Shown piece by piece: positions 1-64,000 of a stretch of DNA of 64,000 nucleotides. Location of the stretch: positions 7,303 through 71,302 of the forward strand of contig DATLVU010000052.1 in assembly GCA_035577025.1 (NCBI GenBank). Reading direction: 5' to 3'. The notes under the pieces are model-generated. The model searched no databases. It had not been told where the DNA came from and was given only the letters and a program-made list of their open reading frames with translations. A program made the translations under genes and the position numbers. Positions within the stretch are counted from its first letter, which is position 1. Each line of letters starts with the position of its first letter. Source of the DNA: Gemmatimonadales bacterium (lineage in GTDB: Bacteria > Gemmatimonadota > Gemmatimonadetes > Gemmatimonadales > GWC2-71-9).

Positions 1-2
1 CG

Positions 3-1118
3 ATGGCGAACGTATTCCGCAATCTGTCCAAGGCTCGGCGGTCGACGGAGGTCGCGGCGGCAACGTTCCGAAAACTATCGCCGGACACCACGAAGGACGC
101 CGGGCTCTCCGAGATGCTGGGCCTTGCGGGCTTCGCCTACGTGATGTTTGCGGAGAACTATTGCTCCGGCATTCCGGTGAGCAACCTGAACTCCGATGGC
201 TCCTTTACCTTCGGCACACCGCTCACGACGGCGCAGCTGCTGGATACGGCGATCAATCGGTTCACCCAGAGTCTGGCGGCGGCCGCGGCGCTCGATACCA
301 GCGGCGCAACGGCGGCTGCTCGTGTGCCGAAGGTCGCGGCGCGGAAGAATGCCATGAGTCTGCCGAGCGTGGGTCTCGCGCGTGCCTACCTCGACTTAGG
401 CCAGTACACCGCCGCGGCCGCGGCCGCCGCGCCTGTTGCCACGACCTTCTCGTACGTGGTGACGCATGACCTCAATACCACGCGGCAGAACAACGGCGTG
501 TTCAAGGGCACGTTCACCTTCAAGCGGTACGGAATGGCGGACAAGGAGGGGACGAACGGGTTCCCCTATATCTCCGTCGCCGACCCGAGGACGCCAATTT
601 ATCGGCCGGCGGGTCCTGGTGGCGTCGGGTTCGACAACAATACACCGCAGATGGACCAGTTGCGGTACTTCGACGAAAAGGCCTCGGTCACCGTCGCAAC
701 TGGTCTGGAAGCACGTCTGATTCAAGCAGAGGCTGCATTGGATTCAGGCGACGCAACCGGAATGTACGCGATCTTGAATGCCCTGCGGGCGGCGCCGCCG
801 AGTTATATCCTGGCGGGGGTGCCCTCGAGTCCAACTACGACGCCCACTCCGGTGGCGGCGATGGCGGCCCTCAGCGGCACGGGGGACCCGGTGGATACGT
901 TATTCGCCGAGCGCGCGCGGTGGCTGTGGCTCACGGCGCACCGGCTCTCCGATCTGAGACGGCTGATCCGGCAGTACGGGCGTCCCGCGTCATCGGTATT
1001 CCCGACGGGCAACTATTTCAAACAGGGATTGGTCTACGCAACCGACGTAAATTTCCCGGTTCCGATTGACGAGCAGAACAACCCGAACTTCCAGCAGTGT
1101 CTCGATCGGAATCCGTAA
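3..1118 (+). CDS. SusD/RagB-family outer-membrane nutrient-binding protein (5' end outside window)
   Basis: ORF is open to the window edge. It is collinear with the complete SusD-like ORF at 7208-8593, sharing blocks such as GLEARLIQAEA / GIEARLIEAEA and ERA.WL...HRL.D.RRL. The C-termini also match: PVPIDEQNNPNFQQCLDRNP vs PVPFDEENNPKFAHCTDRNP. Confidence 0.85.
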   Translation: MANVFRNLSKARRSTEVAAATFRKLSPDTTKDAGLSEMLGLAGFAYVMFAENYCSGIPVSNLNSDGSFTFGTPLTTAQLLDTAINRFTQSLAAAAALDTSGATAAARVPKVAARKNAMSLPSVGLARAYLDLGQYTAAAAAAAPVATTFSYVVTHDLNTTRQNNGVFKGTFTFKRYGMADKEGTNGFPYISVADPRTPIYRPAGPGGVGFDNNTPQMDQLRYFDEKASVTVATGLEARLIQAEAALDSGDATGMYAILNALRAAPPSYILAGVPSSPTTTPTPVAAMAALSGTGDPVDTLFAERARWLWLTAHRLSDLRRLIRQYGRPASSVFPTGNYFKQGLVYATDVNFPVPIDEQNNPNFQQCLDRNP

Positions 1119-1140
1119 CGCGGTCGCGGGGAGCATGAAA

Positions 1141-1180
1141 GGCGGGGGGGGTCGCGTTTTGCCCCCCCCCGTTCCGTTTT
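1141..1180. terminator. bidirectional hairpin terminator (G8/C9 stem)
   Basis: G-run 1144-1151 pairs with C-run 1162-1170 across a 10-nt loop. T-rich tails follow on both strands. It lies between the convergent stops at 1118 and 1180. Confidence 0.5.
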
Positions 1181-1614
1181 CAGGTGGATCCGTTCTTCGT
1201 GCGAATCAGGATGACGCCGCTCACGGCGTTGGAGCCGTAGTACGTCGTCCCATCGATGCCGTTCAAGACCTCGATGCTCTCGATCGTGGATGCGGAAAGC
1301 TGCTGGAGGTTGCGAAAGTCCGGCATGCGTACGCCGTCAAGGAACACCAGCGGCGCATCGTTCAACAGAAGGCTCGATTGGCCCCGGCGTTCGAGCCTGG
1401 AGGGCTGGCCGCTCTTCTTTTCGCCGTAGGTCAGCTGTGGCACGAGCTTCCTGAGCGCCTCCCACGCCGTGGCGCTCCCGGAGTGCGCGATTTGATCGGC
1501 CGTAATGAAGATGCGATCGCCGTCATTCCCCGGCACATTTCGGGTTGCGTGTGCGGCGCACGAGAGTGAGAGCGTGACTGAAAGGGCGACGACGAAGGGG
1601 CACCTGCTGCCCAA
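1180..1614 (-). CDS. stand-alone TonB-dependent-receptor plug-domain protein, secreted (about 144 aa)
   Basis: The C-terminal ~110 aa resemble the plug of the SusC ORF in this window (IESIEVLNGIDGTTYYGSNAVSGVILIRTKNG vs IESFEVVRGPSASTLYGTDAANGVIVIKTKRG). No barrel follows. Start is placed at TTG 1614 after GGAGGA, giving the signal peptide MGSRCPFVVALSVTLSLSCAAHA; the longest ORF runs to 1800. Confidence 0.7.
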   Translation of the reverse strand: MGSRCPFVVALSVTLSLSCAAHATRNVPGNDGDRIFITADQIAHSGSATAWEALRKLVPQLTYGEKKSGQPSRLERRGQSSLLLNDAPLVFLDGVRMPDFRNLQQLSASTIESIEVLNGIDGTTYYGSNAVSGVILIRTKNGST

Positions 1615-1747
1615 GAGGTCCTCCGGCGGGGATGACCAAGCTTGCCGCGTTGCCGGGACGGGGTCAAGCAAGCACGTTGCAAAGGTGAACGTTCGATGTT
1701 GGTCGAGGCGACACCTAAACCCCGGCCCTGCGTAGTATTCTGCCGCC

Positions 1748-2512
1748 ATGCCTCTCGCCGCCCTCATCGCGCTCTTCCAGATCGGCCTTCCTGCCCCCAA
1801 AGGCTACGTCAACGATTTCGCGGGCGTGCTCGATCCTGCCGCCGTCACGCGCATCGAAGGCGTCGTAGCGGAGGTGCGTGAGAAAACGCGCGGTGAGATC
1901 GTCGTAGTCACCTTGGCCGACATCGGCGATCGGTCCGCGAGCGACGTGGCGCTGCAGATCGGGCGCGCCTGGAAAGTGGGTCCGGGGGGCTCCCCAGGAG
2001 ATCCCGCGCACAACCTCGGCGTGATCGTCCTGATGGTCCCCCGCAAAAACCACCGCCCCGGGACGGGCTCCTTTTTCATCGCGACCAGCAACGGAGCGGA
2101 GGGGTTCCTGACCGACGCGGCGGCCGGCCGGATCAGGGATGCGGTGAGCCCCGACTTGTCGCGCGAGGACTACTCCACGGCGATGGAGCGGGCGGTGGGC
2201 CTCGTGGCGGGTGCGTTTGCGCGCGAGTTCGGTGTCACCTTGTCCGGGGGGACGCCATCGGCGCCCGAGCCCGCGCCGGGCCTCCCCATACCGGTCGGAT
2301 GGATCATCGCCGCCGTGATCCTCCTGATCATGCTGAGCCGCGGCAGGATTCTCCTGCTACCGTTCTACCTGGGTGGTCTTGGGGGAGGCCGCAGTGGCGG
2401 TTGGGGCGGTGGTGGGTTTGGGGGAGGATGGAGTGGTGGCGGGGGAGGGGGGTTCGGGGGCTTCGGCGGGGGTGGAGGGTTCTCGGGTGGTGGCGCGGGA
2501 GGGCGCTTCTAG
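1748..2512 (+). CDS. TPM-domain (YgcG-like) membrane protein with Gly-rich tail
   Basis: Shows GYVNDFAGVL and EIVVVTLADIG motifs typical of TPM domains. A TM helix (WIIAAVILLIML) is followed by a GGGFGG-type tail. It clusters with a LemA gene, as is usual. Confidence 0.85.
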   Translation: MPLAALIALFQIGLPAPKGYVNDFAGVLDPAAVTRIEGVVAEVREKTRGEIVVVTLADIGDRSASDVALQIGRAWKVGPGGSPGDPAHNLGVIVLMVPRKNHRPGTGSFFIATSNGAEGFLTDAAAGRIRDAVSPDLSREDYSTAMERAVGLVAGAFAREFGVTLSGGTPSAPEPAPGLPIPVGWIIAAVILLIMLSRGRILLLPFYLGGLGGGRSGGWGGGGFGGGWSGGGGGGFGGFGGGGGFSGGGAGGRF

Positions 2513-2515
2513 TCC

Positions 2516-3202
2516 ATGGCCAAGCTGACGATCGACACCTTTGGCGATGCGGTCGCGCGCGCTCTCGGCCCGCGGCTGATCTCGCTCATCTTGTACGGGT
2601 CCGTGGCCCGCGGGACCCACGTTCCCGAGCGCTCGGACGTGAATACCCTGCTTATCTGTGACGCCGCGGACGATGCCTTGTTCGCGGCCCTTGCGCCCGT
2701 GTTGCGGGAGTGGCGTCGTGCCGGGCACCCGGCCCCGCTGATCTTCACCGAGCGCGAATGGCGGGCGTCCGGCGACGTGTTTGCGATCGAGTACGAGGAC
2801 ATCCGCCAGCACCACCGCTTGCTCGCGGGTCGCGACCCCTGGTCCGAGATCAGGATCGAGCGCGCGGACGTGCGCCGGCAGCTCGAGCGCGAGCTGATGG
2901 AAAAGCTCGTGCGGCTGCGCCAGGCGTATGCCGGCCTGCGCGACCAGCCGAAACAGCTGTCCCGCGCGATCGTAGGAAGCTCCGGCGGGTTTTTCACGAT
3001 GCTCCGCACCGTGCTGCGCCTCGCCGGTCGGCCCGTGCCGGGCCCGGCGGAGGCGGTGGTCAAGGAGGCCGCGGCGCTTGTCGGCTTTCCGGCCGCTGAG
3101 CTCGAGCCGCTGGTGCGTCGATCGGGCAACGGCGAGCGCCTCGCGCCAGCATACCTGGCGGCGCTCGCTCGCACTGTCGAATATGTGAACAGTCTTACAT
3201 AG
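2516..3202 (+). CDS. nucleotidyltransferase-domain protein
   Basis: N-terminal signature LILYGSVARGTHVPERSDVNTLLICD (GS...D.D minimal NTase fold). The C-terminal half is helical. Tightly packed between the TPM and LemA genes. Confidence 0.65.
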   Translation: MAKLTIDTFGDAVARALGPRLISLILYGSVARGTHVPERSDVNTLLICDAADDALFAALAPVLREWRRAGHPAPLIFTEREWRASGDVFAIEYEDIRQHHRLLAGRDPWSEIRIERADVRRQLERELMEKLVRLRQAYAGLRDQPKQLSRAIVGSSGGFFTMLRTVLRLAGRPVPGPAEAVVKEAAALVGFPAAELEPLVRRSGNGERLAPAYLAALARTVEYVNSLT

Positions 3203-3215
3203 AGAGAGGATCTCC

Positions 3216-3782
3216 GTGCGCGCTTCGAGGCTCTTTGCCGTGATCGCCGGTCTGATGCTCGTCACCGGCTGCGGGTACAACACGATTCAGACGTATGACG
3301 AGCAGGTGAACGCCGCCGGATCGCAGATCAAGGTCCAGCTGCAGCGGCGCGCCGATCTGGTGCCCAATCTGGTCGAAACAGTGAAGGGGTACGCCAAACA
3401 GGAGCAGACCATCTTCGGCGAGGTCGCCGAGGCCCGCGCCAAACTCGCCGGCGCAGTGCAGGGCGGGAACCTGCAACAGATGGCGCAGGCCAACGCCGCC
3501 CTCACGGCGCCGCTCGGCCGCTTACTCGCCATCGCCGAGAACTATCCGCAGCTCAAGTCCAACGAGAATTTCCGAGCGTTGCAGGACCAGCTCGAGGGGA
3601 CGGAAAATCGGATTGCCGTCGCGCGGCAGGATTACAACGACGCGGTGAACCGGTACAACGCGTACATCCGGCGATTCCCGCAGGTGCTCACCGCGAAGGC
3701 GATCGGGAAGGGGCCGCGGGAGTACTTCGAGCTCCAAACGCCCGAGGCGGCGCAGGCACCGAAGGTGGACTTCTCGAAGTAG
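3216..3782 (+). CDS. lemA: LemA family protein
   Basis: N-terminal lipoprotein-like anchor LMLVTGCGYN. Characteristic LemA blocks are present: RRADLVPNLVETVKGYA, ENYPQLKSNENF and DYNDAVNRYNAYIRRFP. Confidence 0.9.
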   Translation: MRASRLFAVIAGLMLVTGCGYNTIQTYDEQVNAAGSQIKVQLQRRADLVPNLVETVKGYAKQEQTIFGEVAEARAKLAGAVQGGNLQQMAQANAALTAPLGRLLAIAENYPQLKSNENFRALQDQLEGTENRIAVARQDYNDAVNRYNAYIRRFPQVLTAKAIGKGPREYFELQTPEAAQAPKVDFSK

Positions 3783-3789
3783 GCGTTGC

Positions 3790-3825
3790 GCGGGCGCCAC
3801 ACCACCGCTGGCGCTCGCTTTGTTT
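3790..3825 (+). terminator. rho-independent terminator after lemA
   Basis: GCGGGCGCCA (3790-3799) pairs with TGGCGCTCGC (3809-3818) with one mismatch across a 9-nt loop. The stem is followed by TTTGTTT. Confidence 0.6.
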
Positions 3826-4068
3826 CAGAATGGCGCAGTATCTGCAGCACTAACTGGGCGCGTTCCGGGAACCGTCTTCCCGGCCCGCGCTCAGTTCGTT
3901 TTCGGCTGTTGCCGTGCGTGTTCGCCTCGTCCTGCCGTCGGGGCGGCTCGCGCGAGATGTCATTTGCCAGACAAGTCGTGATCGCGTCGGACAGGCGTGG
4001 TACCCCTTGCGGTATCACGCCATGCGTGCGTCGCATCCGTCGCGTTGACGCAACACCGGGAGGGTCAT

Positions 4069-7000
4069 ATGTCACTCAGCCGTCTGCGCTTCGCCATCCG
4101 TCATTCGTTGCCGGCCGTCGCGGTCTTGGTTGGGCTCACCGGTTGGCTCCCCGCCGCCGTGAGGGCTCAGCAAGGCACCGTCGCGGGCCGGGTTACCGAC
4201 CAGGCGTCCGGACAACCGCTCGGCGGCGCCCGGGTCACCGTCGCCGGGACGTCGCTCATCACACAGACCAACGCCGACGGTCGCTACACCGTTTCACGAG
4301 TTCCGATCGGCCAGGCCACCGTCCGGGCGAACGCGGTCGGCTTCGGCGCGCAGTCGCGCACCGTGACTGTCAATGCAGGGGAGACGACGGTCGTTGATCT
4401 CGCGCTGACGCTGGCCCCGTATTCACTCGAAGAAGTGGTCGTGACCAGCACGGGAGACCAGGCCAAGAAGGAGGTCGGCAACGCGATCACTACGATTCGC
4501 GCGGACAGTCTGGTGGCGACCCGACCGATCACCAATATGAATGACCTGCTGGTGGCGAAGGTCGCGGGCGTGCAGCTGCTCCCGAGCCCCCTCACGGGTG
4601 GCGGAGGGCGCGTGCGGATTCGTGGCACGACATCCCTCTCGCTCTCCAACGAGCCGGTCTACATCATCGACGGGATCCGCATGGAGAGTGCCGTCGGGTC
4701 GTCGAGTATCGGCATCGGCGGAACGATTCCCTCCAGGGTCAACGACATCAATCCCGAGGAAATCGAATCCTTCGAAGTGGTGCGCGGCCCCTCGGCCTCG
4801 ACGCTCTACGGCACCGACGCGGCCAACGGCGTGATCGTCATCAAGACCAAGCGCGGGCGACCGGGCCCGGCGCAATGGTCCTTCTACACCGAAGGGGGGA
4901 TCATCAAGGATTACAACACCTGGCCTACGGCCTACCGCGGGTGGCGGACGGGGGCGACGGGGTCGACCAACTCCCTCCCGACCAACGGCGTGCAATGTAT
5001 CCTCACGCAAACGGCGCGCGCGCCGACGGACCCCCAGTTCTGCAGGCAGGACAGCGTCACGGCATACAACGTCTTCGAGGATCCAGACGCCTCGGCGCTC
5101 GGGACGGGGTACCGCGGGCAGGTAGGGGTGCAGGTCTCCGGGGGCGCGGAGACGGCCCGGTATTTCTTTGCGGGGGAAGTGAGCGACGAGCGAGGGCTGC
5201 TGCGGATGCCCCCAGCGTTCTACAGCAAGCTCACCACCGCGCGCCAGATCAGCGACGTCCCCTACGACCAGTATCGCCCCAATGCGCGCAAGTATTCCTC
5301 TCTGCGCGCCAACGTGAACGCCAGCCTCTCCCCGAGGCTCGACGCCGGGATCTCGACCGCGTTCATCACGAGTACGCAACGCCTGCCCCAGACCGACAAC
5401 AACACCACCGGGCTTCTCTCGAACGGATTCGGCGGCCCTGGAAACAAGAACAACGGTCGGCTGGGATATCGTCTGTACACGCCGGATCAGTTCTTCTCCG
5501 AGACCGTGAACCAGGACATCAACCGGTTTATCGGGAGCGGAACGCTAGACTGGCGGCCTACCAATTGGCTGACCGGTCGCACGGTCGCCGGGATCGACTA
5601 CACCGGACGAGTGGACCAGGACCTGTGCCGCCGTGATCAGTGCGCGCCGATCGACTCCGTCGCGATCACCGGCAACAAGACGGACAACCGGACCTTTTTC
5701 TTCGACTACACGTTGAATGCCGATGCGACGGCGACATTTCAGCTCAACCCCACGCTCGTCTCCAAGACGACCGTCGGGGCCCAGTACTTCAAGAGCATCT
5801 TCGACCGCAACGGCGCGTTCTCCTACAACCTGCCCCCCGGTGCGACCCAGGTCGGCGCGGGTGCCGTGCAATCGACCGGCTCATCGCGGAGCGAGGCGAA
5901 AACCGTCGGCGCGTTCGTGCAGCAGGAACTCGCGTTCCGGGACCGGCTGTTCGTCACCGCGGCGTTGCGCGCGGATGACAACAGCGCCTTCGGAGCGAAT
6001 TACAAAGCCGTGTATTACCCGAAGGCAAGCGTTTCCTGGGTCATCTCGGACGAGCCGTTCTTCCCGCGGTGGTCGTGGATCAATAGCGTCCGCGTGCGAG
6101 GTGCCCTCGGCTTCTCGGGGAACCACCCGGGCTCGACGGACGCGTTGAAGTTCTACGCGCCCAAGCCGGCCAACGTCGATAACGCCGACGCCGCCAGCCT
6201 CGTGGACAGCGCGATCGGCAACCCAAACCTGAAGCCGGAGCGGGCACGCGAGATCGAGCTGGGCGGTGAAGCGACGTTGCTCGCCAGCCGCCTGCACGTG
6301 GACTTCACCTACTACAACAAACGCACGAAAGACGCTCTGATCGCGCGGACGGTGGCTCCCTCCGTAGGGTCCGGGAACGTCACGCGGTTCGAGAACCTCG
6401 GTGCGGTCGTGAACCGCGGAGTCGAGTTCCTCGTGGAGGGGCAACTCATCACGAAGCCCTCCATCGGTTGGGACGCCACCGTGACCGGCTCGTACAACAC
6501 CAATTTCATCGCCGACATGGGCGGCGTGCCGCCCATCATTGGGACCACCATGGAAGAGCGCCAAGGCTACCCGATCGACGGCTATTGGCAGCGCGCCTAC
6601 ACGTACTCGGACCTGGATGGGAATGGGATCATTACGGCGAACGAGATTACCGTCGCCGATAGTATGACGTTCGTCGGGTATAGCCAGCCGCGCTGGGAGG
6701 TGGCGTTCACGAACGGGATTGACCTGTTCAACCGAAAGGTCCGGATCGTCGGGATGTTCGACCTGAAGGCTGGCCACTACCTCCTCAATGGTACGGATCG
6801 CATCCGCTGTCAGTCGCGGAACAACTGTCGCGGCCTCGTGGATCCGTCGGCGCCGCTGTGGGAGCAGGCCCGCGTTGTCGCGTTGCGCGAGTCGGGGACC
6901 ACCACCCAGTTCGGCTTCATGGAGAAGGCGGATTTCATCCGCCTGCGCGAGGCCTCCATCACGTATGAGCTTCCGTTGCAATGGGCCCGTGCGATGCGGG

Positions 7001-7176
7001 CGAGTCAGGCGAGCGTCACGCTGGCCGGCCGCAATCTCTGGAAGAGCACGAGTTACAGCGGCGTGGACCCGGAGAGCAATTACATCACGAATTCGGCTTC
7101 GACCGGATCGGTCAACGATTTCCAGACTCAGCCGCCGCCCACGTACTGGACGTTCCGGCTGAACGTCACCTTCTGA
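4069..7176 (+). CDS. SusC/RagA-type TonB-dependent outer-membrane receptor
   Basis: ATG 4069 is preceded by GGGAGGG. The order is signal peptide, carboxypeptidase-regulatory-like domain (GTVAGRVTD...ADGRYTV), plug (VVRGPSASTLYGTDAANGVIVIKTKRG), then a long barrel ending in a terminal F. A SusD-like gene follows. Confidence 0.92.
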   Translation: MSLSRLRFAIRHSLPAVAVLVGLTGWLPAAVRAQQGTVAGRVTDQASGQPLGGARVTVAGTSLITQTNADGRYTVSRVPIGQATVRANAVGFGAQSRTVTVNAGETTVVDLALTLAPYSLEEVVVTSTGDQAKKEVGNAITTIRADSLVATRPITNMNDLLVAKVAGVQLLPSPLTGGGGRVRIRGTTSLSLSNEPVYIIDGIRMESAVGSSSIGIGGTIPSRVNDINPEEIESFEVVRGPSASTLYGTDAANGVIVIKTKRGRPGPAQWSFYTEGGIIKDYNTWPTAYRGWRTGATGSTNSLPTNGVQCILTQTARAPTDPQFCRQDSVTAYNVFEDPDASALGTGYRGQVGVQVSGGAETARYFFAGEVSDERGLLRMPPAFYSKLTTARQISDVPYDQYRPNARKYSSLRANVNASLSPRLDAGISTAFITSTQRLPQTDNNTTGLLSNGFGGPGNKNNGRLGYRLYTPDQFFSETVNQDINRFIGSGTLDWRPTNWLTGRTVAGIDYTGRVDQDLCRRDQCAPIDSVAITGNKTDNRTFFFDYTLNADATATFQLNPTLVSKTTVGAQYFKSIFDRNGAFSYNLPPGATQVGAGAVQSTGSSRSEAKTVGAFVQQELAFRDRLFVTAALRADDNSAFGANYKAVYYPKASVSWVISDEPFFPRWSWINSVRVRGALGFSGNHPGSTDALKFYAPKPANVDNADAASLVDSAIGNPNLKPERAREIELGGEATLLASRLHVDFTYYNKRTKDALIARTVAPSVGSGNVTRFENLGAVVNRGVEFLVEGQLITKPSIGWDATVTGSYNTNFIADMGGVPPIIGTTMEERQGYPIDGYWQRAYTYSDLDGNGIITANEITVADSMTFVGYSQPRWEVAFTNGIDLFNRKVRIVGMFDLKAGHYLLNGTDRIRCQSRNNCRGLVDPSAPLWEQARVVALRESGTTTQFGFMEKADFIRLREASITYELPLQWARAMRASQASVTLAGRNLWKSTSYSGVDPESNYITNSASTGSVNDFQTQPPPTYWTFRLNVTF

Positions 7177-7207
7177 CACTCGGACACGCATGAGGAGGCA
7201 CGACACC

Positions 7208-8593
7208 ATGGCTCGCTCTCATTGGCCGCGGTCCCTGCGCGCCCTGAGCGTCATCGGGCTCGCCGCACTGCTACCGCTGCACGGATGCAACTCGCTCGGG
7301 CTTCTGGACGTCACGAACCCGGACATCATCCCGACCGTCAATTCGGCGTCGGGCGCTATTGCATTGAAGAACGGCGTCGTCCTGCGGCTGGCTCAGGTGA
7401 CTGCCGGCATCGGAGGAAACGGCCCGGACAACCTCTTCATTTACGGAGGGCTCTTAGCAGACGAGTATCGCTCGGGCGACACGTTCGTCCAGCGGAACGA
7501 CATGGATCAGCGGCGCTGGGACCCGACCAATACGTTCCTCGCCGGCCCGTTCCGTGACCTCAACCGCGTGCGCGCCGCGGGAGCGACCGCGATCACGGCG
7601 CTCCGCCAGTACTCGCCCGCGCCGTCTTCCAATATCGGGCTCATGTTTGCGTTTATCGGGTTCGCGGACAACCTGGCGGGAGAATACTACTGCAACGGGA
7701 TTCCGCTCAGCTCGGTGGTCGGGACCACCATCGTGTACGGGGATCCGGTGCCCTACGATTCGCTCTTCGGGCTGGCGATCGCCAACGCGGATTCCGCGGT
7801 CGCGATCGCCACCGGCACCGATAGCGTCAGCGCGCGCGTCCGACAGCTCGCGTGGGTCGTCAAGGGTCGGGCGCTCCTGAACCGCGGGCAGTTCGCAGCG
7901 GCGGCCGCGGCTGTGGCTTTGGTTTCGACCTCCTTCCACTATGATGTCTCGTTTTCCTCGAATGCCGGGCAGAACGAGATTTGGAATCTCAACACGAGCA
8001 TCAAGCGATACACGGTCGCCGACACCGAAGCCAACGTGGGTCTTCCCTTCGTCAGCGCCAACGATCCCCGCGTCCCCCGTGCAACGGGGGGGCCGGTGTT
8101 CGATAGTGCGTTTCCGATCACGTCGAATCGCGAGGGCATCTGGGGTCAGTTCAGCTCGGTGGCGATTGCGAGCGGCATCGAAGCGCGGTTGATCGAGGCG
8201 GAGGCCACGCTCCAGGCGGGTGATGCGGCCACCTGGCTGACCGACCTCAATGTGCTGCGCACGAACCCGTCGTTGTACGCACCGATTCAGTCAGGCTACA
8301 CCAGGGGACCGACGCTCGGGAACCTGACGGATCCGGGGAGCTTTGACGGGCGGGTGAACGTGATGTTCTACGAACGCGCCTTCTGGCTTTTCAGCACGGG
8401 CCATCGCCTGGGCGACATGCGTCGGCTGGTTCGGCCAACAGCACAAGGGGGATACGCGAGGCCGGTCAACACCGTGTACCCGAACGGAATCTTCATCAAG
8501 GGTGGTCTGTACGGGGACGCCCTCATGATGCCCGTCCCGTTCGACGAGGAGAACAACCCGAAATTCGCGCACTGCACGGATCGCAATCCATAA
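7208..8593 (+). CDS. SusD/RagB-family nutrient-binding lipoprotein
   Basis: Lipoprotein signal (LAALLPLHGCNS). It lies immediately downstream of SusC. It is a paralogue of the partial ORF 3-1118 with the same C-terminal motif. Confidence 0.88.
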   Translation: MARSHWPRSLRALSVIGLAALLPLHGCNSLGLLDVTNPDIIPTVNSASGAIALKNGVVLRLAQVTAGIGGNGPDNLFIYGGLLADEYRSGDTFVQRNDMDQRRWDPTNTFLAGPFRDLNRVRAAGATAITALRQYSPAPSSNIGLMFAFIGFADNLAGEYYCNGIPLSSVVGTTIVYGDPVPYDSLFGLAIANADSAVAIATGTDSVSARVRQLAWVVKGRALLNRGQFAAAAAAVALVSTSFHYDVSFSSNAGQNEIWNLNTSIKRYTVADTEANVGLPFVSANDPRVPRATGGPVFDSAFPITSNREGIWGQFSSVAIASGIEARLIEAEATLQAGDAATWLTDLNVLRTNPSLYAPIQSGYTRGPTLGNLTDPGSFDGRVNVMFYERAFWLFSTGHRLGDMRRLVRPTAQGGYARPVNTVYPNGIFIKGGLYGDALMMPVPFDEENNPKFAHCTDRNP

Positions 8594-8605
8594 TGCCGAA
8601 CGTGG

Positions 8606-9115
8606 TCATTCGGAACCGTTCTTGGTGCGGATGATGATCACTCCGCTCGTGGACGTGCCTCCGTAGTGGGTGGTGGCATCGAGCCCGCTCAACACCTCGA
8701 TGCTGAGCACGGTACTCGCGGGCACCTGGTCGAGTACCCGGATGTCGTAGACGGGCGTGTTGTCGAGGATCACGCGGACCTGGTCGTCGAGGTAGATGCT
8801 GGCTCGTCCGCGCCGCGCGATCCGAGCCGGCTGGCCGTCGCGCTCGCGGAGTTGCACGTTGGGGACGGTCTTCCGCACCGCGTCCCATGCGGTCTTTGCC
8901 CCCGACGCGGCGATCATTTCGGCGGTGATCACCTTGCCCGCGCTCGGCGTGCTCGACCGCTCGCTCCCGGCTCGCGCGCCCCCACACCCCATCGCGCACA
9001 GCAACCCCAGCCCGGCGACCCCATGAAACTTCCTTAAACGACGCAGGGGGCGCGATACGCTGCGCCCCCTTGCACGGCCGGCATCTACCCGCGACTCGTC
9101 AATCCACGATCGCAT
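8606..9115 (-). CDS. stand-alone TonB-dependent-receptor plug-domain lipoprotein (start uncertain)
   Basis: By eye about 45-50 % identical to ORF 1180-1614 over the plug region, ending IIIRTKNGSE. Lipobox-like LLCAMGC. ATG 9115 gives a long Arg-rich N-region (RRLRKF); a hairpin at 9045-9070 lies inside that extension, so the true start may be further downstream. Confidence 0.65.
   Translation of the reverse strand: MRSWIDESRVDAGRARGRSVSRPLRRLRKFHGVAGLGLLCAMGCGGARAGSERSSTPSAGKVITAEMIAASGAKTAWDAVRKTVPNVQLRERDGQPARIARRGRASIYLDDQVRVILDNTPVYDIRVLDQVPASTVLSIEVLSGLDATTHYGGTSTSGVIIIRTKNGSE
9045..9070 (-). terminator. hairpin downstream of the M23 peptidase gene (possible terminator)
   Basis: AGGGGGCGC (9045-9053) pairs with GCGCCCCCT (9062-9070) across an 8-nt loop. 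On the minus strand it is followed by TCGTTT. This conflicts with the longest reading of ORF 8606-9115. Confidence 0.3.
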
Positions 9116-10037
9116 CCGGCATCACGTATTTCATCGGGTCCACCGGCTTGCCGTTCACCCACACTTCGTAGTGGAGGTGCGGGCCCGTGGAGAGACCGGT
9201 CGAGCCGACGAGCGCGATCTTCTGTCCGCGCTTCACACGCTGCCCGCGCACCACGAGGATCTTCGAGCAGTGCGCGAACCGCGTCACCAGCCCGAACCCG
9301 TGATCCATCGTGATCATGTTGCCGTACCCCTCTTCCCACTTCACGTCCGTGACCACGCCGGCGGCGGGCGCCTCGATCTCGGCCCCCATGGGGGCGCTGA
9401 CGTCGATGCCCTCGTGCGGGCGGGCCAAGTGGAGGATCGGGTGGTAGCGCTCACGCGCGAATGCGCTGGTGAGCCATCCCTTGGTCGGCATGATGGACGG
9501 TGTGGCGGCGAGCCGGTCGCGCTGGCGGGACAGCGAGTCGTACGCCTCGTTCAGCGAGCGGACCAGGATGTTCGCCCGGCGGGCGAGCGCGTCGACGTCG
9601 AGGCGGGCCGCCAGGGCCTGCTGGCCGTTGGGGCCGAGCCCCTTCAGGCTGTCGCGCTCCGACCACGTGCCCGCGGGACCGCCGATGCCTGCCTGTTGCA
9701 CCGATGTATCGGTGGGCGTGAGGCCGGCGAGGAGGCGCAGCTCCTGCTCCCGCTCCCCGAAGCGGTGGAGCGTGTCGCGCAGCCCGGCCATGCGCTCGCG
9801 CATGCGCTGGATCTCGTCGGCGAGGATGCGATTCTCGTTTTCGAGCGCGCGGCTGTGCGTGATGTTCACGCCGCGGGAAACGGCGGCGACGCCCAAGACC
9901 AGGAACGCCAGCGCCAGCACGCTGCCGATCCCGACCAGGACCTTCACGAACGTCTGCGATACCTCCACGGCGCGGGACGATCCCGAGCCGTGAGGCACGA
10001 CCATGACGGTCCAGCGTCGCTCTGCCTTCTTAGTCAT
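9099..10037 (-). CDS. M23 family metallopeptidase (LytM-type)
   Basis: HEGIDVSAP...GSTGLSTGPHLHYEVWVNGKPVDP motifs. N-terminal TM segment and coiled coil. ATG 10037 is preceded by GGGGGA. Confidence 0.9.
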   Translation of the reverse strand: MTKKAERRWTVMVVPHGSGSSRAVEVSQTFVKVLVGIGSVLALAFLVLGVAAVSRGVNITHSRALENENRILADEIQRMRERMAGLRDTLHRFGEREQELRLLAGLTPTDTSVQQAGIGGPAGTWSERDSLKGLGPNGQQALAARLDVDALARRANILVRSLNEAYDSLSRQRDRLAATPSIMPTKGWLTSAFARERYHPILHLARPHEGIDVSAPMGAEIEAPAAGVVTDVKWEEGYGNMITMDHGFGLVTRFAHCSKILVVRGQRVKRGQKIALVGSTGLSTGPHLHYEVWVNGKPVDPMKYVMPDAIVD

Positions 10038-10159
10038 TTCCCCCACGCTACCTCGCATCGAAAAACAATTCACCTGGTGCACTGATGCACCAGTCCCGCG
10101 CGGACCAGCGGTTGGAGAATCCGGACAGGGCGTGGGGTCCGGTTCCCGAGTGGAGGTCT

Positions 10160-10188
10160 AAAGTACGGCTCGATTTAGAAAGCGTCAA
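10160..10188 (-). promoter_or_regulatory. putative sigma70-type promoter for the M23 peptidase gene
   Basis: The minus strand reads TTGACG, a 17-nt spacer, then TACTTT. It lies about 120 nt upstream of ATG 10037. Confidence 0.35.
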
Positions 10189-10229
10189 CACAGGCGATGG
10201 TGATGAAAATCACCGTCTTTGTGGGCTTT

Positions 10230-11759
10230 TTAGGCGGGTGCGGCCTTCGGCTTCGGGAAGAGGATGGGAGGCTTGGCGATGCGCTGTCCCCGCACGTCGA
10301 GCCCGGCCACGTCCCCCAGCCTGACCGTCTCGAGGGCCGGCGCATCGGGGAACAGGGCCCAGATAGCCCGAGCGGCCGCCGGGATGAACGGCTGAGCGAG
10401 AAGCGCGAGTCGCGCCACCGTCCTGGCCAGGCCGGCGAGCACCTGGTCGAGCTCGCCATCCTTGTCCGCCTTCGCGAGCTCCCACGGCGCGGTCTCCTGG
10501 ATGTAGCGATTGGCGCGCGCCGCGAGCTCCATGCACTGCGCCGCGCCTTCCTCGAGTCGATAGCCGTCCATCGCCCGCTGGTATCCGGCCACGCGCTCAC
10601 ACGCCGCCTCTTCGAGTGGACCCGAGTCCGCGGCGCCCGAAGCGCTCGGCACGCTTCCGCCACGATAGCGGTGGATCATGTCGAGGGAGCGTTTCACGAG
10701 ATTGCCAAACGTATCCGCGAGGTCGGCGTTGTAGCGCGCGTCGAGGCGCTCCCAGGTGAAGTCGCCGTCGTTCGCGAACCCGACCTCACGCAGCAGGAAA
10801 TACCGCAGCGCGTCGACGCCGCGATGGTCGATCGCGTCGTCCACGCTCAACGCGCCACCGGTGGACTTGGACACTTTGGCGCCGCCCCACTGGACGTACC
10901 CGTGTGCCCATACGAGGCGCGGCAGGGGGAGCTCGGCCGAGAGCAGCATGGCGGGCCAGAGCGCGCAGTGCAGCCGGGTGATGCCCTTGCCGATCACGTG
11001 CAGGTCCGCCGGCCAGAGCTTGTCGTACCCGCGCTCCGGGAAGCCGGCGGCGGTGATGTAGTTGATGAGCGCATCGAACCAGACGTACACCGTGTGCTCG
11101 GGCGCGCCCGGAAACGGAATCCCCCACGGGAAGCGCGCGCGTGAGACGGACACGTCTTCGAGACCGTCCTCGAGCAGGCGGAGGATCTCGTTGCGCCGAA
11201 TCTCCGGCTCGACCTTGAACTCACCCGACGTTATGAGCGCGTGGAGACGTTTGGCGTAGCGGCTCAGACGGAAGAAGTAGTTTGTCTCCTTCAACCGTTG
11301 CAGCGTGAGCGTCGGGTGCTCGATGCAGTGGCCATCGACGATCTGCGACGGCTGCTTGAACTCCTCGCACCCGACGCAATACCAGCCTTCGTACTCGCCA
11401 ATGAAGATGTCGTCCGGATTGCGCTCTCGAATGCGGCCGATGAACGCAGTCACGGAGGCGGTGTGGCGTGCCTCGGTGGTGCGGATCCAATCGTCGTTCG
11501 AGCAGTCGAGACGGCGCCACGTGGCTTCGAACCGCTCGGCGATGCGGTCGACCCACGCCTGCGGCGCGAGACCCTGCTTCTCCGCGGCCTGCGCCACCTT
11601 CTGCCCGTGCTCGTCCATGCCCATGACGAAATGGACGTCGTCGCCCTTGAACCGGTGGTAGCGAGCGATGCAATCCGCGCCGACCTTCTCGAGCGCGTGC
11701 CCGAGGTGGGGCTCGCCGTTCGAGTAATCGATGGCGGTCGTGAGGTAGAACTTAGGCAT
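10230..11759 (-). CDS. metG: methionine--tRNA ligase
   Basis: N-terminus MPKFYLTTAIDYSNGEPHLGHALE (HIGH motif) and KVSKS (KMSKS motif). Confidence 0.95.
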   Translation of the reverse strand: MPKFYLTTAIDYSNGEPHLGHALEKVGADCIARYHRFKGDDVHFVMGMDEHGQKVAQAAEKQGLAPQAWVDRIAERFEATWRRLDCSNDDWIRTTEARHTASVTAFIGRIRERNPDDIFIGEYEGWYCVGCEEFKQPSQIVDGHCIEHPTLTLQRLKETNYFFRLSRYAKRLHALITSGEFKVEPEIRRNEILRLLEDGLEDVSVSRARFPWGIPFPGAPEHTVYVWFDALINYITAAGFPERGYDKLWPADLHVIGKGITRLHCALWPAMLLSAELPLPRLVWAHGYVQWGGAKVSKSTGGALSVDDAIDHRGVDALRYFLLREVGFANDGDFTWERLDARYNADLADTFGNLVKRSLDMIHRYRGGSVPSASGAADSGPLEEAACERVAGYQRAMDGYRLEEGAAQCMELAARANRYIQETAPWELAKADKDGELDQVLAGLARTVARLALLAQPFIPAAARAIWALFPDAPALETVRLGDVAGLDVRGQRIAKPPILFPKPKAAPA

Positions 11760-12624
11760 CCGCGACCTCGGTCTTCAGCTTCTCGAGCGAGAGGACGCGG
11801 GTATCGCCTGCGTCCGTCCGCAAGGTCACCGTTTCGCGGAAGATATCCACCGCGAGCACGCGCTCGGCGCCGACCTTCGTGCGCAGCGTCTTGCCTTCCT
11901 TCGGGAAGCGCTTCCGCGTCTGCACGTAGTAATCGTGCTCGTAGCGGAGACAGCACAAGAGGCGCCCGCAACCTCCCGAGATCTGCGACGGATTGAGCGA
12001 CAGGTGTTGGTCCTTCGCGAGCGCCAGGCTCACCGGCCGGAGCTCGGGGAGCCAGCTCGAGCAGCAGAACTGGCGCCCGCAGCGGCCCACGCCGTCCAGC
12101 CGCTTGGCCTCGTCCCGCGCGCCGATCTGGCGCAGCTCGATGCGCGTGTGAAACGCGCTCGCCAGATCCCGCACCAGGGCGCGAAAGTCGACGCGTTGCT
12201 CGGCGGTGAAGTAGATCGTGAGCTTCCGGCGGTCCCACTGCCACTCGGCGTCCGACACCTTCATAAGGAGCGCGTGGCGTTTCACCTGCTCCATCACACG
12301 GCGCCGGACATCGTCCTCCTCCGCGTGCAGCAGATCGGCCTGCGCCGCATCGGTCGAGCTCGCGCGTCGCAGCACGCGCCGCGGCGTGGAGGGTGGGGGA
12401 CTCGCGGCTGCCTCGGCGAGGCTGCATCCGCTGCAGCCCCCCCCCGCCCCCCCCGCGCCGCATTTCTTCGCGGCCACGGGGCCGAGCGCCGACACGCGGC
12501 CGAAATCCTGGCCGCGCTCGACTTCGACGATCACCGGATCGTGTAAGGCGAGGGGCTCCGCGGATGGCCAGCTGAAATATTCTTTACGGTTCCCTTTGAA
12601 CCGGACTTCGACGAGATCGGTCAA
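11752..12624 (-). CDS. PSP1-domain protein (YaaT/RicT-like)
   Basis: LRQIGARDEAKRLDGVGRCGRQFCCSSWL and GGCGRLLCCLRYE blocks are typical of PSP1/YaaT. It carries a Cys/Gly-rich low-complexity insertion. Confidence 0.88.
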   Translation of the reverse strand: MTDLVEVRFKGNRKEYFSWPSAEPLALHDPVIVEVERGQDFGRVSALGPVAAKKCGAGGAGGGCSGCSLAEAAASPPPSTPRRVLRRASSTDAAQADLLHAEEDDVRRRVMEQVKRHALLMKVSDAEWQWDRRKLTIYFTAEQRVDFRALVRDLASAFHTRIELRQIGARDEAKRLDGVGRCGRQFCCSSWLPELRPVSLALAKDQHLSLNPSQISGGCGRLLCCLRYEHDYYVQTRKRFPKEGKTLRTKVGAERVLAVDIFRETVTLRTDAGDTRVLSLEKLKTEVADA

Positions 12625-12625
12625 C

Positions 12626-13585
12626 TCACTTCTCGCTCAGCGCTCCCATCGAAAGGTACTTCTCTTCCCGCCGTTTGAGGAGCTTTTCGATTTTGACCTT
12701 GCGGAGCTGCCGCACGTGCCGGCGCAGGGCGTCGCCCAGCGCCTCGGCCGCGGCCTCAGGGTCGGCGTGGGCGCCGCCCGGCGGCTCGCTGATGATCTCG
12801 TCGATCACGCCCAGCTCGAGCAGATCGTCGGCGGTGATCTTGAGCGCCTCGGCGGCCCGCTCCCGCTGGCTCGCGTCCTTCCACAGGATGGCCGCGCACC
12901 CTTCGGGCGAGATCACCGAATAGACGGAGTTCTCGAGCATCATGACGCGGTCGGCGAGCCCGACCGCCAGCGCGCCCCCGGAGCCACCCTCGCCGATCAC
13001 CGCCGTGATGATCGGCGTCCGGAGCGTCGCCATCTCGACCAGGTTGCGGGCGATCGCTTCCGCCTGGCCGCGCTCTTCGGCCCCGAGCCCCGGATAGGCG
13101 CCCGGGGTATCGACCAGCGTGATCACGGGGGCGCGGAACTGCTGCGCCAGGTGCATCAGCCGGAGCGCCTTGCGGTACCCCTCGGGGTGCGCCATCCCGA
13201 AATTGCGCCGCAGGTTCTCCTTCGTGTCGCGGCCCTTTTGATGACCGATGACCATAACGCTCATGCCGTCCAGCCGCGCCCAGCCGCCCACGATGGCGGG
13301 GTCGTCGCGGAACAGACGGTCGCCGTGCAGCTCCACGAAATCCGTGAACACCGTGCTCAGGTAGTCGAGCGTGTAGGGCCGTTTCGGATGGCGCGCCACC
13401 TGGACCCGCTGCATGGGCGTGAGGTTCTTGTAGACCTCGGCGCGCAGCTCGGCGAGGCGCTTCTCGAGCGGCGCGAGCTCCTTGGTCATGTCCACGGCCG
13501 TCTCGCCCGCTACGCGCTTCACCTCCTCGATCTGGCGCTCGAGCTCGAGGAGCGGGCGCTCAAAATCGAGAGTATGGGTCGCCAC
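12626..13585 (-). CDS. accA: acetyl-CoA carboxylase carboxyltransferase subunit alpha
   Basis: Full-length AccA-like sequence: LDFERPLLELE..., MAHPEGYRKALRLM, GEGGSGGALA. Confidence 0.95.
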   Translation of the reverse strand: MATHTLDFERPLLELERQIEEVKRVAGETAVDMTKELAPLEKRLAELRAEVYKNLTPMQRVQVARHPKRPYTLDYLSTVFTDFVELHGDRLFRDDPAIVGGWARLDGMSVMVIGHQKGRDTKENLRRNFGMAHPEGYRKALRLMHLAQQFRAPVITLVDTPGAYPGLGAEERGQAEAIARNLVEMATLRTPIITAVIGEGGSGGALAVGLADRVMMLENSVYSVISPEGCAAILWKDASQRERAAEALKITADDLLELGVIDEIISEPPGGAHADPEAAAEALGDALRRHVRQLRKVKIEKLLKRREEKYLSMGALSEK

Positions 13586-13587
13586 GG

Positions 13588-16500
13588 TCAGGAAGTTCGC
13601 ACGAGGTGGACGCGGTCGGGACCGACGAGCTCGCGCAACGCGGCCAGCAGGTCGTCCGCCGCGTCCACGCGGAGCGAGCGGCTACGCAGCCGGGCGACCT
13701 CGCCCGGGGTGAGCGGACGGGCGCCGTCTTCGTCACTCCACTCGAGCAGGACCGGAGCCGGCCCCGGATGCGCGGCGCACAGGGCGGCGACGGCGCGCGT
13801 CGCGTCCACCGGTGCATCCGGGGACCAGCGCAAGGCGACGCCGATGGCCCCGCTCGCCTTCAGCTCGTCGAGCGGTTGGGCGGCTTCGACGATGAACGGG
13901 GCCTGCTCCTCCCCCCGGTCGCGCGCGCTGTGACTCCCCGACAGGAGCAGCGCGCGGTCGGTGCGGATCACCTCGTTCAACTTGGCCCAGGCCTCCGGGA
14001 ACACGAGCGCCTCCGCGGTGCCGTGAAAGTCCTCGAGCGTCAGCCGCGCGTACTCCGCGCCGGTCTTTTTCGAAATCTGACGCTTGACCATCGTCACCAC
14101 CGCTCCTACCCGCACCTTCTGTTCGCTCCAGTGACCCAGGGTGGCGGTGGTGCGCGTCCCGAAAAGCTCCACCTCGAGGCGGTATCGCGCGAGAGGGTGC
14201 CCGGAAATGAAGAAGCCGAGCACGGCCTTCTCGCGCGCCAGCCGATCGTGCTCGCTCCAGGGGGGGACGTCGGGAAGCGGTGAGCGGTGAGCGGTGAGCG
14301 GGGCCGCCTCACCGAACAGCCCGACCTGACCGGATTCGCGGTCCCCCTGGCGCGTTTGGGCTTCGGAAAAGGCGTGGTCCAGCGCCGCGACGAGCTGGGC
14401 GCGTTGGCCGCCCCCATTGCCGGTGAGCGAGTCGCATGCGCCGGCGTCGATCAGCGACTCGAGCACGCGCTTGTTGCAGAGGCGCAGGTCGATGCGGTCG
14501 CACAAATCCACGAGCGAGGCATAGGGGCCACCGCTCGCGCGGCCCGTGAGGATGGACTCGATCGCCCCCGCTCCGACGTTCTTGATGGCCCCGAGCCCGA
14601 ACCGGAGACGCCGATCGGCGACCACCGTGAACTTGAAACCCGATTCGTTCACGTCGGGGGGCAGCACCTCGAGCCCGAGCTCCCGGGCCTCGTTGATGTA
14701 GCGCACCACGGTATCGGTATCGCCGATCTCCGATGACAAGAGGGCCGACATGAACTCAGCCGGGTAGTGCGCCTTGAGCCACGCCGTCTGGTAGGAGAGA
14801 ACCGAGTAGGCGACCGCGTGCGACTTGTTGAACCCGTACCGGCCGAACGTCTCGATCTGCGCGGCGATATCCTCGATGACGCGTCGGGGGTGGCCGAGCC
14901 CCACGGCGCGCTCCACGAAGCGGCCGAGCTCGCGCTGAATCAGCTCCTTGTCCTTCTTGCCCACGGCTTTGCGCAGCACGTCGGCTTCGGCGAGCGTGAA
15001 GCCCCCGAGCACGTTCGCGATCCGCATCACCTGCTCCTGATAGGTGATGACGCCGTAGGTGGGCCTGAGAATCTCTTCGAGCGCGGGGTGCGGGTAGCGC
15101 ACCGGCTCGCGGCCGAGCTTGCGGTTGATGAACACCAGATGCATGCCGGTGTCGAGCGGGCCGGGACGGAGCAGCGCGTTCGTCGCCACCAGATCGTCGA
15201 AGCGATCGCACTTCATGCTGCGGAGGCAATCGGTGGCGAGCGGCGACTCGAACTGGAAGACACCGGCCGTACGACCGGAGCCGAGCAGCTCGTAGACCGC
15301 CGGGTCCGCGAGGTCGAGTCGGTTCATGTCGACGGTCACGCCGTGACGTTCGCGAACCATCGCGCAGGCATCGTGGATCACGGTCAGCGTGCGGAGCCCG
15401 AGGACGTCGATCTTGAGCATCCCGACCTTCTCGAGCGCGACCATGTCATACTGGGTGATGATCGCCTCCGCCTCCTGCGGCGCGAGGCACACGGGCACGT
15501 AATCGGTGAGCGGGCCCGGGGCGATCACCACGCCCGCCGCGTGTACGGAGGCGTGGCGCGCCAGGCCTTCGATCCGGGTGCCCAGCTCGAGGATCTTCCG
15601 AACGCGGTCGTCCTGGCGCGCGAGCTGCCGCAGCTCGGGGGACCGCTCGGAAGCTTCCGCCAGCGTGACGGCGATGCCGGGCCCGGCCGGAATCATCTTG
15701 GTGAAGCGATCCACCTCGCCCGGCTCCACGCGGAGCGTGCGGGCGACGTCGCGGAAGGCCGCGCGCGCCTTCAGCGTCCCGAAGGTGATGATCTGCCCGA
15801 CCGAGTCGCGCCCGTAACGCTCCCGGATGTACTGGATGACCTCCCCGCGGCGCTCGAAGCAGAAGTCGAGGTCGATGTCCGGCATCGAGATGCGCTCGGG
15901 ATTCAGGAACCGCTCGAACAGCAGGTCGAACGCGAGCGGGTCGATATCGGTGATGCCGAGGGCGTAGGCCACGAGCGAGCCCGCGGCCGAGCCCCGGCCG
16001 GGGCCCACCGGGATGCCTCGGTCCTTCGCTGCCTTCACGATGTCGTAGACGATCAGGAAGTAGCCGGCGTACCCGGTATGCGCGATGACCTGCAGCTCGT
16101 AGTCGAGCCGCGTCTGGACCTCCGGGGACAGCGTCTCTCCATAGCGCTGCCGCGCCCCGGCGCGCGCGAGGTGCACGAGCAGATCGTGGTCGGTCGCGAA
16201 CTCGGCCGGCCGCGGGTACTGGGGGAGGAAGTATCGCTTCTCGAAATCGAACTCGCACAGCCCCGCCACGCGTTGGGTTTCCTCCACCACCTCGGGGTGG
16301 TCGGGGAACAACGCGCGCATCTCTTGCTCGGCCTTGACGTAGCTCTCTTGACCGAAGAACCGGAAGCGGTTCGGATCGTCCAGGTCCTTGCCGGTGCCGA
16401 TCGCGAGGAGGACGTCGTGTGCCTCGGCGTCCTCTTTCTTCAGGTAATGCGCGTCATTGGTGGCCACGACCGGCAGGCCGAGCTCCCGGGCGAGCTGAAA

Positions 16501-17073
16501 CATGCCGGCGGTGACGGTGGTCTCATCGGCCAGGCCGTGGTTCTGGACTTCGAGCCAGAATCCGTCGGGACCGAACACCCGGGCGAAGTACTGGGCGCTC
16601 GCCTTCGCCGCCTCGTAGTTCCCCTGCCGCAGGTACAGGGCGATCTCGCCCGAAAGGCAGGCCGCGAGTCCGATCACTCCGTCGGCGTACTGCTCCAGGA
16701 CCTCACGGTCGATGCGGGGGCGACGGTAGAAGCCCTCCAGAAACCCGATGGAGGACAATTTGACGAGATGGTGATACCCGGTGCGGTTCTTGGCGAGGAG
16801 GACGAGGTGTGAGTAGGGGCCCGGCGCCTCGGCCGGTCGTTCGCGCCGGTGGCGATCGCCGAACGCGAGATACGCTTCGAAGCCCAGGATCGGACGCACC
16901 TTCCGGGCCCGCGCCTCGGCATAGAACTGCCACGCGCCGTGCAGATTGCCGTGGTCGGTGATCGCGAGCGAATCCATCCCGAGCGTCTGGACCCGCTCGA
17001 GCAAGTCGGGGATCCGGTTCGCGCCGTCGAGGAGGGAGTACTCGCTGTGGGTATGGAGGTGAACGAACGCCAT
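13588..17073 (-). CDS. dnaE: DNA polymerase III subunit alpha
   Basis: PHP-domain start MAFVHLHTHSEYSLLDG at ATG 17073; the ORF-track extension to 17316 is not coding-like. Polymerase core and C-terminal OB region are present. Confidence 0.95.
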   Translation of the reverse strand: MAFVHLHTHSEYSLLDGANRIPDLLERVQTLGMDSLAITDHGNLHGAWQFYAEARARKVRPILGFEAYLAFGDRHRRERPAEAPGPYSHLVLLAKNRTGYHHLVKLSSIGFLEGFYRRPRIDREVLEQYADGVIGLAACLSGEIALYLRQGNYEAAKASAQYFARVFGPDGFWLEVQNHGLADETTVTAGMFQLARELGLPVVATNDAHYLKKEDAEAHDVLLAIGTGKDLDDPNRFRFFGQESYVKAEQEMRALFPDHPEVVEETQRVAGLCEFDFEKRYFLPQYPRPAEFATDHDLLVHLARAGARQRYGETLSPEVQTRLDYELQVIAHTGYAGYFLIVYDIVKAAKDRGIPVGPGRGSAAGSLVAYALGITDIDPLAFDLLFERFLNPERISMPDIDLDFCFERRGEVIQYIRERYGRDSVGQIITFGTLKARAAFRDVARTLRVEPGEVDRFTKMIPAGPGIAVTLAEASERSPELRQLARQDDRVRKILELGTRIEGLARHASVHAAGVVIAPGPLTDYVPVCLAPQEAEAIITQYDMVALEKVGMLKIDVLGLRTLTVIHDACAMVRERHGVTVDMNRLDLADPAVYELLGSGRTAGVFQFESPLATDCLRSMKCDRFDDLVATNALLRPGPLDTGMHLVFINRKLGREPVRYPHPALEEILRPTYGVITYQEQVMRIANVLGGFTLAEADVLRKAVGKKDKELIQRELGRFVERAVGLGHPRRVIEDIAAQIETFGRYGFNKSHAVAYSVLSYQTAWLKAHYPAEFMSALLSSEIGDTDTVVRYINEARELGLEVLPPDVNESGFKFTVVADRRLRFGLGAIKNVGAGAIESILTGRASGGPYASLVDLCDRIDLRLCNKRVLESLIDAGACDSLTGNGGGQRAQLVAALDHAFSEAQTRQGDRESGQVGLFGEAAPLTAHRSPLPDVPPWSEHDRLAREKAVLGFFISGHPLARYRLEVELFGTRTTATLGHWSEQKVRVGAVVTMVKRQISKKTGAEYARLTLEDFHGTAEALVFPEAWAKLNEVIRTDRALLLSGSHSARDRGEEQAPFIVEAAQPLDELKASGAIGVALRWSPDAPVDATRAVAALCAAHPGPAPVLLEWSDEDGARPLTPGEVARLRSRSLRVDAADDLLAALRELVGPDRVHLVRTS
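14277..14304. repeat. heptamer tandem array (GCGGTGA)x3 + GCGGGGC inside dnaE
   Basis: Read directly from the sequence. It encodes LTAHRSPL in the variable linker upstream of EKAVLGFFISGHPL. Confidence 0.95.
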
Positions 17074-17146
17074 ACGGCTACGAGGAATGATACCGGCGCC
17101 TCGATGCATTGTCAAAAGCGCGCGGCGCCGGATATCTTGTGGCCCC

Positions 17147-18523
17147 ATGCGCCGCGTGGCGAGTCTGTTCGCGCTGATTGTGGTGATGGCGCTGCTGCAT
17201 CGGGCGACCGCGAGCAGCCCACTCGACGCGCGGGCCACGCTCGCGCTCGCGTTTTTGTTGCTCGCGGCATACCTGGGCGGGGACCTCGCGCGGCAGGCGC
17301 GACTCCCCCGTCTCACGGGCTACGTGCTGCTCGGATTCGCCGTCGGACCCGCCTGGCTCGGCGTGGTGCGACGCGACGAAGTGGAAGCCCTCGGCTTCCT
17401 CCAGGACGCCGCGCTCACCCTCATTGCCCTCACCGTGGGACTGACACTGCGCCTCGCCGAGCTGCGCCGGAATCGGCTCGCCCTGGCGCGCCTCGGTGCC
17501 GGCGCCGTCGCATTTCCCTTCGTCGTCGTATCGCTCATCGCCTTCACGATCACCCCCTGGCTCCCCTTCACGGCACATCAACCGTTCGGCGATCGCGCCG
17601 TGGTTGCGCTCGTGCTCGGCACGCTCGCCGCCGCTTCATCGCCGGTCGTGGCCATGGCCATGCTCGAGGAGTGCGACGCCCGGGGTCCCTTCGCGCGCGG
17701 TCTGCTCGACGTGTCGGTCGCCCAGGATCTAGTGGTGGTGATTCTGTTTGCGCTGGTCATCGCCGTGGGCAAGGCGATGGCGAGCTCGGGCACGGTCACG
17801 GTCTCCATCGCGGGGTTCGCGTTGGGTGGAGTCCTGGCGTCAGTTGCGGTGGGACTCCTGCTCGGGTACGCATCGCACCGTGCCCTGCGACTGGCGCGCC
17901 GCGATACGACGATCCTCGTGGTCGCCCTGGCGTTCCTCACTCCTCAGATCGCCCGCCTGGCGCATCTCGAGAGCCTGATCATCGCGCTCGGCGCGGGCTT
18001 CTATCTCGAGAACTTTTGTCCCGCCGCCGACATCGATCGCTTGCGTAGCGACCTGAAACGCGGGGCGCTCGTCGTGTACGTCCTCTTCTTCGCGCTCAGC
18101 GGGGCCGGGTTGCGGGTGGGTGTGCTCGCGGAGTGGTGGCCCTGGGCGTTGCTCCTGATCGGGTTACGGGTCGTGAGCGTGCGCTACGGTATCCGCTGGG
18201 CGGGACGCGACCCGAGTGTGACGCCCGCCCTCGCCGGGGAGGGCTGGCTCGGCCTCTTTTCCCAGGTGGGAATGGCGTCGGTGCTCGCGCAGCTCGCCCG
18301 TCGTGCGTTCCCCGAGTGGGGGGTCTCCCTCGAGGCCCTGCTCGTGGCGATGATTGGAGTCCACACGGTGGCTGGGCCGATCTGTTTCCGTCTAGCGCTC
18401 GAGCGCACCGGTGAAATCACCGATAAGACAGGGGGAGGGGGGTCACGCCATGCCGAAGCGTCTCTGGGCGATCGGGGTGAGGGTGGGGATGGGGGTGTCG
18501 TCGCTGCTGGCGGCGGCGTGTAG
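17147..18523 (+). CDS. cation:proton antiporter (Na+/H+ exchanger family)
   Basis: Polytopic membrane protein; LPRLTGYVLLGFAVGPAWLG is typical of CPA-type exchangers. ATG 17147 was chosen over the upstream extension. Confidence 0.8.
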   Translation: MRRVASLFALIVVMALLHRATASSPLDARATLALAFLLLAAYLGGDLARQARLPRLTGYVLLGFAVGPAWLGVVRRDEVEALGFLQDAALTLIALTVGLTLRLAELRRNRLALARLGAGAVAFPFVVVSLIAFTITPWLPFTAHQPFGDRAVVALVLGTLAAASSPVVAMAMLEECDARGPFARGLLDVSVAQDLVVVILFALVIAVGKAMASSGTVTVSIAGFALGGVLASVAVGLLLGYASHRALRLARRDTTILVVALAFLTPQIARLAHLESLIIALGAGFYLENFCPAADIDRLRSDLKRGALVVYVLFFALSGAGLRVGVLAEWWPWALLLIGLRVVSVRYGIRWAGRDPSVTPALAGEGWLGLFSQVGMASVLAQLARRAFPEWGVSLEALLVAMIGVHTVAGPICFRLALERTGEITDKTGGGGSRHAEASLGDRGEGGDGGVVAAGGGV

Positions 18524-20114
18524 CTCCAGTCCACCGGCGCCCAAGCCGCTCGCGGCATGCACGGCGACGAGCGGCGGCCAGGTCAACCTCGGCGTCGCGG
18601 CGTACACGGCTGTCGACCCGACGCAGACGGCGGGCTGCGCCGTGTTTCCGGCGAACGGGTCGACCTCCGCGGCCGAGGAGTATCTCGTGATCGCGCAGTC
18701 GGCGAGTAACACCGGGGACGACTCCCAGGCGTTCAGGCTCGGTGGCAACGCACTCGCTGCCCCGCCGCGCGCGGCGGTCGTGGCGCCCGGCCCGTCCATC
18801 GCGCAACGGTTCGACTTCACGCTGCGCCGGGCCGAGCGGGAGCTGGCTCTGCAGGCGCCGCCGCGACGGCGGCCTGCCGCGACGGGTCCCGCGCGCGTGA
18901 TCACACCGGGCTCGTCGAGCACCTTCAAGGTGTGCGGCGACTTGACTTGCTCCACCCATCCGACGGTCACCGCGACCGCGAAGACGGTCGGAGTGCACGT
19001 CGCCGTTTACGTCGACAACGCCTCACCGGACACGCTCGCGACGATCGACCTCGATTCCGTCGCCGCGGTGTTCGACACGCTCCTCTATCCGACCGACACC
19101 GCCGCATTCGGACGGGAGTCCGACATCGATGGCAACGGGCTGGTGCTCGTGCTCATGACCCCCAAGGTCAACTCGCTCGTGACCACGGCCCAGTGCAACG
19201 ACCCAGCGGGCGGCTTTGTGGCCGGATACTTCTTCGGGGGTGATTTGGTGACCGGCTTCTCCGGCGGTAACAGCGCGGAGATCTTCTATTCGATGTCACC
19301 CGACCCGGCAGGCACCGTCAGCTGCATGCATTCGACGACCGAAGTGAAGAAACTCGTGCCCGTGACGTTCATACACGAGTTCCAGCACATGATCAGCTTC
19401 AATCAGCATTTCCTCATACGAGGAGGATTCCCGGAAGACTTGTGGCTCAACGAAGGGATGTCGCACTACGCGGAGGAGAACGGCGGCCGCCTGTTCCTGG
19501 CCGACACGGCGACGCTCTGCGAGTTCGTGGGTGGGGACCTGTACAACGCCGGGCTCTATCTCGGGGCGCCTCAGAATCACTTCCTAGTCGACACGGCTGG
19601 CATCGGGGGGTTGGCCGAGCGGGGCGCCTACTGGCTGTTCGTCCGCTTTCTGGTCGATCAGTTCGCCGGGGGCACGACGCAGGCCGCCGCGAACGCGTTC
19701 ACTCGCTCCCTCGACGCCACGAACCAGCTCGGCGTCGCGAATGTGGTCGCGCGGACCGGCACGCCCTTCTCGACGCTGGTCGAGCGGTGGACGCTGGCCA
19801 ACTACGTTTCGGACCTGCCGTCGTTCCCGACCCCGCCGGAGCTGCAGTACGTCAAATGGCAGTTCCGCACCGCGTTCCCCGCGTTCAACTCCAAGTGCAG
19901 CAGCAAGATTCCCGGGACGTTCCCGCTGGTCCCGCCGTCGGTGACCGGCAGTTCGGCGCAGCTTGCGGGTATGCTCCGGGCCGGCTCGGGGAGCTTCTAC
20001 CTGATGCAACAGGCACCCAGCGCGCCCAGCTTCACGCTCTTGTTCTCGAACAGCGTCGGCGCCGCTTTGCGCACGACGATCGTTCCCCAGCTCGCGATCC
20101 TGCGCCTGCAATAA
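18450..20114 (+). CDS. putative zinc metalloprotease lipoprotein (HExxH; possibly M30/gluzincin-like)
   Basis: ATG 18450 follows GGGGGAGGGG. Lipoprotein signal SSLLAAACSS. HEFQH motif (VTFIHEFQHMISF) with a downstream NEGMSHYAEE. The family assignment is tentative. Confidence 0.7.
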   Translation: MPKRLWAIGVRVGMGVSSLLAAACSSSPPAPKPLAACTATSGGQVNLGVAAYTAVDPTQTAGCAVFPANGSTSAAEEYLVIAQSASNTGDDSQAFRLGGNALAAPPRAAVVAPGPSIAQRFDFTLRRAERELALQAPPRRRPAATGPARVITPGSSSTFKVCGDLTCSTHPTVTATAKTVGVHVAVYVDNASPDTLATIDLDSVAAVFDTLLYPTDTAAFGRESDIDGNGLVLVLMTPKVNSLVTTAQCNDPAGGFVAGYFFGGDLVTGFSGGNSAEIFYSMSPDPAGTVSCMHSTTEVKKLVPVTFIHEFQHMISFNQHFLIRGGFPEDLWLNEGMSHYAEENGGRLFLADTATLCEFVGGDLYNAGLYLGAPQNHFLVDTAGIGGLAERGAYWLFVRFLVDQFAGGTTQAAANAFTRSLDATNQLGVANVVARTGTPFSTLVERWTLANYVSDLPSFPTPPELQYVKWQFRTAFPAFNSKCSSKIPGTFPLVPPSVTGSSAQLAGMLRAGSGSFYLMQQAPSAPSFTLLFSNSVGAALRTTIVPQLAILRLQ

Positions 20115-20977
20115 TGAAGGGGCGCGTCCCCGGCGGGCTCCTGCTGACCGTGCTGTGCGCCGTTCTGCTCGCTCCCGGGCTCGTCGCACAAGGTGAGGGC
20201 AGTCTGCCGGGCCTGCCGGGCTCGGCGCGCGGAGCGGGGATGGGTGGCGCGGGGGCGGCCCTCGTGGGCGACGCGGGCGCCATCTTTGCGAACCCGGCCG
20301 GCCTCGCCACGATCCACCATCTGGCCGTCGAGGGCGCGTACGAGGCCTATCCCGGGGGGACGACGCTGTCGACCGGCGCGCTCGCGCTGCGCGTGAGCCG
20401 CTTCACGTGGGGGGCCGGCGCGGCGGCCCTCGGACCGAACTACAACCGCGCCGACGTGCTGGGCGTGTCGTCGTTGGTGTTCCGGACCGGGGTCGTGGCG
20501 CTGGGCACGTCCATCAAGTACGGACGCGAGACGATCGGAGGAGCACGGCTCGACGCCTGGGCGGGTGACGCCGGGCTGGCCATCGCGGTGTTCGACCTGA
20601 TGGCGTTGGGCGTCAGCGTGCAGAACATCGGTGGCGATCTCGGCCTCGGGCTCCACTTTCCGCGTCGCACGCGAGCCGGGTTCACGTTGAATTACGTCGA
20701 TCCCCAAGGCACCTACCGTCTCCTCACGACACTGGAGGGGCAGTGGCCGTCGGACGGGAGCGCCTTTGTGGTCCTGGGTGTCGAGAGCGGGATGGTCACC
20801 CACGGGCTCGGTTTGCTTGCGCGCGTGGGGTATGTGGGTCACTCGGCGGCGACCACGGCGTCGCCGTTCACGGCGGGGGCGGGCGTCGAGGTGGGTCGGC
20901 TGCATCTCGATTATGCCTATCGGCAGGATGATGCGCTCGGCGCGCGGCATCGCGTAGGGTTGCGATGGACACCGTAG
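20114..20977 (+). CDS. PorV/PorQ-like outer-membrane beta-barrel protein
   Basis: The start overlaps the upstream stop (TAATG). Signal peptide, then [30 protein letters not shown], a motif typical of PorV/UPF0164-type barrels. The rest has an alternating beta-strand pattern. Confidence 0.65.
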
Positions 20978-22071
20978 TCGAGCGCCGTCCACCGAACTGG
21001 GGGCGTGTCGGTCGCCGACTCCTGGCGTGGGTGGTGATCGGCGTTCCCACGCTGCTGGTCGTGACCCTGGTGACGAGCGCCGAGGTCCGGTACTTGGCGC
21101 GGGCGGGCGTCGAGGAAGCTCGCATTCTCCTGCGGCGCCGCGCGATGGACAAGCTCGCCGGGGACCCCAAGACCTCGCCGGCCCTGCGGCAGCGGCTCGA
21201 GCTGGTCCTCGCCGCCCGGACGTACGCGGCTGACTCACTCGGCTTGCTCGTCGGTGAGACGTATACGACCTATGCGGACGTGGGACGGGATACGCTGCTC
21301 TTGGTCCTGTCGGCGTCGCGTCGTGATCGGCTACGCGAGTACACGTGGCGCTACCCTATCGTCGGCACGGTCCCGTACAAGGGGTTCTTCAACTTCGCTC
21401 AGGCCCGGAGCGCGGCCGCGGAGCTCGAGCGGAACGGTTTCGACACGTACCTGCGCCCCGCGGGCGCCTTCTCGACGCTCGGATACTTCGCGGATCCCCT
21501 GCTCTCGACCGTGATGGAGCGGGACACGATGGAGCTCGTCGCGACGGTGATTCACGAGCTGGCCCACAACACCCTGTATCTGAAGAGTCAGACCGCGTTC
21601 GACGAGAGCTTCGCGAGCTTCGTCGGCTATCGGGGCGCGCAGGCCTTCTTTCGCTCACGGGGCGACTCGGTGGACGCGAATCGCGCCGTGGCCCGCTGGC
21701 GGGACGAGCGGCGGCTCGATCAACTGTACGCCGAGCTGGCGCGACGCCTCGATTCAGTCTATGCGGCGGGCCCGATGGGCACGGCGCTCGAGCGCTCGCG
21801 CGCCACGATCTTCGGGTGGGCCCGGGCGCAGCTCACGGGGGCGGTAGGACAATCACTGGAAACGTACGACTGGCGCTGGTACGCCAAGGCTCCGCTCAAC
21901 AACGCGGTCGTAATTGCGCAGCGGTTGTACCGCATGAACCTCAACCAATTTGAAGAGGTCTACCTGCAGTCCAAGGCGGACCTGCGGGAGGCGATCCGCG
22001 CCATTCAGGTGAGGGTGTTCACGGACCCTGGGCAGGATCCGTATCAGGCGTTGTATTCGCGAGGCGGATGA
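20965..22071 (+). CDS. predicted zinc aminopeptidase (DUF2265/COG4324-like)
   Basis: N-terminal TM segment. HELAHNTLY plus [10 protein letters not shown] motif. Overlaps the upstream gene by 13 nt. Confidence 0.75.
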
Positions 22072-22084
22072 AGGGTGGCGGGTT

Positions 22085-22130
22085 GGCGGTCGAGAGGCAA
22101 CGGCGGCGGTCAGGCGGGCTGGCGGTCACG
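22085..22130. repeat. left inverted-repeat arm flanking the four-helix-bundle gene (GGCGGTC units)
   Basis: GGCGGTCGAGAGGCAACGGCGGCGGTCA (22085-22112) is the reverse complement of 22538-22565 in 26 of 28 positions. It overlaps the gene's stop codon. Confidence 0.9.
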
Positions 22131-22472
22131 CACCGCTTTATAAAGTCGCCAGGTCAGCCGACTGGCATCGGCCCGGAGGCGATCCAATTCGCGCCACTGC
22201 CCCTCCTGCAGGAACCCGAGCTTCCTGCACACCCGCAAGGTGTATGAGAGCTCTGACAGCGATCCCATGGCGATGTCCAGGTAGCGCCGGAACTCGCGTG
22301 GACCTCGTTTCGCTGAGCCTTCCACGATGTTCGCGGCCGCACTGAACGCCGCCCGACGCGCCTGCGATGTGAGACCATACAGTTCTTGTCGAGGAAACCC
22401 TGCGGTCTCGCGATAGACCGCGACGACGAGTTGGTCGCAGGCCTGCCATGCGCGGAACCGCTCGTAGGGCAT
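22110..22472 (-). CDS. four-helix-bundle protein (23S rRNA intervening-sequence protein / Avd-like family)
   Basis: MPYERFRAWQ..., LTSQARRAAFSAAANIVEGSAKR..EF.RYL.IA.GSL.EL motif series is characteristic of this family. ATG 22472. Confidence 0.9.
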   Translation of the reverse strand: MPYERFRAWQACDQLVVAVYRETAGFPRQELYGLTSQARRAAFSAAANIVEGSAKRGPREFRRYLDIAMGSLSELSYTLRVCRKLGFLQEGQWRELDRLRADASRLTWRLYKAVRDRQPA

Positions 22473-22537
22473 CACCCCACTAAGTGTCGCTCGTTTTGAT
22501 CGCGCGCCGGGATCCAATACGCGCGCGCCGTATCAAC

Positions 22538-22614
22538 TGACCGCCGCCGTTGATTCTCGACCGCCTGATCGCCGCATTGTCGTTTGACCGGCCGACCGCC
22601 TGACCGCCGCCGTT
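22538..22614. repeat. right inverted-repeat arm (two TGACCGCCGCCGTT copies)
   Basis: TGACCGCCGCCGTTGATTCTCGACCGCC at 22538-22565 plus a second partial copy, CGACCGCCTGACCGCCGCCGTT, at about 22594-22614. The arm abuts the gdh stop codon. Confidence 0.9.
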
Positions 22615-22615
22615 T

Positions 22616-23881
22616 TCAGTTTCCCCTCAGCCGCTCCGCCTCCGCTACTCTCTGCAGCGCAATCGCATACGCGGCCGTCCGGAACGTCACGCCCTTCTGC
22701 TTCGCGAGGTCGCGCACGCCCACGTAGGCCTTGGTGATCGTCGCTTGCAGCTCGCGGTTCACCTGCTCATGGGTCCACCGGTACTGCTGGAGATTCTGGG
22801 CCCACTCGTAGTAACTCACCGTGACGCCACCGGCGTTGGCGAGGAAGTCGGGAATAACAGGGATGCCCCGCTCCTCGAGAATCAAGTCCGCTGTAGGCGT
22901 CGTCGGCTCGTTCGCGCCCTCGACGACCACCTTGCAGTTGACCGTTCGCGCGTTCGACTCCCGGGTGATCACGCCGCCCAGCGCTGCCGGCACGAGCCAG
23001 TCGCACGGCACCATCCACAACTGATCGTTCGTGATGGCGGTGCCGCCCTTCCACTCGGAAACCGGTCGGCCGCCGGCGGTGTGGGCGAGCAGGCCGGGAA
23101 CGTCGAGCCCACCGTCGTTCATGATGCCGCCGTTGACATCCGAGATGGCGACGACCTTCGCTCCCCCCTCCGTGTGTAGCAGCCGGGCGAGGTTGCCACC
23201 GACATTGCCAAACCCCTGAATGACGACACGGCTGCCCTTCAGCGGAACGCCGAAGTCGCGCGCGTACTCCATCATCACGTACATCACGCCTCGCCCCGTG
23301 GCCTCCTCGCGGCCGAGCGAGCCGCCGAGTGATATGGGCTTGCCGGTGACAGCGGCCGGGGTATAGCCGTGCCGGCTCGAGAACTCGTCCAGGATCCAGG
23401 CCATCACCTGGGCGTTCGTCGCGACGTCGGGCGCGGGGATGTCCCGATACGGCCCGAGAACGATGGAGATCCGCTGCGTGAAGCGGCGCGTGAGCCGTTC
23501 GAGTTCGAGCTTGGAGAGCTTCTTGGGATCGACGGCGACGCCGCCCTTGGCACCGCCGAACGGGATGTCCATCAGAGCGGTCTTCCAGGTCATAATGGTG
23601 GCCAGGCCCAGGACTTCATCGTGGTCGGCGTCGAGATGGTAGCGGATCCCGCCCTTGCAGGGCCCCCGCGCCCCGTTGTGCTGGATGCGGTACCCGGTGA
23701 ACACCTCGATGCGACCGTCGTCCATGCGCACCGGCACCTCCACCTGCACCTCGCGGAAGGGCTTCATCAGAATGCGCCGCATATACTCTTCGAGGTTGAT
23801 CAAATTGGCGGCGCGCTCGAACTGGCTGTCGACGATAGACTTCCCCGTCATGGTGCGCGGGGATCGTGCGGTAGCGGTCAC
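22616..23881 (-). CDS. gdhA: Glu/Leu/Phe/Val dehydrogenase (glutamate dehydrogenase)
   Basis: CKGGIRYH and PFGGAKGGVAVDP motifs with a Rossmann GFGNVG. The start could be the internal ATG at 23851. Confidence 0.92.
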   Translation of the reverse strand: MTATARSPRTMTGKSIVDSQFERAANLINLEEYMRRILMKPFREVQVEVPVRMDDGRIEVFTGYRIQHNGARGPCKGGIRYHLDADHDEVLGLATIMTWKTALMDIPFGGAKGGVAVDPKKLSKLELERLTRRFTQRISIVLGPYRDIPAPDVATNAQVMAWILDEFSSRHGYTPAAVTGKPISLGGSLGREEATGRGVMYVMMEYARDFGVPLKGSRVVIQGFGNVGGNLARLLHTEGGAKVVAISDVNGGIMNDGGLDVPGLLAHTAGGRPVSEWKGGTAITNDQLWMVPCDWLVPAALGGVITRESNARTVNCKVVVEGANEPTTPTADLILEERGIPVIPDFLANAGGVTVSYYEWAQNLQQYRWTHEQVNRELQATITKAYVGVRDLAKQKGVTFRTAAYAIALQRVAEAERLRGN

Positions 23882-23891
23882 CGAGCCTCCG

Positions 23892-25055
23892 TCAGGATCG
23901 TTCGGTCTTGAGGCGGCGCCCGGCCAACCGGCCCGCCGGGTGCTGCGCTTCGGACAGCGCGTGGGCGACGTTCAGCCGCTGGGGCCGGCGGCCGCTCGAG
24001 TCCGCGAGGACGCCGATCACGTCGGCGGCGGCGCTCGTGGGCTCGGTGAGAGAAAGCGCGGCGGGGGACAGGGAAACGGGCGCCTGCTCGAGCACGAATA
24101 CCAGACCCGACGCCTGCTCGGCGACCGCGGCGGTGAGCATGGACCACCGGGCGTCCGCCGGCTGGGGGCGCTGCGCTACCACCAAGGGGCACGCGGCCGG
24201 ATCGAAGCTCGTGCCCGACACCAACGGGGCTCGCAGTGAGTCCGCGAGCGTGCGCCAGACCAGCAGGGTCGGTCCCACGGTGACCACCTGGCCGAACCGC
24301 CATCCGGAATCGCGCGCGAGGTCGAGAAAGGCGGTGGCGAGCGCCTCGTCGTCCGGGACGACGGTCCCTTCTTGCGAGGCCAACACGACCGTCCCGGTCT
24401 CGGCGAACCATCGCTCGGCTGTGGTGAGCTCGTCGGGACGGCGCGGGGAGTAGAAAGCGTAGCGCTGCGTCACCGCGATCTCCCGCTCCGCCGCGACGCG
24501 CTGCTCGGCGTGCTCCGCGGCTTGAGCCGCGCCCTCGTACGAGACTTCGGCCGCCTGATAGCGGCCCGCGTCCCGCAGGATGCGTCCGCGCAACCGCAGC
24601 GTCTCGGTGTGGGGCTCGAGCCCGAAGGCACGGTCCAACGCAAGCAGCGCGCGGTTCCGATCGCCCAGTCGAAATGCGGCGTAGCCCAGCTCGTGCCAGA
24701 CCAGTGCGAGGTCGGGATCCACGTCGACCGCGTGCTCGAGGGTGGTCAGCGCTTCAGGGTAGCGCTCGAGCTCGATGAGCGCGGCGCCCGTGAGCGCCAG
24801 CGAAAAGGCAGAGTCTCCGAATTGGGCCCGCGCGCCCTCTGCCAGACGAAGCGCGTCTTCCTTTCGCCCCTGACGCCTCAACAACTCGAAGCATTCCGCC
24901 CATCCGGACTTCAAGTCCGGATGCTCGGCAAGGAGGTCGCGGTAGGCTTTTTCGGCGTCAACCACTCGGCCTTCGCGGGCCAGGTAGCGAGCGCGGGCCA
25001 TCGCGCGCTCGCTCGGTGCGTCGGGAAACAGCTCGTACGACGCGGTCGTCCTCAT
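23892..25055 (-). CDS. tetratricopeptide-repeat protein
   Basis: The N-terminal half contains TPR-like repeats (AEKAYRDLL..., ALRLAEGA..., WHELGYAAFRLGDRNRAL). The C-terminal half is of unknown function. Confidence 0.75.
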   Translation of the reverse strand: MRTTASYELFPDAPSERAMARARYLAREGRVVDAEKAYRDLLAEHPDLKSGWAECFELLRRQGRKEDALRLAEGARAQFGDSAFSLALTGAALIELERYPEALTTLEHAVDVDPDLALVWHELGYAAFRLGDRNRALLALDRAFGLEPHTETLRLRGRILRDAGRYQAAEVSYEGAAQAAEHAEQRVAAEREIAVTQRYAFYSPRRPDELTTAERWFAETGTVVLASQEGTVVPDDEALATAFLDLARDSGWRFGQVVTVGPTLLVWRTLADSLRAPLVSGTSFDPAACPLVVAQRPQPADARWSMLTAAVAEQASGLVFVLEQAPVSLSPAALSLTEPTSAAADVIGVLADSSGRRPQRLNVAHALSEAQHPAGRLAGRRLKTERS

Positions 25056-25081
25056 GGCGGGGACGAATATAGTCCTAAGCG

Positions 25082-25127
25082 TCGAGACGGCTAGACGGCT
25101 AGCCGTCCAGCCATCTAGCCGTCTAGA
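25082..25127. repeat. 46-nt near-palindrome of octamer units in a divergent promoter region
   Basis: (GACGGCTA)x2 is followed by GCCGTCCA, GCCATCTA and GCCGTCTA, which are inverted copies. It lies between divergently transcribed genes whose starts are at 25055 and 25139. Confidence 0.9.
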
Positions 25128-25138
25128 TTTTGCGCTCC

Positions 25139-26497
25139 ATGGATACCGAACGCCTGTTGCATGAGCTCAGCGATTTCTTGCGCATTCCATCAGTGTCGAC
25201 CAGCACGTCTCACAACGCCGACTGCCGGGCCGCGGCGGAGTGGGTCGCGGGCGAGCTGCGCCGGCTCGGTTGTCGCGAGGTGCAGTTCCTCGCCAGCGGC
25301 ACGCACCCGGTGGTCTGGGGCGTGGGTCCGGACGTGCCCGGTGCGCCGACGCTCCTGATCTACGGGCACTATGACGTCCAGCCTCCCGAGCCGCTCGACC
25401 AATGGACGACGCCACCGTTCGATCCGGCGGTGCGGGACGGCCAGCTGTTTGCGCGCGGCGCGGCGGATGACAAGGGACAGGTGTTCTGTCTCCTCAAGGC
25501 AATCGAGGCCGGCGGCCGGCCGCCCATCAACTTCCGCTTCCTGATCGAAGGGGAGGAAGAGTACGGCAGCCGCGTCCTGTTCGAGCTGCTGCGACGGGAG
25601 CCCGAGCGGACCCGCGCCGATGTCGTCCTCATCGCCGACATGGCCTATGTCGCGCCCCGCTGGCCCGCCGTCTACACGACCCTGCGCGGGCTCTGCTACG
25701 CCGAGATCGCCGTCCGGACGGCGAGAACGGACCTTCACTCGGGCGAATTTGGCGGGGCCGCCCCCAACGCCCACGAGGAGCTCGCCCGGCTGCTCGGCCG
25801 CCTCAAGACGTCCGACGGGAAGATCCACATTCCCGGGTTCTATGCGCCGGTCAAACGACCGTCCAAGCGCGAGCTCGCCACCTGGAAACGCCTTCCATTC
25901 AAGGAGAGCGATTTCCTCAAGCATCGCGTACAGGCCAAAGCGCTCACGGGGCTCAAGGACCACTCGGTGCTGGAGCGCCTCTGGGCGCTCCCCACGTTCG
26001 AGATCCACGGCATCATGGGAGGGTTTACCGGCGATGGCGCGAAGACCGTGATTCCCGCCGAGGCCACCGCGAAAGTGAGTCTCCGTCTCGTGCCCGACCA
26101 GAAACTCAAGACCGTCGAGCGACAACTCACGGCCGCGGTCAAGCGGTTGGCGCCCAAGTACGTTCAGGCGAGCGTGAAATTCCTCCATGGCGCCGACCCC
26201 GCGACGGTGGAGGTGACGCACCCGGCCTTTGGCCTGTTGGATCAGGCCTTTCGTGAGGTGGTCGGGCGGGGGACCGTGCCAGCTCGCGCCGGGGGCTCTA
26301 TTCCCGTGGTCCCCGCGCTCGGCAAGGGTGGCGCCCCCGTGATCCTCACCGGGATCGGCCTGCCCGACGATCGCCTCCACGCTCCGAACGAAAAGCTGGA
26401 CTTGAAACAGTTGTGGGACGGTATCAAGGTTTTCCGACGGTTTTACGAGCTGCTGCGAGAAAAGGGCGTGGAGGGAAACCGTAGAGGAGAGTCGTAG
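25139..26497 (+). CDS. M20 family dipeptidase/peptidase
   Basis: LSDFLRIPSVS, IYGHYDVQP, ARGAADDKG and EGEEEYGS motifs. ATG 25139 (the ORF track begins at TTG 25130). Confidence 0.9.
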   Translation: MDTERLLHELSDFLRIPSVSTSTSHNADCRAAAEWVAGELRRLGCREVQFLASGTHPVVWGVGPDVPGAPTLLIYGHYDVQPPEPLDQWTTPPFDPAVRDGQLFARGAADDKGQVFCLLKAIEAGGRPPINFRFLIEGEEEYGSRVLFELLRREPERTRADVVLIADMAYVAPRWPAVYTTLRGLCYAEIAVRTARTDLHSGEFGGAAPNAHEELARLLGRLKTSDGKIHIPGFYAPVKRPSKRELATWKRLPFKESDFLKHRVQAKALTGLKDHSVLERLWALPTFEIHGIMGGFTGDGAKTVIPAEATAKVSLRLVPDQKLKTVERQLTAAVKRLAPKYVQASVKFLHGADPATVEVTHPAFGLLDQAFREVVGRGTVPARAGGSIPVVPALGKGGAPVILTGIGLPDDRLHAPNEKLDLKQLWDGIKVFRRFYELLREKGVEGNRRGES

Positions 26498-26520
26498 AGA
26501 AACCGCTCTACGTCGTTTTT
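26493..26520 (+). terminator. rho-independent terminator
   Basis: CGTAGAG (26493-26499) pairs with CTCTACG (26506-26512) across a 6-nt loop, then TCGTTTTT. It overlaps the stop codon of the M20 gene. Confidence 0.65.
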
Positions 26521-27178
26521 ATACGGTTTTTTTGCTGAGGTTCCGCAGTTTATTAATGTCATGCTGGCTCAGCCCGCGCCCGCCGTAGCGCTCTTCCTTC
26601 CACGGATCGCCCCGCATGTGATAGCCGTTCTGCTCCCAAAAACCTGGGACGTCCGCGTCGAGCAGCGTCAGGCCCCGAACCCACTTGGCACTCTTCCAGA
26701 AATACAAGTGCGGTACGAGCAGACGGGCGGGCCCACCATGTTCCGGCGTCAGCCGCTCGCCGCTCCACTTCAACGCGATGAGGTTGTCCGGTCGATCCAG
26801 ATCGCCGAGCGGGAGGTTCGTGGTGAAACCCTGCTCGGCCGACACCAGGCAAAACGCCGCCTCCGGCTTTACACCCGCGCGGGCGAGTAACAGCTGCACC
26901 GGTACGCCCTCGAAGTCGTTGTCGAGCCGGCTCCACCGCGTCACGCAATGGATGTCGCAGTGCACCGACTTACGCGGTAGCTCGACCAGCTCGTCGTACG
27001 TCAGCGTGAACGGTCGCTCGACCAGGCCGGACACTTCGAACGTCCACGTGCGAGTGTCGACGCGTGGGACGTCGCCGTAGTGCAGGACGGGCCACTTCGT
27101 GGTGAGCACCTGCCCGGGGGGGAGCCGCTCCTGAGACCCGGGATTCCGTTGGCGCAGCTCGTCGAGGTACTTGGTCAC
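26519..27178 (-). CDS. sulfite-oxidase-like molybdopterin oxidoreductase
   Basis: DIHCVTRWS, HGGPARLLVPHLYFWKSAKWV and GFWEQNGYHMRGDPWKEERY motifs. GTG 27178 is the proposed start; the longest ORF runs to 27268 and overlaps lipB. Confidence 0.85.
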   Translation of the reverse strand: MTKYLDELRQRNPGSQERLPPGQVLTTKWPVLHYGDVPRVDTRTWTFEVSGLVERPFTLTYDELVELPRKSVHCDIHCVTRWSRLDNDFEGVPVQLLLARAGVKPEAAFCLVSAEQGFTTNLPLGDLDRPDNLIALKWSGERLTPEHGGPARLLVPHLYFWKSAKWVRGLTLLDADVPGFWEQNGYHMRGDPWKEERYGGRGLSQHDINKLRNLSKKTV

Positions 27179-27182
27179 GCCA

Positions 27183-27884
27183 TCAATACGTCTGCGCCGT
27201 TGCGCTGGGACGCAGCTCCGGGACGTCGGCGTCTGCGGGTCTCGTCGTAACACCGAAGGCCGTCTCAAATCCTCGCATCACTGCTTGCACGGCTCGCCCC
27301 CGCAGGTTCCGCTCCCCGCTCCCCGCTCCCCGCTCCCTCTCGACCGATGTCATCTCCACTCCGGCGATTCCGCACGGCACGATCCGGTCGAACTGCGTGA
27401 GATCGGTGGTGACGTTCAGGGCGAACCCATGCCACGTCACCCATTGCTTCACGTGAATCCCGATGCTCGCGATCTTGCGGTTGGACGTCCAGACGCCCGT
27501 ATGCGGCGGGTTCCGGCCGGCTGGAATCCCGAGCTCGGCGAGCGCGCTGATGATCGCGTCCTCCAGGGTCCGGAGATACCAATGCAGGTCGCGTCGGTGG
27601 CCCGTGAGGTCGAGAATCGGGTAGCCGACGAGCTGGCCTGGGCCATGGAAGGTGACATCGCCCCCGCGCTCGATCTCGAAGATGTCGATTCCCTCGCGAC
27701 GCAGGACGTGTGCGGCGTGGGAGGCGCGACCCAGCGTCACCACAGGTGGGTGCTCGAGCAGCAGGAGGAGGTCCTTCGCCAACCGCCCATCGATGCGAGC
27801 CTGGGCGAGGGCGCGCTGCCACGGTAGCGCATCGCCGTAGGGCACGAGCCCGGCATCAAGGACCTGCAGCGTACGATCGCCCAC
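27183..27884 (-). CDS. lipB: lipoyl(octanoyl) transferase
   Basis: RGGDVTFHGPGQLVGYPILDL and IVPCGIAGVEMTS motifs. Confidence 0.93.
   Translation of the reverse strand: MGDRTLQVLDAGLVPYGDALPWQRALAQARIDGRLAKDLLLLLEHPPVVTLGRASHAAHVLRREGIDIFEIERGGDVTFHGPGQLVGYPILDLTGHRRDLHWYLRTLEDAIISALAELGIPAGRNPPHTGVWTSNRKIASIGIHVKQWVTWHGFALNVTTDLTQFDRIVPCGIAGVEMTSVERERGAGSGERNLRGRAVQAVMRGFETAFGVTTRPADADVPELRPSATAQTY
27311..27338. repeat. heptamer tandem array (GCTCCCC)x3 + GCTCCCT inside lipB
   Basis: Read directly from the sequence. It encodes RERGAGSGER near the LipB C-terminus. Its flanks resemble those of the E2 copy at 30645-30680. Confidence 0.95.
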
Positions 27885-27888
27885 TCTG

Positions 27889-28302
27889 CTACCCCTTCAC
27901 CGCGTCATCGTGGCTTCCCTTGACTGCCCACGCGCTTCCAGTGGCACCGACGATGAAGCTCGTGACCGCCCATGCGATCAACCCCGGCGTCTGGAGCCAG
28001 CGATCGACGGGCCATGCGATGAAACCGACCAGCATGGCTCCGACTGCGGACATCACTCCGATGACACCACGCTGCCACAGGTTCTCGAGCGCGCGCGTGC
28101 GTCGCCAGCCGAACGTCGCCGCGACCGCGAGACCGGCGAACGTCGCGGCGATGACCGGGTCTCCGGCGATGTCCTCGTAGCCGGCGGTGCCGGCGTGATG
28201 TTCCAGGGACCGGACGATGGCGAGCCCCGCGACGATGGTGCCGCCGCCGAGCCCCACACCACTCGTGAGCGCGCCGAGCCCGATCGCCAGAGGGTCTTTC
28301 AC
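27889..28302 (-). CDS. small integral membrane protein (about 4 TM), unknown function
   Basis: Hydrophobic segments throughout. Wedged between lpd and lipB with a 4-nt overlap with lpd. Confidence 0.6.
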   Translation of the reverse strand: MKDPLAIGLGALTSGVGLGGGTIVAGLAIVRSLEHHAGTAGYEDIAGDPVIAATFAGLAVAATFGWRRTRALENLWQRGVIGVMSAVGAMLVGFIAWPVDRWLQTPGLIAWAVTSFIVGATGSAWAVKGSHDDAVKG

Positions 28303-29690
28303 ATGTCCACCACTCGGCCGAGCGAGTCGAGCGCGGCCTGGGCCACCGCCTCCGACAATGTCGGATGCGCGTGGATCGCGAGCTCGACTTCCTCCACCGT
28401 GTATTCGTTTTCTCGGGCCACTGTCAGCTCGTGGATAAGCTCGGACGCCTGGGCGCCGACGATGTGCGCGCCGAGGATTTCACCGTACTTCTTCTCGCGC
28501 AAAATCTTCACGAACCCTTCGGTCTCACCCGTGCCGCGCGCCCGCCCGTTCGCGGAAAAGGGGAAGCGGCCGGCCACGTACTCGAGCTTTCGCTCCTTGC
28601 AGAGATCCTCGGTGAGCCCGATGCTGGCCACTTCGGGTTGGCAGTAGGTCACGCTGGGGACGTTGTCGTACTTGATCGAATGCGGCTTCTGGCCGGCAAG
28701 GAGCTCTGTGACATAAACGCCTTCGCGCATTCCCTTGTGGGCGAGCATCGGTGGGCCCGCCACGTCACCGATGGCGTAGTAGCCGGGCGCCGTGGTCTGG
28801 AGGTTCTTGTCCACCTTGATGAAACCGCGCTCGTTGATTTGGACACCGCACTCCGCCAGGCCGATGTTCTCGGTGTTCACGGCGCGCCCGGCGGCCATGA
28901 GGACGGCCGCCACCTCGAGCTTCTGGGTCGCGCCGCCCGCTTCGACCTCGAGCGTCACCTTGTCCTTGGCCGGCGTCCCTTTCTTGACCTTGGCTGCCGG
29001 GATCACCTCAATGCCCCGTTTCTTGTAGCTCCTCGTGAGCGCGTCCGACGCCTCGGCATCCTCGAGTGGCAGGATACGGGCAAGCGCTTCGATCAAGGTG
29101 ACCTTGGTTCCGAAGGCGTGGAAGATATTGGCGAACTCCATCCCCACGGCGCCCGCTCCGATGATGGCGAGCGACGTCGGCGCCTTCTCGAGGAACAGGG
29201 CCTCGTCGGAGGAGATCACGGTGGTCTTGTTGATCTCGAGTCCGATCTGCGGCAGACCTTTGACGCGCGACCCGGTCGCGATCAGGACGGCCTTCTTCGC
29301 GTCGTAGACGTCGCTGCCCACTTTCACCTTGCGCCCCGGTTGCAGGATGCCGGTGCCTCTGACGACGGTGACTTTATTCTTCTTCATCAGGAACTCGACG
29401 CCCTTCGAGTTCTGATCGCTCACCTTGCGTGAGCGCTGCATCGCGACTCCATAGTCGGTCTTCACGGCGCCGGCCTCGACGCCGAACTCCTTGGCGTCGC
29501 GCAGCATCGAGGCGATGTGCGCCGAGTGGAGGAGGGCCTTCGTAGGAATGCAGCCGATGTTGACGCACACGCCACCGAGCTTGTCCTTCTCGACGAGGGC
29601 CGTGGTCATGCCGAGCTGCGCCGAGCGGATCGCGGCGACGTAGCCCGCGGGCCCGCCGCCCAGAATGATGACGTCGAACGTATTCGCCAC
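28299..29690 (-). CDS. lpdA: dihydrolipoyl dehydrogenase (E3)
   Basis: GGGPAGYVAAIRSAQLG, the redox disulfide GGVCVNIGCIPTKALL, and a C-terminal HAHPTLSE. Confidence 0.95.
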   Translation of the reverse strand: MANTFDVIILGGGPAGYVAAIRSAQLGMTTALVEKDKLGGVCVNIGCIPTKALLHSAHIASMLRDAKEFGVEAGAVKTDYGVAMQRSRKVSDQNSKGVEFLMKKNKVTVVRGTGILQPGRKVKVGSDVYDAKKAVLIATGSRVKGLPQIGLEINKTTVISSDEALFLEKAPTSLAIIGAGAVGMEFANIFHAFGTKVTLIEALARILPLEDAEASDALTRSYKKRGIEVIPAAKVKKGTPAKDKVTLEVEAGGATQKLEVAAVLMAAGRAVNTENIGLAECGVQINERGFIKVDKNLQTTAPGYYAIGDVAGPPMLAHKGMREGVYVTELLAGQKPHSIKYDNVPSVTYCQPEVASIGLTEDLCKERKLEYVAGRFPFSANGRARGTGETEGFVKILREKKYGEILGAHIVGAQASELIHELTVARENEYTVEEVELAIHAHPTLSEAVAQAALDSLGRVVDM

Positions 29691-29702
29691 TGATGATTCT
29701 CC

Positions 29703-30974
29703 CTAAAGCAGCATTGCGAGTGGATTCTCGAGCATCTGTTTCAGCGTTTTCAAGAACGCCGCGCCCGTGGCGCCGTCGATGACGCGGTGGTCGCAGCTCA
29801 TGGTAATGCGCATCCGGCGCCCCGGCGCAAGCTGACCGCCCACGACCACCGGCTTCTGCGTGACGGACCCGATCGCGAGGATACCAGCCTCGGGCGGATT
29901 GATCACCGCCGTGAACTGGTCGATCTCGAACATCCCCAGGTTCGAGACGGAGAACGTCGATCCGGTGTACTCGGTCGGCTGGAGCCGACGGCTACGAGCC
30001 TTCTCGGCCAGCTCCCGCGCCTCCCGCCCGATCTCGACGAGCGATTTGCGATCGGCGTTCCGGATCACCGGAGTAATCAGCCCGTCCTCCACCGCCACCG
30101 CGATCCCGATGTGAACCTCGTTCCAGTAGCGAATGTGGTCGTCCTGGAACCAGGCGTTGCAGGCCCGATGCTTTACGAGCGCCAGTGCGGTCGCCTTGAT
30201 GATCACATCGTTGTAGGAAATCTTCCCCTGGTCCCCGCGCTGCTGGTTGAGCGCATCGCGTGCTTCGGCCGCCCGCTCCATGTCCACTTCGGTCGTAAGG
30301 AAGAAATGGGGGATGGGGCCGAGGGACGTGACGAGCCGCTTGGCGATGGTCTTGCGGATCTGGGTGAGGGGGACGTCGTCGTAGGCCGCTCCTCCTCCTC
30401 CCACCACCGGGGAGCGGGGAGCGGGGAGCGGTACCTCGCGCTGCACGGCTGGCTGCGTAGCTACGGCCCGACCTTCCAGGTCCCGCTTGGTGACCCGTCC
30501 GCCAGGACCCGTTCCGGTCACTAGCTTCAGGTCAACGCCGGCATCTTTTGCCATCCGTCTCGCCAGCGGGGAGGCCTTCACCCGCGTAGCGTCGGCTGGC
30601 GTCGCCACGGAGGGTACCGCTCCCCGCTCCCCGCTCCCGACGTTCAGGACCGCTCCCCGCTCCCCACTCCCTGTCGCCGCAGCGACCGCCGGCCGGGGGG
30701 AGGGCACGGAAGCCGGTGCGGCGGCGGACGTCTCTCCGGGGCCGAGAATGACCGCCACCACCTTACCCACCGGCACCGTCTGACCTTCGGCGACACTCAC
30801 CTGCCGCAGCACGCCGTCCGCGCGCGCGATCAGGTCCATCACGGCCTTGTCGGTCTCGACCTCCGCCAACGTGTCGCCGGTCTTCACGGCGTCGCCGTCG
30901 CCCTTGTGCCACTTCACCACGCGTCCCTCCTCCATCGTCGGGGAGAGCGCTTCCATGTAAACGTTCGTGGCCAC
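29703..30974 (-). CDS. pdhC: dihydrolipoamide acetyltransferase (E2) of the pyruvate dehydrogenase complex
   Basis: Lipoyl domain (LAEVETDKAVMDL), PSBD (ASPLARRMAKDAGVDLKLVTGTGPGGRVTKRDLE) and catalytic domain (SCDHRVIDGA). Confidence 0.93.
   Translation of the reverse strand: MATNVYMEALSPTMEEGRVVKWHKGDGDAVKTGDTLAEVETDKAVMDLIARADGVLRQVSVAEGQTVPVGKVVAVILGPGETSAAAPASVPSPRPAVAAATGSGERGAVLNVGSGERGAVPSVATPADATRVKASPLARRMAKDAGVDLKLVTGTGPGGRVTKRDLEGRAVATQPAVQREVPLPAPRSPVVGGGGAAYDDVPLTQIRKTIAKRLVTSLGPIPHFFLTTEVDMERAAEARDALNQQRGDQGKISYNDVIIKATALALVKHRACNAWFQDDHIRYWNEVHIGIAVAVEDGLITPVIRNADRKSLVEIGREARELAEKARSRRLQPTEYTGSTFSVSNLGMFEIDQFTAVINPPEAGILAIGSVTQKPVVVGGQLAPGRRMRITMSCDHRVIDGATGAAFLKTLKQMLENPLAMLL
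30409..30435. repeat. (GGGGAGC)x3-GGTACC, left arm of a 26-bp perfect inverted repeat inside E2
   Basis: 30410-30435 is the exact reverse complement of 30613-30638. Confidence 0.95.
30613..30672. repeat. GGTACC-(GCTCCCC)n right arm plus a 33-nt tandem duplication inside E2
   Basis: Arrays lie at 30619-30639 and 30652-30672. They encode GSGERGAVLNV followed by GSGERGAVPSV. Confidence 0.95.
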
Positions 30975-30990
30975 GGGGGGGAGGGCGGCG

Positions 30991-31974
30991 TCAGTCGAGG
31001 TACAGCGTGCGTCGCGCAGCGGCGACCACGCGCTCGACGCTCGGCTTCGCCAGGCGCTCGAGCTGCTTGTTGTACGGCATGGGCACGTCGGCCTGGGTCA
31101 CGCGCAGGACCGGCGCGTCGAGCTGGTCGAAAGCGTCCCGTTGGATCACGTCGACGACCTGCGCGCCGATGCCGCAGTGCGGCCACCCCTCCTCCACCAC
31201 GACCGCGCGGTTGGTGCGCGCCACGGACTCGAGGATCGCGGCTTCATCGAGCGGCCGCAGCGAGCGCAGGTCGAGCACTTCGGCCGAGACCCCTTCGTGT
31301 TCGGCGAGCTGCTCGGCGGCCTTAAGGGCGACGCTCACGGTCTTGGAGTGGCACACGATGGTAACGTCGCGACCCGGCCGTTTCACGTCGGCGCGACCGA
31401 GGGGAACGACGTGCTCCCCCTCCGGCACGTCGCCTTTGAGGTTGTACAGCATCTCGCCCTCGAGCACGATGACCGGGTTGTTGTCCCGGATCGCCGACTT
31501 GAGCAGACCCTTGGCATCCGCCGGCGTCGCGGGCGCCACGACCTTCAGGCCCGGGATGTGGGCCAGCCAGGACTCCCAGGCCTGGGAGTGCTGGGCCGCG
31601 AGCTGGAGCGCGGCGCCGTTCGGGCCGCGGAACACGATTGGGACCGGAATCTGGCCGCCCGACTCGTACAGCATCTTCGCGGCGGAGTTGACGATCTGGT
31701 CCAGGGCGAGGACCGCGAAGTTCCACGTCATGAACTCGACCACGGGCCGCAGACCCGCCATGGCGGCCCCGACGCCGATCCCCGCATAGCCCAGCTCCGC
31801 AATCGGGGTGTCCACCACGCGCGTCGGCCCGAACTCTTCGAGCAGGCCCCGGCTCACCTTGTAGGCACCCTGGTAGACACCGACTTCCTCCCCGATGAGG
31901 AACACGTCGGGATCCCGTTGCATCTCCTCGCGGAGCGCCTGATTGAGCGCATCGCGATAGGTGAGCGTGGCCAT
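30991..31974 (-). CDS. pdhB: pyruvate dehydrogenase E1 component subunit beta
   Basis: Begins MATLTYRDALNQALREEMQRDPDVFLIGEEVG. The start overlaps the pdhA stop (ATGA). The ORF-track extension to 32670 is a read-through of the same frame. Confidence 0.93.
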   Translation of the reverse strand: MATLTYRDALNQALREEMQRDPDVFLIGEEVGVYQGAYKVSRGLLEEFGPTRVVDTPIAELGYAGIGVGAAMAGLRPVVEFMTWNFAVLALDQIVNSAAKMLYESGGQIPVPIVFRGPNGAALQLAAQHSQAWESWLAHIPGLKVVAPATPADAKGLLKSAIRDNNPVIVLEGEMLYNLKGDVPEGEHVVPLGRADVKRPGRDVTIVCHSKTVSVALKAAEQLAEHEGVSAEVLDLRSLRPLDEAAILESVARTNRAVVVEEGWPHCGIGAQVVDVIQRDAFDQLDAPVLRVTQADVPMPYNKQLERLAKPSVERVVAAARRTLYLD

Positions 31975-32972
31975 CAGTCGGCGAGCACGTGCGTGGTGAG
32001 CTCGGCGGGATCGGGGTCCGGACTCGCGTCCGCGAATCGGACCGCTTCCTCCACTTCCGCGCGGATCTCCGCGTCGAGCGCGTCGAGGCCGGGCTGATCC
32101 AGCGTGCCCTCTTCCTTGAGCTTCATGGCGAGCTGCGAGATCGGGTCGCGCTTGCGCTGCTCTTCCACCTCTTCCTTGGTCCGATATACGCCGTGGAGCG
32201 GATCGGACATGGAGTGGCCCATGTAGCGATAGGTCCGCACCTCGAGCAGAGTGGGGTGCCCCCGCTTTCGGGCCCGTTCCACGGCCCGGCGCGTCGCGTT
32301 GTATACGGCGAGGGCGTCCATGCCATCCACGAGCTCGGCGGCCATGTCGTAGCTGCACGCGTGCTCCACCACGTCCGTCACGGCCGCGACGCGCTCGAAG
32401 GCCGTGCCCATGCCGTAACGGTTGTTCTCGCAGCAGAAGATGACCGGCAGCTTGTACACGGACGCCATGTTCAGCGCCTCGTGGAAGGCGCCGATATTGA
32501 CGGCCGCCTCTCCGAAGTAGCAGAGGCAGACCTGATCGCCGCCGCGATAGCGGATCGCGAAGCCGATGCCGGCCGCGAGGGGAATGTGGCCCCCGACGAT
32601 GCCGTGACCTCCCATGAAGCGCTTCTCGGCGTCGAACAGGTGCATCGACCCGCCTTTGCCCTTCGAGCACCCGGTCGCCTTCCCGAACAACTCGGCCATC
32701 ACGGCGTTGGGAGACACGCCCCGCACCAATGCCTGCCCGTGCTCGCGATACGAGGAGATCACGTAGTCGTCGTCGCGCAGCGCGGCGAGCGAGCCGACCG
32801 CGACCGCTTCCTGGCCGATGTACAAATGACAGAATCCGCCGATCTTGCCCAGCGCGTACGCTTCTGCGGCCTTCTCCTCGAAGTGCCGAATGAGGAGCAT
32901 CTGGCGGAGCATGCGGCGCTCCACGTCAGAGGACGCGGTCTTGTTGGCGGGCTGGGCGGTCGCCGTAGCCAT
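31974..32972 (-). CDS. pdhA: pyruvate dehydrogenase E1 component subunit alpha
   Basis: LLIRHFEEKAAEAYALGKIGGFCHLYIGQEA and KGKGGSMH motifs. The start is at Met58 of the tracked ORF, derived from the ORF-track frame. Confidence 0.92.
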   Translation of the reverse strand: MATATAQPANKTASSDVERRMLRQMLLIRHFEEKAAEAYALGKIGGFCHLYIGQEAVAVGSLAALRDDDYVISSYREHGQALVRGVSPNAVMAELFGKATGCSKGKGGSMHLFDAEKRFMGGHGIVGGHIPLAAGIGFAIRYRGGDQVCLCYFGEAAVNIGAFHEALNMASVYKLPVIFCCENNRYGMGTAFERVAAVTDVVEHACSYDMAAELVDGMDALAVYNATRRAVERARKRGHPTLLEVRTYRYMGHSMSDPLHGVYRTKEEVEEQRKRDPISQLAMKLKEEGTLDQPGLDALDAEIRAEVEEAVRFADASPDPDPAELTTHVLAD

Positions 32973-32991
32973 GGCGGTCGGGGGGGGGCGG

Positions 32992-33885
32992 CTAGCGGGA
33001 GGCGGACAGGTTCGCGCGCTCGACCTGCTCCCATGCGTGGTAGCTCGACCGCACGAGCGGTCCCGCCTCCACGTGGCGATACCCCATGGCCATGCCGAGG
33101 CGACGCAGCTCGGCGAACTCGTCGGGTCGATAGTAGCGCGCAATGGGAAGATGCTGGCTCGACGGACGGAGGTACTGGCCGACCGTCAGGATGTCGACAC
33201 CCTGCGCCCGCAGATCGCGCATCGCGACCAACAGCTCATCCCACTCCTCGCCGAGGCCGCAGATGAGGCCAGATTTGGTAAGCAGCCTCGCGTCGAGCGC
33301 CTTTGCTCGCCGCAACAGCTCGAGCGCCCGTGGATAGCGTCCCCCCGGCCTGGCCAGGCGGTACAGCCGCTCGACCGTTTCGAGATTGTGGTTGAGGATA
33401 TCGGGCTTCGCCTCTACCACGATCCTCAGTGCCTCGGCGCTGCCCTTGAAGTCGGGGATGAGCACCTCGACGGACGTCCCGGGGGTGCGTCGCCGGATCT
33501 CGGCGATCGCGGCCGCGAACATCTCCGCGCCGCCGTTGGGCAGGTCGTCGCGGTCCACGCTCGTGATGACCACGTGCCGGAGCCCCATCCGCTCGACCGC
33601 CGTGGCGAGGCGGACCGGTTCGTGGCGGTCGAGAGCGGCCGGCGTGCCGTGGGCGACCGCGCAGTAAGTGCAGTTTCGAGTGCAGACGTCGCCCAGGATC
33701 ATGAACGTGGCGGCGCGGTGCTCCCAGCACTCCCCGATGTTGGGGCAGTGCGCCTCTTCGCACACCGTGTGGAGCGACAAGTCTCGCATGAGGTGCTTCA
33801 GCTCGGTGTAGTTCGGGCCCCCGGGGGCAGGCACCTTGAGCCATGCGGGTTTACGAGCGGCGAGCTGGGTGAGCGTTGTGGCCAT
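32992..33885 (-). CDS. lipA: lipoyl synthase
   Basis: CEEAHCPNIGECW and the radical-SAM motif CTRNCTYCAV. Confidence 0.95.
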   Translation of the reverse strand: MATTLTQLAARKPAWLKVPAPGGPNYTELKHLMRDLSLHTVCEEAHCPNIGECWEHRAATFMILGDVCTRNCTYCAVAHGTPAALDRHEPVRLATAVERMGLRHVVITSVDRDDLPNGGAEMFAAAIAEIRRRTPGTSVEVLIPDFKGSAEALRIVVEAKPDILNHNLETVERLYRLARPGGRYPRALELLRRAKALDARLLTKSGLICGLGEEWDELLVAMRDLRAQGVDILTVGQYLRPSSQHLPIARYYRPDEFAELRRLGMAMGYRHVEAGPLVRSSYHAWEQVERANLSASR

Positions 33886-33933
33886 CAGGATTCGGAAGAT
33901 AGTGGAGCCCGAGAGACGGCAAAAGACCGAATT

Positions 33934-34938
33934 TCAACTAGGCGGTTGATCGCCCTCCGGGCGCTTCTTCAAGCGCCGCAGCTCTTCTTCCAGCTCCGTC
34001 GTCGTGGACAGCAGCCCGTCGGCGATGTCGGCCAGTTCCTCGGCATCCCGCCACTGGCGCTCCAGCTCCGCGACTTCCGCGCGCTCATCCACCGCCATCT
34101 CGAGCGCCAGGCGTCGTTCTGGCGCCAGGCTCCGCAGCGTGAGCTCCCGGCGGGCGACGTCGTGAATCAGCTGCTCAGGTCCCCCCGCGCCTTCCACCAG
34201 GCGCGCCGCGTCCTCGACGCGCTGACGGCCCGAGCGGGCCAGGGCCAGATACGTCAGCCCTTGTCGCAAGGCCATCTGTGCGTCGCGGCCGACCAGCATC
34301 GCCCCCTCGGAGTGACAATTGGGGCAACTCAGAATGAGCGCGATGTCGCTCTGGGCCTGTCTCACCACGCGTGCATGCGCGATGTGACGCGCCCGGACCA
34401 GGAGTACGCTCCCGCAGCGCTCGCAGATGGGTGGCTCGGCCACGCTCACCGAGCGACGGCCGATCATCCGCGTGTAGAGCCATTGAGCCCCGCGCGGCAC
34501 GTTCCACACGAATACGCCGAGTGAGCCGCCGGCCGTCACGTTCACGGCCACGGCAAGGCCCACGGCGGCGATCGTGACGGGCAACACGAACTTGAGCTGC
34601 TCGCGACGCCGAGCCTTGAGACGCTCACCGTAGCGCCACGTCGCGAATTCCAACCGCCGGGGCTTTCCGACGCGCACCAAGTCATACTGCTGCCACCGGA
34701 TCAGGGCGACCTGCTCCGTGGCCGCCGCCACGCGGCCTTCAGCGGCGGCGCGGGCCAGCGCCTCGATTTTCTCGAGACGGTCCTCGAGCGGCGCGAGGTT
34801 CCAGCGGGAGCACTTCGGACAGATCACCCAGAGCCGAGCTTTCCACTCGTCGAACGCGAGCCGCTGGCCCACGCCGAGACCGGAGGGACCGCCATCGCCC
34901 GGAAGGTTGCCGTTACAGAACGCGCAGGTGCGATACAT
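33934..34938 (-). CDS. hypothetical membrane protein with two CxxC...CxxC zinc-ribbon-like motifs
   Basis: CAFC...CPKC at the N-terminus, a central TM segment (VLPVTIAAVGLAVAVNV), CERC...CPNC, and an acidic coiled-coil tail. I recognise no family. Confidence 0.6.
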   Translation of the reverse strand: MYRTCAFCNGNLPGDGGPSGLGVGQRLAFDEWKARLWVICPKCSRWNLAPLEDRLEKIEALARAAAEGRVAAATEQVALIRWQQYDLVRVGKPRRLEFATWRYGERLKARRREQLKFVLPVTIAAVGLAVAVNVTAGGSLGVFVWNVPRGAQWLYTRMIGRRSVSVAEPPICERCGSVLLVRARHIAHARVVRQAQSDIALILSCPNCHSEGAMLVGRDAQMALRQGLTYLALARSGRQRVEDAARLVEGAGGPEQLIHDVARRELTLRSLAPERRLALEMAVDERAEVAELERQWRDAEELADIADGLLSTTTELEEELRRLKKRPEGDQPPS

Positions 34939-34952
34939 CGGGGTGTCCGGTG

Positions 34953-36059
34953 CTAGGTGCCCGGTGGAAAACGGTCGATGCCGAATGGCGTGAGGTCCAC
35001 GTCCGTCTCGCCCTCGGCGAGCAGATCAGCGGTGATCTCGCCCGTCAGCGCCGCCAGCAGGATCCCGTTGCGCCCGTGACCCGCGGCGTACCACAGTCGT
35101 TCGACCGCGGGATCGCGCCCCAGAATGGGCCGGCCGTCCGGCGTCGCCGGGCGGAGTCCGGCCCACATCCGCTGCACCGGTTGTATGCGCAGCGCCGGGA
35201 GTAGCCGGACGGCGCCGCGGAAGATCTGGGCGAGCCCCTCGTTCGTGACGCGCGCGTCATAGCCGGCACGCTCCATGGTGCTGCCGAGCAGCGCCTCGCC
35301 GCCGCGCGCGAGTACGTAGCCGTGGTCCTGATAGAGGATCGCCGGGGGAGTCCCTTCGGGCCATGCGGTGGCCGCCATCTGACCGCGCACGGGCTCGATC
35401 GGCAGCGCGCGGGGCAGGCCGCGGACCTGTGGTGACCACACGCCCGCCGCGAGCACGACGTGCTCGACCGGAGTCGTGCCGCGTGCTGTGACGACGCCGG
35501 TGATCCGATCCCCCCCGATCTGGAGGGCTTCGACCTTCTCGACATGCTGGGTCGCGCCGAGCCGGCGAGCGTCGGCGAGACACGCGCGAGCGAGGGCTTC
35601 AGGGTCCAGGGCTCCGTCCTCGGGAGCGAACAGGGCGCCGAGGCAATCCGGACTGGCCCCCGGCCAACGCTCGCCGATTTCCCCGGCATCGAGCCAGTCG
35701 CACCGAAGGCCCGCCTGGCGCTGCCGAGCCACGTCTTCCTTGAGCCGGTCGGCCGTGGGCTCGTCGAACGCGAGGGAGGCGATCCCGGCGCGCCAGAAGC
35801 CGATGTCGATGCCGGTGGTCTCCTGGAGCGCCGGGCCGAGCGGCTCGTACAGGTCGCGGGCGCGCACGGAGAGGGAGACGAGTGCCTCATCGCCCGGTTC
35901 AATCTGGGCGGCCAGCATGCCGGCGGAGGCGGGGGACGCGGCGGCCGGGGCCGGGCCGGGCTCGAAGATCGCGACTTCCAATCCACGACGCGCTGCCGAC
36001 CGGGCGCACGCGGCGCCCACGGCCCCCCCGCCGACGATCGCGACTGCGACGGCCTTCAC
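34953..36059 (-). CDS. FAD-dependent oxidoreductase (glycine oxidase ThiO-like, DAO family)
   Basis: VAIVGGGAVGAACA dinucleotide-binding motif and a C-terminal AGHGRNGILLA typical of the DAO family. Confidence 0.8.
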   Translation of the reverse strand: MKAVAVAIVGGGAVGAACARSAARRGLEVAIFEPGPAPAAASPASAGMLAAQIEPGDEALVSLSVRARDLYEPLGPALQETTGIDIGFWRAGIASLAFDEPTADRLKEDVARQRQAGLRCDWLDAGEIGERWPGASPDCLGALFAPEDGALDPEALARACLADARRLGATQHVEKVEALQIGGDRITGVVTARGTTPVEHVVLAAGVWSPQVRGLPRALPIEPVRGQMAATAWPEGTPPAILYQDHGYVLARGGEALLGSTMERAGYDARVTNEGLAQIFRGAVRLLPALRIQPVQRMWAGLRPATPDGRPILGRDPAVERLWYAAGHGRNGILLAALTGEITADLLAEGETDVDLTPFGIDRFPPGT

Positions 36060-36137
36060 GGCCTGGCGTCCTCCTGAAACCCGCTGCTACATTCCGTCGT
36101 ACGGGCCCCTCGTCGGAGCTCTACGGAGGAATCTCTC

Positions 36138-36356
36138 ATGCTTCGCAGCATCCTGGGTTTCGCGCTCTTCGCCGTGCTCGCGTGGCTCGGCCTCAAGATC
36201 GTGTTCAGCGTGCTCGGTGGTCTGGTCGCGCTGGCCATGACCCTGCTCTGGTTGGCCGCCCTCGGCTTCATCTTCTATCTCGTCCTGCGGGTGATCAGTC
36301 CGAGCACCGCGGACAAGGTTCGCGAGATGATCAAGGGCCGTCCCGCCGACGCCTAG
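36138..36356 (+). CDS. small 2-TM membrane protein
   Basis: 72 aa with two clear hydrophobic helices. The ATG is preceded by GGAGGAA. Confidence 0.55.
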   Translation: MLRSILGFALFAVLAWLGLKIVFSVLGGLVALAMTLLWLAALGFIFYLVLRVISPSTADKVREMIKGRPADA

Positions 36357-36358
36357 CG

Positions 36359-37315
36359 TCAGCGGGCCTCGAGCTCGCGTAACACCGCCCACGCCAAGAG
36401 CGGAATCAGGATTTCGTGGTGTCCGGTGAGTTGGACCCCACGGCCACCCCCGAGCGTCGGGCGTTCCACGACATTGACCCGCGGCCGGTAGTGACGCTGC
36501 ATGTCGCAGTCGCACGCCGTGAACCCCGCGGGCCGACCCCCATTCAGGTTGCGCGCCACCGTGAGCGCCTTGAGGAACACCTCGGGCATCACGACCGCGC
36601 TGCCGATGTTCAGCACTACTCCGCCTTCGTGCAGCGAAGGGAGTGACGCCGCCAGCCGCCTGAAATCCCGATAGCTCGTTGCGCCGAGCGCGGCACCATC
36701 CGCGGTCGGGTGCTGATGAATGATGTCGGCGCCGATGGTGGCGTGGACGGTCACGGGGACCCCTCGCTCGGCGGCACCAAGGAGCAGGGAGGCCTCGGGA
36801 GCGGCGAGCCGCGGCCGCGCCCGGAGATAGTCGACGAGGGCCTCGCCCATCCCCTTGTCGCTCTTCGCGCCGGCCGCCACGGCGGCATTCATTTCGCGCC
36901 CGGTCTCCTCCGCCATGCCGAACGTGCCGTCCGCGAGGCCGGCCGCGACGTCCTCGCTCGTCCCGCCGTAGGCCGCCAGCTCGAAGTCGTGAATCGAGGC
37001 ACTGCCGTTCAAGGCGAGGTGCGTGATCACGCCACGCCGCATCAGCTCGCGGAGCAGGGGTCCGAGGCCCACCTTGACGACGTGTCCGCCGAGCATGACG
37101 ACCACTCCGTGGCGTCCGGTGGCGGCGGCGAGCCGATGGGCGACGTCGCGGAGGTCTTTCGCCGCGAGCACGTCCGGCAGGGCATCCCAGAACGCCGCGA
37201 AGCTGCGGTCGGGGCCGGGCGCGTGCGCGAGGAGGGAAGCGTCGACTTTGTTGGAGCGTTTCGCGATGGGGACCGTCTTGAGCCGCGACACGTCCGCCTC
37301 GCGGTAGTCGGTCAT
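36359..37315 (-). CDS. conserved hypothetical protein (possibly deoxyhypusine-synthase-like fold)
   Basis: 318-aa ORF translationally coupled (ATGA) to the upstream GT2 gene. Motifs VVMLGGHVVKVGL, LNGSASIHDFE, VHATIGADIIHQHP. The fold suggestion is weak. Confidence 0.6.
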   Translation of the reverse strand: MTDYREADVSRLKTVPIAKRSNKVDASLLAHAPGPDRSFAAFWDALPDVLAAKDLRDVAHRLAAATGRHGVVVMLGGHVVKVGLGPLLRELMRRGVITHLALNGSASIHDFELAAYGGTSEDVAAGLADGTFGMAEETGREMNAAVAAGAKSDKGMGEALVDYLRARPRLAAPEASLLLGAAERGVPVTVHATIGADIIHQHPTADGAALGATSYRDFRRLAASLPSLHEGGVVLNIGSAVVMPEVFLKALTVARNLNGGRPAGFTACDCDMQRHYRPRVNVVERPTLGGGRGVQLTGHHEILIPLLAWAVLRELEAR

Positions 37316-38886
37316 GGGTGCTCCGGAGGGGCGTCGGAGTACTCCTTGAGCTTGAGCGTCACCTGGCCGAACGAGAAGTTGGACTGCAACGCCACCATGA
37401 CGCGCAGGCTGTCATCGGAGAGCCACATCCGGGCATCGGCCTTCTCGGCGAAGATCCCGCCCCCGTTGGGAATGCGCGGCCGCACGACGATCGTGTTCCA
37501 CTTTCGTCCCGCAGCGCCGACTTTCTCCCGCTTGAGCACCTCGACGATGACTGGATTGCGCTCGGGACGAAAGTAGCGGTTGTACTCGTACTTCTTCCCG
37601 ACTTCGAGCGGCACCGTGCGAATCCAGTAGAGAAACGCGGCGTCGTCGAGCGGATCGGCGACGGTCGCGACCGTGGTGTCGTGGCCCGCCTCGCGGTAAA
37701 AGCCTGAATCCGGATAGATCTCGAACCTCCGCTCCCACGACTTGCCCTTCTCCTCGGTCTGATTCACAAACCGGCGGGAGTGGAAATCGCGACGCCCGAC
37801 CCACGATTCGAGGTTCTGATGAATGTGATACCAGAGCGCGCCCCCGTCGATCAGGAACACGAAATGGACCGATTCGACACCCCGGACCGTGTCGATGCCC
37901 GCGACCTGCATCGTCGCCGTGCCGACGCTGAAGGGTCCGTAGCGGGCGCCATAGACCAGGCGCTCTCCGACCGGGAACGGGACCGCCAGGGGCTGGGGAG
38001 CGGGAGCGGGAGCGGGAGCCGGAGCGGGGGCGGCCGGGGTCGGTGGAATCGCGCGGGCAGTATTTGAGTCGGACTGGCACGGCCGGGGCGGGGTCGAGTC
38101 CACGCGCGCACTGTCCGACTGCGCCTGCAAGGTCACGGCGACGAGAAGGAGCGCCGTCGCGGCGCGGGCGGCCCGGATCACCGCGCGGGCGCGCCAGGCA
38201 CCGAGGAGCTGGCGCCACGGCCGAACCCGCGACGGACGCTGCACCAGGTCGTAGCGCGTCGCGGCCTGGACGGTGTCGAGCCGACGCGCGTGCGGCGCAA
38301 GGCGTGCGACCAGCTCCGCACTCGCGCACCAGCCGTCCGTCCGAAGGAAGGGCGCGGCATCGCCGCGCAGCGCCTGGCGCAGAATGATCAGCCGTAGCGC
38401 GAGATATCCCGAGACGCTGTCCCGCACCCCGGCGATGCGCAGCAGCCGTGGGGCCCAGCGGCGGGCGAAACGGAGCGCCTGCGAAACCCGACCCCCCCCC
38501 TGCTCCTCCAGGAGCTCGGCCACCACGAGATCCGCGCCCGATTCGAGGCGCTTCACGAGGTCTTCCATCGCCTCCGGCGAATGGGCGAAATCGGCGTGCA
38601 GGGTAATCGCGCAATCCCGCTTGGGCCGGTCCGTCCGTTGCAGGGCGAGGCGGAGGAGGGCCTCGAGGCTCCGCGCGTACCCGTGGCGCTCCCTGTGCGT
38701 GACGATCGTCATCGGCAGCACCTTGGCGTAGGAGGCGAGCACCTCCGCGGTGTTGTCCGTCGAGGCGTCGTCGAGCACCAGGAGCTGATACTCGCGCGGA
38801 AACGCCGTGAAAACCTGGCGCACCTTCCAGAGCACCAACCCAGCGGTGCGGGCTTCGTTATGCACGGGCACGCAGACGTAGATCAT
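37312..38886 (-). CDS. glycosyltransferase family 2 fused to a DUF3108-like domain
   Basis: The N-terminus (IYVCVPVHNE...LVLDDASTDNT) is GT2. A TM segment follows, then a (PA)n linker. The C-terminal domain (ERLVYGARYGPFSVGTATMQV...) resembles DUF3108. ATG 38886. Confidence 0.75.
   Translation of the reverse strand: MIYVCVPVHNEARTAGLVLWKVRQVFTAFPREYQLLVLDDASTDNTAEVLASYAKVLPMTIVTHRERHGYARSLEALLRLALQRTDRPKRDCAITLHADFAHSPEAMEDLVKRLESGADLVVAELLEEQGGGRVSQALRFARRWAPRLLRIAGVRDSVSGYLALRLIILRQALRGDAAPFLRTDGWCASAELVARLAPHARRLDTVQAATRYDLVQRPSRVRPWRQLLGAWRARAVIRAARAATALLLVAVTLQAQSDSARVDSTPPRPCQSDSNTARAIPPTPAAPAPAPAPAPAPQPLAVPFPVGERLVYGARYGPFSVGTATMQVAGIDTVRGVESVHFVFLIDGGALWYHIHQNLESWVGRRDFHSRRFVNQTEEKGKSWERRFEIYPDSGFYREAGHDTTVATVADPLDDAAFLYWIRTVPLEVGKKYEYNRYFRPERNPVIVEVLKREKVGAAGRKWNTIVVRPRIPNGGGIFAEKADARMWLSDDSLRVMVALQSNFSFGQVTLKLKEYSDAPPEHP
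37995..38031. repeat. GGGGAGC-(GGGAGC)n hexamer array encoding the (PA)n linker
   Basis: Read directly from the sequence. This is a hexamer variant of the GGGGAGC unit and stays in frame as PAPAPAPAPAPAP. Confidence 0.9.
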
Positions 38887-38897
38887 GGCCCTGCAAT

Positions 38898-39956
38898 CTA
38901 GACGAGCGACCGATAGACAGCCAAGACACCGGCGGCCATGGCGGACGCGGTGAACTGCGCGGGAAGGGGGAAGGGGGAAGGGTGATCCAGTGCTTTGATC
39001 ACCTTCCGCGCGAGTGCCGCCGCGTCGCCCACCGGAACGATCCACTCGGACGGCACGACCTCGGGGAGGCCGCCCGCCGCCGTCGCGACGACCGGTTTCC
39101 CGAGCGCCAGGGCGTGGAGCACGACGGTCCCCAGGCCTTCCGCTCGCGACGACATGACGACGACGTCGCTCTCCGCCAGGAGCGCGTCGGCCCGGGCCAC
39201 GTGCCCAAGCAGGTGGACGCGATCGGCTAGCCCCAGGCGTCGTACCTCGACATCCAGCGCGTCACGCTCGGGGCCGTCTCCCGCGATGATCCAATGCAGG
39301 TCGGGACACGACGACCGCGCCGTGTGCGCGGCCAGTAGCAGCGTCCGCTGGTCCTTCGGCGGCTCGAGCGCGGCGACGTTGGCCACGAGCAGCGTCCCCC
39401 CCGGCAACCCGAGCGACTCCCGAATCGCGAAGGGCGGCGCGGCGGCGCGGCGGATCTCGTCTGGGTCGATGCCCGATCGGACAACCCGCACCTCCCCGGG
39501 CGGGAACCCCGCCGCGAGCAACGCCGCCCGCGCCGCTTCGGAGATCGCGATCACCGTGTCGGCCTGGCGCAATGCGCTGCGCCGCCCCGCGGGGAACACC
39601 ACCCGGCGCGTCGCCACGAGTCGGGGGGGGGGGACGCGGCCCGCGAGCCCGAGAAACCGACGCGCCCAGAGCGCGAGGGTCACCGCATGCGCGTTGTGGG
39701 CGTGGATGACATCGGGAGGCCAGGCGAGCGCTTCCACGGCGATGCGCCACGACGCTCGCGGGTCGAGCCCCATGGCCCACGGGACCTCCCGCACCGTGAC
39801 GCCGTCGGCGGCCGTGCGACGCGCCAGCTCGCTGGCGCGCTTCGTGATGAGGCGCTGCTCCACGTCCGGCTCGCGGGCCAGCTCCCGCGCGAGCAGGCGT
39901 ACCTGATCCTGCCCGCCCCGGTACTCGCGGCCGGAGTCAACGTGCAGGACGCGCAC
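38898..39956 (-). CDS. glycosyltransferase family 4 (GT-B)
   Basis: MRVLHVDSG...GGQDQV at the N-terminus and a C-terminal EGLG...LHALALGKPVVATAAGGLPEVV (E-X7-E region). Confidence 0.85.
   Translation of the reverse strand: MRVLHVDSGREYRGGQDQVRLLARELAREPDVEQRLITKRASELARRTAADGVTVREVPWAMGLDPRASWRIAVEALAWPPDVIHAHNAHAVTLALWARRFLGLAGRVPPPRLVATRRVVFPAGRRSALRQADTVIAISEAARAALLAAGFPPGEVRVVRSGIDPDEIRRAAAPPFAIRESLGLPGGTLLVANVAALEPPKDQRTLLLAAHTARSSCPDLHWIIAGDGPERDALDVEVRRLGLADRVHLLGHVARADALLAESDVVVMSSRAEGLGTVVLHALALGKPVVATAAGGLPEVVPSEWIVPVGDAAALARKVIKALDHPSPFPLPAQFTASAMAAGVLAVYRSLV
38961..38981. repeat. heptamer tandem array (GGGAAGG)x3 inside the GT4 gene
   Basis: Read directly from the sequence. It encodes PSPFPLP near the C-terminus. 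Confidence 0.95.
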
Positions 39957-39971
39957 GTCTCCCTGCTTCCC

Positions 39972-41936
39972 TCAGGCCGGCTGCTTCCCGGCGTGGCCGA
40001 GGGCCGCGCGCAGCTCGGCCAGGGTGAACGGCTTCCGCAGGTACGGCCGGCCGAGTTGTTCGAGGAACTGGAGGGTGTCGCCGCGGACCGTGTCGCCCGT
40101 GGCGAAGATGATCCGCTCGGCGACCCGCGGGTCCTGCCGGGCCAGCTTGGAGTACATCTCGCGTCCCGACAGGTGCGGCATCCGCAGATCGCAGATGATG
40201 ACGTCGAACGTGCCCGCCAAGGCCCGTTCCAGCGCATAGGTGCCGTCGCTCGCCACCTCGACGGTATGGCCCCAGCTCTCGAGCGTGGCGCGCATGTAGT
40301 GTAGGATGTGGGGCTCGTCGTCGACGACGAGAATACTGAGCTGGGGCGCCTCTGTCGCCAGCCGGGGTGCGGTCTCCGCGGGCGCAGCCTCCGCGCGCAG
40401 CGGCAGTTCCACGGTGAAGGTCGCTCCGCCGCCTGGTGGAGTCTCGAGCGTGATCCGCCCGCCATGCTCCTTCACGATCCCCTGGGAGATCGAGAGCCCG
40501 AGACCGGTTCCCGCGCCCTCAGGCTTGGTGGTGAAGAAGGGCTCGAACACGCGGGAGGCGATCTCTTCCGGCATGCCCGGTCCCGAGTCCGTCACGCTCA
40601 CCGCCACACTGTCGTGGACGCGCTTGGCGGTGATCCAGATCCGGCCCGACGGGGCGTCGCTCGCGATCGCCTGGCACGCGTTATTGATGATGTTGACGAA
40701 CACCTGCTTGATCTGGTTGGCGCTCACCTCGATGTCGGGAAGCCCCGGTTCGACCTCGAGTGTGGCCTCGACTTTGTCTGCCATCAGCTGGTTGCGCAGC
40801 AGCGCGAGCGTCGAGTCGAGCAGAACCCGGACCGGCAGCGGCGTCCGCTCGCCCTCCTGGCGCCGGGCGAAGGAGAGGAGGTTCTTGACGATCGTGGCCG
40901 CCCGCTCGGCCTCCTGACGAATCACCTGGAGCGGCTCCTGCAGCGACGGCGGGATCCCGCCCGCTTCGGCGAGGAAGTCGCTGAACCCGACGACCGAGGC
41001 GAGGGGGTTGTTTAGGTCGTGCGCCACACCGGCGATGAGTTGACCGATCGCCGACATTTTCTCAGACTGTATGAGCTGTTCCTGGAGGCGCCGGCGGTCG
41101 GTCTGATCCTCGAACACGAGCACGGCTGCGCCAGGATCGGCCATCGGGATCGCGGTGAGCAGGAGCGTCCGGTCCCCCGCGCGGATCTCGGCTGTGCTGG
41201 CGGTCGGCTCGGCGATCGCGCGCGCGACGGGATCCGACCACTGGGGCGGGAGCAAGCCGATCCAGGGGCGGCCCGGGATGGCCGTGACGGCGGTCTGAAT
41301 CAGCTCGGCGAATACGCGATTGGCTCGTCGGACCGTGCCGTGCGCGTCCACGATGCAGATCGCTTGGGAGATGGCGTCCACGGTCTTCTCCCACTCGCGC
41401 TTGGCGGACGACAGCAGCTCCACGAGGCGGGCGTTCTCGAGCGCGATGGCGGCCTGGGCCAGGACGGCGGCGACGAGCGTCAGCTCGGTCTTGCCGAAGG
41501 TGCCCGCGCGCTCGCTCGAGAGCGAGACGGCGCCCATGGTCCGACCGCCGGCCACCAGGGGCGCTCCAAGCCACGACGCCGGGGCGTCGGACAGCTCCGT
41601 GCCGCGCCGGCGGGCTTCCTCGCGGACGTCCTTGAGAAAGGCGAGCGGACCGCGCCGGAGCGCCAGCTGGAGCAAGGGGTCGTCGGTGCTGGCGGGGACA
41701 GGTTGCGTGTCGTAGGTCACCGCGAGCCGGTTCGTTTCGGCGTCTAGTAGGATGACGGACAGGCGGTCGGGCTTGAGCGTCTCGCCGAGGGCGCGCGCCA
41801 CGAGCTCGATCACCGTCGCCGGCCGGTATGCCCCGGTCAGTTCCTGGGCCAGCGTCGTCAGGCGCGCCAGCAACTCGGCGCCGCCTGGGGGGGTAGGAGC
41901 GCTAGAGGGAGGCTTGGGCATGATCCTGGCCAACAT
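39972..41936 (-). CDS. hybrid sensor histidine kinase/response regulator (GAF-PAS-HisKA-HATPase-REC)
   Basis: H-box AGVAHDLNNPLASV. ATPase motifs DSGPGMP and GTGLGLSI. C-terminal receiver ILVVDDEPH...DVIICDLRMPHLSG. The start could be ATG 41921. Confidence 0.9.
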   Translation of the reverse strand: MLARIMPKPPSSAPTPPGGAELLARLTTLAQELTGAYRPATVIELVARALGETLKPDRLSVILLDAETNRLAVTYDTQPVPASTDDPLLQLALRRGPLAFLKDVREEARRRGTELSDAPASWLGAPLVAGGRTMGAVSLSSERAGTFGKTELTLVAAVLAQAAIALENARLVELLSSAKREWEKTVDAISQAICIVDAHGTVRRANRVFAELIQTAVTAIPGRPWIGLLPPQWSDPVARAIAEPTASTAEIRAGDRTLLLTAIPMADPGAAVLVFEDQTDRRRLQEQLIQSEKMSAIGQLIAGVAHDLNNPLASVVGFSDFLAEAGGIPPSLQEPLQVIRQEAERAATIVKNLLSFARRQEGERTPLPVRVLLDSTLALLRNQLMADKVEATLEVEPGLPDIEVSANQIKQVFVNIINNACQAIASDAPSGRIWITAKRVHDSVAVSVTDSGPGMPEEIASRVFEPFFTTKPEGAGTGLGLSISQGIVKEHGGRITLETPPGGGATFTVELPLRAEAAPAETAPRLATEAPQLSILVVDDEPHILHYMRATLESWGHTVEVASDGTYALERALAGTFDVIICDLRMPHLSGREMYSKLARQDPRVAERIIFATGDTVRGDTLQFLEQLGRPYLRKPFTLAELRAALGHAGKQPA

Positions 41937-42630
41937 CCGAGGTCGGTTGCGAGGGCCGGACCTTCGGCTCGTGGCGCTCGCGCTGGCGCGCGGGGACGCC
42001 GCGCGCCGCGCGCGTTACGAGCGCGTGATGCTCGAGCAGGGACCCGATGAGCTCCTCGACGAGCCGGGCCTGCTCGAGGCCCTGCTCGCGGTGCGCACGC
42101 TCGCCGTTCCATCGCCCGCGCTGTTCGCCTACGTCGCGGTCCGTCACACGCTCCGGGCCGCCGGCGTCGACGACCGGCTGCTCGCCGACTACCTCGCGGC
42201 GCTCCTGCTGGAGTTCGGCGATCACGACCGGCGTTCCCGCGTGCGGAGTGGGGCCGACGACGAGACCTATCACTATCTGGTCGACATGGTGGAGGACCTC
42301 GCGGGGCTCGACGACGCTGGAGAACGCGGCTTCCTGCTGCGTGTGCACCTCGGGAACTACAGCCTGTGGCTTGCCGGTCTGTTTCCTGATTACATCGCCG
42401 CCCGGCGCTCGCGGAAAGGTGGGCCCGACCTCCCGTATTACGACGAGCTGGGCCGCCAGGGCTACCGCCTCGCCGCGGCGCATCGCCTCGCCGAACGCTT
42501 CGGTGTGGCTCCGATCTATCGCGCCGCCGCCGACCGGTTCCCGACGCTCCGCGTGGCGTTCAATCGCCTGAGCGACCGGGTGTTCTTCCCGAACGTCAGT
42601 ACTCCCGAGAAGATACTTCGAAATCTGTGA
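41920..42630 (+). CDS. hypothetical protein
   Basis: 236-aa ORF from ATG 41920, or from the internal ATG 42025. No recognisable motif. Convergent with the SCP2 gene. Confidence 0.5.
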   Translation: MILANIRGRLRGPDLRLVALALARGDAARRARYERVMLEQGPDELLDEPGLLEALLAVRTLAVPSPALFAYVAVRHTLRAAGVDDRLLADYLAALLLEFGDHDRRSRVRSGADDETYHYLVDMVEDLAGLDDAGERGFLLRVHLGNYSLWLAGLFPDYIAARRSRKGGPDLPYYDELGRQGYRLAAAHRLAERFGVAPIYRAAADRFPTLRVAFNRLSDRVFFPNVSTPEKILRNL

Positions 42631-42688
42631 GCCGTGAGCGGTGAGCGGGACTGTAACGACCTCTCACCGCTTACCGCTCCCCGCTCAC
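42627..42688. repeat. inverted heptamer arrays forming a long hairpin between convergent genes (likely bidirectional terminator)
   Basis: GTGAGCC GTGAGCG GTGAGCG (42627-42647), a 16-nt spacer, then TCACCGC TTACCGC TCCCCGC TCAC (42664-42688). It overlaps both stop codons (42628-42630 and 42685-42687). Confidence 0.85.
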
Positions 42689-43107
42689 TCGTCCAGGAAT
42701 CGCGTCGGCACCCGCGTGGCCGCCTCGACCAGCTGCTCCGCGGACTTCACGAATCGGACGACAATCGGCAGCGAGCCCTTGAGCGACAGTTTCCGCTGCA
42801 TGATCCCGGCGATCGGTCCGAGCTCCTTGCGAATCACGCGCTTCCAGTGAGCGTAATCCCCTGAGATCACGAAGGGCGCCTTGTCGGCGTCACCCGGAGA
42901 GACCACCCGGGCGGCCCGGCAGGCACCGCGATCGAGGTCGAGCCAGATGCCGACCGGATCGGCGATCCCGATCTCGGGCTGTCGGTTCACCACGAGCGCG
43001 ACCGGACCGTGCGTCCACTCGAGCGACGCCGCGCGGTATGCGTCGCTTGCGTTGATCGCCACCTCGTACGCTTGGACCCATTCGGCCGACGGAAACGCCA
43101 GGCTCAT
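42685..43107 (-). CDS. SCP2 sterol-binding-domain protein
   Basis: 140 aa. The pattern FVISGDYAHWKRVIRKELGPIAGIMQRKLSLKGSL is typical of SCP-2-like domains. ATG 43107 overlaps the upstream stop. Confidence 0.7.
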   Translation of the reverse strand: MSLAFPSAEWVQAYEVAINASDAYRAASLEWTHGPVALVVNRQPEIGIADPVGIWLDLDRGACRAARVVSPGDADKAPFVISGDYAHWKRVIRKELGPIAGIMQRKLSLKGSLPIVVRFVKSAEQLVEAATRVPTRFLDE

Positions 43108-43790
43108 GGCAAGGCCTCCGCAAAACTGCCGAATACCGCCGCGTCCAGATCTTCTTCCGGGTGCCACTGAACGGCGAGCGTCCAGGGCGCGTTCGTGTCC
43201 CGCGGCTCGACGCTCTCGATCACGCCGTCTGCGGCCCAGGCGGTGGCGCGCAGGCCCGGGGCAAGGTCGCGAATCGACTGATGGTGCCGCGTGTTCACCA
43301 TCGCGGTCTCGGCGTCCACCGCGCGGTGCACGCGTGTACGGGGCTCGACCCGCACGGCGTGCCGCGCGTTCGTATCGGTGTGATCGATTGGTCCGGGGCG
43401 CTCGCTCGGGAGATCCTGGTACAGGGTTCCGCCCAGCGCCACGTTCAATATCTGGAGGCCGCGACAGATCGCCAACACCGGGAGTCCCCGGCGCTCCGCG
43501 CCGGCGATGAGCGCGAGCTCTACCGCGTCGCGCGCGGCGTCGGTCTCCCCCAGCTTCGGGTGAGGCTTCGCCCCGTAGCGGGCCGGCTCGACGTCCTCGC
43601 CGCCCGAGAGCACGAGGCCCTGCACCCGGTCGAGCACCGAGCAGGCCGCATCCGGATCGAGCAGGGGAGCAACGAGCACGGGCACCATGCCTGCACGGGT
43701 GAGCGCGCGCACGTAGGCGGTGTTCAACGCGACCCGCTCACGTCCGTCGTCGGTGCGGCGCGTCGCGCTGACGGCGACGATCTTGGTCAC
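43104..43790 (-). CDS. class I glutamine amidotransferase / peptidase C26 (gamma-glutamyl hydrolase, PuuD-like)
   Basis: LSGGEDVEP, the nucleophile elbow LAICRGLQILNVALGGTLYQDL, HHQSI and QWHPE. GTG 43790 is the proposed start; the longest ORF runs to 44258. Confidence 0.8.
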   Translation of the reverse strand: MTKIVAVSATRRTDDGRERVALNTAYVRALTRAGMVPVLVAPLLDPDAACSVLDRVQGLVLSGGEDVEPARYGAKPHPKLGETDAARDAVELALIAGAERRGLPVLAICRGLQILNVALGGTLYQDLPSERPGPIDHTDTNARHAVRVEPRTRVHRAVDAETAMVNTRHHQSIRDLAPGLRATAWAADGVIESVEPRDTNAPWTLAVQWHPEEDLDAAVFGSFAEALP

Positions 43791-44305
43791 GCAGGGGGGA
43801 CGGGGGCGGGGGGCGCTCCGAACAGCGGGCACCGCGGGTTGCTCATGTTCGCCCACTGCACCCGCACGCCGAACAAGGGGATCGTGCGGTCGCCCGCGAC
43901 GAGCTGGCCGATGCTCGGATACCCCGGCGGCGGTCGCTGCGACTCGTAGATGAGCACACCCTGCGCTCGTTGCGTGGAGTCGTCCACCACGAGGAGCGCA
44001 TAGACGGTCGAGTCGGACACCGATGTGGCGGGGAATCCCGAGCCCTGGTAGTCCATCGTCAATGCGCCCTTGGTGTAGGTCACCTGCACCGTGCTTTGCG
44101 CTGTCGTACCGGCGACGCGAACGGGCAGCGATGCCGGCAACCCCCGGGGCGGCTCGGTGAGCACGAACGGGAGGTGCCTCAGCTGTTCCTGGATGAGCGA
44201 CGGGGAAATGAGGAGCGCCATCCCGCAGGTGGGAGAGCGCGTCCGGTCCCCGCCGCACGCCACGGCGAAGATCGTGGCCACGCGTGCCAGGTCGCGGGGC
44301 ATCAT
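43787..44305 (-). CDS. hypothetical lipoprotein
   Basis: MMPRDLARVATIFAVACGG lipobox. The start overlaps the upstream stop. I recognise no family. Confidence 0.6.
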   Translation of the reverse strand: MMPRDLARVATIFAVACGGDRTRSPTCGMALLISPSLIQEQLRHLPFVLTEPPRGLPASLPVRVAGTTAQSTVQVTYTKGALTMDYQGSGFPATSVSDSTVYALLVVDDSTQRAQGVLIYESQRPPPGYPSIGQLVAGDRTIPLFGVRVQWANMSNPRCPLFGAPPAPVPPA

Positions 44306-44772
44306 GGGACGGTCACCACTTCCGTGACTGTGGTTGGGTACGGCGCGTCCGCGGCGATGCGCCGCAGCTCGAGGCTGTCGGCGTCGGGGACGAGCGATGT
44401 ACCGAAGCGCAGCGTGTCGCCCCCCCCGCCCCCGACCAGCCACGCGGCCGTTCGAGCCTTGGTCGAGGCGGGCCGGTCGAGCTCCACGCCGATGATCCAG
44501 CGTCCGGTGTGGCCCAGCGGACCACCCTCGACCTTGCTCCGCTCGGGCTCCCCGTGATAGCGGCGGTACAGGCGCCCCGAAATCCAGTCGCCCGCATGCG
44601 TCTCGAGGGTGATCCGGAGATAGACGGTGGAGTCAACGGGCACGGCGCTCGTGGCCGCTGCTCGTCCAGACCGAAAGATGCGTGTCAGCTCCCAGGTACC
44701 CTCGAGCGGGCCGGTTTGCGCGGTCGAGAAGGAGAGTGCCATCGCGAGCAGCACGCCGGCGGCGTGGATCAT
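44302..44772 (-). CDS. hypothetical secreted protein (lipocalin-like GTWEL motif)
   Basis: Signal peptide MIHAAGVLLAMALSFSTAQ followed by GPLEGTWELTR. It lies 10 nt downstream of the receptor gene. Confidence 0.6.
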   Translation of the reverse strand: MIHAAGVLLAMALSFSTAQTGPLEGTWELTRIFRSGRAAATSAVPVDSTVYLRITLETHAGDWISGRLYRRYHGEPERSKVEGGPLGHTGRWIIGVELDRPASTKARTAAWLVGGGGGDTLRFGTSLVPDADSLELRRIAADAPYPTTVTEVVTVP

Positions 44773-44782
44773 CGCCCCCAAT

Positions 44783-46975
44783 CTAATACGTCCAGGTCGC
44801 GACGACCGACATCGTGCGTACGGGCTCGAGGGTACGCGGCACGAAGTTGTACATGTAGTTCAGGGCATTGGTGACGAGCAGTCGTGCGGAAACCGGACCC
44901 CGCTCCCATCCCGCGCGCAGGTCCAGCACGCGCGCCGCCACGCGGGGATCCTGGCCGAAGATCTGGTCGAGCTCGATGCGCTCGATCCTGCTCGTGTACC
45001 GGAAATCGGCGCCCACGGACCACGATCGCCACCGATAGTCGGAGCTCACGGTGAAGAGATGCCTCGGCCGGAACGACAGGACCGTGTCGCGGGTCAGGTC
45101 GCGGCTATCGAGATACAGATAGGCAAGGGTAGCGGTCAGCGCCGGAACGGGCGTGACCGCGATCGATGCGTCGAGCCCTCTGAGCCTCGCACGCGAGACG
45201 TTCCGGATCTGGATCTCAGGCGTGGAATCCACGAGGATGAACGCGGGCTCGATTAGCTGGCTCGCCTCGGTCCAGAAGAGCGCAGCATCGAGGTGACCCC
45301 ACGACGCAAATGCACCCGAGTTGCCGATCTCGAACGACCACGCGGTCTCCGGGCGGAGATCGGGGTTCGGAACCACCTTGAATCCGAATGCCGTCGTCGT
45401 CACGTACCGCTCGGCGAGCGTCGGGGCACGGAAGCCGCGTCCGGCGGAGGCACGCCAGGTGCCCAGTGCGCTGGGCATCACGGCCCCGATGCGCGGACTT
45501 GCTACGGTCGTCGCGATGGAGTCATCGACGATGACGTGGTCGAGCCGCGCGCCCGCGGTCAGCATGAGGCGACCGATTCGCTGCTCCGCCTCTCCGTACG
45601 GCGCGAGCTCGATCTCCGTATGGTCGCCCACGCGCCCGGAGTCGCCGAAGATGTCGCTCGTGGTTCCCGTATGCGCGCCTTCGATCCCCACCGTGAATAC
45701 GCGGTCATCGCCACCCCCGACATGGAGTACCCCACGCGCTTCGGCGCCGAGGCGATTCGCCACGGACCAATCGTCGGGATTCGCGTCCGTAAAGTGGGTG
45801 CGCAGCCACGAGCCGCGCGCCTGCCACGCGAAGCTAGGCGACGAGGTTCGATCGAGCGTGGCCGCGACGTATCCCTTGTTGGACCGCGTGTAGCTGCCGC
45901 GCCCCGAGTTGTCGATCATGAACGGTTGATAGGCTTGCCCGCGCGTGTCACACGCTCCGGCGACGCACCAGGTGGGGAAGTTCTGGTACTGATGGCTGGT
46001 CCATGCGCCCGAGGCCGTCACGCGCGTGCCAGGCTCGGGTACCCACTCCGCGCGGCCTGACGTCTCCCATTGGTTGCTCCGGTCCTGCTCGCGATAACCA
46101 TCCGAATGGCGCCCGCCCAGTGTGAGGCTGCCACGCACGGTCTCGGTCCCATAGGAGCCCGTGGCGTCAACGCCCGCCAGTCCACCGGTGTAGTCCCGGA
46201 ACTGCCACGCATCGTATGGCGGGTTCGCATATGTGCCACCTGTCGCGCGGAATCGCCCGTGAAAGCCGACGGGGATATCGTGCGTTATCAGATTCACCAC
46301 GCCGCCCAGGGCGGCTGATCCGTACAGCGCGGATCCCGCGCCCTTCACCGCCTCGACGTGATCCACGTCGGCGACCGGGACCATGTCCCAGTCGATGCCG
46401 CCTCGGTCGCCCTGGTTGGCCGGCACACCGTCCACGAGCAGCAGGACGCGCGACCCCAGGCCTTCGACAAAGCCGCTCGAGCCGCGGATGTTCACCTGTC
46501 CGTTGAGGAACAGGACGCCAGGGGCCTTGTTCACGGCCTCGTCCACCGTACTCACGGCCCGCCGGGCGAGGTCGGTGTCGCTCACGAGCGCCACGCTCGT
46601 GACGGACTGATCGAGGAGCTGGGAGTGCTTCGCGGCCGTGACGATGGTCGGTTGGAGCTCGACGGCCGCGGCTTCGAGACGATAGTCGCGCTCGAGGGAG
46701 TCGCCCGCGGCCAGGACGACGGTGTCCACGATCGATCGCAAACCGAGGTACGCGACGCGCACCACGGCCGTTCCCCCGACGATCATCAAGCGATAGCGAC
46801 CGGTGGCGTCCGCGGTCGTTTCGCGGCCGCTCTTTACATCGCGCACGTTCGCTCGGACGGGGTGGCTGAGCGTGTCCCGCACGACGCCGTACAGCGTGGC
46901 TGTTCCCTGCGCCGTCGCGGCGCCGAGGGGTATGGTGGCGAGCCCCATCAGAAGGAGGAGGCGTCTCAGGGGCAC
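44783..46975 (-). CDS. TonB-dependent receptor with carboxypeptidase-regulatory-like N-domain
   Basis: Signal peptide, then LYGVVRD...ATGRYRL domain, then plug (VNIRGSSGF...VEAVKGAGSALYGSAALGGVVNLIT). The barrel ends in ATWTY. Confidence 0.9.
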   Translation of the reverse strand: MPLRRLLLLMGLATIPLGAATAQGTATLYGVVRDTLSHPVRANVRDVKSGRETTADATGRYRLMIVGGTAVVRVAYLGLRSIVDTVVLAAGDSLERDYRLEAAAVELQPTIVTAAKHSQLLDQSVTSVALVSDTDLARRAVSTVDEAVNKAPGVLFLNGQVNIRGSSGFVEGLGSRVLLLVDGVPANQGDRGGIDWDMVPVADVDHVEAVKGAGSALYGSAALGGVVNLITHDIPVGFHGRFRATGGTYANPPYDAWQFRDYTGGLAGVDATGSYGTETVRGSLTLGGRHSDGYREQDRSNQWETSGRAEWVPEPGTRVTASGAWTSHQYQNFPTWCVAGACDTRGQAYQPFMIDNSGRGSYTRSNKGYVAATLDRTSSPSFAWQARGSWLRTHFTDANPDDWSVANRLGAEARGVLHVGGGDDRVFTVGIEGAHTGTTSDIFGDSGRVGDHTEIELAPYGEAEQRIGRLMLTAGARLDHVIVDDSIATTVASPRIGAVMPSALGTWRASAGRGFRAPTLAERYVTTTAFGFKVVPNPDLRPETAWSFEIGNSGAFASWGHLDAALFWTEASQLIEPAFILVDSTPEIQIRNVSRARLRGLDASIAVTPVPALTATLAYLYLDSRDLTRDTVLSFRPRHLFTVSSDYRWRSWSVGADFRYTSRIERIELDQIFGQDPRVAARVLDLRAGWERGPVSARLLVTNALNYMYNFVPRTLEPVRTMSVVATWTY

Positions 46976-47475
46976 GGGGGGCTGTAGTAGTGGCAGGGGG
47001 GGTGCATGTGACCGAAGTCGATGACGAAGTTGATCGAGTCCGCCGGCTGCGTCGCTCCGGCGACGGTCACCACGCCGGGCTGACTGGTGTCAGCTGGATC
47101 ACGGTAGTAGCCAGCCTCGCGCAGCGTGGAGTCGGCGTTGGTGAGGTTGAATCCCTGCTTTACCCACACGGCCAGGACCCACTCGTAGCGTCCCGGCGGC
47201 ACGGCGGCGTCATAGAAGGTCGGGATGCCGGTGAGTGGGAGCGCCCGCAGGGCGGCGAGTGATGGCTGAAATTTGAACAAGCTATCCTGCGAATGCGGAA
47301 ACGTGTGGTAGGCGACGACGTACACGGCCTGGGTGCTCTCGGGCGCCGTGCCGTTGAACGTCACCGTGCCGCAGATGCCGGAACACGTGGTGGGACGCAG
47401 CCCGTCGTTGCAAGCCAACGCGGCCACGACGGCGAGCGCGGCCCGCGCAACCCGACTCCGCATGGCAGCAATCAT
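46966..47475 (-). CDS. hypothetical lipoprotein
   Basis: MIAAMRSRVARAALAVVAALACN lipobox (the start could be 47463). The stop overlaps the receptor start by 10 nt. Cys-rich C-terminus (HPPCHYYSPPCP). Confidence 0.6.
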   Translation of the reverse strand: MIAAMRSRVARAALAVVAALACNDGLRPTTCSGICGTVTFNGTAPESTQAVYVVAYHTFPHSQDSLFKFQPSLAALRALPLTGIPTFYDAAVPPGRYEWVLAVWVKQGFNLTNADSTLREAGYYRDPADTSQPGVVTVAGATQPADSINFVIDFGHMHPPCHYYSPPCP

Positions 47476-47539
47476 TGGCGCGTGCCCCCGGAGCGTCAAC
47501 TTGACAGCCTGTTTCACGGCGGAATACGTTCTTTCCGCC

Positions 47540-47704
47540 ATGCCGATTTACGAATACCGCTGCACGAAGTGTCGCGCGCGCTTCAGCCAGCAACAGGCGA
47601 TCGACGAGCACGCCCGCAAGCGGCCGGCCTGCCCCAAATGCAAGTCGCACGCGGTGGAGCAGGTACTGTCGCCGTTCTTCGCGAAAACCGTCCGGAAAAG
47701 CTAG
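47540..47704 (+). CDS. FmdB-family zinc-ribbon protein
   Basis: MPIYEYRCTKCRARF...CPKCKS is the CxxC_CxxC_SSSS pattern. Confidence 0.8.
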   Translation: MPIYEYRCTKCRARFSQQQAIDEHARKRPACPKCKSHAVEQVLSPFFAKTVRKS

Positions 47705-47710
47705 CGCGCC

Positions 47711-48280
47711 GTGTTCGAGCGCCTCCGGCACGCCTTGGGCGCCGCCCTGGACGCGGCGACGCCGCCGGGGGATTTGCGTGACCTGACGCGCCAGATGCGC
47801 GAGGCGGTGGTCGAGGCGAAGGTCGCCGTGCAGGAAACGCGCGACGCCGTGGCCCGCACCGAGGGTGAGCTGACGCAGGAGCGGCAGCGGCTCGCCGACG
47901 CCGAGCGCCGCGGTCGACTGGCGGCGGAGATCCAGGACGCGGAGACGGCCGAGATCGCGCAGCGGTTCGCCGCGAAGCATCGGGAACGGGTGACGGTGCT
48001 CGAGAAGAAGCTGGCGGCACTCCGGGATGAATCGAGTCTCTACGAGCGCGAGCTCGGTGACATGCAGACGCAGCTCGCCCGCGCCGAGCGGGAACGGCCG
48101 CAGACCGAGGCGGAGCGCTCAGCCGAGCGGGCCTGGCGCAATCTGCAGAGCGCCGGGGGCGCCCGCCCGGGTGTCGACCCCAAGGAAGAGCTGCTCAAGT
48201 CGCAGATGGACCGCGCGGCGCGCGAGGCAGCCGCCGACCGCCAGCTCGAGGAGCTCAAGAAAAAGATGAAGAAGGACTGA
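47711..48280 (+). CDS. coiled-coil protein, PspA/IM30-like (tentative)
   Basis: 189 aa, almost entirely heptad-like charged helix (EAKVAVQETRDAVARTEGELTQERQRLADAERR). The family call is weak. Confidence 0.5.
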   Translation: MFERLRHALGAALDAATPPGDLRDLTRQMREAVVEAKVAVQETRDAVARTEGELTQERQRLADAERRGRLAAEIQDAETAEIAQRFAAKHRERVTVLEKKLAALRDESSLYERELGDMQTQLARAERERPQTEAERSAERAWRNLQSAGGARPGVDPKEELLKSQMDRAAREAAADRQLEELKKKMKKD

Positions 48281-48283
48281 CCG

Positions 48284-49270
48284 GTGCTCGCTCTAGTACT
48301 CCTCGCCTTGCAGGCGCCGACCCCGACCCCGCGCCCGCCCGACCTGCTCAAGCGAGCTCACACCTACAGTATCGTCGCCTACGACTCCGCCACGGGGGAC
48401 TTGGGCGTTGCCGTTCAATCCAAGTTCCCGAACGTCGGGGGCATCGTGCCGTGGGCCAAGTCCGGCGTGGGTGCGGTGGCCACGCAGTCGCTCGGCAACA
48501 CGGATTACGGCGACAAGGGTCTCGAGCTCATGGCGATGGGCGCCAGTGCGCCGGAAGCGATGCGCATTGTGATGCGAACGGATCCGCGGCCCGCGCAGCG
48601 GCAGGTGGGCATGATCGACGCGCACGGCGCGGCGGCGAGCTGGACGGGCGACTCCTGCTTCGACTGGGCCGGAGGGCGTAGCGGCGGTGGGAGCGTGGGT
48701 GGGAAGGGCCAGCTGATCGCGGGGCGAGGCTACGCGGCGCAGGCGAACATCATGGTCTCGGACCAGACCGTGAAGAACATGGCGGCGGCCTTCGAGCGTT
48801 CGACCGGCGCGCTGTCGGACCGGTTGCTCGCGGCGCTCATCGCCGGCCAGGCGGGCGGGGGCGACAAGCGGGGTATGGAATCGGCGGCGCTGCTCGTGGT
48901 GCGGAAGAACGGCGGATATCTCGGGCTGAACGATCGCTACATCGATATCCGCGTGTACGACGACTCCAATCCGATTCGCGAGCTCGAGCGCTTGTATCGT
49001 CTCCACCAGCTGTACTTCTTCACGAGCCGCCCCGAAGACCTCGTCCCGCTCACGCCGGCCCTGGTGAAGCGTTTCGAGCCGATCCTTATGCGCGAGCCGG
49101 TCGGCCAAGCGGAGAAGTGGCTGGACGCGCCTCAAGGCACCGCGAACCGCAAGTTTCTCGAAGCGCTCGCCAATTTCATGTACTGGGAGAACTACGACGT
49201 CCGCGTGCGGATGGACGGCAAGATCGACACGGTGGTGGTGAACGACATCTTCAAGCGGCGCAAGCCATGA
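48284..49270 (+). CDS. DUF1028-family (Ntn-hydrolase-like) protein with C-terminal extension
   Basis: HTYSIVAYDSATGDLGVAVQSKFPNVGGIVPWAKSGVGAVATQS is typical of the DUF1028 N-terminus. Confidence 0.8.
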   Translation: MLALVLLALQAPTPTPRPPDLLKRAHTYSIVAYDSATGDLGVAVQSKFPNVGGIVPWAKSGVGAVATQSLGNTDYGDKGLELMAMGASAPEAMRIVMRTDPRPAQRQVGMIDAHGAAASWTGDSCFDWAGGRSGGGSVGGKGQLIAGRGYAAQANIMVSDQTVKNMAAAFERSTGALSDRLLAALIAGQAGGGDKRGMESAALLVVRKNGGYLGLNDRYIDIRVYDDSNPIRELERLYRLHQLYFFTSRPEDLVPLTPALVKRFEPILMREPVGQAEKWLDAPQGTANRKFLEALANFMYWENYDVRVRMDGKIDTVVVNDIFKRRKP

Positions 49271-49356
49271 GCTTGATCGGCGGCGTGCTGTCCTGGTTCC
49301 GGGTGGCGTTCGGGCCGGGACCGCGCTCCGCGGACGGGCGGCGCTCCGGAGGAAGC

Positions 49357-49752
49357 ATGGATATCAAGCGCGACCGCATGGTGTTCCTCGGCTACGGCAA
49401 GTATTGGCGCTCGGACGGCATCATCGGACTGATGCCGATCGAGGAAGAGCGCGGGCCCAAGCGCCGGACCAGTGTGTTCGTCCAGGGGCGTCCCGATCCG
49501 ATCGTGGCGTCGCGGACGGAGCAAAGCATCCTGGAGGACATGGGCGCCACCGAGAGCGGCTTCCAGACGCAGGCGCTGCGCGAAGCCGTCACGGAGCTGC
49601 TCGCGGCGTTTCACGAGTTCTCGCCGGTGCTGCGGCGCGCCCTGCTGAGCGAGAACCATTTCGACGTGGAGCAGTGGGAGCAGCGCGTGGGCGAGCTATT
49701 ACGCTCGCAGCCGGCCGCGGAATCCGACGATCAGAATGAGTTGTTCGAGTGA
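49357..49752 (+). CDS. hypothetical protein
   Basis: ATG 49357 follows GGAGGAAGC; the alternative ATG 49267 overlaps the upstream stop. No confident family; there is only a faint DUF370-like feel. Confidence 0.5.
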   Translation: MDIKRDRMVFLGYGKYWRSDGIIGLMPIEEERGPKRRTSVFVQGRPDPIVASRTEQSILEDMGATESGFQTQALREAVTELLAAFHEFSPVLRRALLSENHFDVEQWEQRVGELLRSQPAAESDDQNELFE

Positions 49753-51068
49753 CCGCGGCGACCCCCGTTTCGCCGTTACGCGACACCAGCTGGCTGGGGC
49801 ACCCCCGCGGGCTGTCGACCCTCTTCTTCACGGAGATGTGGGAGCGGTTCAGCTACTACGGGATGCGCGGATTCCTCATCCTGTACATGGTCAAGGCGCT
49901 CGGCTTCAGCGACCAACACGCGGGCGCCGTGTACGGGAACTACGTCGGCAGCGTGTGGCTCGCGGCGATCTTCGGTGGGTTTATCGCGGACCGCTGGCTC
50001 GGCCACTATCGCAGCGTCCTCATCGGCGGCGCCGTCATCGCGCTGGGCCATTTCACCCTCGCCTTGCACGCGCTGCCGTTCTTCTATACCGGTCTGTCCC
50101 TGATTGTGGTGGGTACCGGTTTGCTCAAACCGAACGTAAGCACGCTCGTGGGGGGACTGTACGATCAGGGCGACGAACGACGCGATGCTGGGTTTTCGAT
50201 CTTCTATATGGGCATCAACCTCGGGGCGTTTCTCGGCCCCATTATCGCGGGGAAGCTCGCCGAGGGCGTGGATTGGCACATCGGGTTCGCGTGCGCTGGG
50301 GTCGGCATGACCTTGGGACTCGTGCAGTACGTGGTTGGCCGAAGGCGGCTGCAGCCGGCGATGGATCGCCTGGCCGCCCGACCTGGGCCTGGGTCGACCG
50401 CTGTAGACATGTCCGGAGCTGATTTCACGGTCCAAGACTCGAAACGCGTAGCGGCGGTTGTCGTCTTCTTCGCGTTCGCCTCGCTTTTCTGGGGGGCGTA
50501 CGAGCAAGCCGGATCGACGCTCAATCTGTTCGCAGACCGCTACGTGCACCTGGAGCTGCTCGGGATAAAGCTCTATGCATCGTGGTTTGTATCGATCCAG
50601 GCTGCCTTCGTGATCCTGCTGTCGCCGGCCTTCGCGTGGTTGTGGGTGAAGCTCGGACCACGACAGCCCTCAAGTCCGGCCAAGTTCGCACTCGCGCTCA
50701 TGTTCGTCGGCTTGGCATTCGTCCTCCTCATCCCAGCGGGTGCGATCGCGCAGGGAGGCGTGAAGATCAGCCCCTTATGGCTGGTCGGGTGCTACTTCAT
50801 CGAAGAGCTCGGCGAGCTGTGCCTGAGCCCCGTCGGGCTGTCGGTCGTCACGAAGCTCGCACCGACACGGATCGTTGGACTCATGCTCGGTGTGTTCTTC
50901 CTCTCCAACGCCTTGGGTAACAAGCTGGCCGGCTGGTCGGCCGGGTTCATCAGCACGACCCCGTTGCCCACCCTGTTCGGCGCGACCGCAGCGGTGACTC
51001 TGGGTGCCGCCGTGGTCATGTTCTTGCTCATTCGGCCGGTGCAGCGATTGATGGGCGACGTGCGTTGA
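49749..51068 (+). CDS. POT/PTR2-family proton-dependent oligopeptide transporter
   Basis: GHPRGLSTLFFTEMWERFSYYGMRGFLILYM signature; about 12 TM segments. Confidence 0.92.
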   Translation: MTAATPVSPLRDTSWLGHPRGLSTLFFTEMWERFSYYGMRGFLILYMVKALGFSDQHAGAVYGNYVGSVWLAAIFGGFIADRWLGHYRSVLIGGAVIALGHFTLALHALPFFYTGLSLIVVGTGLLKPNVSTLVGGLYDQGDERRDAGFSIFYMGINLGAFLGPIIAGKLAEGVDWHIGFACAGVGMTLGLVQYVVGRRRLQPAMDRLAARPGPGSTAVDMSGADFTVQDSKRVAAVVVFFAFASLFWGAYEQAGSTLNLFADRYVHLELLGIKLYASWFVSIQAAFVILLSPAFAWLWVKLGPRQPSSPAKFALALMFVGLAFVLLIPAGAIAQGGVKISPLWLVGCYFIEELGELCLSPVGLSVVTKLAPTRIVGLMLGVFFLSNALGNKLAGWSAGFISTTPLPTLFGATAAVTLGAAVVMFLLIRPVQRLMGDVR

Positions 51069-51970
51069 CGCGCTACCGGGCACTTCTCGGGATGCTCTGC
51101 TTCGGCACGGCATCCGGGGCTACCGCCCAGGGGACCGCCCCTCGCGAGAGCACCGTCGTGGTGTTGCTCGGCACCGGCATGCCGCGCCCCGACCCGGAGG
51201 CATCGGGTCCGGCGACGGCGATCGTCGTCGGCGCACGAGTGTTCCTGGTGGACGCGGGCCCGGGCGTCGAGCGGCGGCTCGCCGCCGCCCACCTCCCGAT
51301 CGACGGCGTGACCGCACTGTTCGTCACCCACCTCCATAGCGATCACACGCTCGGGTATCCGGACCTGATCTTCACGTCGTGGGTGATGGGGCGAACGAAA
51401 CCGCTTGCGGCGTACGGTCCCCACGGCCTGCGTGCCATGACCGACCATATCCTCGCGGCCTGGGCGGAGGACATCGACGTGCGCACCAACGGGCTAGAGA
51501 AGCGCACGCCGGGCGGGTACCGGGTCGACGTGCACGAGATCAGTCCGGGGGTTGTGTACGACTCAGCGGGAGTGCGCGTGACGGCATTCGCCGTCGAGCA
51601 TGGGACCTGGCGCGAGGCGTATGGCTACCGCTTCGACACGCCGGGCCGGAGCGTGGTAATCTCCGGCGACACCAAACCAAGTGAGAGCCTGGTGCGCGCG
51701 GCCGCGGGAGCGGACGTGCTGGTGCACGAGGTCTACCCCGCCGCGCGCATGGTCGCCAACGCCACCGAGAGCACCCCCTGGCCGACCTACATGCGCGAGT
51801 TTCACACGTCGGACGTGGAGCTCGGGCAGCTCGCGGCGCGCATCCGGCCCAAGCTGCTGATCCTGTCGCACATCATCCGCCGCGGCGCGACCGACGAGGA
51901 ACTGCTCGCTGGTGTGCGGCAGTCGTTCGACGGCCGGGTGGTCGTGGGGCACGATCTGGAGCGGTACTGA
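51065..51970 (+). CDS. secreted MBL-fold metallo-hydrolase
   Basis: Signal peptide and the THLHSDH motif. The start overlaps the POT gene stop. Confidence 0.85.
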   Translation: MTRYRALLGMLCFGTASGATAQGTAPRESTVVVLLGTGMPRPDPEASGPATAIVVGARVFLVDAGPGVERRLAAAHLPIDGVTALFVTHLHSDHTLGYPDLIFTSWVMGRTKPLAAYGPHGLRAMTDHILAAWAEDIDVRTNGLEKRTPGGYRVDVHEISPGVVYDSAGVRVTAFAVEHGTWREAYGYRFDTPGRSVVISGDTKPSESLVRAAAGADVLVHEVYPAARMVANATESTPWPTYMREFHTSDVELGQLAARIRPKLLILSHIIRRGATDEELLAGVRQSFDGRVVVGHDLERY

Positions 51971-51980
51971 ACCGCTCCGC

Positions 51981-52008
51981 GGGAGGTTGGGGAGGTTGGG
52001 GGAGGTTA
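51981..52008. repeat. three tandem GGGAGGTT(G/A) units (Shine-Dalgarno-like GGAGG cores)
   Basis: Read directly from the sequence; the period is 9-10 nt. It lies in the intergenic region, next to the left REP. Confidence 0.9.
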
Positions 52009-52032
52009 GTGAGTTTTCCACTTCTTGTGTTG

Positions 52033-52056
52033 CCCCGGGCTTGCGCCCGGGGTCAG
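52033..52056. repeat. REP hairpin CCCCGGGC-TTGC-GCCCGGGG + TCAG
   Basis: 8-bp G/C stem with a tetraloop. It overlaps the RAYT stop codon (52053-52055). Confidence 0.9.
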
Positions 52057-52454
52057 TGAACCCGTCCAGTCCGAGGGATGCGATCGGGGTGGTGCTCGAA
52101 TTGGCGCGCCACGTAGACGATCGCACGGGCGAGATCCTTCTTGTGCAGGGTTGCCGCGTAGAAACCTCGCGACCAGCGCACCGCGCCAGGAATTCGGCGG
52201 TTGGCGCGTACCGCTCCGACACTCTTGGCCAATCGTACGAAGTCGCTCTGGCGCGTATTCGGCCGAAAGCTCACGACCAGATGGACATGGTCCGCTAGGA
52301 TCGCCTGCCGTAGGACCCGCACACCGGAATTGTGGCAGGCGCTCCTGATTGCGCTCTCGAGGTCGTTAGCTGCCGTTCGGTCGATGCATCCTACACGCTT
52401 CCAGGTGTGCCAGGTGACGTGGGCGTAAAGCTGGTATGCGCGGTGATCGGACAT
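52053..52454 (-). CDS. REP-associated tyrosine transposase (IS200/Y1_Tnp family)
   Basis: YQLYAHVTWHTW..., the HUH motif ADHVHLVVSF, and C-terminal IVYVARQFEHH carrying the candidate catalytic Tyr. ATG 52454. Confidence 0.85.
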   Translation of the reverse strand: MSDHRAYQLYAHVTWHTWKRVGCIDRTAANDLESAIRSACHNSGVRVLRQAILADHVHLVVSFRPNTRQSDFVRLAKSVGAVRANRRIPGAVRWSRGFYAATLHKKDLARAIVYVARQFEHHPDRIPRTGRVH

Positions 52455-52470
52455 TGGACTGGTGCCTTTA

Positions 52471-52590
52471 CTGACCCCGGGCGCAAGCCCGGGGATCACC
52501 AAAGGCTCGATGAGGGGTCTCCCTGACCCCGGGCGCAAGCCCGGGGATCACCAAAGGTTCGACGAGAGGTCTCCCTGACCCCGGGCGCAA
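52471..52590. repeat. tandem REP array, 52-bp unit x about 2.3
   Basis: CTGACCCCGGGCGCAAGCCCGGGG occurs at 52471 and 52523, with a truncated copy at 52575. The inter-REP segments are nearly identical (ATCACCAAAGG(C/T)TCGA(T/C)GAG(G/A)GGTCTCC). Confidence 0.95.
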
Positions 52591-52660
52591 TCTTCGCAAC
52601 GATGCCCTGTCCACAGCGCCCGAATTCGGCGCTGAGGTCCAGACTATTGCAGCGACGGGG

Positions 52661-53944
52661 TCAGTTAAGCCTGGTGGTGCGCCAGAGCAGCAAGCCGGCC
52701 CCGAGGAGTAGCGCCGCCATCATGGCGGCCAGACCTACCACCCATCCCCACTGGATCGACAATGAGGGGACGCGGGCTATCACACCAAATCCAACGAACA
52801 CGGCCGTGGCGCCGGCGACGAGCGTCCAGTCGAGCCAGCTTCGACGGGTAGGCGCCGGGCCCGCGCTCTCGCCGGCGAGGGCGGCACGGACGTACGTGGG
52901 GTCGATGCCGTAGCGCGAGCCCTCACGCTCCGCGGCCTCTTGCCAGCGGCGGTGCTCGCCGCCCGTGGCGGAGGCGAGCGCGATCGCCGCCGCGCCCAGC
53001 GCCATCAGGAGCGAGCCGCCGATCACCTGGCCGAGCGTCGCTGCGGAACGGCCTCGTAGCTCCCCGAAGACGAGCAGGCCCCACGCCAGACCCCAGAGCT
53101 GATTCGTGTTCGACAGCGGAATGCCGCGGCTGATGCCGATGTACTTGGCGGCGTACTGCTGGAACAGGTCTCCCAGCACCCACACGAATCCGCCGAGCAA
53201 CAACCAGAACAGCACGTCGCGAGCGCCGCAGAGCGCCGCTAGGAGCGGGCCGACGCCGCCGCGGTCGGTGACGGCAAGCGCGGTCATCATGCCGACCTCA
53301 CCCACCGTGAAGAATGTGACGAAGGCGAGCGGGTTCATGCCCGTGAGATAGGCTTTGCGGTACGGGATGTACATCGTGCCCCACAGGGCGCCCGCCGCCA
53401 AAGCGGCCGCGACGCCGCGGGCCGCGTGTCCGCCCACCGCGCCGGCCGAGGATGCGATCGCGAGGAGGGTAGCGCCGACGCACATGAGCACGGCGCCGCC
53501 CAACACACCGAGCCGGCGCGACCAATCCGCGCCGCGCAGCTCGTTGAAGAACACCGCGCCCCACAGGATGCCGAGCAGGCTGTTCGCGTTCCACAGGGGG
53601 AACGCGATGCTGAGCCCGATGTCGCGGATCGCGAACACCGTAAGTGTGTTGGCGACGGCCCAGAGGCACCCCGCCAAGATCGCCCACACCACGAGGTGCG
53701 GCGCCTGGCGAACGTCGGCGCCGATCGCCGCGGTGCCCCTCAGCAGCGCCGGAAGGCTCCACCGCGCGAGAAAGACGCCGAGCACCATGGTCAGCGAGAT
53801 CACAACTGGCGAAAGGCCGAGCGTGACCATCTTGGTCGGCGCCTCGGCCGCGCCGAGCCAGGCGCCGGCCGCGAACCCGCTCGCGATGCCCGCGAGCTGC
53901 AGGCGCCGCAACCGCCCGGCGTCGAGTGCGACTAGCGGATCCAC
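52661..53944 (-). CDS. DMT-superfamily membrane transporter (GRP/EamA-like) with a C-terminal 2-TM extension
   Basis: About 10 TM segments with an internal duplication (FNELRGADW / FGELRGRSA). GTG 53944 is the proposed start; the ORF-track extension to 54301 overlaps the ABC ATPase gene. Confidence 0.6.
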   Translation of the reverse strand: MDPLVALDAGRLRRLQLAGIASGFAAGAWLGAAEAPTKMVTLGLSPVVISLTMVLGVFLARWSLPALLRGTAAIGADVRQAPHLVVWAILAGCLWAVANTLTVFAIRDIGLSIAFPLWNANSLLGILWGAVFFNELRGADWSRRLGVLGGAVLMCVGATLLAIASSAGAVGGHAARGVAAALAAGALWGTMYIPYRKAYLTGMNPLAFVTFFTVGEVGMMTALAVTDRGGVGPLLAALCGARDVLFWLLLGGFVWVLGDLFQQYAAKYIGISRGIPLSNTNQLWGLAWGLLVFGELRGRSAATLGQVIGGSLLMALGAAAIALASATGGEHRRWQEAAEREGSRYGIDPTYVRAALAGESAGPAPTRRSWLDWTLVAGATAVFVGFGVIARVPSLSIQWGWVVGLAAMMAALLLGAGLLLWRTTRLN

Positions 53945-54009
53945 CAGAGAACCACCAAGCCGAGGAGGAGAACGACCACGGGCACCCAGAATTGGGCGTC
54001 CCGCAGCAT
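53932..54009 (-). CDS. possible 25-aa single-TM micro-protein
   Basis: MLRDAQFWVPVVVLLLGLVVLWWIR. Its stop overlaps the proposed GTG start of the transporter. No other support. Confidence 0.25.
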   Translation of the reverse strand: MLRDAQFWVPVVVLLLGLVVLWWIR

Positions 54010-54038
54010 CGTCCCGATGCGCCCACGTGCGTCCGGCG

Positions 54039-55066
54039 TCACAACGGCTCCTCGGCGAAATGACAGGCGGCGAGCTGACCGGGCGCCACTTCGCGTAACG
54101 CGGGCGGCTCGGTGCGGCAGCGCTCGTTTTTCTTGGGATGCGGGCACCGGGGATGAAACGGACACCCCGCCGGTGGATGCACCGGTGACGGGACGTCCCC
54201 CGCGAGCACGATCCGGTCACGCTGCGCCTGCGGGTCGGGCACCGGCACGGCCGAGAGCAAGGAGGTCGTGTACGGGTGGCGTGGCGCGGCGTACAGCGCA
54301 CCGGCGGGGGCGCGCTCGACGATCTTTCCGAGATACATCACGGCGACCTGGTCGGCGATGTGCTTCACGACCGCGAGGTCGTGAGCGATGAACAGGTAGG
54401 TGAGCCCCCGTCGCTCCTGCAGCTCCACGAGCAGGTTCAGCACCTGCGCCTGCACGGACACGTCAAGCGCGCTCACCGGTTCGTCGAGCACGAGGAACTC
54501 CGGCTCGACCGACAGCGCCCGCGCGATGCCCACGCGCTGGCGTTGCCCGCCCGAAAGCTCGTGCGGGTAGCTTCGGGCCATGCCGGTGTTGAGCCCGACT
54601 TCCTCGAGCAAGGCCGCGATGCGCCGCTCGGCGTCCGCTCCAGTCGCGATATGATGAATCACCAGTGGCTCGGCCAGCATCTGGCGAATCGTCATGCGCG
54701 GGTTCAGGGAGCCATACGGGTCCTGAAACACGATCTGCATGCGGCGCCGCAGTGCCCGCAGCTCGCGCGGGGCCAGCATGAGCACGTCGATGCCGTCGAG
54801 CGTGACTCGCCCCCCATCGGGCTCGACCAACCGCAGGATCGCCCGGCCCGTCGTGGACTTTCCGCAGCCCGATTCGCCCACGAGGCCGAGCGTCTGGCCC
54901 GGCGGGATGGCGAAGGACACCCCGTCCACCGCCCGCACGACGTTGCGTGGTCGCCCGAGGCCGAGCCAGGCGCGCTCGCCCGGGAAGTGCTTCACGAGGT
55001 CGTGCACGGCCAGGAGGGCCGGGAGGATGGTGGACGCGGGGGACGCGGGGGACGCAGGCGCGTGCA

Positions 55067-55067
<1 letters not shown>
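54039..55067 (-). CDS. Opp/Dpp-type peptide ABC transporter ATP-binding protein (F-type)
   Basis: Walker [10 protein letters not shown], signature LSGGQRQR, Walker B LVLDEP, and a C-terminal oligopeptide-type Cys motif. ATG 55067 overlaps the upstream stop. Confidence 0.92.
55032..55058. repeat. nonamer tandem array (GGACGCGGG)x2 + GGACGCAGG at the 5' end of the ATPase gene
   Basis: Read directly from the sequence. It encodes (PAS)x3 at residues 4-12. Confidence 0.95.
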
Positions 55068-56118
<1,051 letters not shown>

Positions 56119-56122
<4 letters not shown>

Positions 56123-57045
56123 ACCGCCTCCTTGCGGGGGTCGAGCGCGTCGCGCAGCGCGTCGCCCACGGCGTTCAGCGCCATCACGACCAGGGAGATC
56201 GCCAGGCCGGGGAAGGTCGCGGACCAGGGCGCGACCGCCATCTTGGACCACCCGTCGGCGATCATGTTCCCCCAGCTCGGCGCTGGTGATGGCACGCCCA
56301 TGCCCAGAAATGACAGCCCGGCTTCGAGCAGCATGACGTTGCCGATGCCCAACGCCGCCGAAACGATGATCGGCGCGGCGGCGTTGGGCAACACGTGGCG
56401 GACGATCACCCGACTCGGTCTCGCACCCAGCGCCCGCGCCGCGGCCACGTACTCACGCTCGCGCAGGCTCAGGACCTCGGCGCGCACCAGCCGGCTGGTG
56501 GCGAACCAGCCCGTGAGTCCGATGACGAGCACGAGCACCGGTACCGCGATGCGGTCCCACAGCGCCACGACGACGAGCAAGGCGAAGATGCGTGGCATCG
56601 CGAGTCCAACGTCCACCAGGCGCATCAGCGCCGTGTCTACCCAGCGACGAAAGTATCCGGCCGTCGCGCCCACTGCCGCGCCGATGGTCACGGCCACGAA
56701 CATCGCGAGCGCCCCGATGCCCAACGAGATCCGGGCCCCGTGCGCGAGCCGGCTCCAGACGTCCCGGCTGAGTGGGTCGGTGCCGAGGATGTAACGCGTC
56801 GACGGCGCGTGATTCTGGAGGTGATCGACGTCGATCTGCTCGTACGGCTGGAACGGCGCCACGAGCGGCGCGGCGAGCGCCACCATGACGAAGAAGGTCA
56901 GCACGAACAACCCGGGCGCGGCGGTGGGGTGGCGGAAGAACCGCCGCCCCGACGCGCTTGCCCCCGCGCGCCGCCGGACAGCCCCGACGACGATCAACGC
57001 GAGCACCGCGGCCCCGCTGAGGGCGACCCAGTTCCAGATATTCAT
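56119..57045 (-). CDS. ABC transporter permease (OppC/DppC-like)
   Basis: 6-TM BPD-transport permease with the EAA-loop-like region [24 protein letters not shown]. Confidence 0.9.
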
Positions 57046-58022
57046 GCGCCTGCCCCGCGCACTCGGATACGCGGATCGGCGACCGCATACAACAGGTCGG
57101 CGATCAGGTTCCCGAGGACCACCATCGTGCTCGTGACGAGCGCGGCGCCCGTGACCACGTAATAGTCCCGCTGCAGGATCGCCCGTACCGCGAGCTGGCC
57201 CATGCCCGGCCAGGCGTACACCGTCTCGACGAGGACCGCGCCGGTGAGTAGGAACGGAAACGCCAGCCCGACGAGCGTGATGAACGGGAGCAGGGCGTTC
57301 CGCAGCGCGTGGACCAACAACACGCGGCGCTCCTGCAGGCCCTTGGCGCGGGCCGTGCGCACGTACTCCTGGCGAATGACTTCGAGCATGGCTGCCCGCT
57401 GGAAGCGCGCCGTTCCCGCTGCGCCGACGAGCCCAAGTGTCAGGGCGGGAAGCGTCAGGTGCCAGACGAAATCACCAAGGCACGCGGCGGAGTCGAGCCG
57501 GGGGCAGAGCACGGGGTCGGAGATTCCGCCGACCGGAAAGGCGTGCAAGCGCTGGGCGAATACGAGCAACAACACCAGCCCCAGCCAGAACGTCGGCATC
57601 GAGTTCACGAACAAGGCGATGTTGCCGAGCACGATGTCCCCGACGCTCCGCTCTCGCACCGCCTGGTAAATCCCCAGGGCGAGACCCACGGCGAAATCGA
57701 TGAGTAGGGCGGCGAGCGCGAGGACGAACGTGTTGGGAATGGCGTCCGCGAGGGCGTCGGCCACTGGGCGGCGCAGTGCGAACGACTCTCCCAGGTTGCC
57801 CGTCGCCAAGTTCCGAAGGTACAGCACGTACTGGACCCAAAGCGGTCGGTCGAGTCCGAACTGGTTCGTGATCCGAACGATCGTTTCCGGATCGACGCTT
57901 TGGCTGCTTTCCGGCAGGAATGGCGACCCGCGGGCCGCGTGAATGACGAAGAACGTGAGGGTGACGACCGCCCAGACGATGGCGATCGAGGCGGCGACGC
58001 GCCGCACCACCCACACGATCAC
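57042..58022 (-). CDS. ABC transporter permease (OppB/DppB-like)
   Basis: N-terminus IVWVVRRVAASIAIVW... and EYVRTARAKGLQERRVLLVHALRNALLP. Confidence 0.9.
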   Translation of the reverse strand: MIVWVVRRVAASIAIVWAVVTLTFFVIHAARGSPFLPESSQSVDPETIVRITNQFGLDRPLWVQYVLYLRNLATGNLGESFALRRPVADALADAIPNTFVLALAALLIDFAVGLALGIYQAVRERSVGDIVLGNIALFVNSMPTFWLGLVLLLVFAQRLHAFPVGGISDPVLCPRLDSAACLGDFVWHLTLPALTLGLVGAAGTARFQRAAMLEVIRQEYVRTARAKGLQERRVLLVHALRNALLPFITLVGLAFPFLLTGAVLVETVYAWPGMGQLAVRAILQRDYYVVTGAALVTSTMVVLGNLIADLLYAVADPRIRVRGAGA

Positions 58023-59687
58023 CTAGCGCTCCACGCGGTCTCGATCCGTCAGGCGGTCAGAGGGAACGCGCCACGAGCGCACGAGCGCCAGCCACGAGTC
58101 CGGCCGAATCGTCACGTCCGTGAAGCGCTTGCTCACGGCGGCGACGTTCTCGGTGGCGAACAGGAAAATGCCCGGTGCGTCCTGGTTCAGCATCTCGAAC
58201 GCGGACCGCCACGCCCGGCGTGCCTGATCGCGATTCGCCGCGGCGGAGACGGCGCGGTCTACGAGCTGGTCGACCTGCGGATTGAAATAGCGTCCGTAGT
58301 TCGAGCGGCCGAATCCCGCCTTGGTCCACGTCTGCGGGAAGCCAGAGGAGGGCGTGGGATCGGTGTTCCAGACGTTGAGCAATGCGTCGAACCGGCCGGC
58401 CCGGGCACGCTCGTTGAAGACGCTGAAGTCGACCTCGTCGAGCTGCACGTCCACTCCGGCCGTGCGGAACGACTCCTGCAAGAGGCGCGCGTACTGACGG
58501 CGGATAGCGCTGGTGGTCGGCACCAGCAGTCGGAACGATAGCGCGTGGCCGTCCTTGTCGCGGATCCCGTCGCCGTCGGAATCGATCCACCCGAGTCGCT
58601 TGAGTAGGCGCGCGGCTTGCGCACTGTCGTAGGGGAGCTCTCGGATCTCAGGATCCCAGATCCACCAGAGCTGCGACATGGGGCCCGGGGGCACGCGCGC
58701 GAGCTCGCCGAACACATTGTGCAGCGGCCGCTCGCGGTCCGTGGCCAGCACGAGCGCGCGCCGCAGGTCGCGGTCCGCGAACAGCGGATGCGGCTTCGTC
58801 GTGTCGCCCGGTGCGGCGAGATTGAAGCCCACGTAGCCGTAGGCCGATCCTTTGTAGGGATAGCACGCGAGTTTGGGGTCGGCGCACGCGCGTTGGACGT
58901 TGTCCGGAGTGATCAGCACCTCGATCGCGTCGGCGTCGCCGGCGAGCAGCTGGGTCACCGCGACTTGCTGGTCCGGCGTGAAGCGCCAGATGAGGCGCCG
59001 GATGTACGGCCGCCCCAGGAAAAACGTCGAGTCCGCCGCCAGCTCGATGCTTTGGCCCGCTTTCCACGCCACGAAGCGATAGGGCCCGTCGCCCACGGGA
59101 GCCCGCCCGAATGCCGTGCTCCGCCACTGGTCGCGCGGCACCTCGCGCAGCAGGTGCGAGGGCATGATGCGCATGTGGTAGACGGCGTCGTAGAACATCT
59201 CGGGGTACCGCTGCCGGAACCGGAACACCACCGTGAGCGAGTCGCGCGTGGTGACGGCCGAGATCTGGCGCAGCGATGACCGAAACGGCGAGTTCACGAG
59301 GGTGTCGGTGTACACGTCGTAGGTGAACGCGACGTCCGCCGCGGTCACGGCCTGACCGTCCTGCCAGTGTGCCCGCGGATCCAGGTGAAATACCAGCGTG
59401 GTCGGGGTGTCCCATTCCCAGCGCTCGGCGAGCTGCGGCTGGAAATCCTCGTCGCCCACCGTGTTTCCCGAGGGACCCAGGTCGGCGAGCTTGAGAAAAA
59501 TCGGCTCCGTCACGTCCCGCGTCGCCGCGAATTCACTCACTGGAGGCAGCAGGATGTCCGGCTCGCCCGCGTAGGCGATGACCAGGGTCCCGCAGTGGTC
59601 GCCCGTGCAGCCGCCGCGCCGCTCACAGCTTCCGAGCAGCGCGAGGCACGCGACGGCGGCGAAGACAGTCGGTCGAGGGGTATGCAT
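58023..59687 (-). CDS. ABC transporter substrate-binding lipoprotein, family 5 (peptide/nickel)
   Basis: Lipoprotein signal FAAVACLALLGSC. Size (about 550 aa) and position are typical of OppA/DppA. ATG 59687. Confidence 0.88.
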   Translation of the reverse strand: MHTPRPTVFAAVACLALLGSCERRGGCTGDHCGTLVIAYAGEPDILLPPVSEFAATRDVTEPIFLKLADLGPSGNTVGDEDFQPQLAERWEWDTPTTLVFHLDPRAHWQDGQAVTAADVAFTYDVYTDTLVNSPFRSSLRQISAVTTRDSLTVVFRFRQRYPEMFYDAVYHMRIMPSHLLREVPRDQWRSTAFGRAPVGDGPYRFVAWKAGQSIELAADSTFFLGRPYIRRLIWRFTPDQQVAVTQLLAGDADAIEVLITPDNVQRACADPKLACYPYKGSAYGYVGFNLAAPGDTTKPHPLFADRDLRRALVLATDRERPLHNVFGELARVPPGPMSQLWWIWDPEIRELPYDSAQAARLLKRLGWIDSDGDGIRDKDGHALSFRLLVPTTSAIRRQYARLLQESFRTAGVDVQLDEVDFSVFNERARAGRFDALLNVWNTDPTPSSGFPQTWTKAGFGRSNYGRYFNPQVDQLVDRAVSAAANRDQARRAWRSAFEMLNQDAPGIFLFATENVAAVSKRFTDVTIRPDSWLALVRSWRVPSDRLTDRDRVER

Positions 59688-59692
59688 GGCGC

Positions 59693-60400
59693 CTAAGATT
59701 TCACCAGCGCCCTGATGGAGCAAGTGAGCTCCGCGCCCCAGGTGGCAACAATGGCATTGGCCACCTCATCGAAGCTCACACGTCGTCCGAGGACGGCGGA
59801 CAACGTCGTCTCACCGCCCACCGCTGACCGCTGACGGCTCACGATGCTGACGATGTCCTGTGAGCCGTCCAACAGGATCGATCCATGTTGCAAGAAGGCG
59901 CTCCGCATCCGGACCTGCGCCGAGCCGATCAGCTTGCGGCCGGCGACGAGCACCTCGCCGCCAGTTGGAAAGGCGAAGCACGCCGCAGGATGGTGGAAGA
60001 TGGTCGAGGATGGTGGAGGATGGTGGAGGGCCAGCGTGGCGTCCACCCCAAGGGACCGAAGCGCGAGCGCGAGTCGGTCGTGGATCGCGTGGTACGCTCT
60101 CCGCAACCCGCCGAAGACGGCGATCGGGGCGGCGACGGCGTAGGTGACCTCGTCCTGGTGCCACACGGCTCGCCCACCCGTTGGCCGCCGGACGACATCG
60201 AGGCCGAGACGGGCGATCGCGGCCTGATCGTATTGGTCCGCGGGCTCGTTTCGTCCCAATGAGAGGCAGGGAGGGTCGAAGCGGTAGAGGCGGAGAAAGG
60301 CTTGGCCGGTGACGTTGGACTCCGCGAGAAGGGCCGCGTCGGAGGCCATGTTCTCCGCACCGGTTCGGCCCGTCGCCTCCTTAATCAGCCGCCAGCGCAT
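59693..60400 (-). CDS. lipoate-protein ligase A family protein (LplA/LipM-like octanoyl/lipoyl transferase)
   Basis: [50 protein letters not shown]. The start is taken at ATG 60400 (MRWRLIKE). Confidence 0.85.
59811..59845. repeat. degenerate heptamer array TCACCGC CCACCGC TGACCGC TGACGGC TCACGAT inside the lplA-like gene
   Basis: Read directly from the sequence. It belongs to the same TCMCCGC family as 14277 and 42664. Confidence 0.85.
59988..60030. repeat. decamer tandem array (GGATGGTGGA-like)x4 inside the lplA-like gene
   Basis: GGATGGTGGA AGATGGTCGA GGATGGTGGA GGATGGTGGA GGG. It encodes [13 protein letters not shown] immediately before the conserved ACFAFP motif. Confidence 0.95.
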
Positions 60401-63278
60401 ACGCCTCCATCGGCGGGCAGACACACACCAGATTCCGATCCCCGTAGGCTCCGTCCACCCGGCTCACCGACGGCCAGACCTTGTGCGCGCGGGTCCAGGC
60501 CGCCGGGAAGGCGGCGCTTTCGCGGGCGTACGGCCGGTCCCACGTGTTCGCGATCACGTCCTCCAACGTGTGCGGCGCGTTGGTGAGCACGTTGTTGCCG
60601 CGCGGCTGCTTGCCCTGCTCGACCTCCTTGATCTCCTGACGGATCGCGATCAGCGCATCACAGAAGCGGTCGAGCTCTTCCTTCGACTCGCTCTCCGTCG
60701 GCTCGATCATGAGGGTCCCCGCGACCGGGAAGGACACGGTGGGCGGGTGGAAGCCGTAATCGATGATGCGCTTGGCGATGTCCTCCACCTCGATCTCCGC
60801 GGACGTCTTGAATGGTCGACAATCGATGATGCACTCGTGCGCCACGAGGCCGTTCTGGCCGGCGTAGAGGAGCGGATAGTGTGGCGCCAGGCGCCGCGCC
60901 ACATAGTTCGCGGCGAGAATGGCGGTCTTGGTCGCCTCGACCAGTCCTTCGCGGCCCATGAGCGCGATGTACGCCCACGAGATCGGCAGGATCCACGCGC
61001 TGCCCCAGGGCGCGGCCGACACCGTCCCACACGGCTGTTCCTGGCGGAGCGGCACCACCGGGTGGTCCGGGAGGAACGGTCCGAGATGCGGGGCCGCGCA
61101 GATCGGCCCCATGCCCGGGCCGCCGCCGCCATGCGGAATGCAGAACGTCTTGTGCAGGTTCAAATGACAGATGTCGGCGCCGATGTCCGCGGGGCGCACC
61201 AGACCGACCTGGGCGTTCATGTTGGCGCCATCCATGTAGACCTGGCCGCCGTGCGCGTGCACGATCTCGCAGATCTCGCGGATGGAGGCCTCGAACACGC
61301 CGTGGGTGGATGGATACGTGACCATCAGGCCGGCGAGCGTGTCCTTATGCTGGGCCGCTTTGCTGCGCAGGTCCGCGACGTCGATGTTGCCGCGAGCATC
61401 CGACTGCACCGGCACCACCTCGAGCCCGGCCATGATGGCGCTCGCGGGATTGGTGCCGTGCGCGGAGGTGGGGATGAGGCACGTGGTCCGGTGCCCCTCG
61501 CCGCGCGAGCGGTGGTACGCGCGGATCACGAGCAGGCCTGTGAACTCGCCCTGGGCACCCGAGTTGGGTTGGAGCGAGACCTTCGGGAACCCCGTGATCT
61601 CGGCCAACATGTCCTCGAGCTGGCGGAACAACGTGCGATAGCCCGTCGCCTGCTCACGCGGGGCGAACGGGTGGAGCCGATTGAACTCCCGCCACGAGAG
61701 GGGGACCATCTCGGTCGTGGCGTTCAGCTTCATGGTGCACGAGCCGAGCGGGATCATCGCGGACGTGAGCGACAGGTCGCGCGCCTCGAGCCGCTTGATA
61801 TAGCGGAGCATCTCCGTCTCGGAGCGGTAGCGGTGGAACACGGGATGCGCGAGGTAGGAGGACGTGCGGCGCAGCGCGTCGGGGATGGACGGATCGGCCT
61901 TCGCGCCCAGGTCCTCGACCATGAACGGCAGGACTTCATTAAGAGAAAACGCCGTGACCAGGTCGGCGAGGTCGCCGAGCGTCGTGGCCTCGTCGAGAGC
62001 GACACCCACGCGCGTCGGTGAGATCACGCGCAGGTTGATGCGGCGGGCACGGGCCGCATCGAGCAGCCGCGGCAGCGCCCACGACTCGACCTCCACGCAC
62101 AGCGTGTCGAAGAACGAGGAGTGCACCACGCGATAGCCGAGCCGCCCGAGCGCCTGGGCGAGCAGGACCGCGAGCGTATGCACCCGCTCGGCGATCCGGC
62201 GTAGACCGTCGGGGCCATGGTACACGGCGTACATGCTCGCCATCACGGCGAGCAACACCTGAGCCGTGCAGATGTTGCTGGTGGCTTTCTCGCGGCGGAT
62301 ATGCTGCTCGCGGGTTTGCAGCGCCATGCGGAGGGCGGGCCGGCCCGCGGCGTCCTTCGAGACGCCGATGATGCGACCGGGCACATGCCGCTTATGCGCT
62401 TCGCGCGTGGCGAAGAAGGCCGCGTGCGGCCCGCCGTACCCCATCGGTACACCGAATCGCTGCGAGTTGCCCACGGCGATGTCCGCCCCCCACTCTCCGG
62501 GCGGCGCGAGCAGGGTGAGAGCGAGGAGGTCCGTCGCGACGGTCACGAGGGCACCGGCCGCGTGCGCCCGCTCGCAGAAGGACCGGTAGTCCTCGATTCT
62601 CCCGTCGGTCGTGGGATACTGCAGCAGCACCCCGATCACACCGGGACGGAATTCGAAGCCAGCGGGGTCCGCGACCACTGTCTGCACGCCGCGCGCTTCG
62701 GCCCGCGTCCGCACCACCGCGATCGTCTGGGGATGGCAGCCCTCCGCGATCATGAACATCGGCGTCGTGCCGGCGGGCACGTGCGCCACGGCCTCCGTAA
62801 GGTTCATGGCTTCGGCGGCGGCGGTGGCTTCATCGAGGAGGGAGGCGTTGGCGATCGGAAGGGCGGTGAGATCGGCGACCATCGTCTGGAAGTTGAGCAG
62901 GGCCTCGAGTCTGCCCTGCGCGACCTCCGGTTGGTAGGGCGTGTAGGCGGTGTACCACCCCGGGTTCTCGACGATGTTGCGTTGGATGACCTGGGGTGTG
63001 AACGAATGGTGATACCCCATCCCGATGTAGGAGCGGTAGAGCTGGTTCTGCGCCGCGAGACCCCGGAGCGCCTGGAGCACCTCGCGCTCGGTGCGGCCCG
63101 GTGGGAGCTGCAACGGACGGCCCAGCCGGATATCCGAGGGAACCACCGCGTCGATGAAGGCGTCGAGCGATTCATAACCCACCGTCGCCAGCATGCCCCG
63201 TACTTCGTCAGGGCTCGGTCCGATGTGGCGGGTGGCGAATCGGTCGGCGGGGGCGAGGGAAGCGCGTACGGTCGGCAT
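60381..63278 (-). CDS. gcvP: glycine dehydrogenase (decarboxylating), single-chain P-protein
   Basis: 965 aa, full-length. [10 protein letters not shown]-terminus and the PLP region [18 protein letters not shown]. Confidence 0.95.
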
Positions 63279-63300
63279 GAGATGGATCGGTATGAGGGCG

Positions 63301-63984
63301 TCAGGAAAGAGTGTGCGACTGGCCCGGCGCGAGCACGACGACGCGTGCCCGGTCTCCTACCTGACGCTTGAATTGTTCCGGGTCGGCCTGGATCACATCC
63401 CAGGTATTGTAGTGCATGGGAATCACCGTGGCGGGCTTCACGAGCTCTACCGCCCGGACGGCATCTTCGATCCCCATCGTGTAATTGTCTCCGATCGGGA
63501 CCAGCATCACGTCGACGCGGCCCTGGAGCAGCTGCATCTCGAGCGTCAGACCCGTGTCCCCGCAATGGTAGGTGGACTTCCCACCCATGGTGACGACCGC
63601 GCCGCAGGGATTGGTGGTGAATTGGCCCGTCGCGTCTCCTTCCACTCCTCCGCCGTGAAATGCGGGCACGAGCTTCACCCGCCCGAACGGGAACTGATGC
63701 GCCCCGCCGATGTGCATGGCGTGCACGGTGGCGCCGCGTTGCCCGCAGAACCTGGCCAGCTCCGCGGTGGCGACGATCGTCGCTCCGTCGCGCTTGGCGA
63801 TGGGAATCGCGTCGCCCAGGTGGTCGCCGTGCCCGTGCGACAGCAGGACCGCGTCGACCTTCGGGAGCCGGGCGACCTGAACGTCCGCCGCCGGATTGCC
63901 GGTGAGGAACGGGTCGATCACCACGTGTCGTCCGTCCGCTTCCAGCGAGAAGCAGGCATGCCCGTGGAAGGTGAGCTTGAGCAT
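63301..63984 (-). CDS. UPF0173-type metal-dependent hydrolase (MBL fold)
   Basis: [15 protein letters not shown]... and [12 protein letters not shown]. Confidence 0.88.
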
Positions 63985-64000
63985 CCCCGACGGCCCTATT

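Follow-up and report, generated by a model that had tools for sequence, protein, structure and literature searches.

The window analysed here, 64,000 nt of a Gemmatimonadales soil genome (67.7% G+C), raises the question of what its short tandem heptanucleotide arrays are and how they persist inside essential genes and at gene junctions. The original prediction read them as one dispersed family of GCGG(G/T)GA units, inserted in frame mostly in housekeeping genes, and sequence checks and TRF confirmed all of its arrays in position. Array detection by TRF and exact-run scans over periods 4–12 yielded five exact arrays of period 7 with at least three copies and one of period 6 in the window, and none of any other period. 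Dinucleotide shuffles of the window gave 0.03 exact period-7 arrays for the five seen, 0.13 for the seven seen at ≤1 mismatch and 1.0 for the eleven seen at ≤2 mismatches. Consistently, codon shuffles, a control that the original prediction had asked for, gave 0.0, 0.01 and 0.42 arrays, respectively. The claim of DNA-level period-7 repeats far above chance thus stands. Related DNA contained 70 period-7 arrays and 2–9 for each of periods 5, 6, 8 and 9; period 4 reached 27, about the level of dinucleotide shuffles in the window, and periods 10–12 were represented by none. The five exact heptamer arrays have the head-to-tail 5–11-nt unit, the three or more copies and the excess over composition (dinucleotide and codon shuffles, related DNA) that characterize prokaryotic long simple sequence repeats (LSSRs). 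The arrays and their host genes are the following.

13588–17316, minus strand: dnaE gene, array host (Pfam)
14276–14304, minus strand: dnaE linker array, sense CGCTCAC ×3.7 (TRF 14276–14301, 3.7 copies, 100%)
27183–27884, minus strand: lipB gene, array host (Pfam)
27309–27338, minus strand: lipB loop array (site C), sense GAGCGGG ×4.1 (TRF 27309–27337, 4.1 copies, 100%)
29703–30974, minus strand: gene for the E2 acyltransferase of a 2-oxoacid dehydrogenase complex, carrying three arrays (Pfam)
30408–30431, minus strand: E2 linker 2 array (site B) (TRF 3.4 copies, 100%)
30617–30641, minus strand: E2 linker 1, second array (TRF 30617–30638, 3.1 copies, 100%)
30650–30672, minus strand: E2 linker 1, first array (site A) (TRF 30650–30671, 3.1 copies, 93%)
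37996–38033, minus strand: hexamer array (GGGAGC) ×6.3 in the linker of a GT2-DUF3108 gene (TRF-type scan, Pfam)
38961–38982, minus strand: exact heptamer array GGGAAGG ×3.1 in the N-terminal region of the same GT2-DUF3108 gene
42627–42687, no strand: convergent-junction hairpin, taking up the whole gap that separates two convergent genes
43794–43815, minus strand: G-rich array of period 6–7 in a peptidase C26 gene
59811–59845, minus strand: degenerate GCGGTGA-like array in an LplA-like ligase gene (TRF 59820–59839, 2.9 copies, 92%)

Pfam bore out the earlier gene calls for dnaE, lipB, E2 and the LplA-like ligase, all of them array-bearing, and also called lpd. As had been claimed, no coding array breaks the reading frame. 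These arrays sit in linkers or loops that separate domains, and the ORFs are uninterrupted. The dnaE array encodes PLTAHRSPLP, with an HhH domain on one side and an OB fold on the other, and the lipB array encodes ERGAGSGER, flanked by 'MTSVERE' and the C-terminal helix. In E2 linker 1, the first array is G-rich on the sense strand and the second is its 33-nt-spaced duplicate; both encode GSGERGA. The linker 2 array, C-rich on the sense strand and encoding PLPAPRSP, is inverted relative to those of linker 1, with the coding region of the E3-binding domain in between, and is predicted to pair with the first of them. The LplA-like array is present but weak and not individually significant, since about one such array per window is expected by chance. 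The GGGAGC hexamer, which is the heptamer less one G, keeps the frame whatever its copy number and has the highest copy count in the window. The arrays at 38961–38982 and 43794–43815 are not of the GCGGKGA type. At the peptidase C26 array, a hexamer indel separates the window from a 97.7%-identical relative, which carries an extra 18 nt, (GGGGGC)×3.

The wider distribution was assessed in related genomes, represented by loci of 7–21 kb, together with a locus picked for having arrays. Arrays are dispersed at many loci, at a density of about 1 per 10 kb in E2 loci and only 0.22 per 10 kb in a second locus set. In 1.35 Mb from related genomes, coding sequence held only about half of the arrays, and array density per base was about four times higher in non-coding DNA, so the description of the arrays as mostly residing in housekeeping genes went too far. 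The orientations of coding arrays are balanced (37 vs 39). Omega-type repressors and HutP are readers of 7-nt repeats, and the heptads could in principle be binding sites of such a protein, of the omega-type ribbon-helix-helix class on DNA or of the HutP or cold-shock type on RNA. The fixed 7-nt spacing, the presence of at least three units, the direct and inverted arrangements and the conserved positions agree with this idea, as does the mention of CspB binding with one protein per heptamer (PMC4679880). However, each genome has many units with no motif common to all, coding orientations are equal, and the arrays lie inside essential enzymes and not at promoters, which renders protein sites very doubtful. 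Omega-type heptad operators or centromere sites, built from one conserved 7-bp word at promoters and bound cooperatively, were rejected on the many units per genome and the intragenic and gene-end positions.

The original prediction had also raised lineage-specific insertion. This does not agree with our comparison of 80+ Gemmatimonadales genomes and 120 DnaE homologues, in which the lipB, E2 and dnaE arrays occupy identical alignment columns, with mostly unchanged length, in most relatives. At least 12/14 periodic matches were found in 57% of genomes at E2 linker 1, 79% at E2 linker 2 and 73% at the lipB loop, compared with 2.6% of random 120-nt segments. The dnaE linker, like these sites, keeps its array position across genomes, and dnaE orthologues have a segment of equal length there that reads PLPAPRS, PVPRPPS or IPHPASR. 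A single reading frame is used in 81/81 E2 genes. Phase-variable contingency loci, whose genes are turned on and off by frame shifts from changes in unit number, were rejected on this in-frame state, on the essential hosts and on the unchanged copy number in a same-strain contig (99.95% identical).

Orthologues encoding the same peptides in non-repetitive DNA had been put forward as evidence against a repeat family. Related peptides do occur at the same sites, but the DNA is mostly repetitive, and the peptide drifts once the DNA periodicity decays. Selection on the linker peptides would be in keeping with their linker-like composition, rich in G/S/E/R or P/A/S, and with their relatedness in orthologues; yet a 7-nt period gives no peptide repeat while the units are exactly identical in DNA, and units are shared by both orientations and by intergenic DNA. 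An assembly artefact is countered by array lengths of 18–34 nt, shorter than the assembly k-mers that the contig records list (k127, k141), and by recurrence in >80 independent assemblies. Both explanations are contradicted by the data and extremely improbable.

Array positions are kept while the unit turns over. The unit varies by genome (GAGCGGG, GAAACGG, GAAAGGG, GAGCAGG, GAGACGG, GACGGGG and others) at a constant period, and within an array all copies switch together. Units are linked in a network of single-base steps, and the arrays are perfect despite the genome-to-genome differences. The notion of one family holds within the genome, where GCGG(G/T)GA units prevail, but not across genomes, where only the period is constant. 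In the window's shuffle-scan array list, units differ by at most one base in 10/21 pairings of separate sites, compared with 13% for unrelated arrays, and the array at 42664–42684 mixes TCACCGC and TCCCCGC units, as originally reported. Units are shared by 11% of arrays >1 kb apart in one genome and by 3.4% of arrays in different genomes, so that sharing between different sites is about three times commoner within a genome; sites A and C have the same unit in 11/30 (2.8 expected), and sharing in the window spans 45 kb. Several unrelated units nevertheless coexist within single genomes. Local slippage alone is insufficient for unit sharing between distant arrays of one genome.

Divergence at the arrays is fast and local. 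The dnaE array differs at 7/30 nt between genomes 94.4% identical overall, and about 50 of the differences between the window and its relative L093 crowd into 100 nt of the 42.6-kb hairpin. In-frame intermediates of 21 nt were observed; lipB arrays are doubled as two-unit hybrids in L009 and L086, and L070 has an expanded one.

For more than half of the arrays, an inverted partner lies no more than 400 nt away, and inverted partners outnumber direct ones, 36 vs 9 at 0 mismatches and 80 vs 31 at ≤2. Pairing of inverted arrays into hairpins was absent from the original prediction. Three sites have long hairpins: one surrounds the E3-binding domain of E2, one occupies the E2–lpd gap and one lies at the 42.6-kb convergent junction. 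The left arm of the last reads GTGAGCC/GTGAGCG/GTGAGCG (TRF 42627–42648, 3.1 copies, 93%) and the right arm TCACCGC/TTACCGC/TCCCCGC/TCAC (TRF 42659–42688, 4.3 copies, 78%); the TGA stop codons of both convergent genes come from its outermost units. The E2–lpd hairpin is clade-dependent, and 31 genomes have merely a short spacer (about 20–40 nt); its arm has about four units in many clades, though no reading frame constrains its length. At the orthologous 42.6-kb junction, relatives carry many unrelated hairpin types, including a REP-like GTAG... palindrome, and the hairpin alleles are out of step with flank phylogeny. Complementarity did not fall when the units of one arm were permuted (23.6 vs 23.8 of 28 positions); therefore the arms match at the unit level, as homogenization predicts.

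Such hairpins could be selected RNA or single-stranded DNA structures, with the tandem heptamer texture as a by-product. Supporting this idea, the predicted stems are very stable (−47.8 kcal/mol and z −4.2 at 42.6 kb, z −5.0 to −5.7 for other stems), 16/23 pairs of the E2–lpd hairpin show double compensatory changes among 27 genomes, the hairpins fit exactly into the space from a stop codon to the Shine-Dalgarno sequence that follows, or into that separating two convergent stop codons, and one junction accommodates many unrelated hairpin types. However, the lipB and dnaE arrays are solitary, having no inverted partner; variant units are not positioned to maximize pairing; structure gives no reason for period 7; and neither a U-tract for intrinsic termination at the 42.6-kb and E2–lpd hairpins nor an Rfam match was found. 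Selected structure as the primary cause is thus decidedly unlikely.

Mobile or templated elements offer a different source, particularly for the inverted pairs: a trans-acting enzyme or template, REPIN/RAYT-like or cassette-like, would rewrite the arrays and set the genome-specific unit. The sharing of units over kilobases, and over 45 kb of the window, would follow from this, as would an E2–lpd hairpin missing in some clades and junction hairpins that do not track their flanks. Against it, neither conserved flanks nor target duplications were evident, unrelated units stand side by side in one genome, the coding arrays keep columns and length over deep divergence, and the arrays grade into local sequence, stop codons included. 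We regard such elements as unlikely.

Among known repeats, the original prediction was right to point to cyanobacterial STRRs (short tandemly repeated repetitive sequences). STRR1–3 are named units of heterocyst-forming cyanobacteria. Both systems consist of short tandem arrays of a 7-nt unit, scattered along the chromosome, and in both, facing arrays form an intercistronic hairpin, between hupS and hupL there (PMC2670836) and between E2 and lpd here. STRRs are also reported to occur inside a functional gene, that of RNase P RNA (Vioque 1997), and transcript stability or translational coupling has been proposed as a role in both systems. Unlike STRRs, the present arrays belong to another phylum (Gemmatimonadota), use G+C-rich units such as GAGCGGG and GAGCGGT, often lie in frame inside essential protein genes, and occupy the same sites clade-wide with concerted unit turnover; a limited literature search found no description of site persistence and concerted turnover for STRRs.

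In the LSSR survey of Mrazek, Guo and Shah (2007), as summarized in PMC4679880, heptanucleotides likewise predominate, being the commonest 5–11-nt class in several prokaryotes, far above chance and in scattered lineages, and polymerase slippage is proposed; coding repeats there favour unit lengths in multiples of three and copy numbers are long and variable, whereas the heptamers here persist in coding DNA as three- or four-unit blocks of low and stable copy number. TAACTGA heptamer direct repeats of Beggiatoaceae, cyanobacteria and some Bacteroidetes have 2–6 copies at hundreds of loci and also occur within a few ORFs as a 7-residue peptide repeat, but they use a single fixed unit common to phyla, are nearly all intergenic, just upstream of start codons, and include one reported indirect repeat (PMC4679880); here the units are many, coding arrays make up half of the total and inverted pairs prevail. 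REP/REPIN elements share with our arrays the genome-specific, short hairpin-forming sequences at gene ends, often as inverted doublets, and a true REP-like GTAG palindrome sits at the same convergent junction in other relatives. As a class for the window's arrays they were rejected: REP/REPINs are strictly extragenic, GTAG-headed and near-identical, whereas here the arms consist of tandem heptamers and lack a GTAG head, the unit is all that copies have in common and about half of the arrays lie in ORFs.

Collectively, these data are probably, though by no means certainly, best explained by STRR-like heptanucleotide microsatellites, clade-wide in Gemmatimonadales, that persist in unconstrained DNA and are homogenized by slippage or gene conversion. 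The arrays of 3–5 units would be old and would have arisen in weakly constrained DNA, such as inter-domain linkers, surface loops and intergenic spacers. Misaligned unit pairing in replication or repair would keep the units identical, and because of this homogenization a point change in one unit would be either lost or swept through the entire array. In coding arrays, read as a 7-residue cyclic peptide, only 21-nt (three-unit) length changes would survive selection, so that the frame is never broken. Inverted arms may be homogenized jointly, by intrastrand hairpin heteroduplex correction or template switching, and the long gene-end hairpins probably serve as mRNA elements acting in 3'-end formation, stability or processing. 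The microsatellite explanation offers no reason for period 7. The stable arm of about four units at E2–lpd counts against it, as free slippage should blur length, as do the unchanged copy number in the same-strain contig and the 42.6-kb alleles that do not track their flanks.

Two bolder variants together have a small chance of being correct. A clade-specific, trans-acting templated or hairpin-targeted conversion may reset hundreds of arrays, those of dnaE, lipB and E2 among them, to whichever unit the genome currently uses; alternatively, G- and C-rich arrays may serve as long-range pairing partners within the polycistronic lipA-E1-E2-lpd-lipB operon mRNA. If either is true, the arrays are more than passive microsatellites.

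The heptamer arrays are a variant of known bacterial repeats, for which a limited literature search found no description in Gemmatimonadota, and through them the unexplained STRR phenomenon of cyanobacteria gains a second phylum. Simple repeats in bacteria are usually seen as short-lived, hypermutable switches; here their positions are held across an order-level clade in essential genes and gene junctions, while their sequences change concertedly, inside single arrays, between the two arms of a hairpin and, in part, from locus to locus. This provides a clean example from nature of molecular drive acting on bacterial coding DNA, and a comparative data set for why 7 nt is favoured and whether the hairpins act on mRNA. 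It also places fast-evolving, low-complexity peptides in otherwise conserved proteins, which can mislead alignment and annotation.

All array sequences of the original prediction were present in the window at their predicted positions, and Tandem Repeats Finder assigned period 7 to each. The window (G+C content 67.7%) contained five exact arrays of at least three copies with period 7, one with period 6 and none with any other period from 4 to 12. Exact period-7 arrays numbered 0.03 in dinucleotide shuffles and 0.0 in codon shuffles (shuffling inside called genes). With at most one mismatch, 7 arrays were observed versus 0.13 and 0.01, and with at most two, 11 versus 1.0 and 0.42, respectively. 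Array frequency is thus well above that of the codon-shuffled control. The unit was GCGGGGA or GCGGTGA in four of the five exact arrays and GGGAAGG in the fifth (38961-38982). The array predicted in the lplA-like gene does have the described sequence, but about one array of its quality is expected per window by chance, and we therefore take it as unproven.

Pfam confirmed the predicted identities of the genes concerned.

Genes of the window with Pfam-confirmed calls
13588-17316, minus strand, dnaE
27183-27884, minus strand, lipB
28299-29690, minus strand, lpd
29703-30974, minus strand, E2
59693-60424, minus strand, LplA-like ligase

The dnaE array occupies the interdomain position between HhH and OB-fold and encodes PLTAHRSPLP, and the lipB array, C-terminal of the catalytic core, encodes ERGAGSGER. 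In E2, the lipoyl-to-PSBD linker (PSBD, the E3-binding domain) carries two arrays, each encoding GSGERGA, and the PSBD-to-catalytic linker carries one inverted array encoding PLPAPRSP. Since 7 and 3 have no common factor, three units yield one 7-residue peptide that contains no repeat of its own, and the periodicity thus belongs to the DNA and not to the protein. An exact-protein database look-up returned no identical protein for E2.

Several further features were observed around these genes. The gene order lipA - E1 alpha - E1 beta - E2 - lpd - small ORF - lipB (window ~26500-36000) is conserved in relatives (loci L084 and L087-L090) and thus places the genes of lipoate synthesis and attachment within an operon for a 2-oxoacid dehydrogenase. 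Farther on come glutamate dehydrogenase and dnaE, in an order that relatives also keep. Directly after the dnaE array, GGTGAG...CTCACC (14296-14318) forms a short inverted partner of about one unit, so even this seemingly solitary coding array may retain a vestige of a second arm. The linker region of a GT2-DUF3108 protein holds a hexamer array, (GGGAGC) x6.3 at 37996-38033. Dropping one G from the family heptamer gives its unit, and no other array of the window has as many copies, which would be expected if units that keep the frame are free to expand.

Using the E2 protein, we recovered 80 related loci (57-88% amino-acid identity), every one from a soil MAG of Gemmatimonadales or Gemmatimonadota. 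Their 1.29 Mb contained 70 exact period-7 arrays of at least three copies, 2-9 for each of periods 5, 6, 8 and 9, none for periods 10-12, and 27 for period 4, about the level of the window dinucleotide shuffles for that period. Only period 7 showed a heavy tail in the length distribution. The units were diverse, including AGCGGGG, AAACGGG, AGCAGGG, ACGGGGG, ACGGCTG and AGAGGGG.

Marking array residues on protein alignments allowed sites to be compared between genomes. In both E2 linkers, arrays fell in identical alignment columns in most genomes, and the E2 gene had a single reading frame in 81 of 81 cases. The lipB arrays were confined to one loop, from 'MTSVERE' to 'LW..AV..GF', whose length was constant whether the array was perfect, imperfect or built from a different unit. 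The loop peptides are exact translations of the units.

Units and encoded peptides in the lipB loop
GAGCGGG, ERGAGSGER
GAAAGGG, ERGKGKGE
GAAACGG, ETGNGKRET
GAGCAGG, EQGAGSREQ
GAGACGG, ETGDGRRE
GAGAAGG, EKGEGRRE

A score of 12 or more periodic matches out of 14 in the best 21-nt window was reached in 57% of genomes at E2 linker 1, 79% at E2 linker 2 and 73% at the lipB loop, but in only 2.6% of random 120-nt segments. Among 120 dnaE homologues, the linker between 'LFG' and 'PDVPPW' had a constant length; its peptide was PLTAHRS, PLPAPRS, PVPRPPS or IPHPASR in relatives above ~70% identity, and it was non-repetitive in more distant ones. The DNA of three dnaE homologues confirmed heptamer arrays. 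The coding arrays therefore sit in frame in linkers and loops, as predicted, but they are not insertions of the window lineage, because those of E2, lipB and dnaE occur at matching sites across relatives.

Array density was ~1 per 10 kb over the E2 loci and the window. A second set of loci gave just 0.22 per 10 kb; the E2 region is therefore array-enriched through its selection. ORFs, which cover 83% of the DNA, held 53% of the arrays, so arrays are roughly 4-fold enriched in non-coding DNA by these crude gene calls. Density bore no relation to G+C (rho 0.04), and the loci did not split clearly into array-rich and array-poor (23 had none versus 18.9 expected).

Arrays changed in concert. Single-base steps connect the units in a network, and the arrays are nonetheless often perfect; a change therefore spreads to every unit. 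Arrays also diverge faster than their flanks: the dnaE array differed at 7 of 30 nt between the window and locus L081, which are 94.4% identical overall, and ~50 of the differences between the window and locus L093 were located in the 100 nt of the hairpin at a convergent gene junction (42.6 kb), the left-arm unit being TGAGCGG in one and GGAGCGG in the other across all three units. In-frame intermediates were also found: the lipB array was expanded in L070 and, in L009 and L086 (52 nt), doubled as a two-unit hybrid. An extra (GGGGGC)x3 was present at 43800 in a genome 97.7% identical to the window. A same-strain contig (99.95% identical, no gaps) showed no copy-number heterogeneity; none of its 8 mismatches fell in arrays.

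Units were also shared between sites of the same genome. Tested against permuted genome pairings (2000 permutations), E2 linkers 1 and 2 had identical units in 15 of 41 same-genome comparisons (permutation mean 3.7, maximum 10), E2 linker 1 and the lipB loop in 11 of 30 (mean 2.8, maximum 8), and E2 linker 2 and the lipB loop in 9 of 40 (mean 2.4, maximum 10). Five different units were concordant in each site pair. Among the full set of 144 exact arrays 18 nt or longer, units were identical in 44% of same-genome comparisons within 400 nt, 11% of those more than 1 kb apart, 12% between different genomes at the same site and 3.4% between different genomes at different sites. All of these counts come from related genomes and do not represent independent events. 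A simple on/off state of genome-wide maintenance was considered and dropped, because sites within a genome showed only weak correlation in array perfection (rho 0.20-0.35).

Neighbouring arrays were preferentially inverted. Within 400 nt, 80 of the 144 arrays had an inverted 14-mer partner and 31 a direct one (at most two mismatches), or 36 versus 9 with no mismatch, the arms of a pair being counted twice. On the E2 mRNA strand, one of the linker 1 arrays and the array of linker 2 are predicted to form a ~26-bp stem around the PSBD coding region (z -5.0). Some 27 genomes carry an intergenic hairpin with four-unit arms running from the E2 stop codon, where it begins, to the lpd Shine-Dalgarno sequence, with the unit GAACGCG, GAATGCG, GATTGCG, GAAGTGC or CGGCGTG; 31 genomes, the window among them, have only a short E2-lpd spacer (~20-40 nt). 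Single-sequence folds of the hairpins reached -68 to -70 kcal/mol (z below -5), with no U-tract downstream. Of the 23 pairs predicted by RNAalifold, 16 showed double compensatory changes. However, variant units in the arms were not mirrored to optimise pairing, and permuting the units of one arm left complementarity unchanged (23.6 versus 23.8 of 28 positions). The match between the arms is thus one of units, as co-homogenisation predicts, and the covariation is weakened as evidence of fine selection and does not amount to proof. The long hairpin loops of L008, L009 and L021 contain a T-arm-like motif (GGGGTTCGACCCC or GGGTCGAACCCC); ARAGORN found no tRNA at loci with the T-arm-like GGGGTTCGACCCC, and Rfam gave no match in the window at gathering thresholds.

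The inverted pair at 42627-42687 spans the gap between two convergent genes, both of whose TGA stops come from outer units, and its predicted fold has -47.8 kcal/mol (z -4.2). At the orthologous site, compared in 80 loci from a metagenome scan with the upstream protein, relatives carry heptamer-array hairpins of at least six different units, and some have no hairpin at all, with stop codons 3 nt apart. L147 shares its hairpin, loop included, with the window despite a flank identity of only 80-86%, and L093, 97.7% identical, has the other allele; the alleles are therefore exchanged by recombination or recurrently switching. The junction is a hot spot where hairpins of other types were observed as well. 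Six loci (L100, L109, L111, L113, L133 and L135) have octamer arms (GGCGGACG or TCGGACGG), so the period is not strictly 7 in every lineage. Decamer arrays of the GGAGGTTGG type form the hairpin directly after the matched gene's stop in L145, L146, L154 and L160, and a REP-like perfect palindrome, GTAGGGGCGCAGCATGCTGCGCCCCTAC, follows that stop codon directly, sometimes in two copies, in L104, L114, L115, L119, L120, L126, L136, L156-L164 and others. The variety of hairpin types suggests that some hairpin may be favoured here.

Further repeats were noted. Related to the GGAGGTTGG decamers are AGGATGGTGG x4.3 inside the LplA-like gene (59987-60029) and GGGAGGTTGG x2.8 (51981-52007). GTAGGGGCGC occurred 58 times in 35 of the recovered loci and was absent from the window. 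An intergenic 52-nt unit is repeated 2.3 times at 52471-52590 (95% match), each copy containing the hairpin CCCCGGGC-GCAA-GCCCGGGG, whose 8-bp stem is capped by a GNRA-type loop; the repeat had no Rfam match at gathering score. The gap between two divergent genes holds period-8 CGTCTAGC-like repeats (25080-25126, 5.9 copies) that contain GACGGCTAGCCGTC, a perfect 14-bp palindrome, and resemble an operator of the divergent promoter region.

According to the summary in PMC4679880, heptanucleotide units were the most abundant class in several lineages in a survey of prokaryotic long simple repeats; polymerase slippage is the cause that the survey proposed, 7 nt possibly being the polymerase contact length. 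Cyanobacterial STRRs are hairpin-capable 7-bp repeats, located for example between hupS and hupL, with proposed roles in transcript stability or translational coupling (PMC2670836); they are also reported inside the RNase P RNA gene (Vioque 1997). The present arrays have the structure that defines a heptanucleotide LSSR and behave like STRRs, bearing out the proposed precedent. They differ in phylum, in units, in frequent in-frame placement in essential genes and in clade-wide positional conservation with concerted unit turnover. Membership tests placed them outside REP/REPIN elements, phase-variable loci and omega-type heptad operators. Searches of the literature on Gemmatimonad* or Gemmatimonadetes brought up no relevant work on heptanucleotide or tandem repeats. 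As general explanations of the G-rich units, G-quadruplex formation and internal Shine-Dalgarno-like pausing were both rejected from sequence, because the sense strand is C-rich in half of the coding arrays (39, versus 37 G-rich) and intergenic units lack G runs.

A trans-acting process, improbable in our view, would be compatible with the 7-nt preference, with arm lengths that stay stable and with units shared by distant loci. Collectively, these STRR-like heptamer microsatellites constitute an old repeat class that is real and non-random. In permissive DNA they are most probably maintained by homogenisation, and a use at the RNA level is probable for some of the hairpins.

Follow-up and report, generated by a model that had tools for sequence, protein, structure and literature searches.

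The 120-aa four-helix-bundle (4HB) gene that lies between an aminopeptidase gene and gdh in this window (the whole 64,000-nucleotide stretch of DNA that was analysed) probably belongs to a gene cassette of the 23S rRNA intervening-sequence (IVS) type, located here in an intergenic spacer outside 23S rRNA; processing by RNase III and the mode of movement are the parts of this reading that we infer. The unit consists of an inner module, made up of a conserved leader and the 4HB gene of the S23p/Avd superfamily, together with two arms. The arms are short tandem-repeat arrays, G-rich on the 5' side of the gene and complementary to this on the 3' side. The comparisons described below point to a unit that is dispensable, exchangeable and invertible, yet encodes a strongly conserved protein.

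Results

Layout of the cassette

The flanking genes converge on the 4HB gene, and both the coordinates and the Pfam families agree with the initial annotation, which had placed this gene between convergent aminopeptidase and gdh genes (Table 1). Within the aminopeptidase-gdh spacer (22072-22615), the first repeat unit lies 3 nt from the aminopeptidase stop codon and the right arm terminates 1 nt short of the gdh stop codon. The left arm, which reads GGTGGCGGGTTGGCGGTCGAGAGGCAACGGCGGCGGTCAGGCGGGCTGGCGGTCACGC on the + strand, overlaps the last codons and the stop of the 4HB gene, so that a repeat unit includes the TGA (22110-22112). In the lineage of the window, gdh and the 4HB gene are co-oriented.

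Table 1. Coordinates of the cassette, its parts and its flanking genes in the window.
Feature	Position	Strand or composition	Basis
Aminopeptidase, putative (PF10023), left flank	20965-22071	+	Pfam E 1.3e-81
Left arm	22074-22131	G-rich on + (C-rich 3' arm of the 4HB gene)	Inverted pairs I1-I3; direct pairs D6, D9
4HB gene, 120 aa (PF05635/TIGR02436; Avd/S23p family)	22110-22472	-	Family and structure matches
Leader, 5' arm to ATG	22473-22536	-	Bipartite motif; comparison of 90 non-redundant leaders
Right arm	22537-22614	C-rich on + (G-rich 5' arm of the gene)	Inverted pairs I1, I2; direct pairs D3, D5
Right arm, inner copy	22537-22565		
Right arm, outer copy	22585-22614		
Glutamate (ELFV) dehydrogenase, gdh, right flank	22616-23881	-	Pfam PF00208, PF02812
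Near-zero-divergence block against strain L003	22061-22669	no strand	Mismatch positions, sliding identity

A repeat search recovered the inverted repeats that had been proposed to bound the cassette, 22085-22113 and 22537-22565 (29 nt, 93% complementary), along with a second inverted pair, 22099-22128 and 22585-22614 (30 nt, 90% complementary). The outer copy is present as first described, but it spans 30 nt rather than ~21 nt. The description of the repeat unit as a strict heptamer did not hold, as relatives show either a unit of ~20 nt (GGCGGTC followed by a spacer of ~12 nt) or an 8-mer; in the window itself, Tandem Repeats Finder reported three copies of period 8 at 22585-22608. Exact copies of the 19-mer AACGGCGGCGGTCAGGCGG lie at 22099-22117 on the + strand and at 22596-22614 on the - strand, and with up to three mismatches it has four matches in the window compared with 0.18 expected. 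The bare 8-mer GGCGGTCA showed no window-wide enrichment (8 found versus 5.1 expected), and four of its eight occurrences are inside the cassette. The local inverted-repeat score of the two flanks was 24, while 500 shuffles gave 8.8 +/- 1.1 and never exceeded 15. Across the window, PADLOC returned zero defence-system matches.

The protein and its leader

By family and structure matching, the 120-aa protein is a member of the PF05635/TIGR02436 four-helix-bundle family within the S23p/Avd superfamily. It matched PF05635 with an E-value of 1.6e-26 and 93 bits (cut-off 33.8), TIGR02436 with 91.4 bits (cut-off 24), PDB entry 2GSC, a homologue represented there by five chains, with an E-value of 2.1e-21 and PHROG 3206, 'Avd protein of DGR', with an E-value of 6e-7. 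S23p/four-helix-bundle proteins are annotated by the thousands, and we know of no established role for them outside DGRs. The GC3 of the 4HB gene is 0.73, compared with 0.78-0.91 in the other called genes. The median dN/dS among 4HB relatives is 0.09, a ratio that shows strong purifying selection on the protein wherever the gene is intact.

The leader in the window contains a bipartite motif, TTGATAC (reverse complement of 22530-22536) followed after ~12 nt by TTGGATC (reverse complement of 22511-22517). Across the 90 leaders compared, the consensus is TTGGTAC-N12-TTGGTTAC/GATAC at 45-70 nt upstream of the ATG, and the motif is kept at sites whose arms differ. It is a candidate for the gene's own promoter or regulatory site. 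By inspection, it matches neither the sigma-70 nor the sigma-54 consensus, and promoter and terminator scans of 21500-23200 gave zero sites and no sigma-70 consensus match.

RNA folding

The - strand of the cassette was predicted to fold with -285.7 kcal/mol (z -4.3) and the + strand with -261.3 kcal/mol (z -2.2). On both strands, the arms close the cassette in the predicted minimum-free-energy and centroid structures. Arm mismatches that are compatible with G.U pairing numbered 117 on the sense strand and 98 on the antisense strand (p 0.22, a value that, like any p-value across these phylogenetically non-independent loci, overstates the evidence). Since there is no excess of G.U-compatible mismatches on the sense strand, pairing of the arms could be important in DNA rather than in RNA. 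Many of the other sites have an intrinsic terminator after the 5' array and ahead of the leader, which suggests that the gene's own mRNA may lack the 5' arm there.

The aminopeptidase-gdh site in related species

Orthologues of the aminopeptidase were found in 80 Gemmatimonadales species, and the synteny census covered the 64 species that have the aminopeptidase-gdh pair; all comparative data came from metagenome assemblies. The spacer is empty in 38 of the 64 species, with a length of 0-42 nt and no repeats, and the closest relative, the sister lineage L026 (~94% nucleotide identity), is among them. A 4HB gene is present at the site in 15 species (10 in '+' and 5 in '-' orientation, 3 as pseudogenes), with occupied and empty sites interspersed among sister taxa. 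Gene-less repeat hairpins occupy the spacer in 7 species, and among these the GGCGGTC unit is confined to L100; the spacers of L098 and L100 resemble a cassette that has suffered a deletion. The initial annotation had pointed to relatives that carry the repeats without the gene as the observation that would make the repeats plain terminators, and such relatives proved to be mostly absent.

When all occupied aminopeptidase-gdh loci were counted (n=72), 43 were in '+' and 29 in '-' orientation. Divergent 4HB subtypes at this site bring their own repeat units, GGCGGACC in L034 and GGCGGGAA in L103. The 20-nt unit TGACCGCCGCYGTTGCCTCT is present in 1, 3 or 4 copies in the 3' arm of contigs that encode an identical protein. 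When the occupied locus was compared with the empty sister site, neither a target-site duplication nor a recombinase or a pre-existing hairpin was seen.

Exchange and inversion of the cassette

Within the near-zero-divergence block, the window and L003 differ by one mismatch, a copy-number difference of two units and a 2-nt indel, compared with 22 mismatches in the 570 nt before the block and 41 in the 525 nt after it. The cassette is thus ~100% identical between lineages whose flanks diverge by 4-8%, and the alignment marks the block as a recently exchanged unit. A different pattern was seen for L094 and L244, whose flanks share 97% identity and whose left arrays align collinearly over ~115 nt, while the inner genes are 67% identical and lie in opposite orientations between the collinear arrays. 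In L089 and L090, genes for a 93%-identical protein lie in opposite orientations. A copy of the cassette with 80% identity was also found at another locus.

These observations, namely the patchy presence in sister taxa, the two orientations, the ~100% block in diverged flanks and the 80% copy elsewhere, support the earlier reading of the locus as a small structured or mobile cassette. Judged from the aligned loci, they demonstrate that the cassette is dispensable, being often lost or decayed, present in both orientations and exchanged as a block that ends at the arms. The identity of the 4HB protein broadly tracks that of the host (Spearman 0.72). Pure vertical descent with loss was evaluated and ruled out by the ~100% block in 95% flanks, by the 67%-identical inverted allele in 97% flanks and by the divergent subtypes of L034 and L103.

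Arms across the gene family

Arms were called where the score of a locus was above the 99th percentile of random controls. On this basis, 57 of 67 related 4HB loci (85%), at 19 or more genomic sites, have arms, compared with 5 of 530 gene-aligned control genes (0.9%). The proposal that other copies of the family would be flanked in the same way was borne out by 37 of 45 related 4HB genes at other sites. Arms were likewise present at 46 of 62 distant relatives on viral contigs of 38-70% GC, at cyanobacterial plasmid copies of the 4HB gene and at the 23S rRNA IVS of Azospirillum lipoferum AZO_p2 (L316), where they are heptamer-like arrays. The arms are a near-constant companion of the 4HB gene family across GC classes.

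The sequence of the repeat unit varies from site to site, but within a locus the arms match in every case. The 5' arm contains more G than C in 99 of 101 loci, a G-rich-first polarity. Both orientations occur at 5 of the 8 sites that have several members. The neighbouring genes differ at each of the 19 or more sites, some of which lie between co-directional genes. Certain loci have a minority design, with a 5' array and a single 3' unit only, and in one cyanobacterial copy the arrays are direct rather than inverted. The Coxiella description was the only report linking the 4HB family to flanking arrays in a literature search that left most subscription journals outside its reach. A DNA-pattern scan of viral contigs with GCGGCGGTCN{9,20}GCGGCGGTC gave 120 matches, apparently unrelated repeats with none beside a 4HB gene, and was set aside as too unspecific.

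Comparison with known systems

The 23S rRNA IVSs that carry an S23p ORF, as in Leptospira, Coxiella burnetii and A. lipoferum AZO_p2, resemble the cassette in encoding a PF05635 protein within ~430-540 nt and in placing the ORF inside a long stem of paired terminal inverted repeats, a stem that is predicted here. They also resemble it in the heptamer-type tandem units beside the ORF, with strain-variable copy number, and in their sporadic distribution with ORF decay in some strains (PMC4990558). In the Coxiella IVS, the terminal stem is 28 bp long and is cut by RNase III, two to three tandem GACAGAT heptamers lie upstream of the S23p ORF and vary among strains, and some strains have ORF deletions (PMC4990558). 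The window cassette shows the corresponding marks, an S23p-family ORF, an enclosing predicted stem and copy-variable tandem repeats. The location is different. Rfam at gathering thresholds gave zero families across the window, and the cassette, rather than lying in helix 25 or 45 of a 23S rRNA gene, has protein-coding sequence on both flanks; relatives of the cassette are found at 19 or more further sites outside rRNA. In contrast to the 23S IVSs, this type of unit has arms made of longer arrays and an inner module that occurs either way round, and its ORF, rather than decaying, is subject to strong purifying selection.

The Avd protein of DGRs is a homologous small basic four-helix-bundle protein (PMC10053308). 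Unlike the Avd genes, the 4HB gene here has no reverse transcriptase or template/variable pair that we could find, and its gene context changes by site. Cyanobacterial STRR and Xanthomonas GGGAATC arrays are similar to the arms in that they consist of short (7-8 nt), G-rich tandem units that are intergenic, often form convergent pairs and vary in length among strains (PMC4692102; PMC4679880), and heptamers of just this kind flank the 4HB genes of cyanobacteria. STRR and GGGAATC arrays are described as genome-wide simple repeats without an associated gene or known function, whereas the arms here are tied to one gene family and differ in unit sequence by site.

REP/REPIN sequences and their RAYT (Y1) genes are similar to the cassette in placing a small single gene between inverted copies of a short repeat that is also found in intergenic positions without the gene (PMC3116915). 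The window itself contains one such arrangement at 52033-52590. RAYTs, however, are HUH/Y1 nucleases with one fixed palindromic REP per genome, while the 4HB protein is without nuclease motifs and the arms are tandem arrays of many unit sequences. Integron gene cassettes are also small, promoter-poor, exchangeable single-gene units with structured recombination sites at their bounds. In contrast to those cassettes, which combine an ORF with an attC imperfect inverted repeat, the locus has no integrase, attI platform or cassette array, and it has an arm of tandem repeats on either side of the gene.

Discussion

Proposed mechanism

Transcription through the cassette from either of its neighbors is predicted to yield RNA in which the arms fold into a long duplex. 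By analogy to the 23S IVSs, for which such cleavage has been demonstrated by experiment, RNase III would cut this duplex, and the cut would insulate the insert from host transcripts and render the insertion harmless. Because the arms are reverse complements of one another, they could also serve as recombination homology, and recombination between them would flip the inner module or swap the allele, in either orientation. The target of the 4HB protein may be the arms or the folded RNA, by analogy with the nucleic-acid-binding Avd pentamer.

A broader reading is offered tentatively, as a possibility that we think is probably not the case in full. PF05635 genes and bacterial heptamer-type arrays may constitute one previously unrecognised system in which the 4HB protein is the trans-acting factor on its arrays, and the 23S IVSs, STRR, Xanthomonas GGGAATC pairs and Gemmatimonadales cassettes may be products of the same machinery. 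The 4HB protein would then bind the arrays or help to extend them on a template, recombine them or copy them into new hairpins, and gene-less inverted arrays would be footprints, as REPINs are of RAYT transposases. To our knowledge, the 23S rRNA elements that carry S23p genes have gone unexplained for more than 30 years, as have the genome-filling heptamer repeats. The locus and its relatives suggest that three puzzles, the role of S23p, the 23S IVSs and the heptamer repeats, could be one, with rRNA as merely one insertion site among many.

Alternative explanations

The alternative that survives best reverses the order of events, with the arrays as pre-existing intergenic hairpins, general in these genomes, into the loops of which the 4HB module would preferentially land or be copied. 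The gene-less arrays with other units in the aminopeptidase-gdh spacer of 7 species are consistent with this explanation, as are gene-less inverted arrays elsewhere in the window (42627-42688 and 25075-25126) and the L094-L244 comparison, where the flank has kept its array but the inner module is a different one. Xanthomonas genomes also have ~70 convergent, gene-free GGGAATC array pairs each (PMC4692102). The census points the other way, as 38 of the 64 spacers, including that of the sister lineage, are without any hairpin. Furthermore, the identity block shared with L003 covers both arms, the subtypes of L034 and L103 bring different units to the same site, and the gene-less spacers of L098 and L100 resemble what deletion from a cassette would leave. 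We regard prior hairpins as possible but doubtful, and continue to favor an IVS-type cassette that carries its own arms.

A non-autonomous, MITE-like element that ends in inverted repeats and depends on a transposase encoded elsewhere, such as a Y1/HUH enzyme acting on hairpin DNA, would account for the inverted termini, the patchy distribution over several sites and the cassette-sized identity block. A Y1 transposase gene with inverted REP-like palindromes is present in the same window (52033-52590). However, the marks of a transposon or MITE were not observed at the cassette, as comparison with the empty sister site gave no target-site duplication and the termini have no fixed sequence. They are variable-length arrays whose unit differs by site, and a single transposase would therefore have no common recognition sequence. 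Conservation of the protein by selection would also be unusual for a passive passenger. This explanation is unlikely.

Placement between convergent housekeeping genes, together with GC-rich arms that are capable of pairing, could instead suggest ordinary bidirectional terminators with a small gene between them by coincidence. Neither arm is a local hairpin followed by a T-run, in agreement with the terminator scan of 21500-23200, and the terminators that do occur at other sites are inside the cassettes. Most relatives need no structure in spacers of 0-42 nt, and the gene has this design at 19 or more sites, among them spacers of co-directional gene pairs and a position within 23S rRNA. With arms at 85% of 4HB genes and 0.9% of controls, the comparative data already contradict the terminator explanation, which we consider very improbable.

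Similarly low is the probability that a recombinase drives an invertible switch, or phase variation, of the gene or its neighbors within a population. Inverted repeats do bound a segment that occurs in both orientations, but no recombinase gene adjoins it at any of the sites examined, including the window. All 10 contigs listed, of 21 that encode an identical protein, have one orientation, and the closest pair in opposite orientations has inner genes that are only 67% identical, which argues for allele replacement and not a recent flip.

The least credible alternative, a DGR remnant or distant component with the 4HB protein as Avd, draws on the sequence kinship seen with PHROG 3206 and is extremely improbable, as the adjacent genes are housekeeping genes, the neighbors at this locus carry the unrelated Pfam families Aminopep, ELFV_dehydrog, TPR and Peptidase_M20, the neighbors change at each of the 19 or more sites, a search of 21950-22750 for a template/variable pair gave short repeats alone (direct up to 18 nt, inverted up to 30 nt), and none of the 62 viral-contig 4HB relatives has a reverse transcriptase motif within 1.5 kb. 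The statement in the initial annotation that the window lacks a reverse transcriptase was confirmed for the DGR-type (I/L)GxxxSQ...YxDD motif in all six frames of the 64 kb. For annotation, flanking inverted arrays are a useful mark of this class of genes and set it apart from the Avd genes of true DGRs.

Other repeats in the window

The heptamer arrays elsewhere in the window had been assigned to the same sequence family as the arms and put forward as possible footprints. The shared design was retained, since these arrays also consist of tandem short units, inverted and G-rich first, but the sequence is not shared. To see whether these arrays could be empty 4HB sites, the flanks of the 18 other occupied sites were mapped to the window, and there was no match except for two weak paralogue hits. 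The control gene at 13588-17316 reached an inverted-repeat score of 19, which reflects one exact 19-mer within coding sequence and no array.

Architecture of the cassette

The convergent aminopeptidase and dehydrogenase genes are separated by a 544-nt spacer (stop codon to stop codon) whose single ORF encodes a four-helix-bundle (4HB) protein of the S23p/Avd family. The protein scores 91 bits with TIGR02436 (cut-off 24) and matches the solved Xanthomonas protein 2GSC with an E value of 2e-21; its match to the phage family 'Avd protein of DGR' (diversity-generating retroelement) is weaker (E 6e-7). The composition of the gene is slightly atypical, with a third-position GC of 0.73 against 0.78-0.91 in the other called genes.

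The inverted repeats that the initial annotation had described around this gene are real. Repeat search recovered two paired arms (see table), the two flanks of the cassette gave an inverted-repeat score of 24 compared with 8.8 +/- 1.1 (maximum 15) for shuffles, and an arm 19-mer has four matches within the window where 0.18 are expected. In the direction of the gene, a G-rich array is followed by a 64-nt leader, the ORF and a complementary C-rich array. The 5' array consists of two partial ~28-nt units, and the stop codon of the ORF already belongs to a repeat unit. RNA folding supports a closed structure: on either strand, the arm duplex closes the whole cassette in the predicted minimum-free-energy and centroid folds (z -4.3 for the minus and -2.2 for the plus strand).

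Features of the cassette and of other repeats in the window
Feature	Position	Strand	Remark
PF10023 aminopeptidase	20965-22071	+	left flank of spacer
Inverted pair	22085-22113 / 22537-22565		29 nt, 93%
Inverted pair	22099-22128 / 22585-22614		30 nt, 90%
4HB ORF, 120 aa	22110-22472	-	PF05635, E 1.6e-26
Glutamate-type dehydrogenase	22616-23881	-	right flank of spacer
Gene-less hairpin	25075-25126
Putative E2 acyltransferase	29703-30974	-	
Heptamer arrays in its coding sequence	30404-30431, 30615-30638, 30648-30671
Gene-less hairpin	42627-42688
Second small gene with inverted repeats	52033-52590
Inverted palindromic copies	52033-52060 / 52467-52494		28 nt, 96% complementary
Y1_Tnp ORF (Pfam; IS200-like transposase)	52053-52454	-	E 2.9e-17

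Occupancy of the spacer

A search of species-representative genomes with the aminopeptidase as query yielded 80 loci, every one in a metagenome-assembled genome of Gemmatimonadales; a convergent dehydrogenase follows in 64. At these 64, in line with the comparison of syntenic loci proposed in the initial annotation, the spacer is empty (0-42 nt, without repeats) in 38 species. It holds a 4HB gene co-oriented with the aminopeptidase in 10 and opposite to it, as in the window, in 5; seven species have no gene but a hairpin made of short tandem units in inverted orientation (including ATTGCGG, GCGGAAC, GCGACGGA and, in one hairpin, GGCGGTC) and four an unrelated larger insert. Among the empty loci is that of the closest relative, L026, whose two flanking genes share 94.7% and 93.2% nucleotide identity with the window; its unrelated 21-nt spacer has no repeats, and comparison with the window revealed no target duplication. 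On a tree from the two host proteins, sister taxa alternate between occupied and empty, and both orientations are intermixed. Pseudogenes, frameshifted or internally deleted, are found in 3 of the 15 occupied spacers. Among 171 pairs of intact 4HB genes the median dN/dS is 0.09, reflecting purifying selection; the protein is functional and conserved, although the host can dispense with the cassette.

Stages of cassette decay are visible in this spacer in other species. The 4HB gene is frameshifted at L027 and L037, the stretch from mid-gene to the 3' array is deleted at L098, a short remnant is kept at L045, and L100 is a 66-nt hairpin of the GGCGGTC units that retains a TTGTATC motif resembling the leader start. 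The site accepts other DNA too, since L029, L040, L085 and L095 hold the unrelated inserts (460-2148 nt), with neither 4HB gene nor repeat arms.

Exchange and inversion

An identical 4HB protein is encoded on 21 soil-metagenome contigs, with the same synteny and orientation in 10 of the 10 contigs listed. The 20-nt unit TGACCGCCGCYGTTGCCTCT of the 3' arm, present once in the window, occurs in one, three or four copies among these contigs, so the arms are tandem arrays that expand and contract.

At a broad scale 4HB protein identity follows host identity (Spearman 0.72); at a fine scale the identity of protein and cassette is uncoupled from that of the host. Between the window and the related locus L003 there are 22 mismatches over the 570 nt that precede the cassette, 41 over the 525 nt that follow it and, within 22061-22669, just one, besides a copy-number difference. 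Lineages ~5% apart have recently exchanged a block whose ends lie within 11 and 54 nt of those of the cassette. Loci L094 and L244 have flanks 97% identical and a collinear left array ~90% identical over ~115 nt, with a leader-plus-gene inner module that is only 67% identical and in opposite orientation. The 4HB proteins of L089 and L090 are 93% identical and oppositely oriented. L034 and L103 carry divergent subtypes (55-63% identity) at the same aminopeptidase-gdh site, and their arm units differ (GGCGGACC and GGCGGGAA). Because the arms are mutually reverse-complementary, recombination within them can turn the inner module round or substitute another for it in either orientation, and we consider arm recombination the simplest reading of these observations; the arms would then serve as homology for both flipping and allele exchange. 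Polymorphism in presence and orientation, exchange bounded by the cassette and an 80%-identical copy at another site together support the initial proposal of a small structured or mobile cassette.

The same design at other sites

A homologue 80% identical to the window's 4HB protein follows a urate-oxidase operon (L110), flanked by degenerate GGTCGG / CCGACC inverted repeats. An alignment of these proteins, used to scan metagenomes, recovered 80 loci which, with L110, sort by the similarity of their flanks into at least 19 distinct genomic sites. Of the eight sites with several members, five include both orientations with respect to the flanks. In nearly all these loci a G-rich tandem array precedes the gene and the complementary array follows it, with a unit that varies by site (GGCGGTAGGAG, GGAATGAT, GACGGTAAGG, GACGGTAGAG, GGGCGGAT, GCGGTTGA, GACGGAAG and others). 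The arms of 57 of 67 4HB loci score above the 99th percentile of 368 random windows, compared with only 5 of 530 other genes of the same sequences; flanking inverted repeats thus extend to other copies of the gene, and the association is statistically strong. Arms match far better within a locus than between loci (medians 23 vs 9); whole arrays, in other words, covary. The leader carries a bipartite motif, TTGGTAC-N12-TTGGTTAC, that is conserved even between sites whose arms are unrelated. An intrinsic terminator stands between 5' array and leader at many sites, and the 4HB gene therefore probably has its own promoter.

At several other 4HB sites on metagenome contigs (L232, L241, L245, L253, L260 and L308) the conserved leader is immediately preceded by a canonical intrinsic terminator, built from the last 5'-array unit, a short loop, a single complementary unit and a T-run. 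This is probably where transcription of the upstream host gene ends, the 4HB gene probably being transcribed from a promoter of its own.

A broader alignment found 62 non-redundant 4HB loci in viral-collection contigs (GC 38 to 70%). Inverted tandem arrays of many different units accompany 46 of them (74%), and no reverse transcriptase motif lies within 1.5 kb of any. Over all the loci with inverted arms, the sense-strand 5' arm has more G than C in 99 of 101, a polarity that symmetry does not demand and that is equally present in the gene-less hairpins seen here. Inverted heptamers also flank 4HB genes on cyanobacterial plasmids (in Calothrix, Nostoc punctiforme and Stanieria); Pseudanabaena has mostly direct arrays, and Nostoc 7120 has a 3' array only. 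On the Pseudanabaena galeata plasmid pPg_01 (L313), the 4HB gene lies within a CRISPR-cas operon between cas6 and cas4, with 14 copies of AAAAGCT before it and ~10 of AAAAGCC after it; these arrays are direct instead of inverted, an exception to the general design.

Relation to known elements

The cassette shares every sequence-level feature of 23S rRNA intervening sequences (IVSs) except their defining location: it is not in rRNA, and an Rfam search of the whole window gave no match above threshold. The element is an IVS-type cassette outside rRNA. In Coxiella burnetii the IVS (428-444 nt) has a 28-bp terminal stem that is cut by RNase III. Tandem GACAGAT heptamers, two or three depending on the strain, precede its S23p ORF, which carries deletions in some strains (PMC4990558). 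An unannotated match on an Azospirillum plasmid lies within a 23S rRNA gene (Rfam 2478 bits) and is itself an IVS, whose arms, TCAGAGGACGGATGACAGAGGACGGAGGAC and its complement, are heptamer-like too. By this likeness, the arms of the cassette may pair in RNA and be cut by RNase III, which would insulate the insert, and the 4HB protein may act on the arms. Between paired arms, G.U-compatible mismatches numbered 117 for the sense and 98 for the antisense strand (p 0.22). With no reverse transcriptase motif in the window, no template/variable repeat pair in 21950-22750 and no constant neighbours, the cassette is not a DGR.

The family is recognised as Avd-like (PMC10053308), and a 2024 survey of rRNA insertions calls it functionally uncharacterised (PMC11270868). 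G-rich heptamer arrays arranged in convergent pairs are known from Xanthomonas, and cyanobacteria too have heptamer repeats; neither has been described with an attached gene or a known function (PMC4692102, PMC4679880). Our comparison suggests that the family as a whole shares a design of which the accessible literature has no description; we found no paper there linking the family, IVSs and heptamer arrays.

Other repeats in the window

The two gene-less hairpins are also made of short tandem units in inverted orientation, and in both the G-rich arm comes first, as it does around the 4HB gene; (GTGAGCG)3 / (CGCTCAC)3 lies between convergent genes and (GACGGCTA)n / (TAGCCGTC)n between divergent genes. 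Heptamer arrays, (GGGGAGC)3 and, inverted, (GCTCCCC)3 twice, also occur within a gene that, from its translation, looks like a 2-oxoacid dehydrogenase E2 acyltransferase, where they fall in the two linker regions either side of a putative subunit-binding domain. Finally, inverted copies of a palindromic unit, CCCCGGGC-TTGC/GCAA-GCCCGGGG, flank the Y1_Tnp ORF, with more tandem copies beyond them (52-nt period x 2.3), the classical layout of a REP-associated transposase (RAYT/REPIN).

Follow-up and report, generated by a model that had tools for sequence, protein, structure and literature searches.

The perfect inverted repeat located in the pyruvate/2-oxoacid dehydrogenase E2 gene of the window (the whole 64-kb stretch of DNA that was analysed) is one case of a heptamer-palindrome habit of Gemmatimonadales that was previously undescribed. 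The reading that we prefer, at a probability of roughly 45%, is that the repeat is a DNA-level, self-templating heptamer palindrome, tolerated as linker and co-inherited with a cassette exchanged by recombination, its function being unproven and the element being dispensable in some lineages. As part of this reading, and held no more firmly, the window repeat would be an allele-specific copy of a Gemmatimonadales-wide class of heptamer palindromes, in which a G-rich 7-nt array is in every case followed, on its 3′ side, by its reverse complement. A search for literature on heptanucleotide repeats of Gemmatimonadetes, or on mosaic or hypervariable E2 linkers or peripheral-subunit binding domains (PSBD), found nothing relevant.

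Inverted repeat in the E2 gene

The E2 gene (423 aa; positions 29703–30974, minus strand) was found in an operon with the order lipA, E1 alpha, E1 beta, E2, E3, a small ORF and lipB. According to Pfam, its product consists of a lipoyl domain (Biotin_lipoyl, PF00364, residues 9–76), linker 1, the peripheral-subunit (E3/E1) binding domain (E3_binding, PF02817, residues 132–167, E = 1.6e-16), linker 2 and a catalytic domain (2-oxoacid_dh, PF00198, residues 198–423); with these three domains and the adjacent E1 alpha (PF00676), E1 beta (PF02779/PF02780) and E3 (PF07992/PF02852), it passes the criteria for a PDH-type 2-oxoacid dehydrogenase. A repeat search of the window revealed that positions 30410–30435 and 30613–30638 are complementary at 26 of 26 positions, with 177 nt between them (30436–30612, 59 codons) containing the whole PSBD-coding sequence (30474–30581, minus strand). 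Read in the sense of the mRNA, which is the minus strand, the 5′ arm at 30613–30638 (GGGAGCGGGGAGCGGGGAGCGGTACC; period 7, 3.1 copies) is G-rich and encodes residues 113–121 (GSGERGAVP) in linker 1, and the 3′ arm at 30410–30435 (GGTACCGCTCCCCGCTCCCCGCTCCC; period 7, 3.4 copies) is C-rich and encodes residues 180–189 (VPLPAPRSPV) in linker 2. An outer G-rich heptamer array in linker 1 (30649–30671, minus strand; mRNA sense GGGAGTGGGGAGCGGGGAGCGGT; period 7 by TRF) duplicates the right arm with a 33-nt period, being identical at 22 of 23 positions (96%); it encodes residues 102–109, again GSGERGAV, and is also 96% complementary to 30410–30432. No inverted repeat longer than this one, with arms within ~600 nt of each other, was present anywhere in the window, and GGGGAGCGGGGAGC with at most 1 mismatch occurred 8 times in the window versus 0.22 expected, a number reached by 0 of 100 shuffles.

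An earlier note on this DNA had claimed the exact 26-bp inverted repeat around the PSBD-coding segment, the duplication of its right arm, and the decoding of one heptamer DNA as GSGERGAV in one orientation and PLPAPRSP in the other, all of which were confirmed. Its further claim, that such DNA serves as linker in either orientation, extends to other units, with GSGKRETGN / FPVSRFP for GGGAAAC and GSGMRDAG / HPASRIPHP for GGGATGC.

Conservation and concerted change of the arms

Among 158 Gemmatimonadales E2 genes, a perfect inverted repeat between linkers 1 and 2 was observed with a length of at least 12 nt in 99, at least 16 nt in 59 and at least 20 nt in 32 genes, and the open frame through the arrays was kept in all 158. 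At the threshold of at least 16 nt, the same genes yielded 4 direct matches and no reversed-only or complement-only match, and in an earlier subset, the first 73 orthologues, linkers paired across species reached this length in 2.3% versus 27% observed. The identical 26-mer was present in both arms of L002, L083, L086 and L115, and arm lengths clustered at ~16–29 nt. It could be argued that protein-level selection or coincidence is sufficient, Gly-rich and Pro-rich linkers merely happening to use complementary codons, and some background complementarity is indeed expected, GGN (Gly) and NCC (Pro/Ala/Ser/Thr) being reverse-complementary. However, codon-shuffled linkers of the first 73 orthologues gave at least 16 nt in only 0.07% of trials versus 27–37% observed, third codon positions within the arms are invariant, odd units are mirrored in both arms, and the same architecture occurs in non-coding spacers, by all of which this explanation is effectively refuted. 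The earlier note had itself held that the repeat would be an isolated coincidence if relatives lacked a DNA-level repeat and the genome had no other copies; close and distant relatives both carry equivalent inverted repeats, and the test fails. Chance or codon composition as the source was ruled out by the direct, reversed-only, complement-only, codon-shuffle and cross-species controls.

No arrays at all were found in 13 of 151 cassettes, L160 lacks linker 1 together with its arm and has an intact ORF, and the distant Gemmatimonadota loci L075 and L078–L080 have plain Ala/Pro linkers. These cases were counted as signs of dispensability, and it is an inference only that the element is for the most part tolerated and not required.

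The arms were seen to change in concert. At least five unit classes (GGGGAGC, GGGAAAC, GGGATGC, GGGGGAC and GGGAGCA) were distributed by lineage, with both arms switching together, and single variant units were mirrored at the same position of both arms in L004, L011, L016, L021 and L052, which meets the compensatory-change criterion for structured RNA. The arm of L041 was non-canonical, and that of L020 was 52 nt long with a non-heptamer core. The dominant unit was identical in linkers 1 and 2 in 53 of 105 cassettes, versus a mean of 11.6 and a maximum of 22 for random pairing, and the dominant units of both linkers were at most 1 nt apart in 84 of the 105. Slow evolution of the arms was measured: in 90 pairs picked by PSBD divergence alone, divergence was 5.1% at arm positions, 23.1% at other linker positions and ~32% at PSBD third positions. 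This conservation beyond neutral expectation (5.1% vs 23.1%), together with the mirrored variant units, meets the criterion for template-switch (quasi)palindromes. It was also observed that the heptamer palindromes have a strict polarity, the G-rich arm being 5′ of the C-rich arm in 123 versus 0 cases (about a dozen independent sites).

Predicted RNA structure

The predicted RNA fold was dominated by the long-range stem (−187.8 kcal/mol, z = −5.0; z = −4.8 for ssDNA), with the outer copy at 30649–30671 pairing with the C-rich arm in the minimum-free-energy fold. It is possible, although we regard it as unlikely, that the arms pair in the polycistronic PDH mRNA as a functional stem, a perfect duplex of ~20–28 bp, with selection for the duplex preserving the complementarity and with local versions of the same pairing in linker 2, in the E2-E3 spacer and between convergent genes. 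Such a duplex could be an RNase III or processing site, a barrier to 3′ exonuclease, or a shield of the C-rich arm from Rho, and could tune E2/E3 expression. Besides the predicted fold, the persistence of complementarity while the sequence changes, the slower evolution of the arms than of synonymous sites, the clustering of arm lengths at ~16–29 nt, and the sister hairpins at sites expected for mRNA hairpins (from the E2 stop to the E3 ribosome-binding site, and between convergent genes) are in its favour, and the strict G-first order would, by inference, fit a co-transcriptional pairing of the C-rich arm on its emergence. However, selected RNA helices normally show an excess of G·U over A·C, and at the non-Watson-Crick positions these were counted as 27 vs 32 in the E2 arms and 6 vs 15 in the non-coding E2-E3 spacer hairpins, that is, without a sense-strand wobble excess at either. 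As general knowledge, a stem with arms 177–280 nt apart in a translated ORF should moreover be held open by ribosomes, some E2 genes are intact although they lack the 5′ arm or all arrays, and Rfam gave no match (cmscan, 26000–35000, E ≤ 1), by which a known RNA family was rejected. Of the mRNA stem that the earlier note had suggested, the thermodynamic part was upheld (z = −5.0) and the G·U signature of selection on the mRNA was missing.

The missing wobble excess was counted as a sign of maintenance at the DNA level rather than the mRNA level. A G-quadruplex was rejected as a general explanation, LipB arrays having ~4 G-tracts, most E2 arms 3, and the spacer hairpins units with GG only.

A hypervariable linker-PSBD-linker cassette

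Comparison of the window with contig L102 revealed 98.3% identity over 7.3 kb outside a segment comprising linker 1, PSBD and linker 2 (30385–30752, minus strand), which was replaced wholesale: 183 of 398 columns differed in this cassette, versus 3 of 221 on its left and 10 of 678 on its right, and the E2 arms consisted of GGGAAAC in L102 versus GGGGAGC in the window. The boundaries were located at domain edges, between VVA and VILGPGE and between GGGGAA and YDDVPLTQ. Mosaicism of this kind was evident in 34 locus pairs, which had flanks at least 95% identical and PSBDs only 65–88% identical. Third-position divergence of the PSBD among close pairs was tri-modal (0, 0.25 and 0.55–0.6), and some cassettes with the same unit were closer than their flanks (L107–L118, PSBD 0.971 vs flank 0.878). 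The amino-acid sequence of the PSBD was conserved between cassette alleles, the changes being mostly synonymous or conservative. The comparison sequences were all short-read or MAG assemblies, and assembly chimerism could, in principle, account for some of the mosaics. The mosaic pattern recurs across many independent sequencing projects. Besides L102, no same-species copy at ≥99% was found, and a metagenome scan gave best full-length matches of 84% protein identity, the score being reduced by the cassette.

Smooth local hypermutation of the spacer was considered because the PSBD of L102 has no close relative (best 79%); it is disfavoured by the tri-modal divergence, by the mostly synonymous or conservative changes and by the same-unit cassettes that are closer than their flanks.

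The suggestion in the earlier note that the arms are a substrate for inversion or deletion was not supported. All 158 analysed orthologues had the PSBD forward and in frame, with no inverted orthologue among them, and an inversion of the window segment would, as read from the sequence, give a stop after 9 codons. No site-specific recombinase was present among the neighbours (lipA, E1 alpha, E1 beta, E3, the small ORF and lipB), and the only deletion was that of linker 1 in L160, which is not between the arms. The criterion for a phase-variable contingency locus was also not met, the arrays being in frame in all analysed orthologues; in L077, the sole frameshifted gene, the shift is upstream of the arrays.

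Mosaic cassette loci exchanged by recombination include, for example, pilin or surface-antigen cassettes. Similar to these, the E2 locus has a short, sharp-edged block with saturated synonymous divergence in near-identical genomes, and alleles shared across backgrounds. In contrast to these, E2 is a cytoplasmic core-metabolic enzyme with the amino acids of the domain conserved between alleles, and no second PSBD or silent donor cassette was detected in the 64-kb window or within ±10 kb in 160 loci (tblastn with two PSBD peptides).

Of the 28 blocks that could not be aligned in 317 kb of alignments between close pairs, 11 were the cassette, which, with the 34 pairs, was the most recurrent divergent block in near-identical genomes. 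This could mean that the arms are a recombination module, in which the inverted G-rich arrays would concentrate double-strand breaks and their repair in the inter-domain block, with frequent replacement of the whole cassette. The arrays could do so by forming a hairpin-prone fragile site or G-quadruplex-prone tracts, or by behaving like inward-facing Chi sequences; a break arising between the arms would be mended with homologous or homeologous DNA as donor, and the crossovers would lie immediately beyond the arms. The boundaries are indeed found at the domain edges, immediately outside the arms (the left one in L018/L126 being the start of the 5′ array), and the LipB array edges a hyper-divergent C-terminal segment in several close pairs, e.g. 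3 vs 64 differences per flanking 150 nt. In the RecBCD/AddAB systems, Chi sites act on breaks between them when oriented as G-rich strands pointing 3′-inward, and the G-first polarity, by inference, matches this orientation. We nevertheless consider such a module decidedly improbable, as the units in use are many and differ inside a single species (window GGGGAGC, L102 GGGAAAC), leaving no single Chi-like word, and most E2 arms, with only three G-tracts, are below the canonical quadruplex. Boundaries at domain edges are also expected from simple loss of homology in the linkers, mirrored variant units need arm-to-arm templating or pairing and are unexplained by it, and there is no direct evidence of breaks.

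Possible maintenance of the repeat at the DNA level

In the preferred reading, a self-templating palindrome tolerated as linker, the two arms would occupy the only places in E2 that tolerate arbitrary sequence, the flexible linkers flanking the PSBD. Three heptamers would make up 21 nt, or 7 codons, and therefore the G-rich strand would read through all three frames as Gly/Ser/Glu/Arg; the complementary strand would read Pro/Leu/Ala/Arg/Ser, and both peptides would be acceptable as linker. Complementarity may be kept if one arm serves as the DNA template for the other, via intramolecular template switching or short-tract conversion as known for quasipalindromes, while slippage may homogenise the units inside each array; this arm copying is inferred and not observed. 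With linkers unalignable between alleles and a 102-nt PSBD that is probably too diverged for internal recombination, the ~370-nt block from linker 1 to linker 2 would therefore be a unit without internal recombination. Homologous recombination in the DNA of the lipoyl and catalytic domains on either side could swap it as a whole between strains, and each cassette allele would thus retain its own matched arm pair. That repeats seed linkers is the best supported of the three roles suggested in the earlier note.

Template-switch quasipalindromes are similar in that inverted repeats are kept perfect, with changes of one arm being copied to the other (PMC5941160; see also PMC7202029), and in Proteobacteria perfect inverted repeats show more conservation than expected, which was attributed by the authors to preferential template-switch correction (PMC5941160). 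They also match the mirrored variant units and the missing RNA wobble signature of the E2 arms. They differ in having neither the strict G-first polarity nor the heptamer periodicity, and in the spacer, which is 150–300 nt and domain-coding in E2. The documented cases of quasipalindrome correction have short loops, and template switching is much less efficient across spacers of 150–300 nt than across such loops, which, as general knowledge, counts against the preferred reading. Also against it is the polarity (123 vs 0), which is not predicted by simple template switching and hints at a process reading 5′ to 3′. In standard concerted-evolution theory, no slowing of long-term divergence is expected from unbiased copying between arms; that the arms evolve 4–6-fold more slowly is therefore a sign of selection on nucleotides or of biased correction, and not of pure neutrality. 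Finally, passive tolerance leaves the 11/28 share of the cassette among unalignable blocks unexplained.

A bolder proposal, which we hold to be doubtful, is that Gemmatimonadales carry an undescribed nucleic-acid-level system of G-first heptamer palindromes, by which the linker-PSBD-linker block of E2 has become a switchable cassette of co-adapted parts. Selection would act on the matched arms as a stem or recombination module and would eliminate recombinants whose arms do not match, and many alleles of ancient divergence would persist and move between species, forming a 'supergene' within a core metabolic enzyme for reasons unrelated to the protein.

A physiological function of the E2 heptamer palindrome has not been demonstrated. 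If our interpretation is true, a short repeat element can occupy both linkers of a multidomain enzyme, facing opposite ways, with the peptides of the linkers being simply the two strands of one DNA motif, and linker sequence across a whole bacterial order is dictated by nucleotide-level rather than protein-level forces. It would also mean that a sharp, recurrent hot spot of allelic diversity lies within an essential housekeeping gene of abundant soil bacteria, which would matter for MAG binning, strain-resolved metagenomics and the use of E2 as a marker. The cassettes (>150, with at least five unit classes and strict polarity) provide a natural data set on the maintenance of perfect inverted repeats, and raise the question of the role of 7-nt periodic repeats.

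Related heptamer repeats at other sites

Perfect runs of period 7 numbered 119 in 1.29 Mb, versus 21, 16, 4, 5, 1 and 0 for periods 5, 6, 8, 9, 10 and 11, period-7 arrays being ~6-fold or more commoner than those of other periods. This excess, with several unit types, meets the criterion for STRR-like repeats. The STRR sequences of cyanobacteria were reportedly described by Mazel et al. 1990 as short tandemly repeated heptanucleotides, and to our knowledge their role has been open for decades. The Gemmatimonadales repeats resemble them as lineage-specific, dispersed 7-nt tandem repeats with several unit types per genome and unknown function, but STRRs belong to another phylum and are described as mainly intergenic tandem arrays; we know of no description of them as obligately G-first inverted pairs or as translated linker.

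In addition to E2, arrays or hairpins were found in LipB, in the E2-E3 spacer, upstream of the operon and between convergent genes. Further heptamer copies, proposed by the earlier note as something to search for, were located in the window in lipB (ORF 27183–27884, minus strand, matching LplA-B_cat in Pfam), where a repeat search detected GGGGAGC ×4.1 at 27309–27337 (minus strand), G-rich on the sense strand and without an inverted partner. This array is a second orthologous site of the same repeat family as the E2 arms, and in 55 loci the site carries units specific to the lineage. Array length in LipB clusters at ~4 units, and outliers have ~7, i.e. +3 units. Each site keeps its own unit series, and units vary from site to site within a genome. 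A coupling of LipB and E2 units in trans was rejected: several genomes share the unit between both, but the window and L102 differ in their E2 arms while sharing one LipB array.

The hairpin in the E2-E3 spacer, which follows the E2 stop and precedes the E3 ribosome-binding site, is polymorphic between close genomes, as 83 nt that are either present or absent, and linker 2 of some orthologues contains local hairpins of ~95 nt (28-nt arms and a 39-nt loop in L028; similar in L001, L008 and L060). Both would be in keeping with a mobile, MITE-like or RPE-like palindromic element inserted in frame in the linkers and spread by a transposase, the arms being its terminal inverted repeats. In-frame palindromic insertions are known in Rickettsia, where palindromic repeat DNA within coding genes is translated as a tolerated extra peptide (PMC10969869). 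The linker-2 hairpins of L001 and L028 are similar to these elements in size and behaviour, and the E2 arms, translated in frame as GSGERGAV and PLPAPRSP, meet the criterion for in-frame MITE/RPE. However, the E2 arms are tandem heptamers and not a 100–150-bp element of fixed consensus; those of the window are split across an ancestral, universally conserved domain instead of flanking element-specific DNA, and with a separate unit series at each site there is no single dispersed consensus. Neither a target-site duplication at the 83-nt indel or for the E2 arms nor, without a dedicated search, a transposase beside the operon was evident. Dispersed, near-identical full-length copies with target duplications were absent from the 64 kb and the E2-centred loci, in which only the heptamer array recurs, in LipB. 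A mobile origin thus appears very unlikely.

REPs lie outside genes, share one consensus across the genome and are associated with RAYT transposases. The hairpins of the E2-E3 spacer and of positions 42625–42688 are similar to REP/BIME as short GC-rich palindromes at gene ends or between cistrons, but the Gemmatimonadales elements are often intragenic with many units, and the REP/BIME criterion was not met by the arms, which are intragenic and have several units per genome. The palindrome at 42625–42688, which has no assigned strand, represents the same kind of element in an intergenic position, with GTGAGCG-type units and the G-rich arm first. Its predicted RNA fold had −47.8 kcal/mol (z = −4.2), and the ORFs converging on it end at 42630 (plus strand) and 42685 (minus strand).

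Inverted repeat of the E2 gene and its orthologues

The E2 gene of the window (29703..30974, minus strand, 423 aa), neighboured by the genes for E1 alpha, E1 beta, E3, LipA and LipB, was found by Pfam to encode a lipoyl domain (residues 9-76), an E3-binding, or peripheral-subunit-binding, domain (PSBD, residues 132-167) and a 2-oxoacid dehydrogenase catalytic domain (residues 198-423). Sequence inspection and a repeat search revealed that the 26-bp perfect inverted repeat reported in the earlier note was base-exact, 30410-30435 (GGGAGCGGGGAGCGGGGAGCGGTACC) being the reverse complement of 30613-30638 with a gap of 177 nt between the arms. As that note had also claimed, the spacer contained the entire PSBD, and an extra copy of the right arm, with 1 mismatch, was located 33 nt beyond it (30649-30671). 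Its proposal that both orientations serve as linker held too, since on the mRNA the G-rich copies of linker 1, N-terminal of the PSBD, were read as GSGERGAV (residues 102-109 and 113-121) and the C-rich arm of linker 2, C-terminal of it, as VPLPAPRSPV (residues 180-189). The heptamer dimer occurred 8 times in the window versus 0.22 expected.

Scanning a genome collection with the E2 protein yielded 80 loci, all from Gemmatimonadales/Gemmatimonadota MAGs and with 57-88% identity, and a metagenome scan added 80 further soil contigs; 158 E2 sequences, including the window's own gene, were parsed into domains and linkers. The comparison sequences all came from MAGs or metagenome assemblies and surrounded a single operon, and many of the compared pairs were phylogenetically non-independent. 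When linker 1 was compared with the reverse complement of linker 2, the longest perfect match was at least 12 nt in 99, at least 16 nt in 59 and at least 20 nt in 32 of the 158 orthologues. At the threshold of at least 16 nt, controls on linker 2 gave 4 matches in direct orientation and none when it was only reversed or only complemented, and for the first 73 orthologues such matches arose in 0.07% of codon-shuffled linkers and in 2.3% of linkers paired across species.

Arm sequence varied by lineage, with the two arms of one E2 covarying: 1) GGGGAGC units gave GSGERGAV in linker 1 and PLPAPRSP in linker 2, 2) GGGAAAC gave GSGKRETGN and FPVSRFPLP, 3) GGGATGC gave GSGMRDAG and HPASRIPHP, and 4) GGGGGAC gave GRGTGDEG and PSPVPRPP. 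A further class was GGGAGCA, one arm was non-canonical (locus L041, CGTGCGCAGTGCGCCGG), and another was 52 nt long with a non-heptamer core (L020). The dominant unit was the same in both linkers in 53 of the 105 distinct cassettes (linker 1-PSBD-linker 2 blocks) with arrays in both, versus a mean of 11.6 and a maximum of 22 upon random pairing (2000 permutations), and differed by at most one substitution in 84. Lone deviant units were mirrored at the matching position of both arms in five loci (L004, L011, L016, L021 and L052), which slippage inside each array alone could not produce. The E2 inverted repeat is real and non-random, and it is the relationship between the arms that is conserved, not their sequence. 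Coincidence was excluded as the source of the complementarity.

Arrays were absent from 13 of 151 cassettes, and the most distant Gemmatimonadota of the set had plain Ala/Pro linkers. Locus L160 (E2 1368-2525) retained almost none of linker 1 (..VIASPGETVGATRASPLARR..), its 5' arm being lost too, with its E2 ORF intact and its 3' arm decaying. In a long-read MAG with GGGAAGG arrays (L077, E2 10001-11311), a frameshift, possibly an assembly error, was noticed where the lipoyl domain ends.

Constraint on the arms and their possible maintenance

Constraint on the arms acts at the level of nucleotides. All their codon positions were nearly invariant within a unit class, with PSBD third positions reaching only 40-60% consensus, and in a less circular test on 90 cassette pairs, picked solely for PSBD third positions diverging by 0.12-0.40, differences were present at 5.1% of arm positions versus 23.1% of other linker positions. 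The predicted RNA fold was dominated by the arm stem (-187.8 kcal/mol, z = -5.0), as was that of ssDNA (-84.9 kcal/mol, z = -4.8). A function of the arms as an mRNA stem, whether for processing, for stability or as a shield against Rho, is possible but rather unlikely, and no expression data were available. Selected RNA helices are usually far more tolerant of G·U than of A·C. No G·U excess was present on the sense strand at non-Watson-Crick positions of the extended E2 duplexes (G·U 27 vs A·C 32), nor in the non-coding hairpins of the E2-E3 spacer (6 vs 15). Given that usual tolerance, the complementarity looks strand-symmetric, i.e. a property of the DNA.

We tentatively infer, with a probability of about 0.45, that the arms are a DNA-level palindrome that would be kept perfect by arm-to-arm templated correction, tolerated as linker and inherited with the cassette. 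Such correction would be analogous to template switching at quasipalindromes, which has been proposed as the reason why Proteobacteria conserve perfect inverted repeats (PMC5941160). Tolerance may be explained by both strands of the stop-free G-rich heptamer decoding as linker-like peptide, and co-inheritance by the impossibility of crossover within an unalignable block. The slow evolution of the arms puts a strain on this inference.

Hypervariable linker-PSBD-linker cassette

Comparison locus L102 was 98.3% identical to the window over 7.3 kb (33970-26707), except for the cassette (30385-30752), in which 183 of 398 aligned columns differed; its arms had GGGAAAC where the window has GGGGAGC, and its PSBD had no relative above 79%, so the pool of cassette alleles is large. 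In 34 locus pairs, lipoyl and catalytic DNA were at least 95% identical and PSBD DNA only 65-88%, with mostly different arm units; for the majority of pairs examined, divergence set in where the lipoyl domain ends (..VVAVI|A.PGE) and continued to ..AY.DVPLTQ. Between alleles, 13-20 of 34 PSBD codons differed only synonymously and 4-8 non-synonymously, and 53-74% of third positions were different, i.e. saturated, with 2-10 of 73 differing in the lipoyl domains of these pairs. PSBD third-position divergence in close pairs was tri-modal (0, ~0.25 and ~0.55-0.6), and some same-unit cassettes were closer than their own flanks (L107-L118, PSBD 0.971 vs flank 0.878). Taken together, the pattern indicates that old alleles were exchanged; smooth hypermutation is disfavoured by the tri-modality, the mostly synonymous changes and the likeness of same-unit cassettes.

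The E2 repeat is embedded in a recombination-shuffled cassette. Across 317 kb of alignment from 55 close pairs, 28 blocks were unalignable, of which the cassette made up 11 and heptamer-hairpin indels another 4. This concentration of allelic diversity is a second strain on the inference of a templated, tolerated palindrome. That the inverted G-rich arrays themselves promote recombination was considered, and seems improbable.

The window PSBD (30474-30581) had many A/T-ending codons (AGA, AAA, GAT, GTT, CTA, GGA, GGT, CCT, GAA), at ~11 of 34 third positions as counted by eye, unusual for a genome of 65-70% GC; they may be a trace of the cassette's separate history.

Heptamer elements at other sites

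The E2 repeat is polar and belongs to a heptamer family found throughout the lineage. The 1.29 Mb of loci contained 119 perfect period-7 runs versus 21, 16, 4, 5, 1 and 0 for periods 5, 6, 8, 9, 10 and 11, and the bias was also present in the window. The G-rich arm lay 5' of the C-rich arm in every period-7 inverted repeat, the opposite order being found in none of 75 distinct E2 cases and 48 elsewhere (~12 independent sites). This absolute polarity again strains that inference of a templated palindrome and, with the slow arms and the concentrated diversity, led us to keep the rival explanations open.

In lipB (27183-27884), GGGGAGC x4.1 (27309-27337, minus strand) lay in frame, close to where the catalytic domain of LipB ends (..TSVERERGAGSGERNLR..). 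At the orthologous site of 55 related loci, a G-rich array of lineage-specific unit, usually ~4 copies, was always present without an inverted partner; in several near-identical pairs it adjoined a hyper-divergent C-terminal segment in the DNA just downstream (in one example, 3 vs 64 differences per 150 nt on either side). Coding status of arrays beyond E2 and LipB rested on a GC3 heuristic.

Hairpins were found in compact form within linker 2 (L028, 28-nt arms and 39-nt loop; L001, L008 and L060 alike), and also upstream of the operon and in the spacer that separates the E2 stop codon from the E3 ribosome-binding site, the last with units of their own (GCGGAAT, GCGGAAC, GCGGATT, GCGGAGT). The 83-nt E2-E3 hairpin (L137 4206-4289, GCGGAAC units; equivalent position in many loci) was cleanly missing from some genomes 95-97% identical to carriers, with no obvious target-site duplication at this site. 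The window lacks this hairpin, its E2 stop and E3 start being 12 nt apart. A mobile-element origin of the E2 repeat is very improbable. A palindrome of GTGAGCG-type units, G-rich arm first, was located at 42625-42688, exactly between two stop codons, those of the convergent ORFs 41752-42630(+) and 42685-43167(-), and has the appearance of a heptamer-built bidirectional terminator or 3'-end hairpin (RNA fold -47.8 kcal/mol, z = -4.2).

Rickettsia palindromic elements (PMC10969869) are likewise palindromic DNA translated in frame; unlike them, the E2 element has no dispersed consensus and flanks an ancestral domain. The heptamer elements share intergenic and intercistronic positions with REP/BIME but differ from them in their intragenic location and many units, and share period and dispersal with cyanobacterial STRR heptamers, which are not known for obligate inverted pairing. 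Template-switch-maintained inverted repeats are mechanistically closest, with E2 spacers far longer. Our literature search found nothing tying Gemmatimonadota to heptanucleotide repeats, and no description of a hypervariable E2 inter-domain cassette.

Other repeats were also noticed in the window. Orphan arrays GTGAGCG x3.7 (14276-14301) and GGGAAGG x3 (38959-38982) were apparently translated from the minus strand, giving the Pro-rich peptides PLTAHRSPL and, near a C-terminus, HPSPFPLP, with a related site in L011 (YALDHPSPFPLPPRF); a hexamer array GGGAGC x6.3 (37996-38033), with an in-frame period, was very similar to the GGGGAGC heptamer. Distinct from the heptamers and REP-like or MITE-like is the repeat at 52033-52590, a tandem array of a 52-nt unit (2.3 copies, 95% match) containing a perfect small hairpin (CCCCGGGC GCAA GCCCGGGG) and having a 25-nt inverted copy 412 nt upstream (52033-52057 vs 52470-52494). 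Inverted repeats with a common GGCGGCGGTC(A/G)GGCGGTCAA-like sequence (22098-22117 / 22537-22614), 16-29 nt long and 260-560 nt apart, recurred in several genomes (L044 19003-19540, L064 18484-18777, L065 18350-18952 and L069 19575-20090) and may be a MITE or other bounded element.
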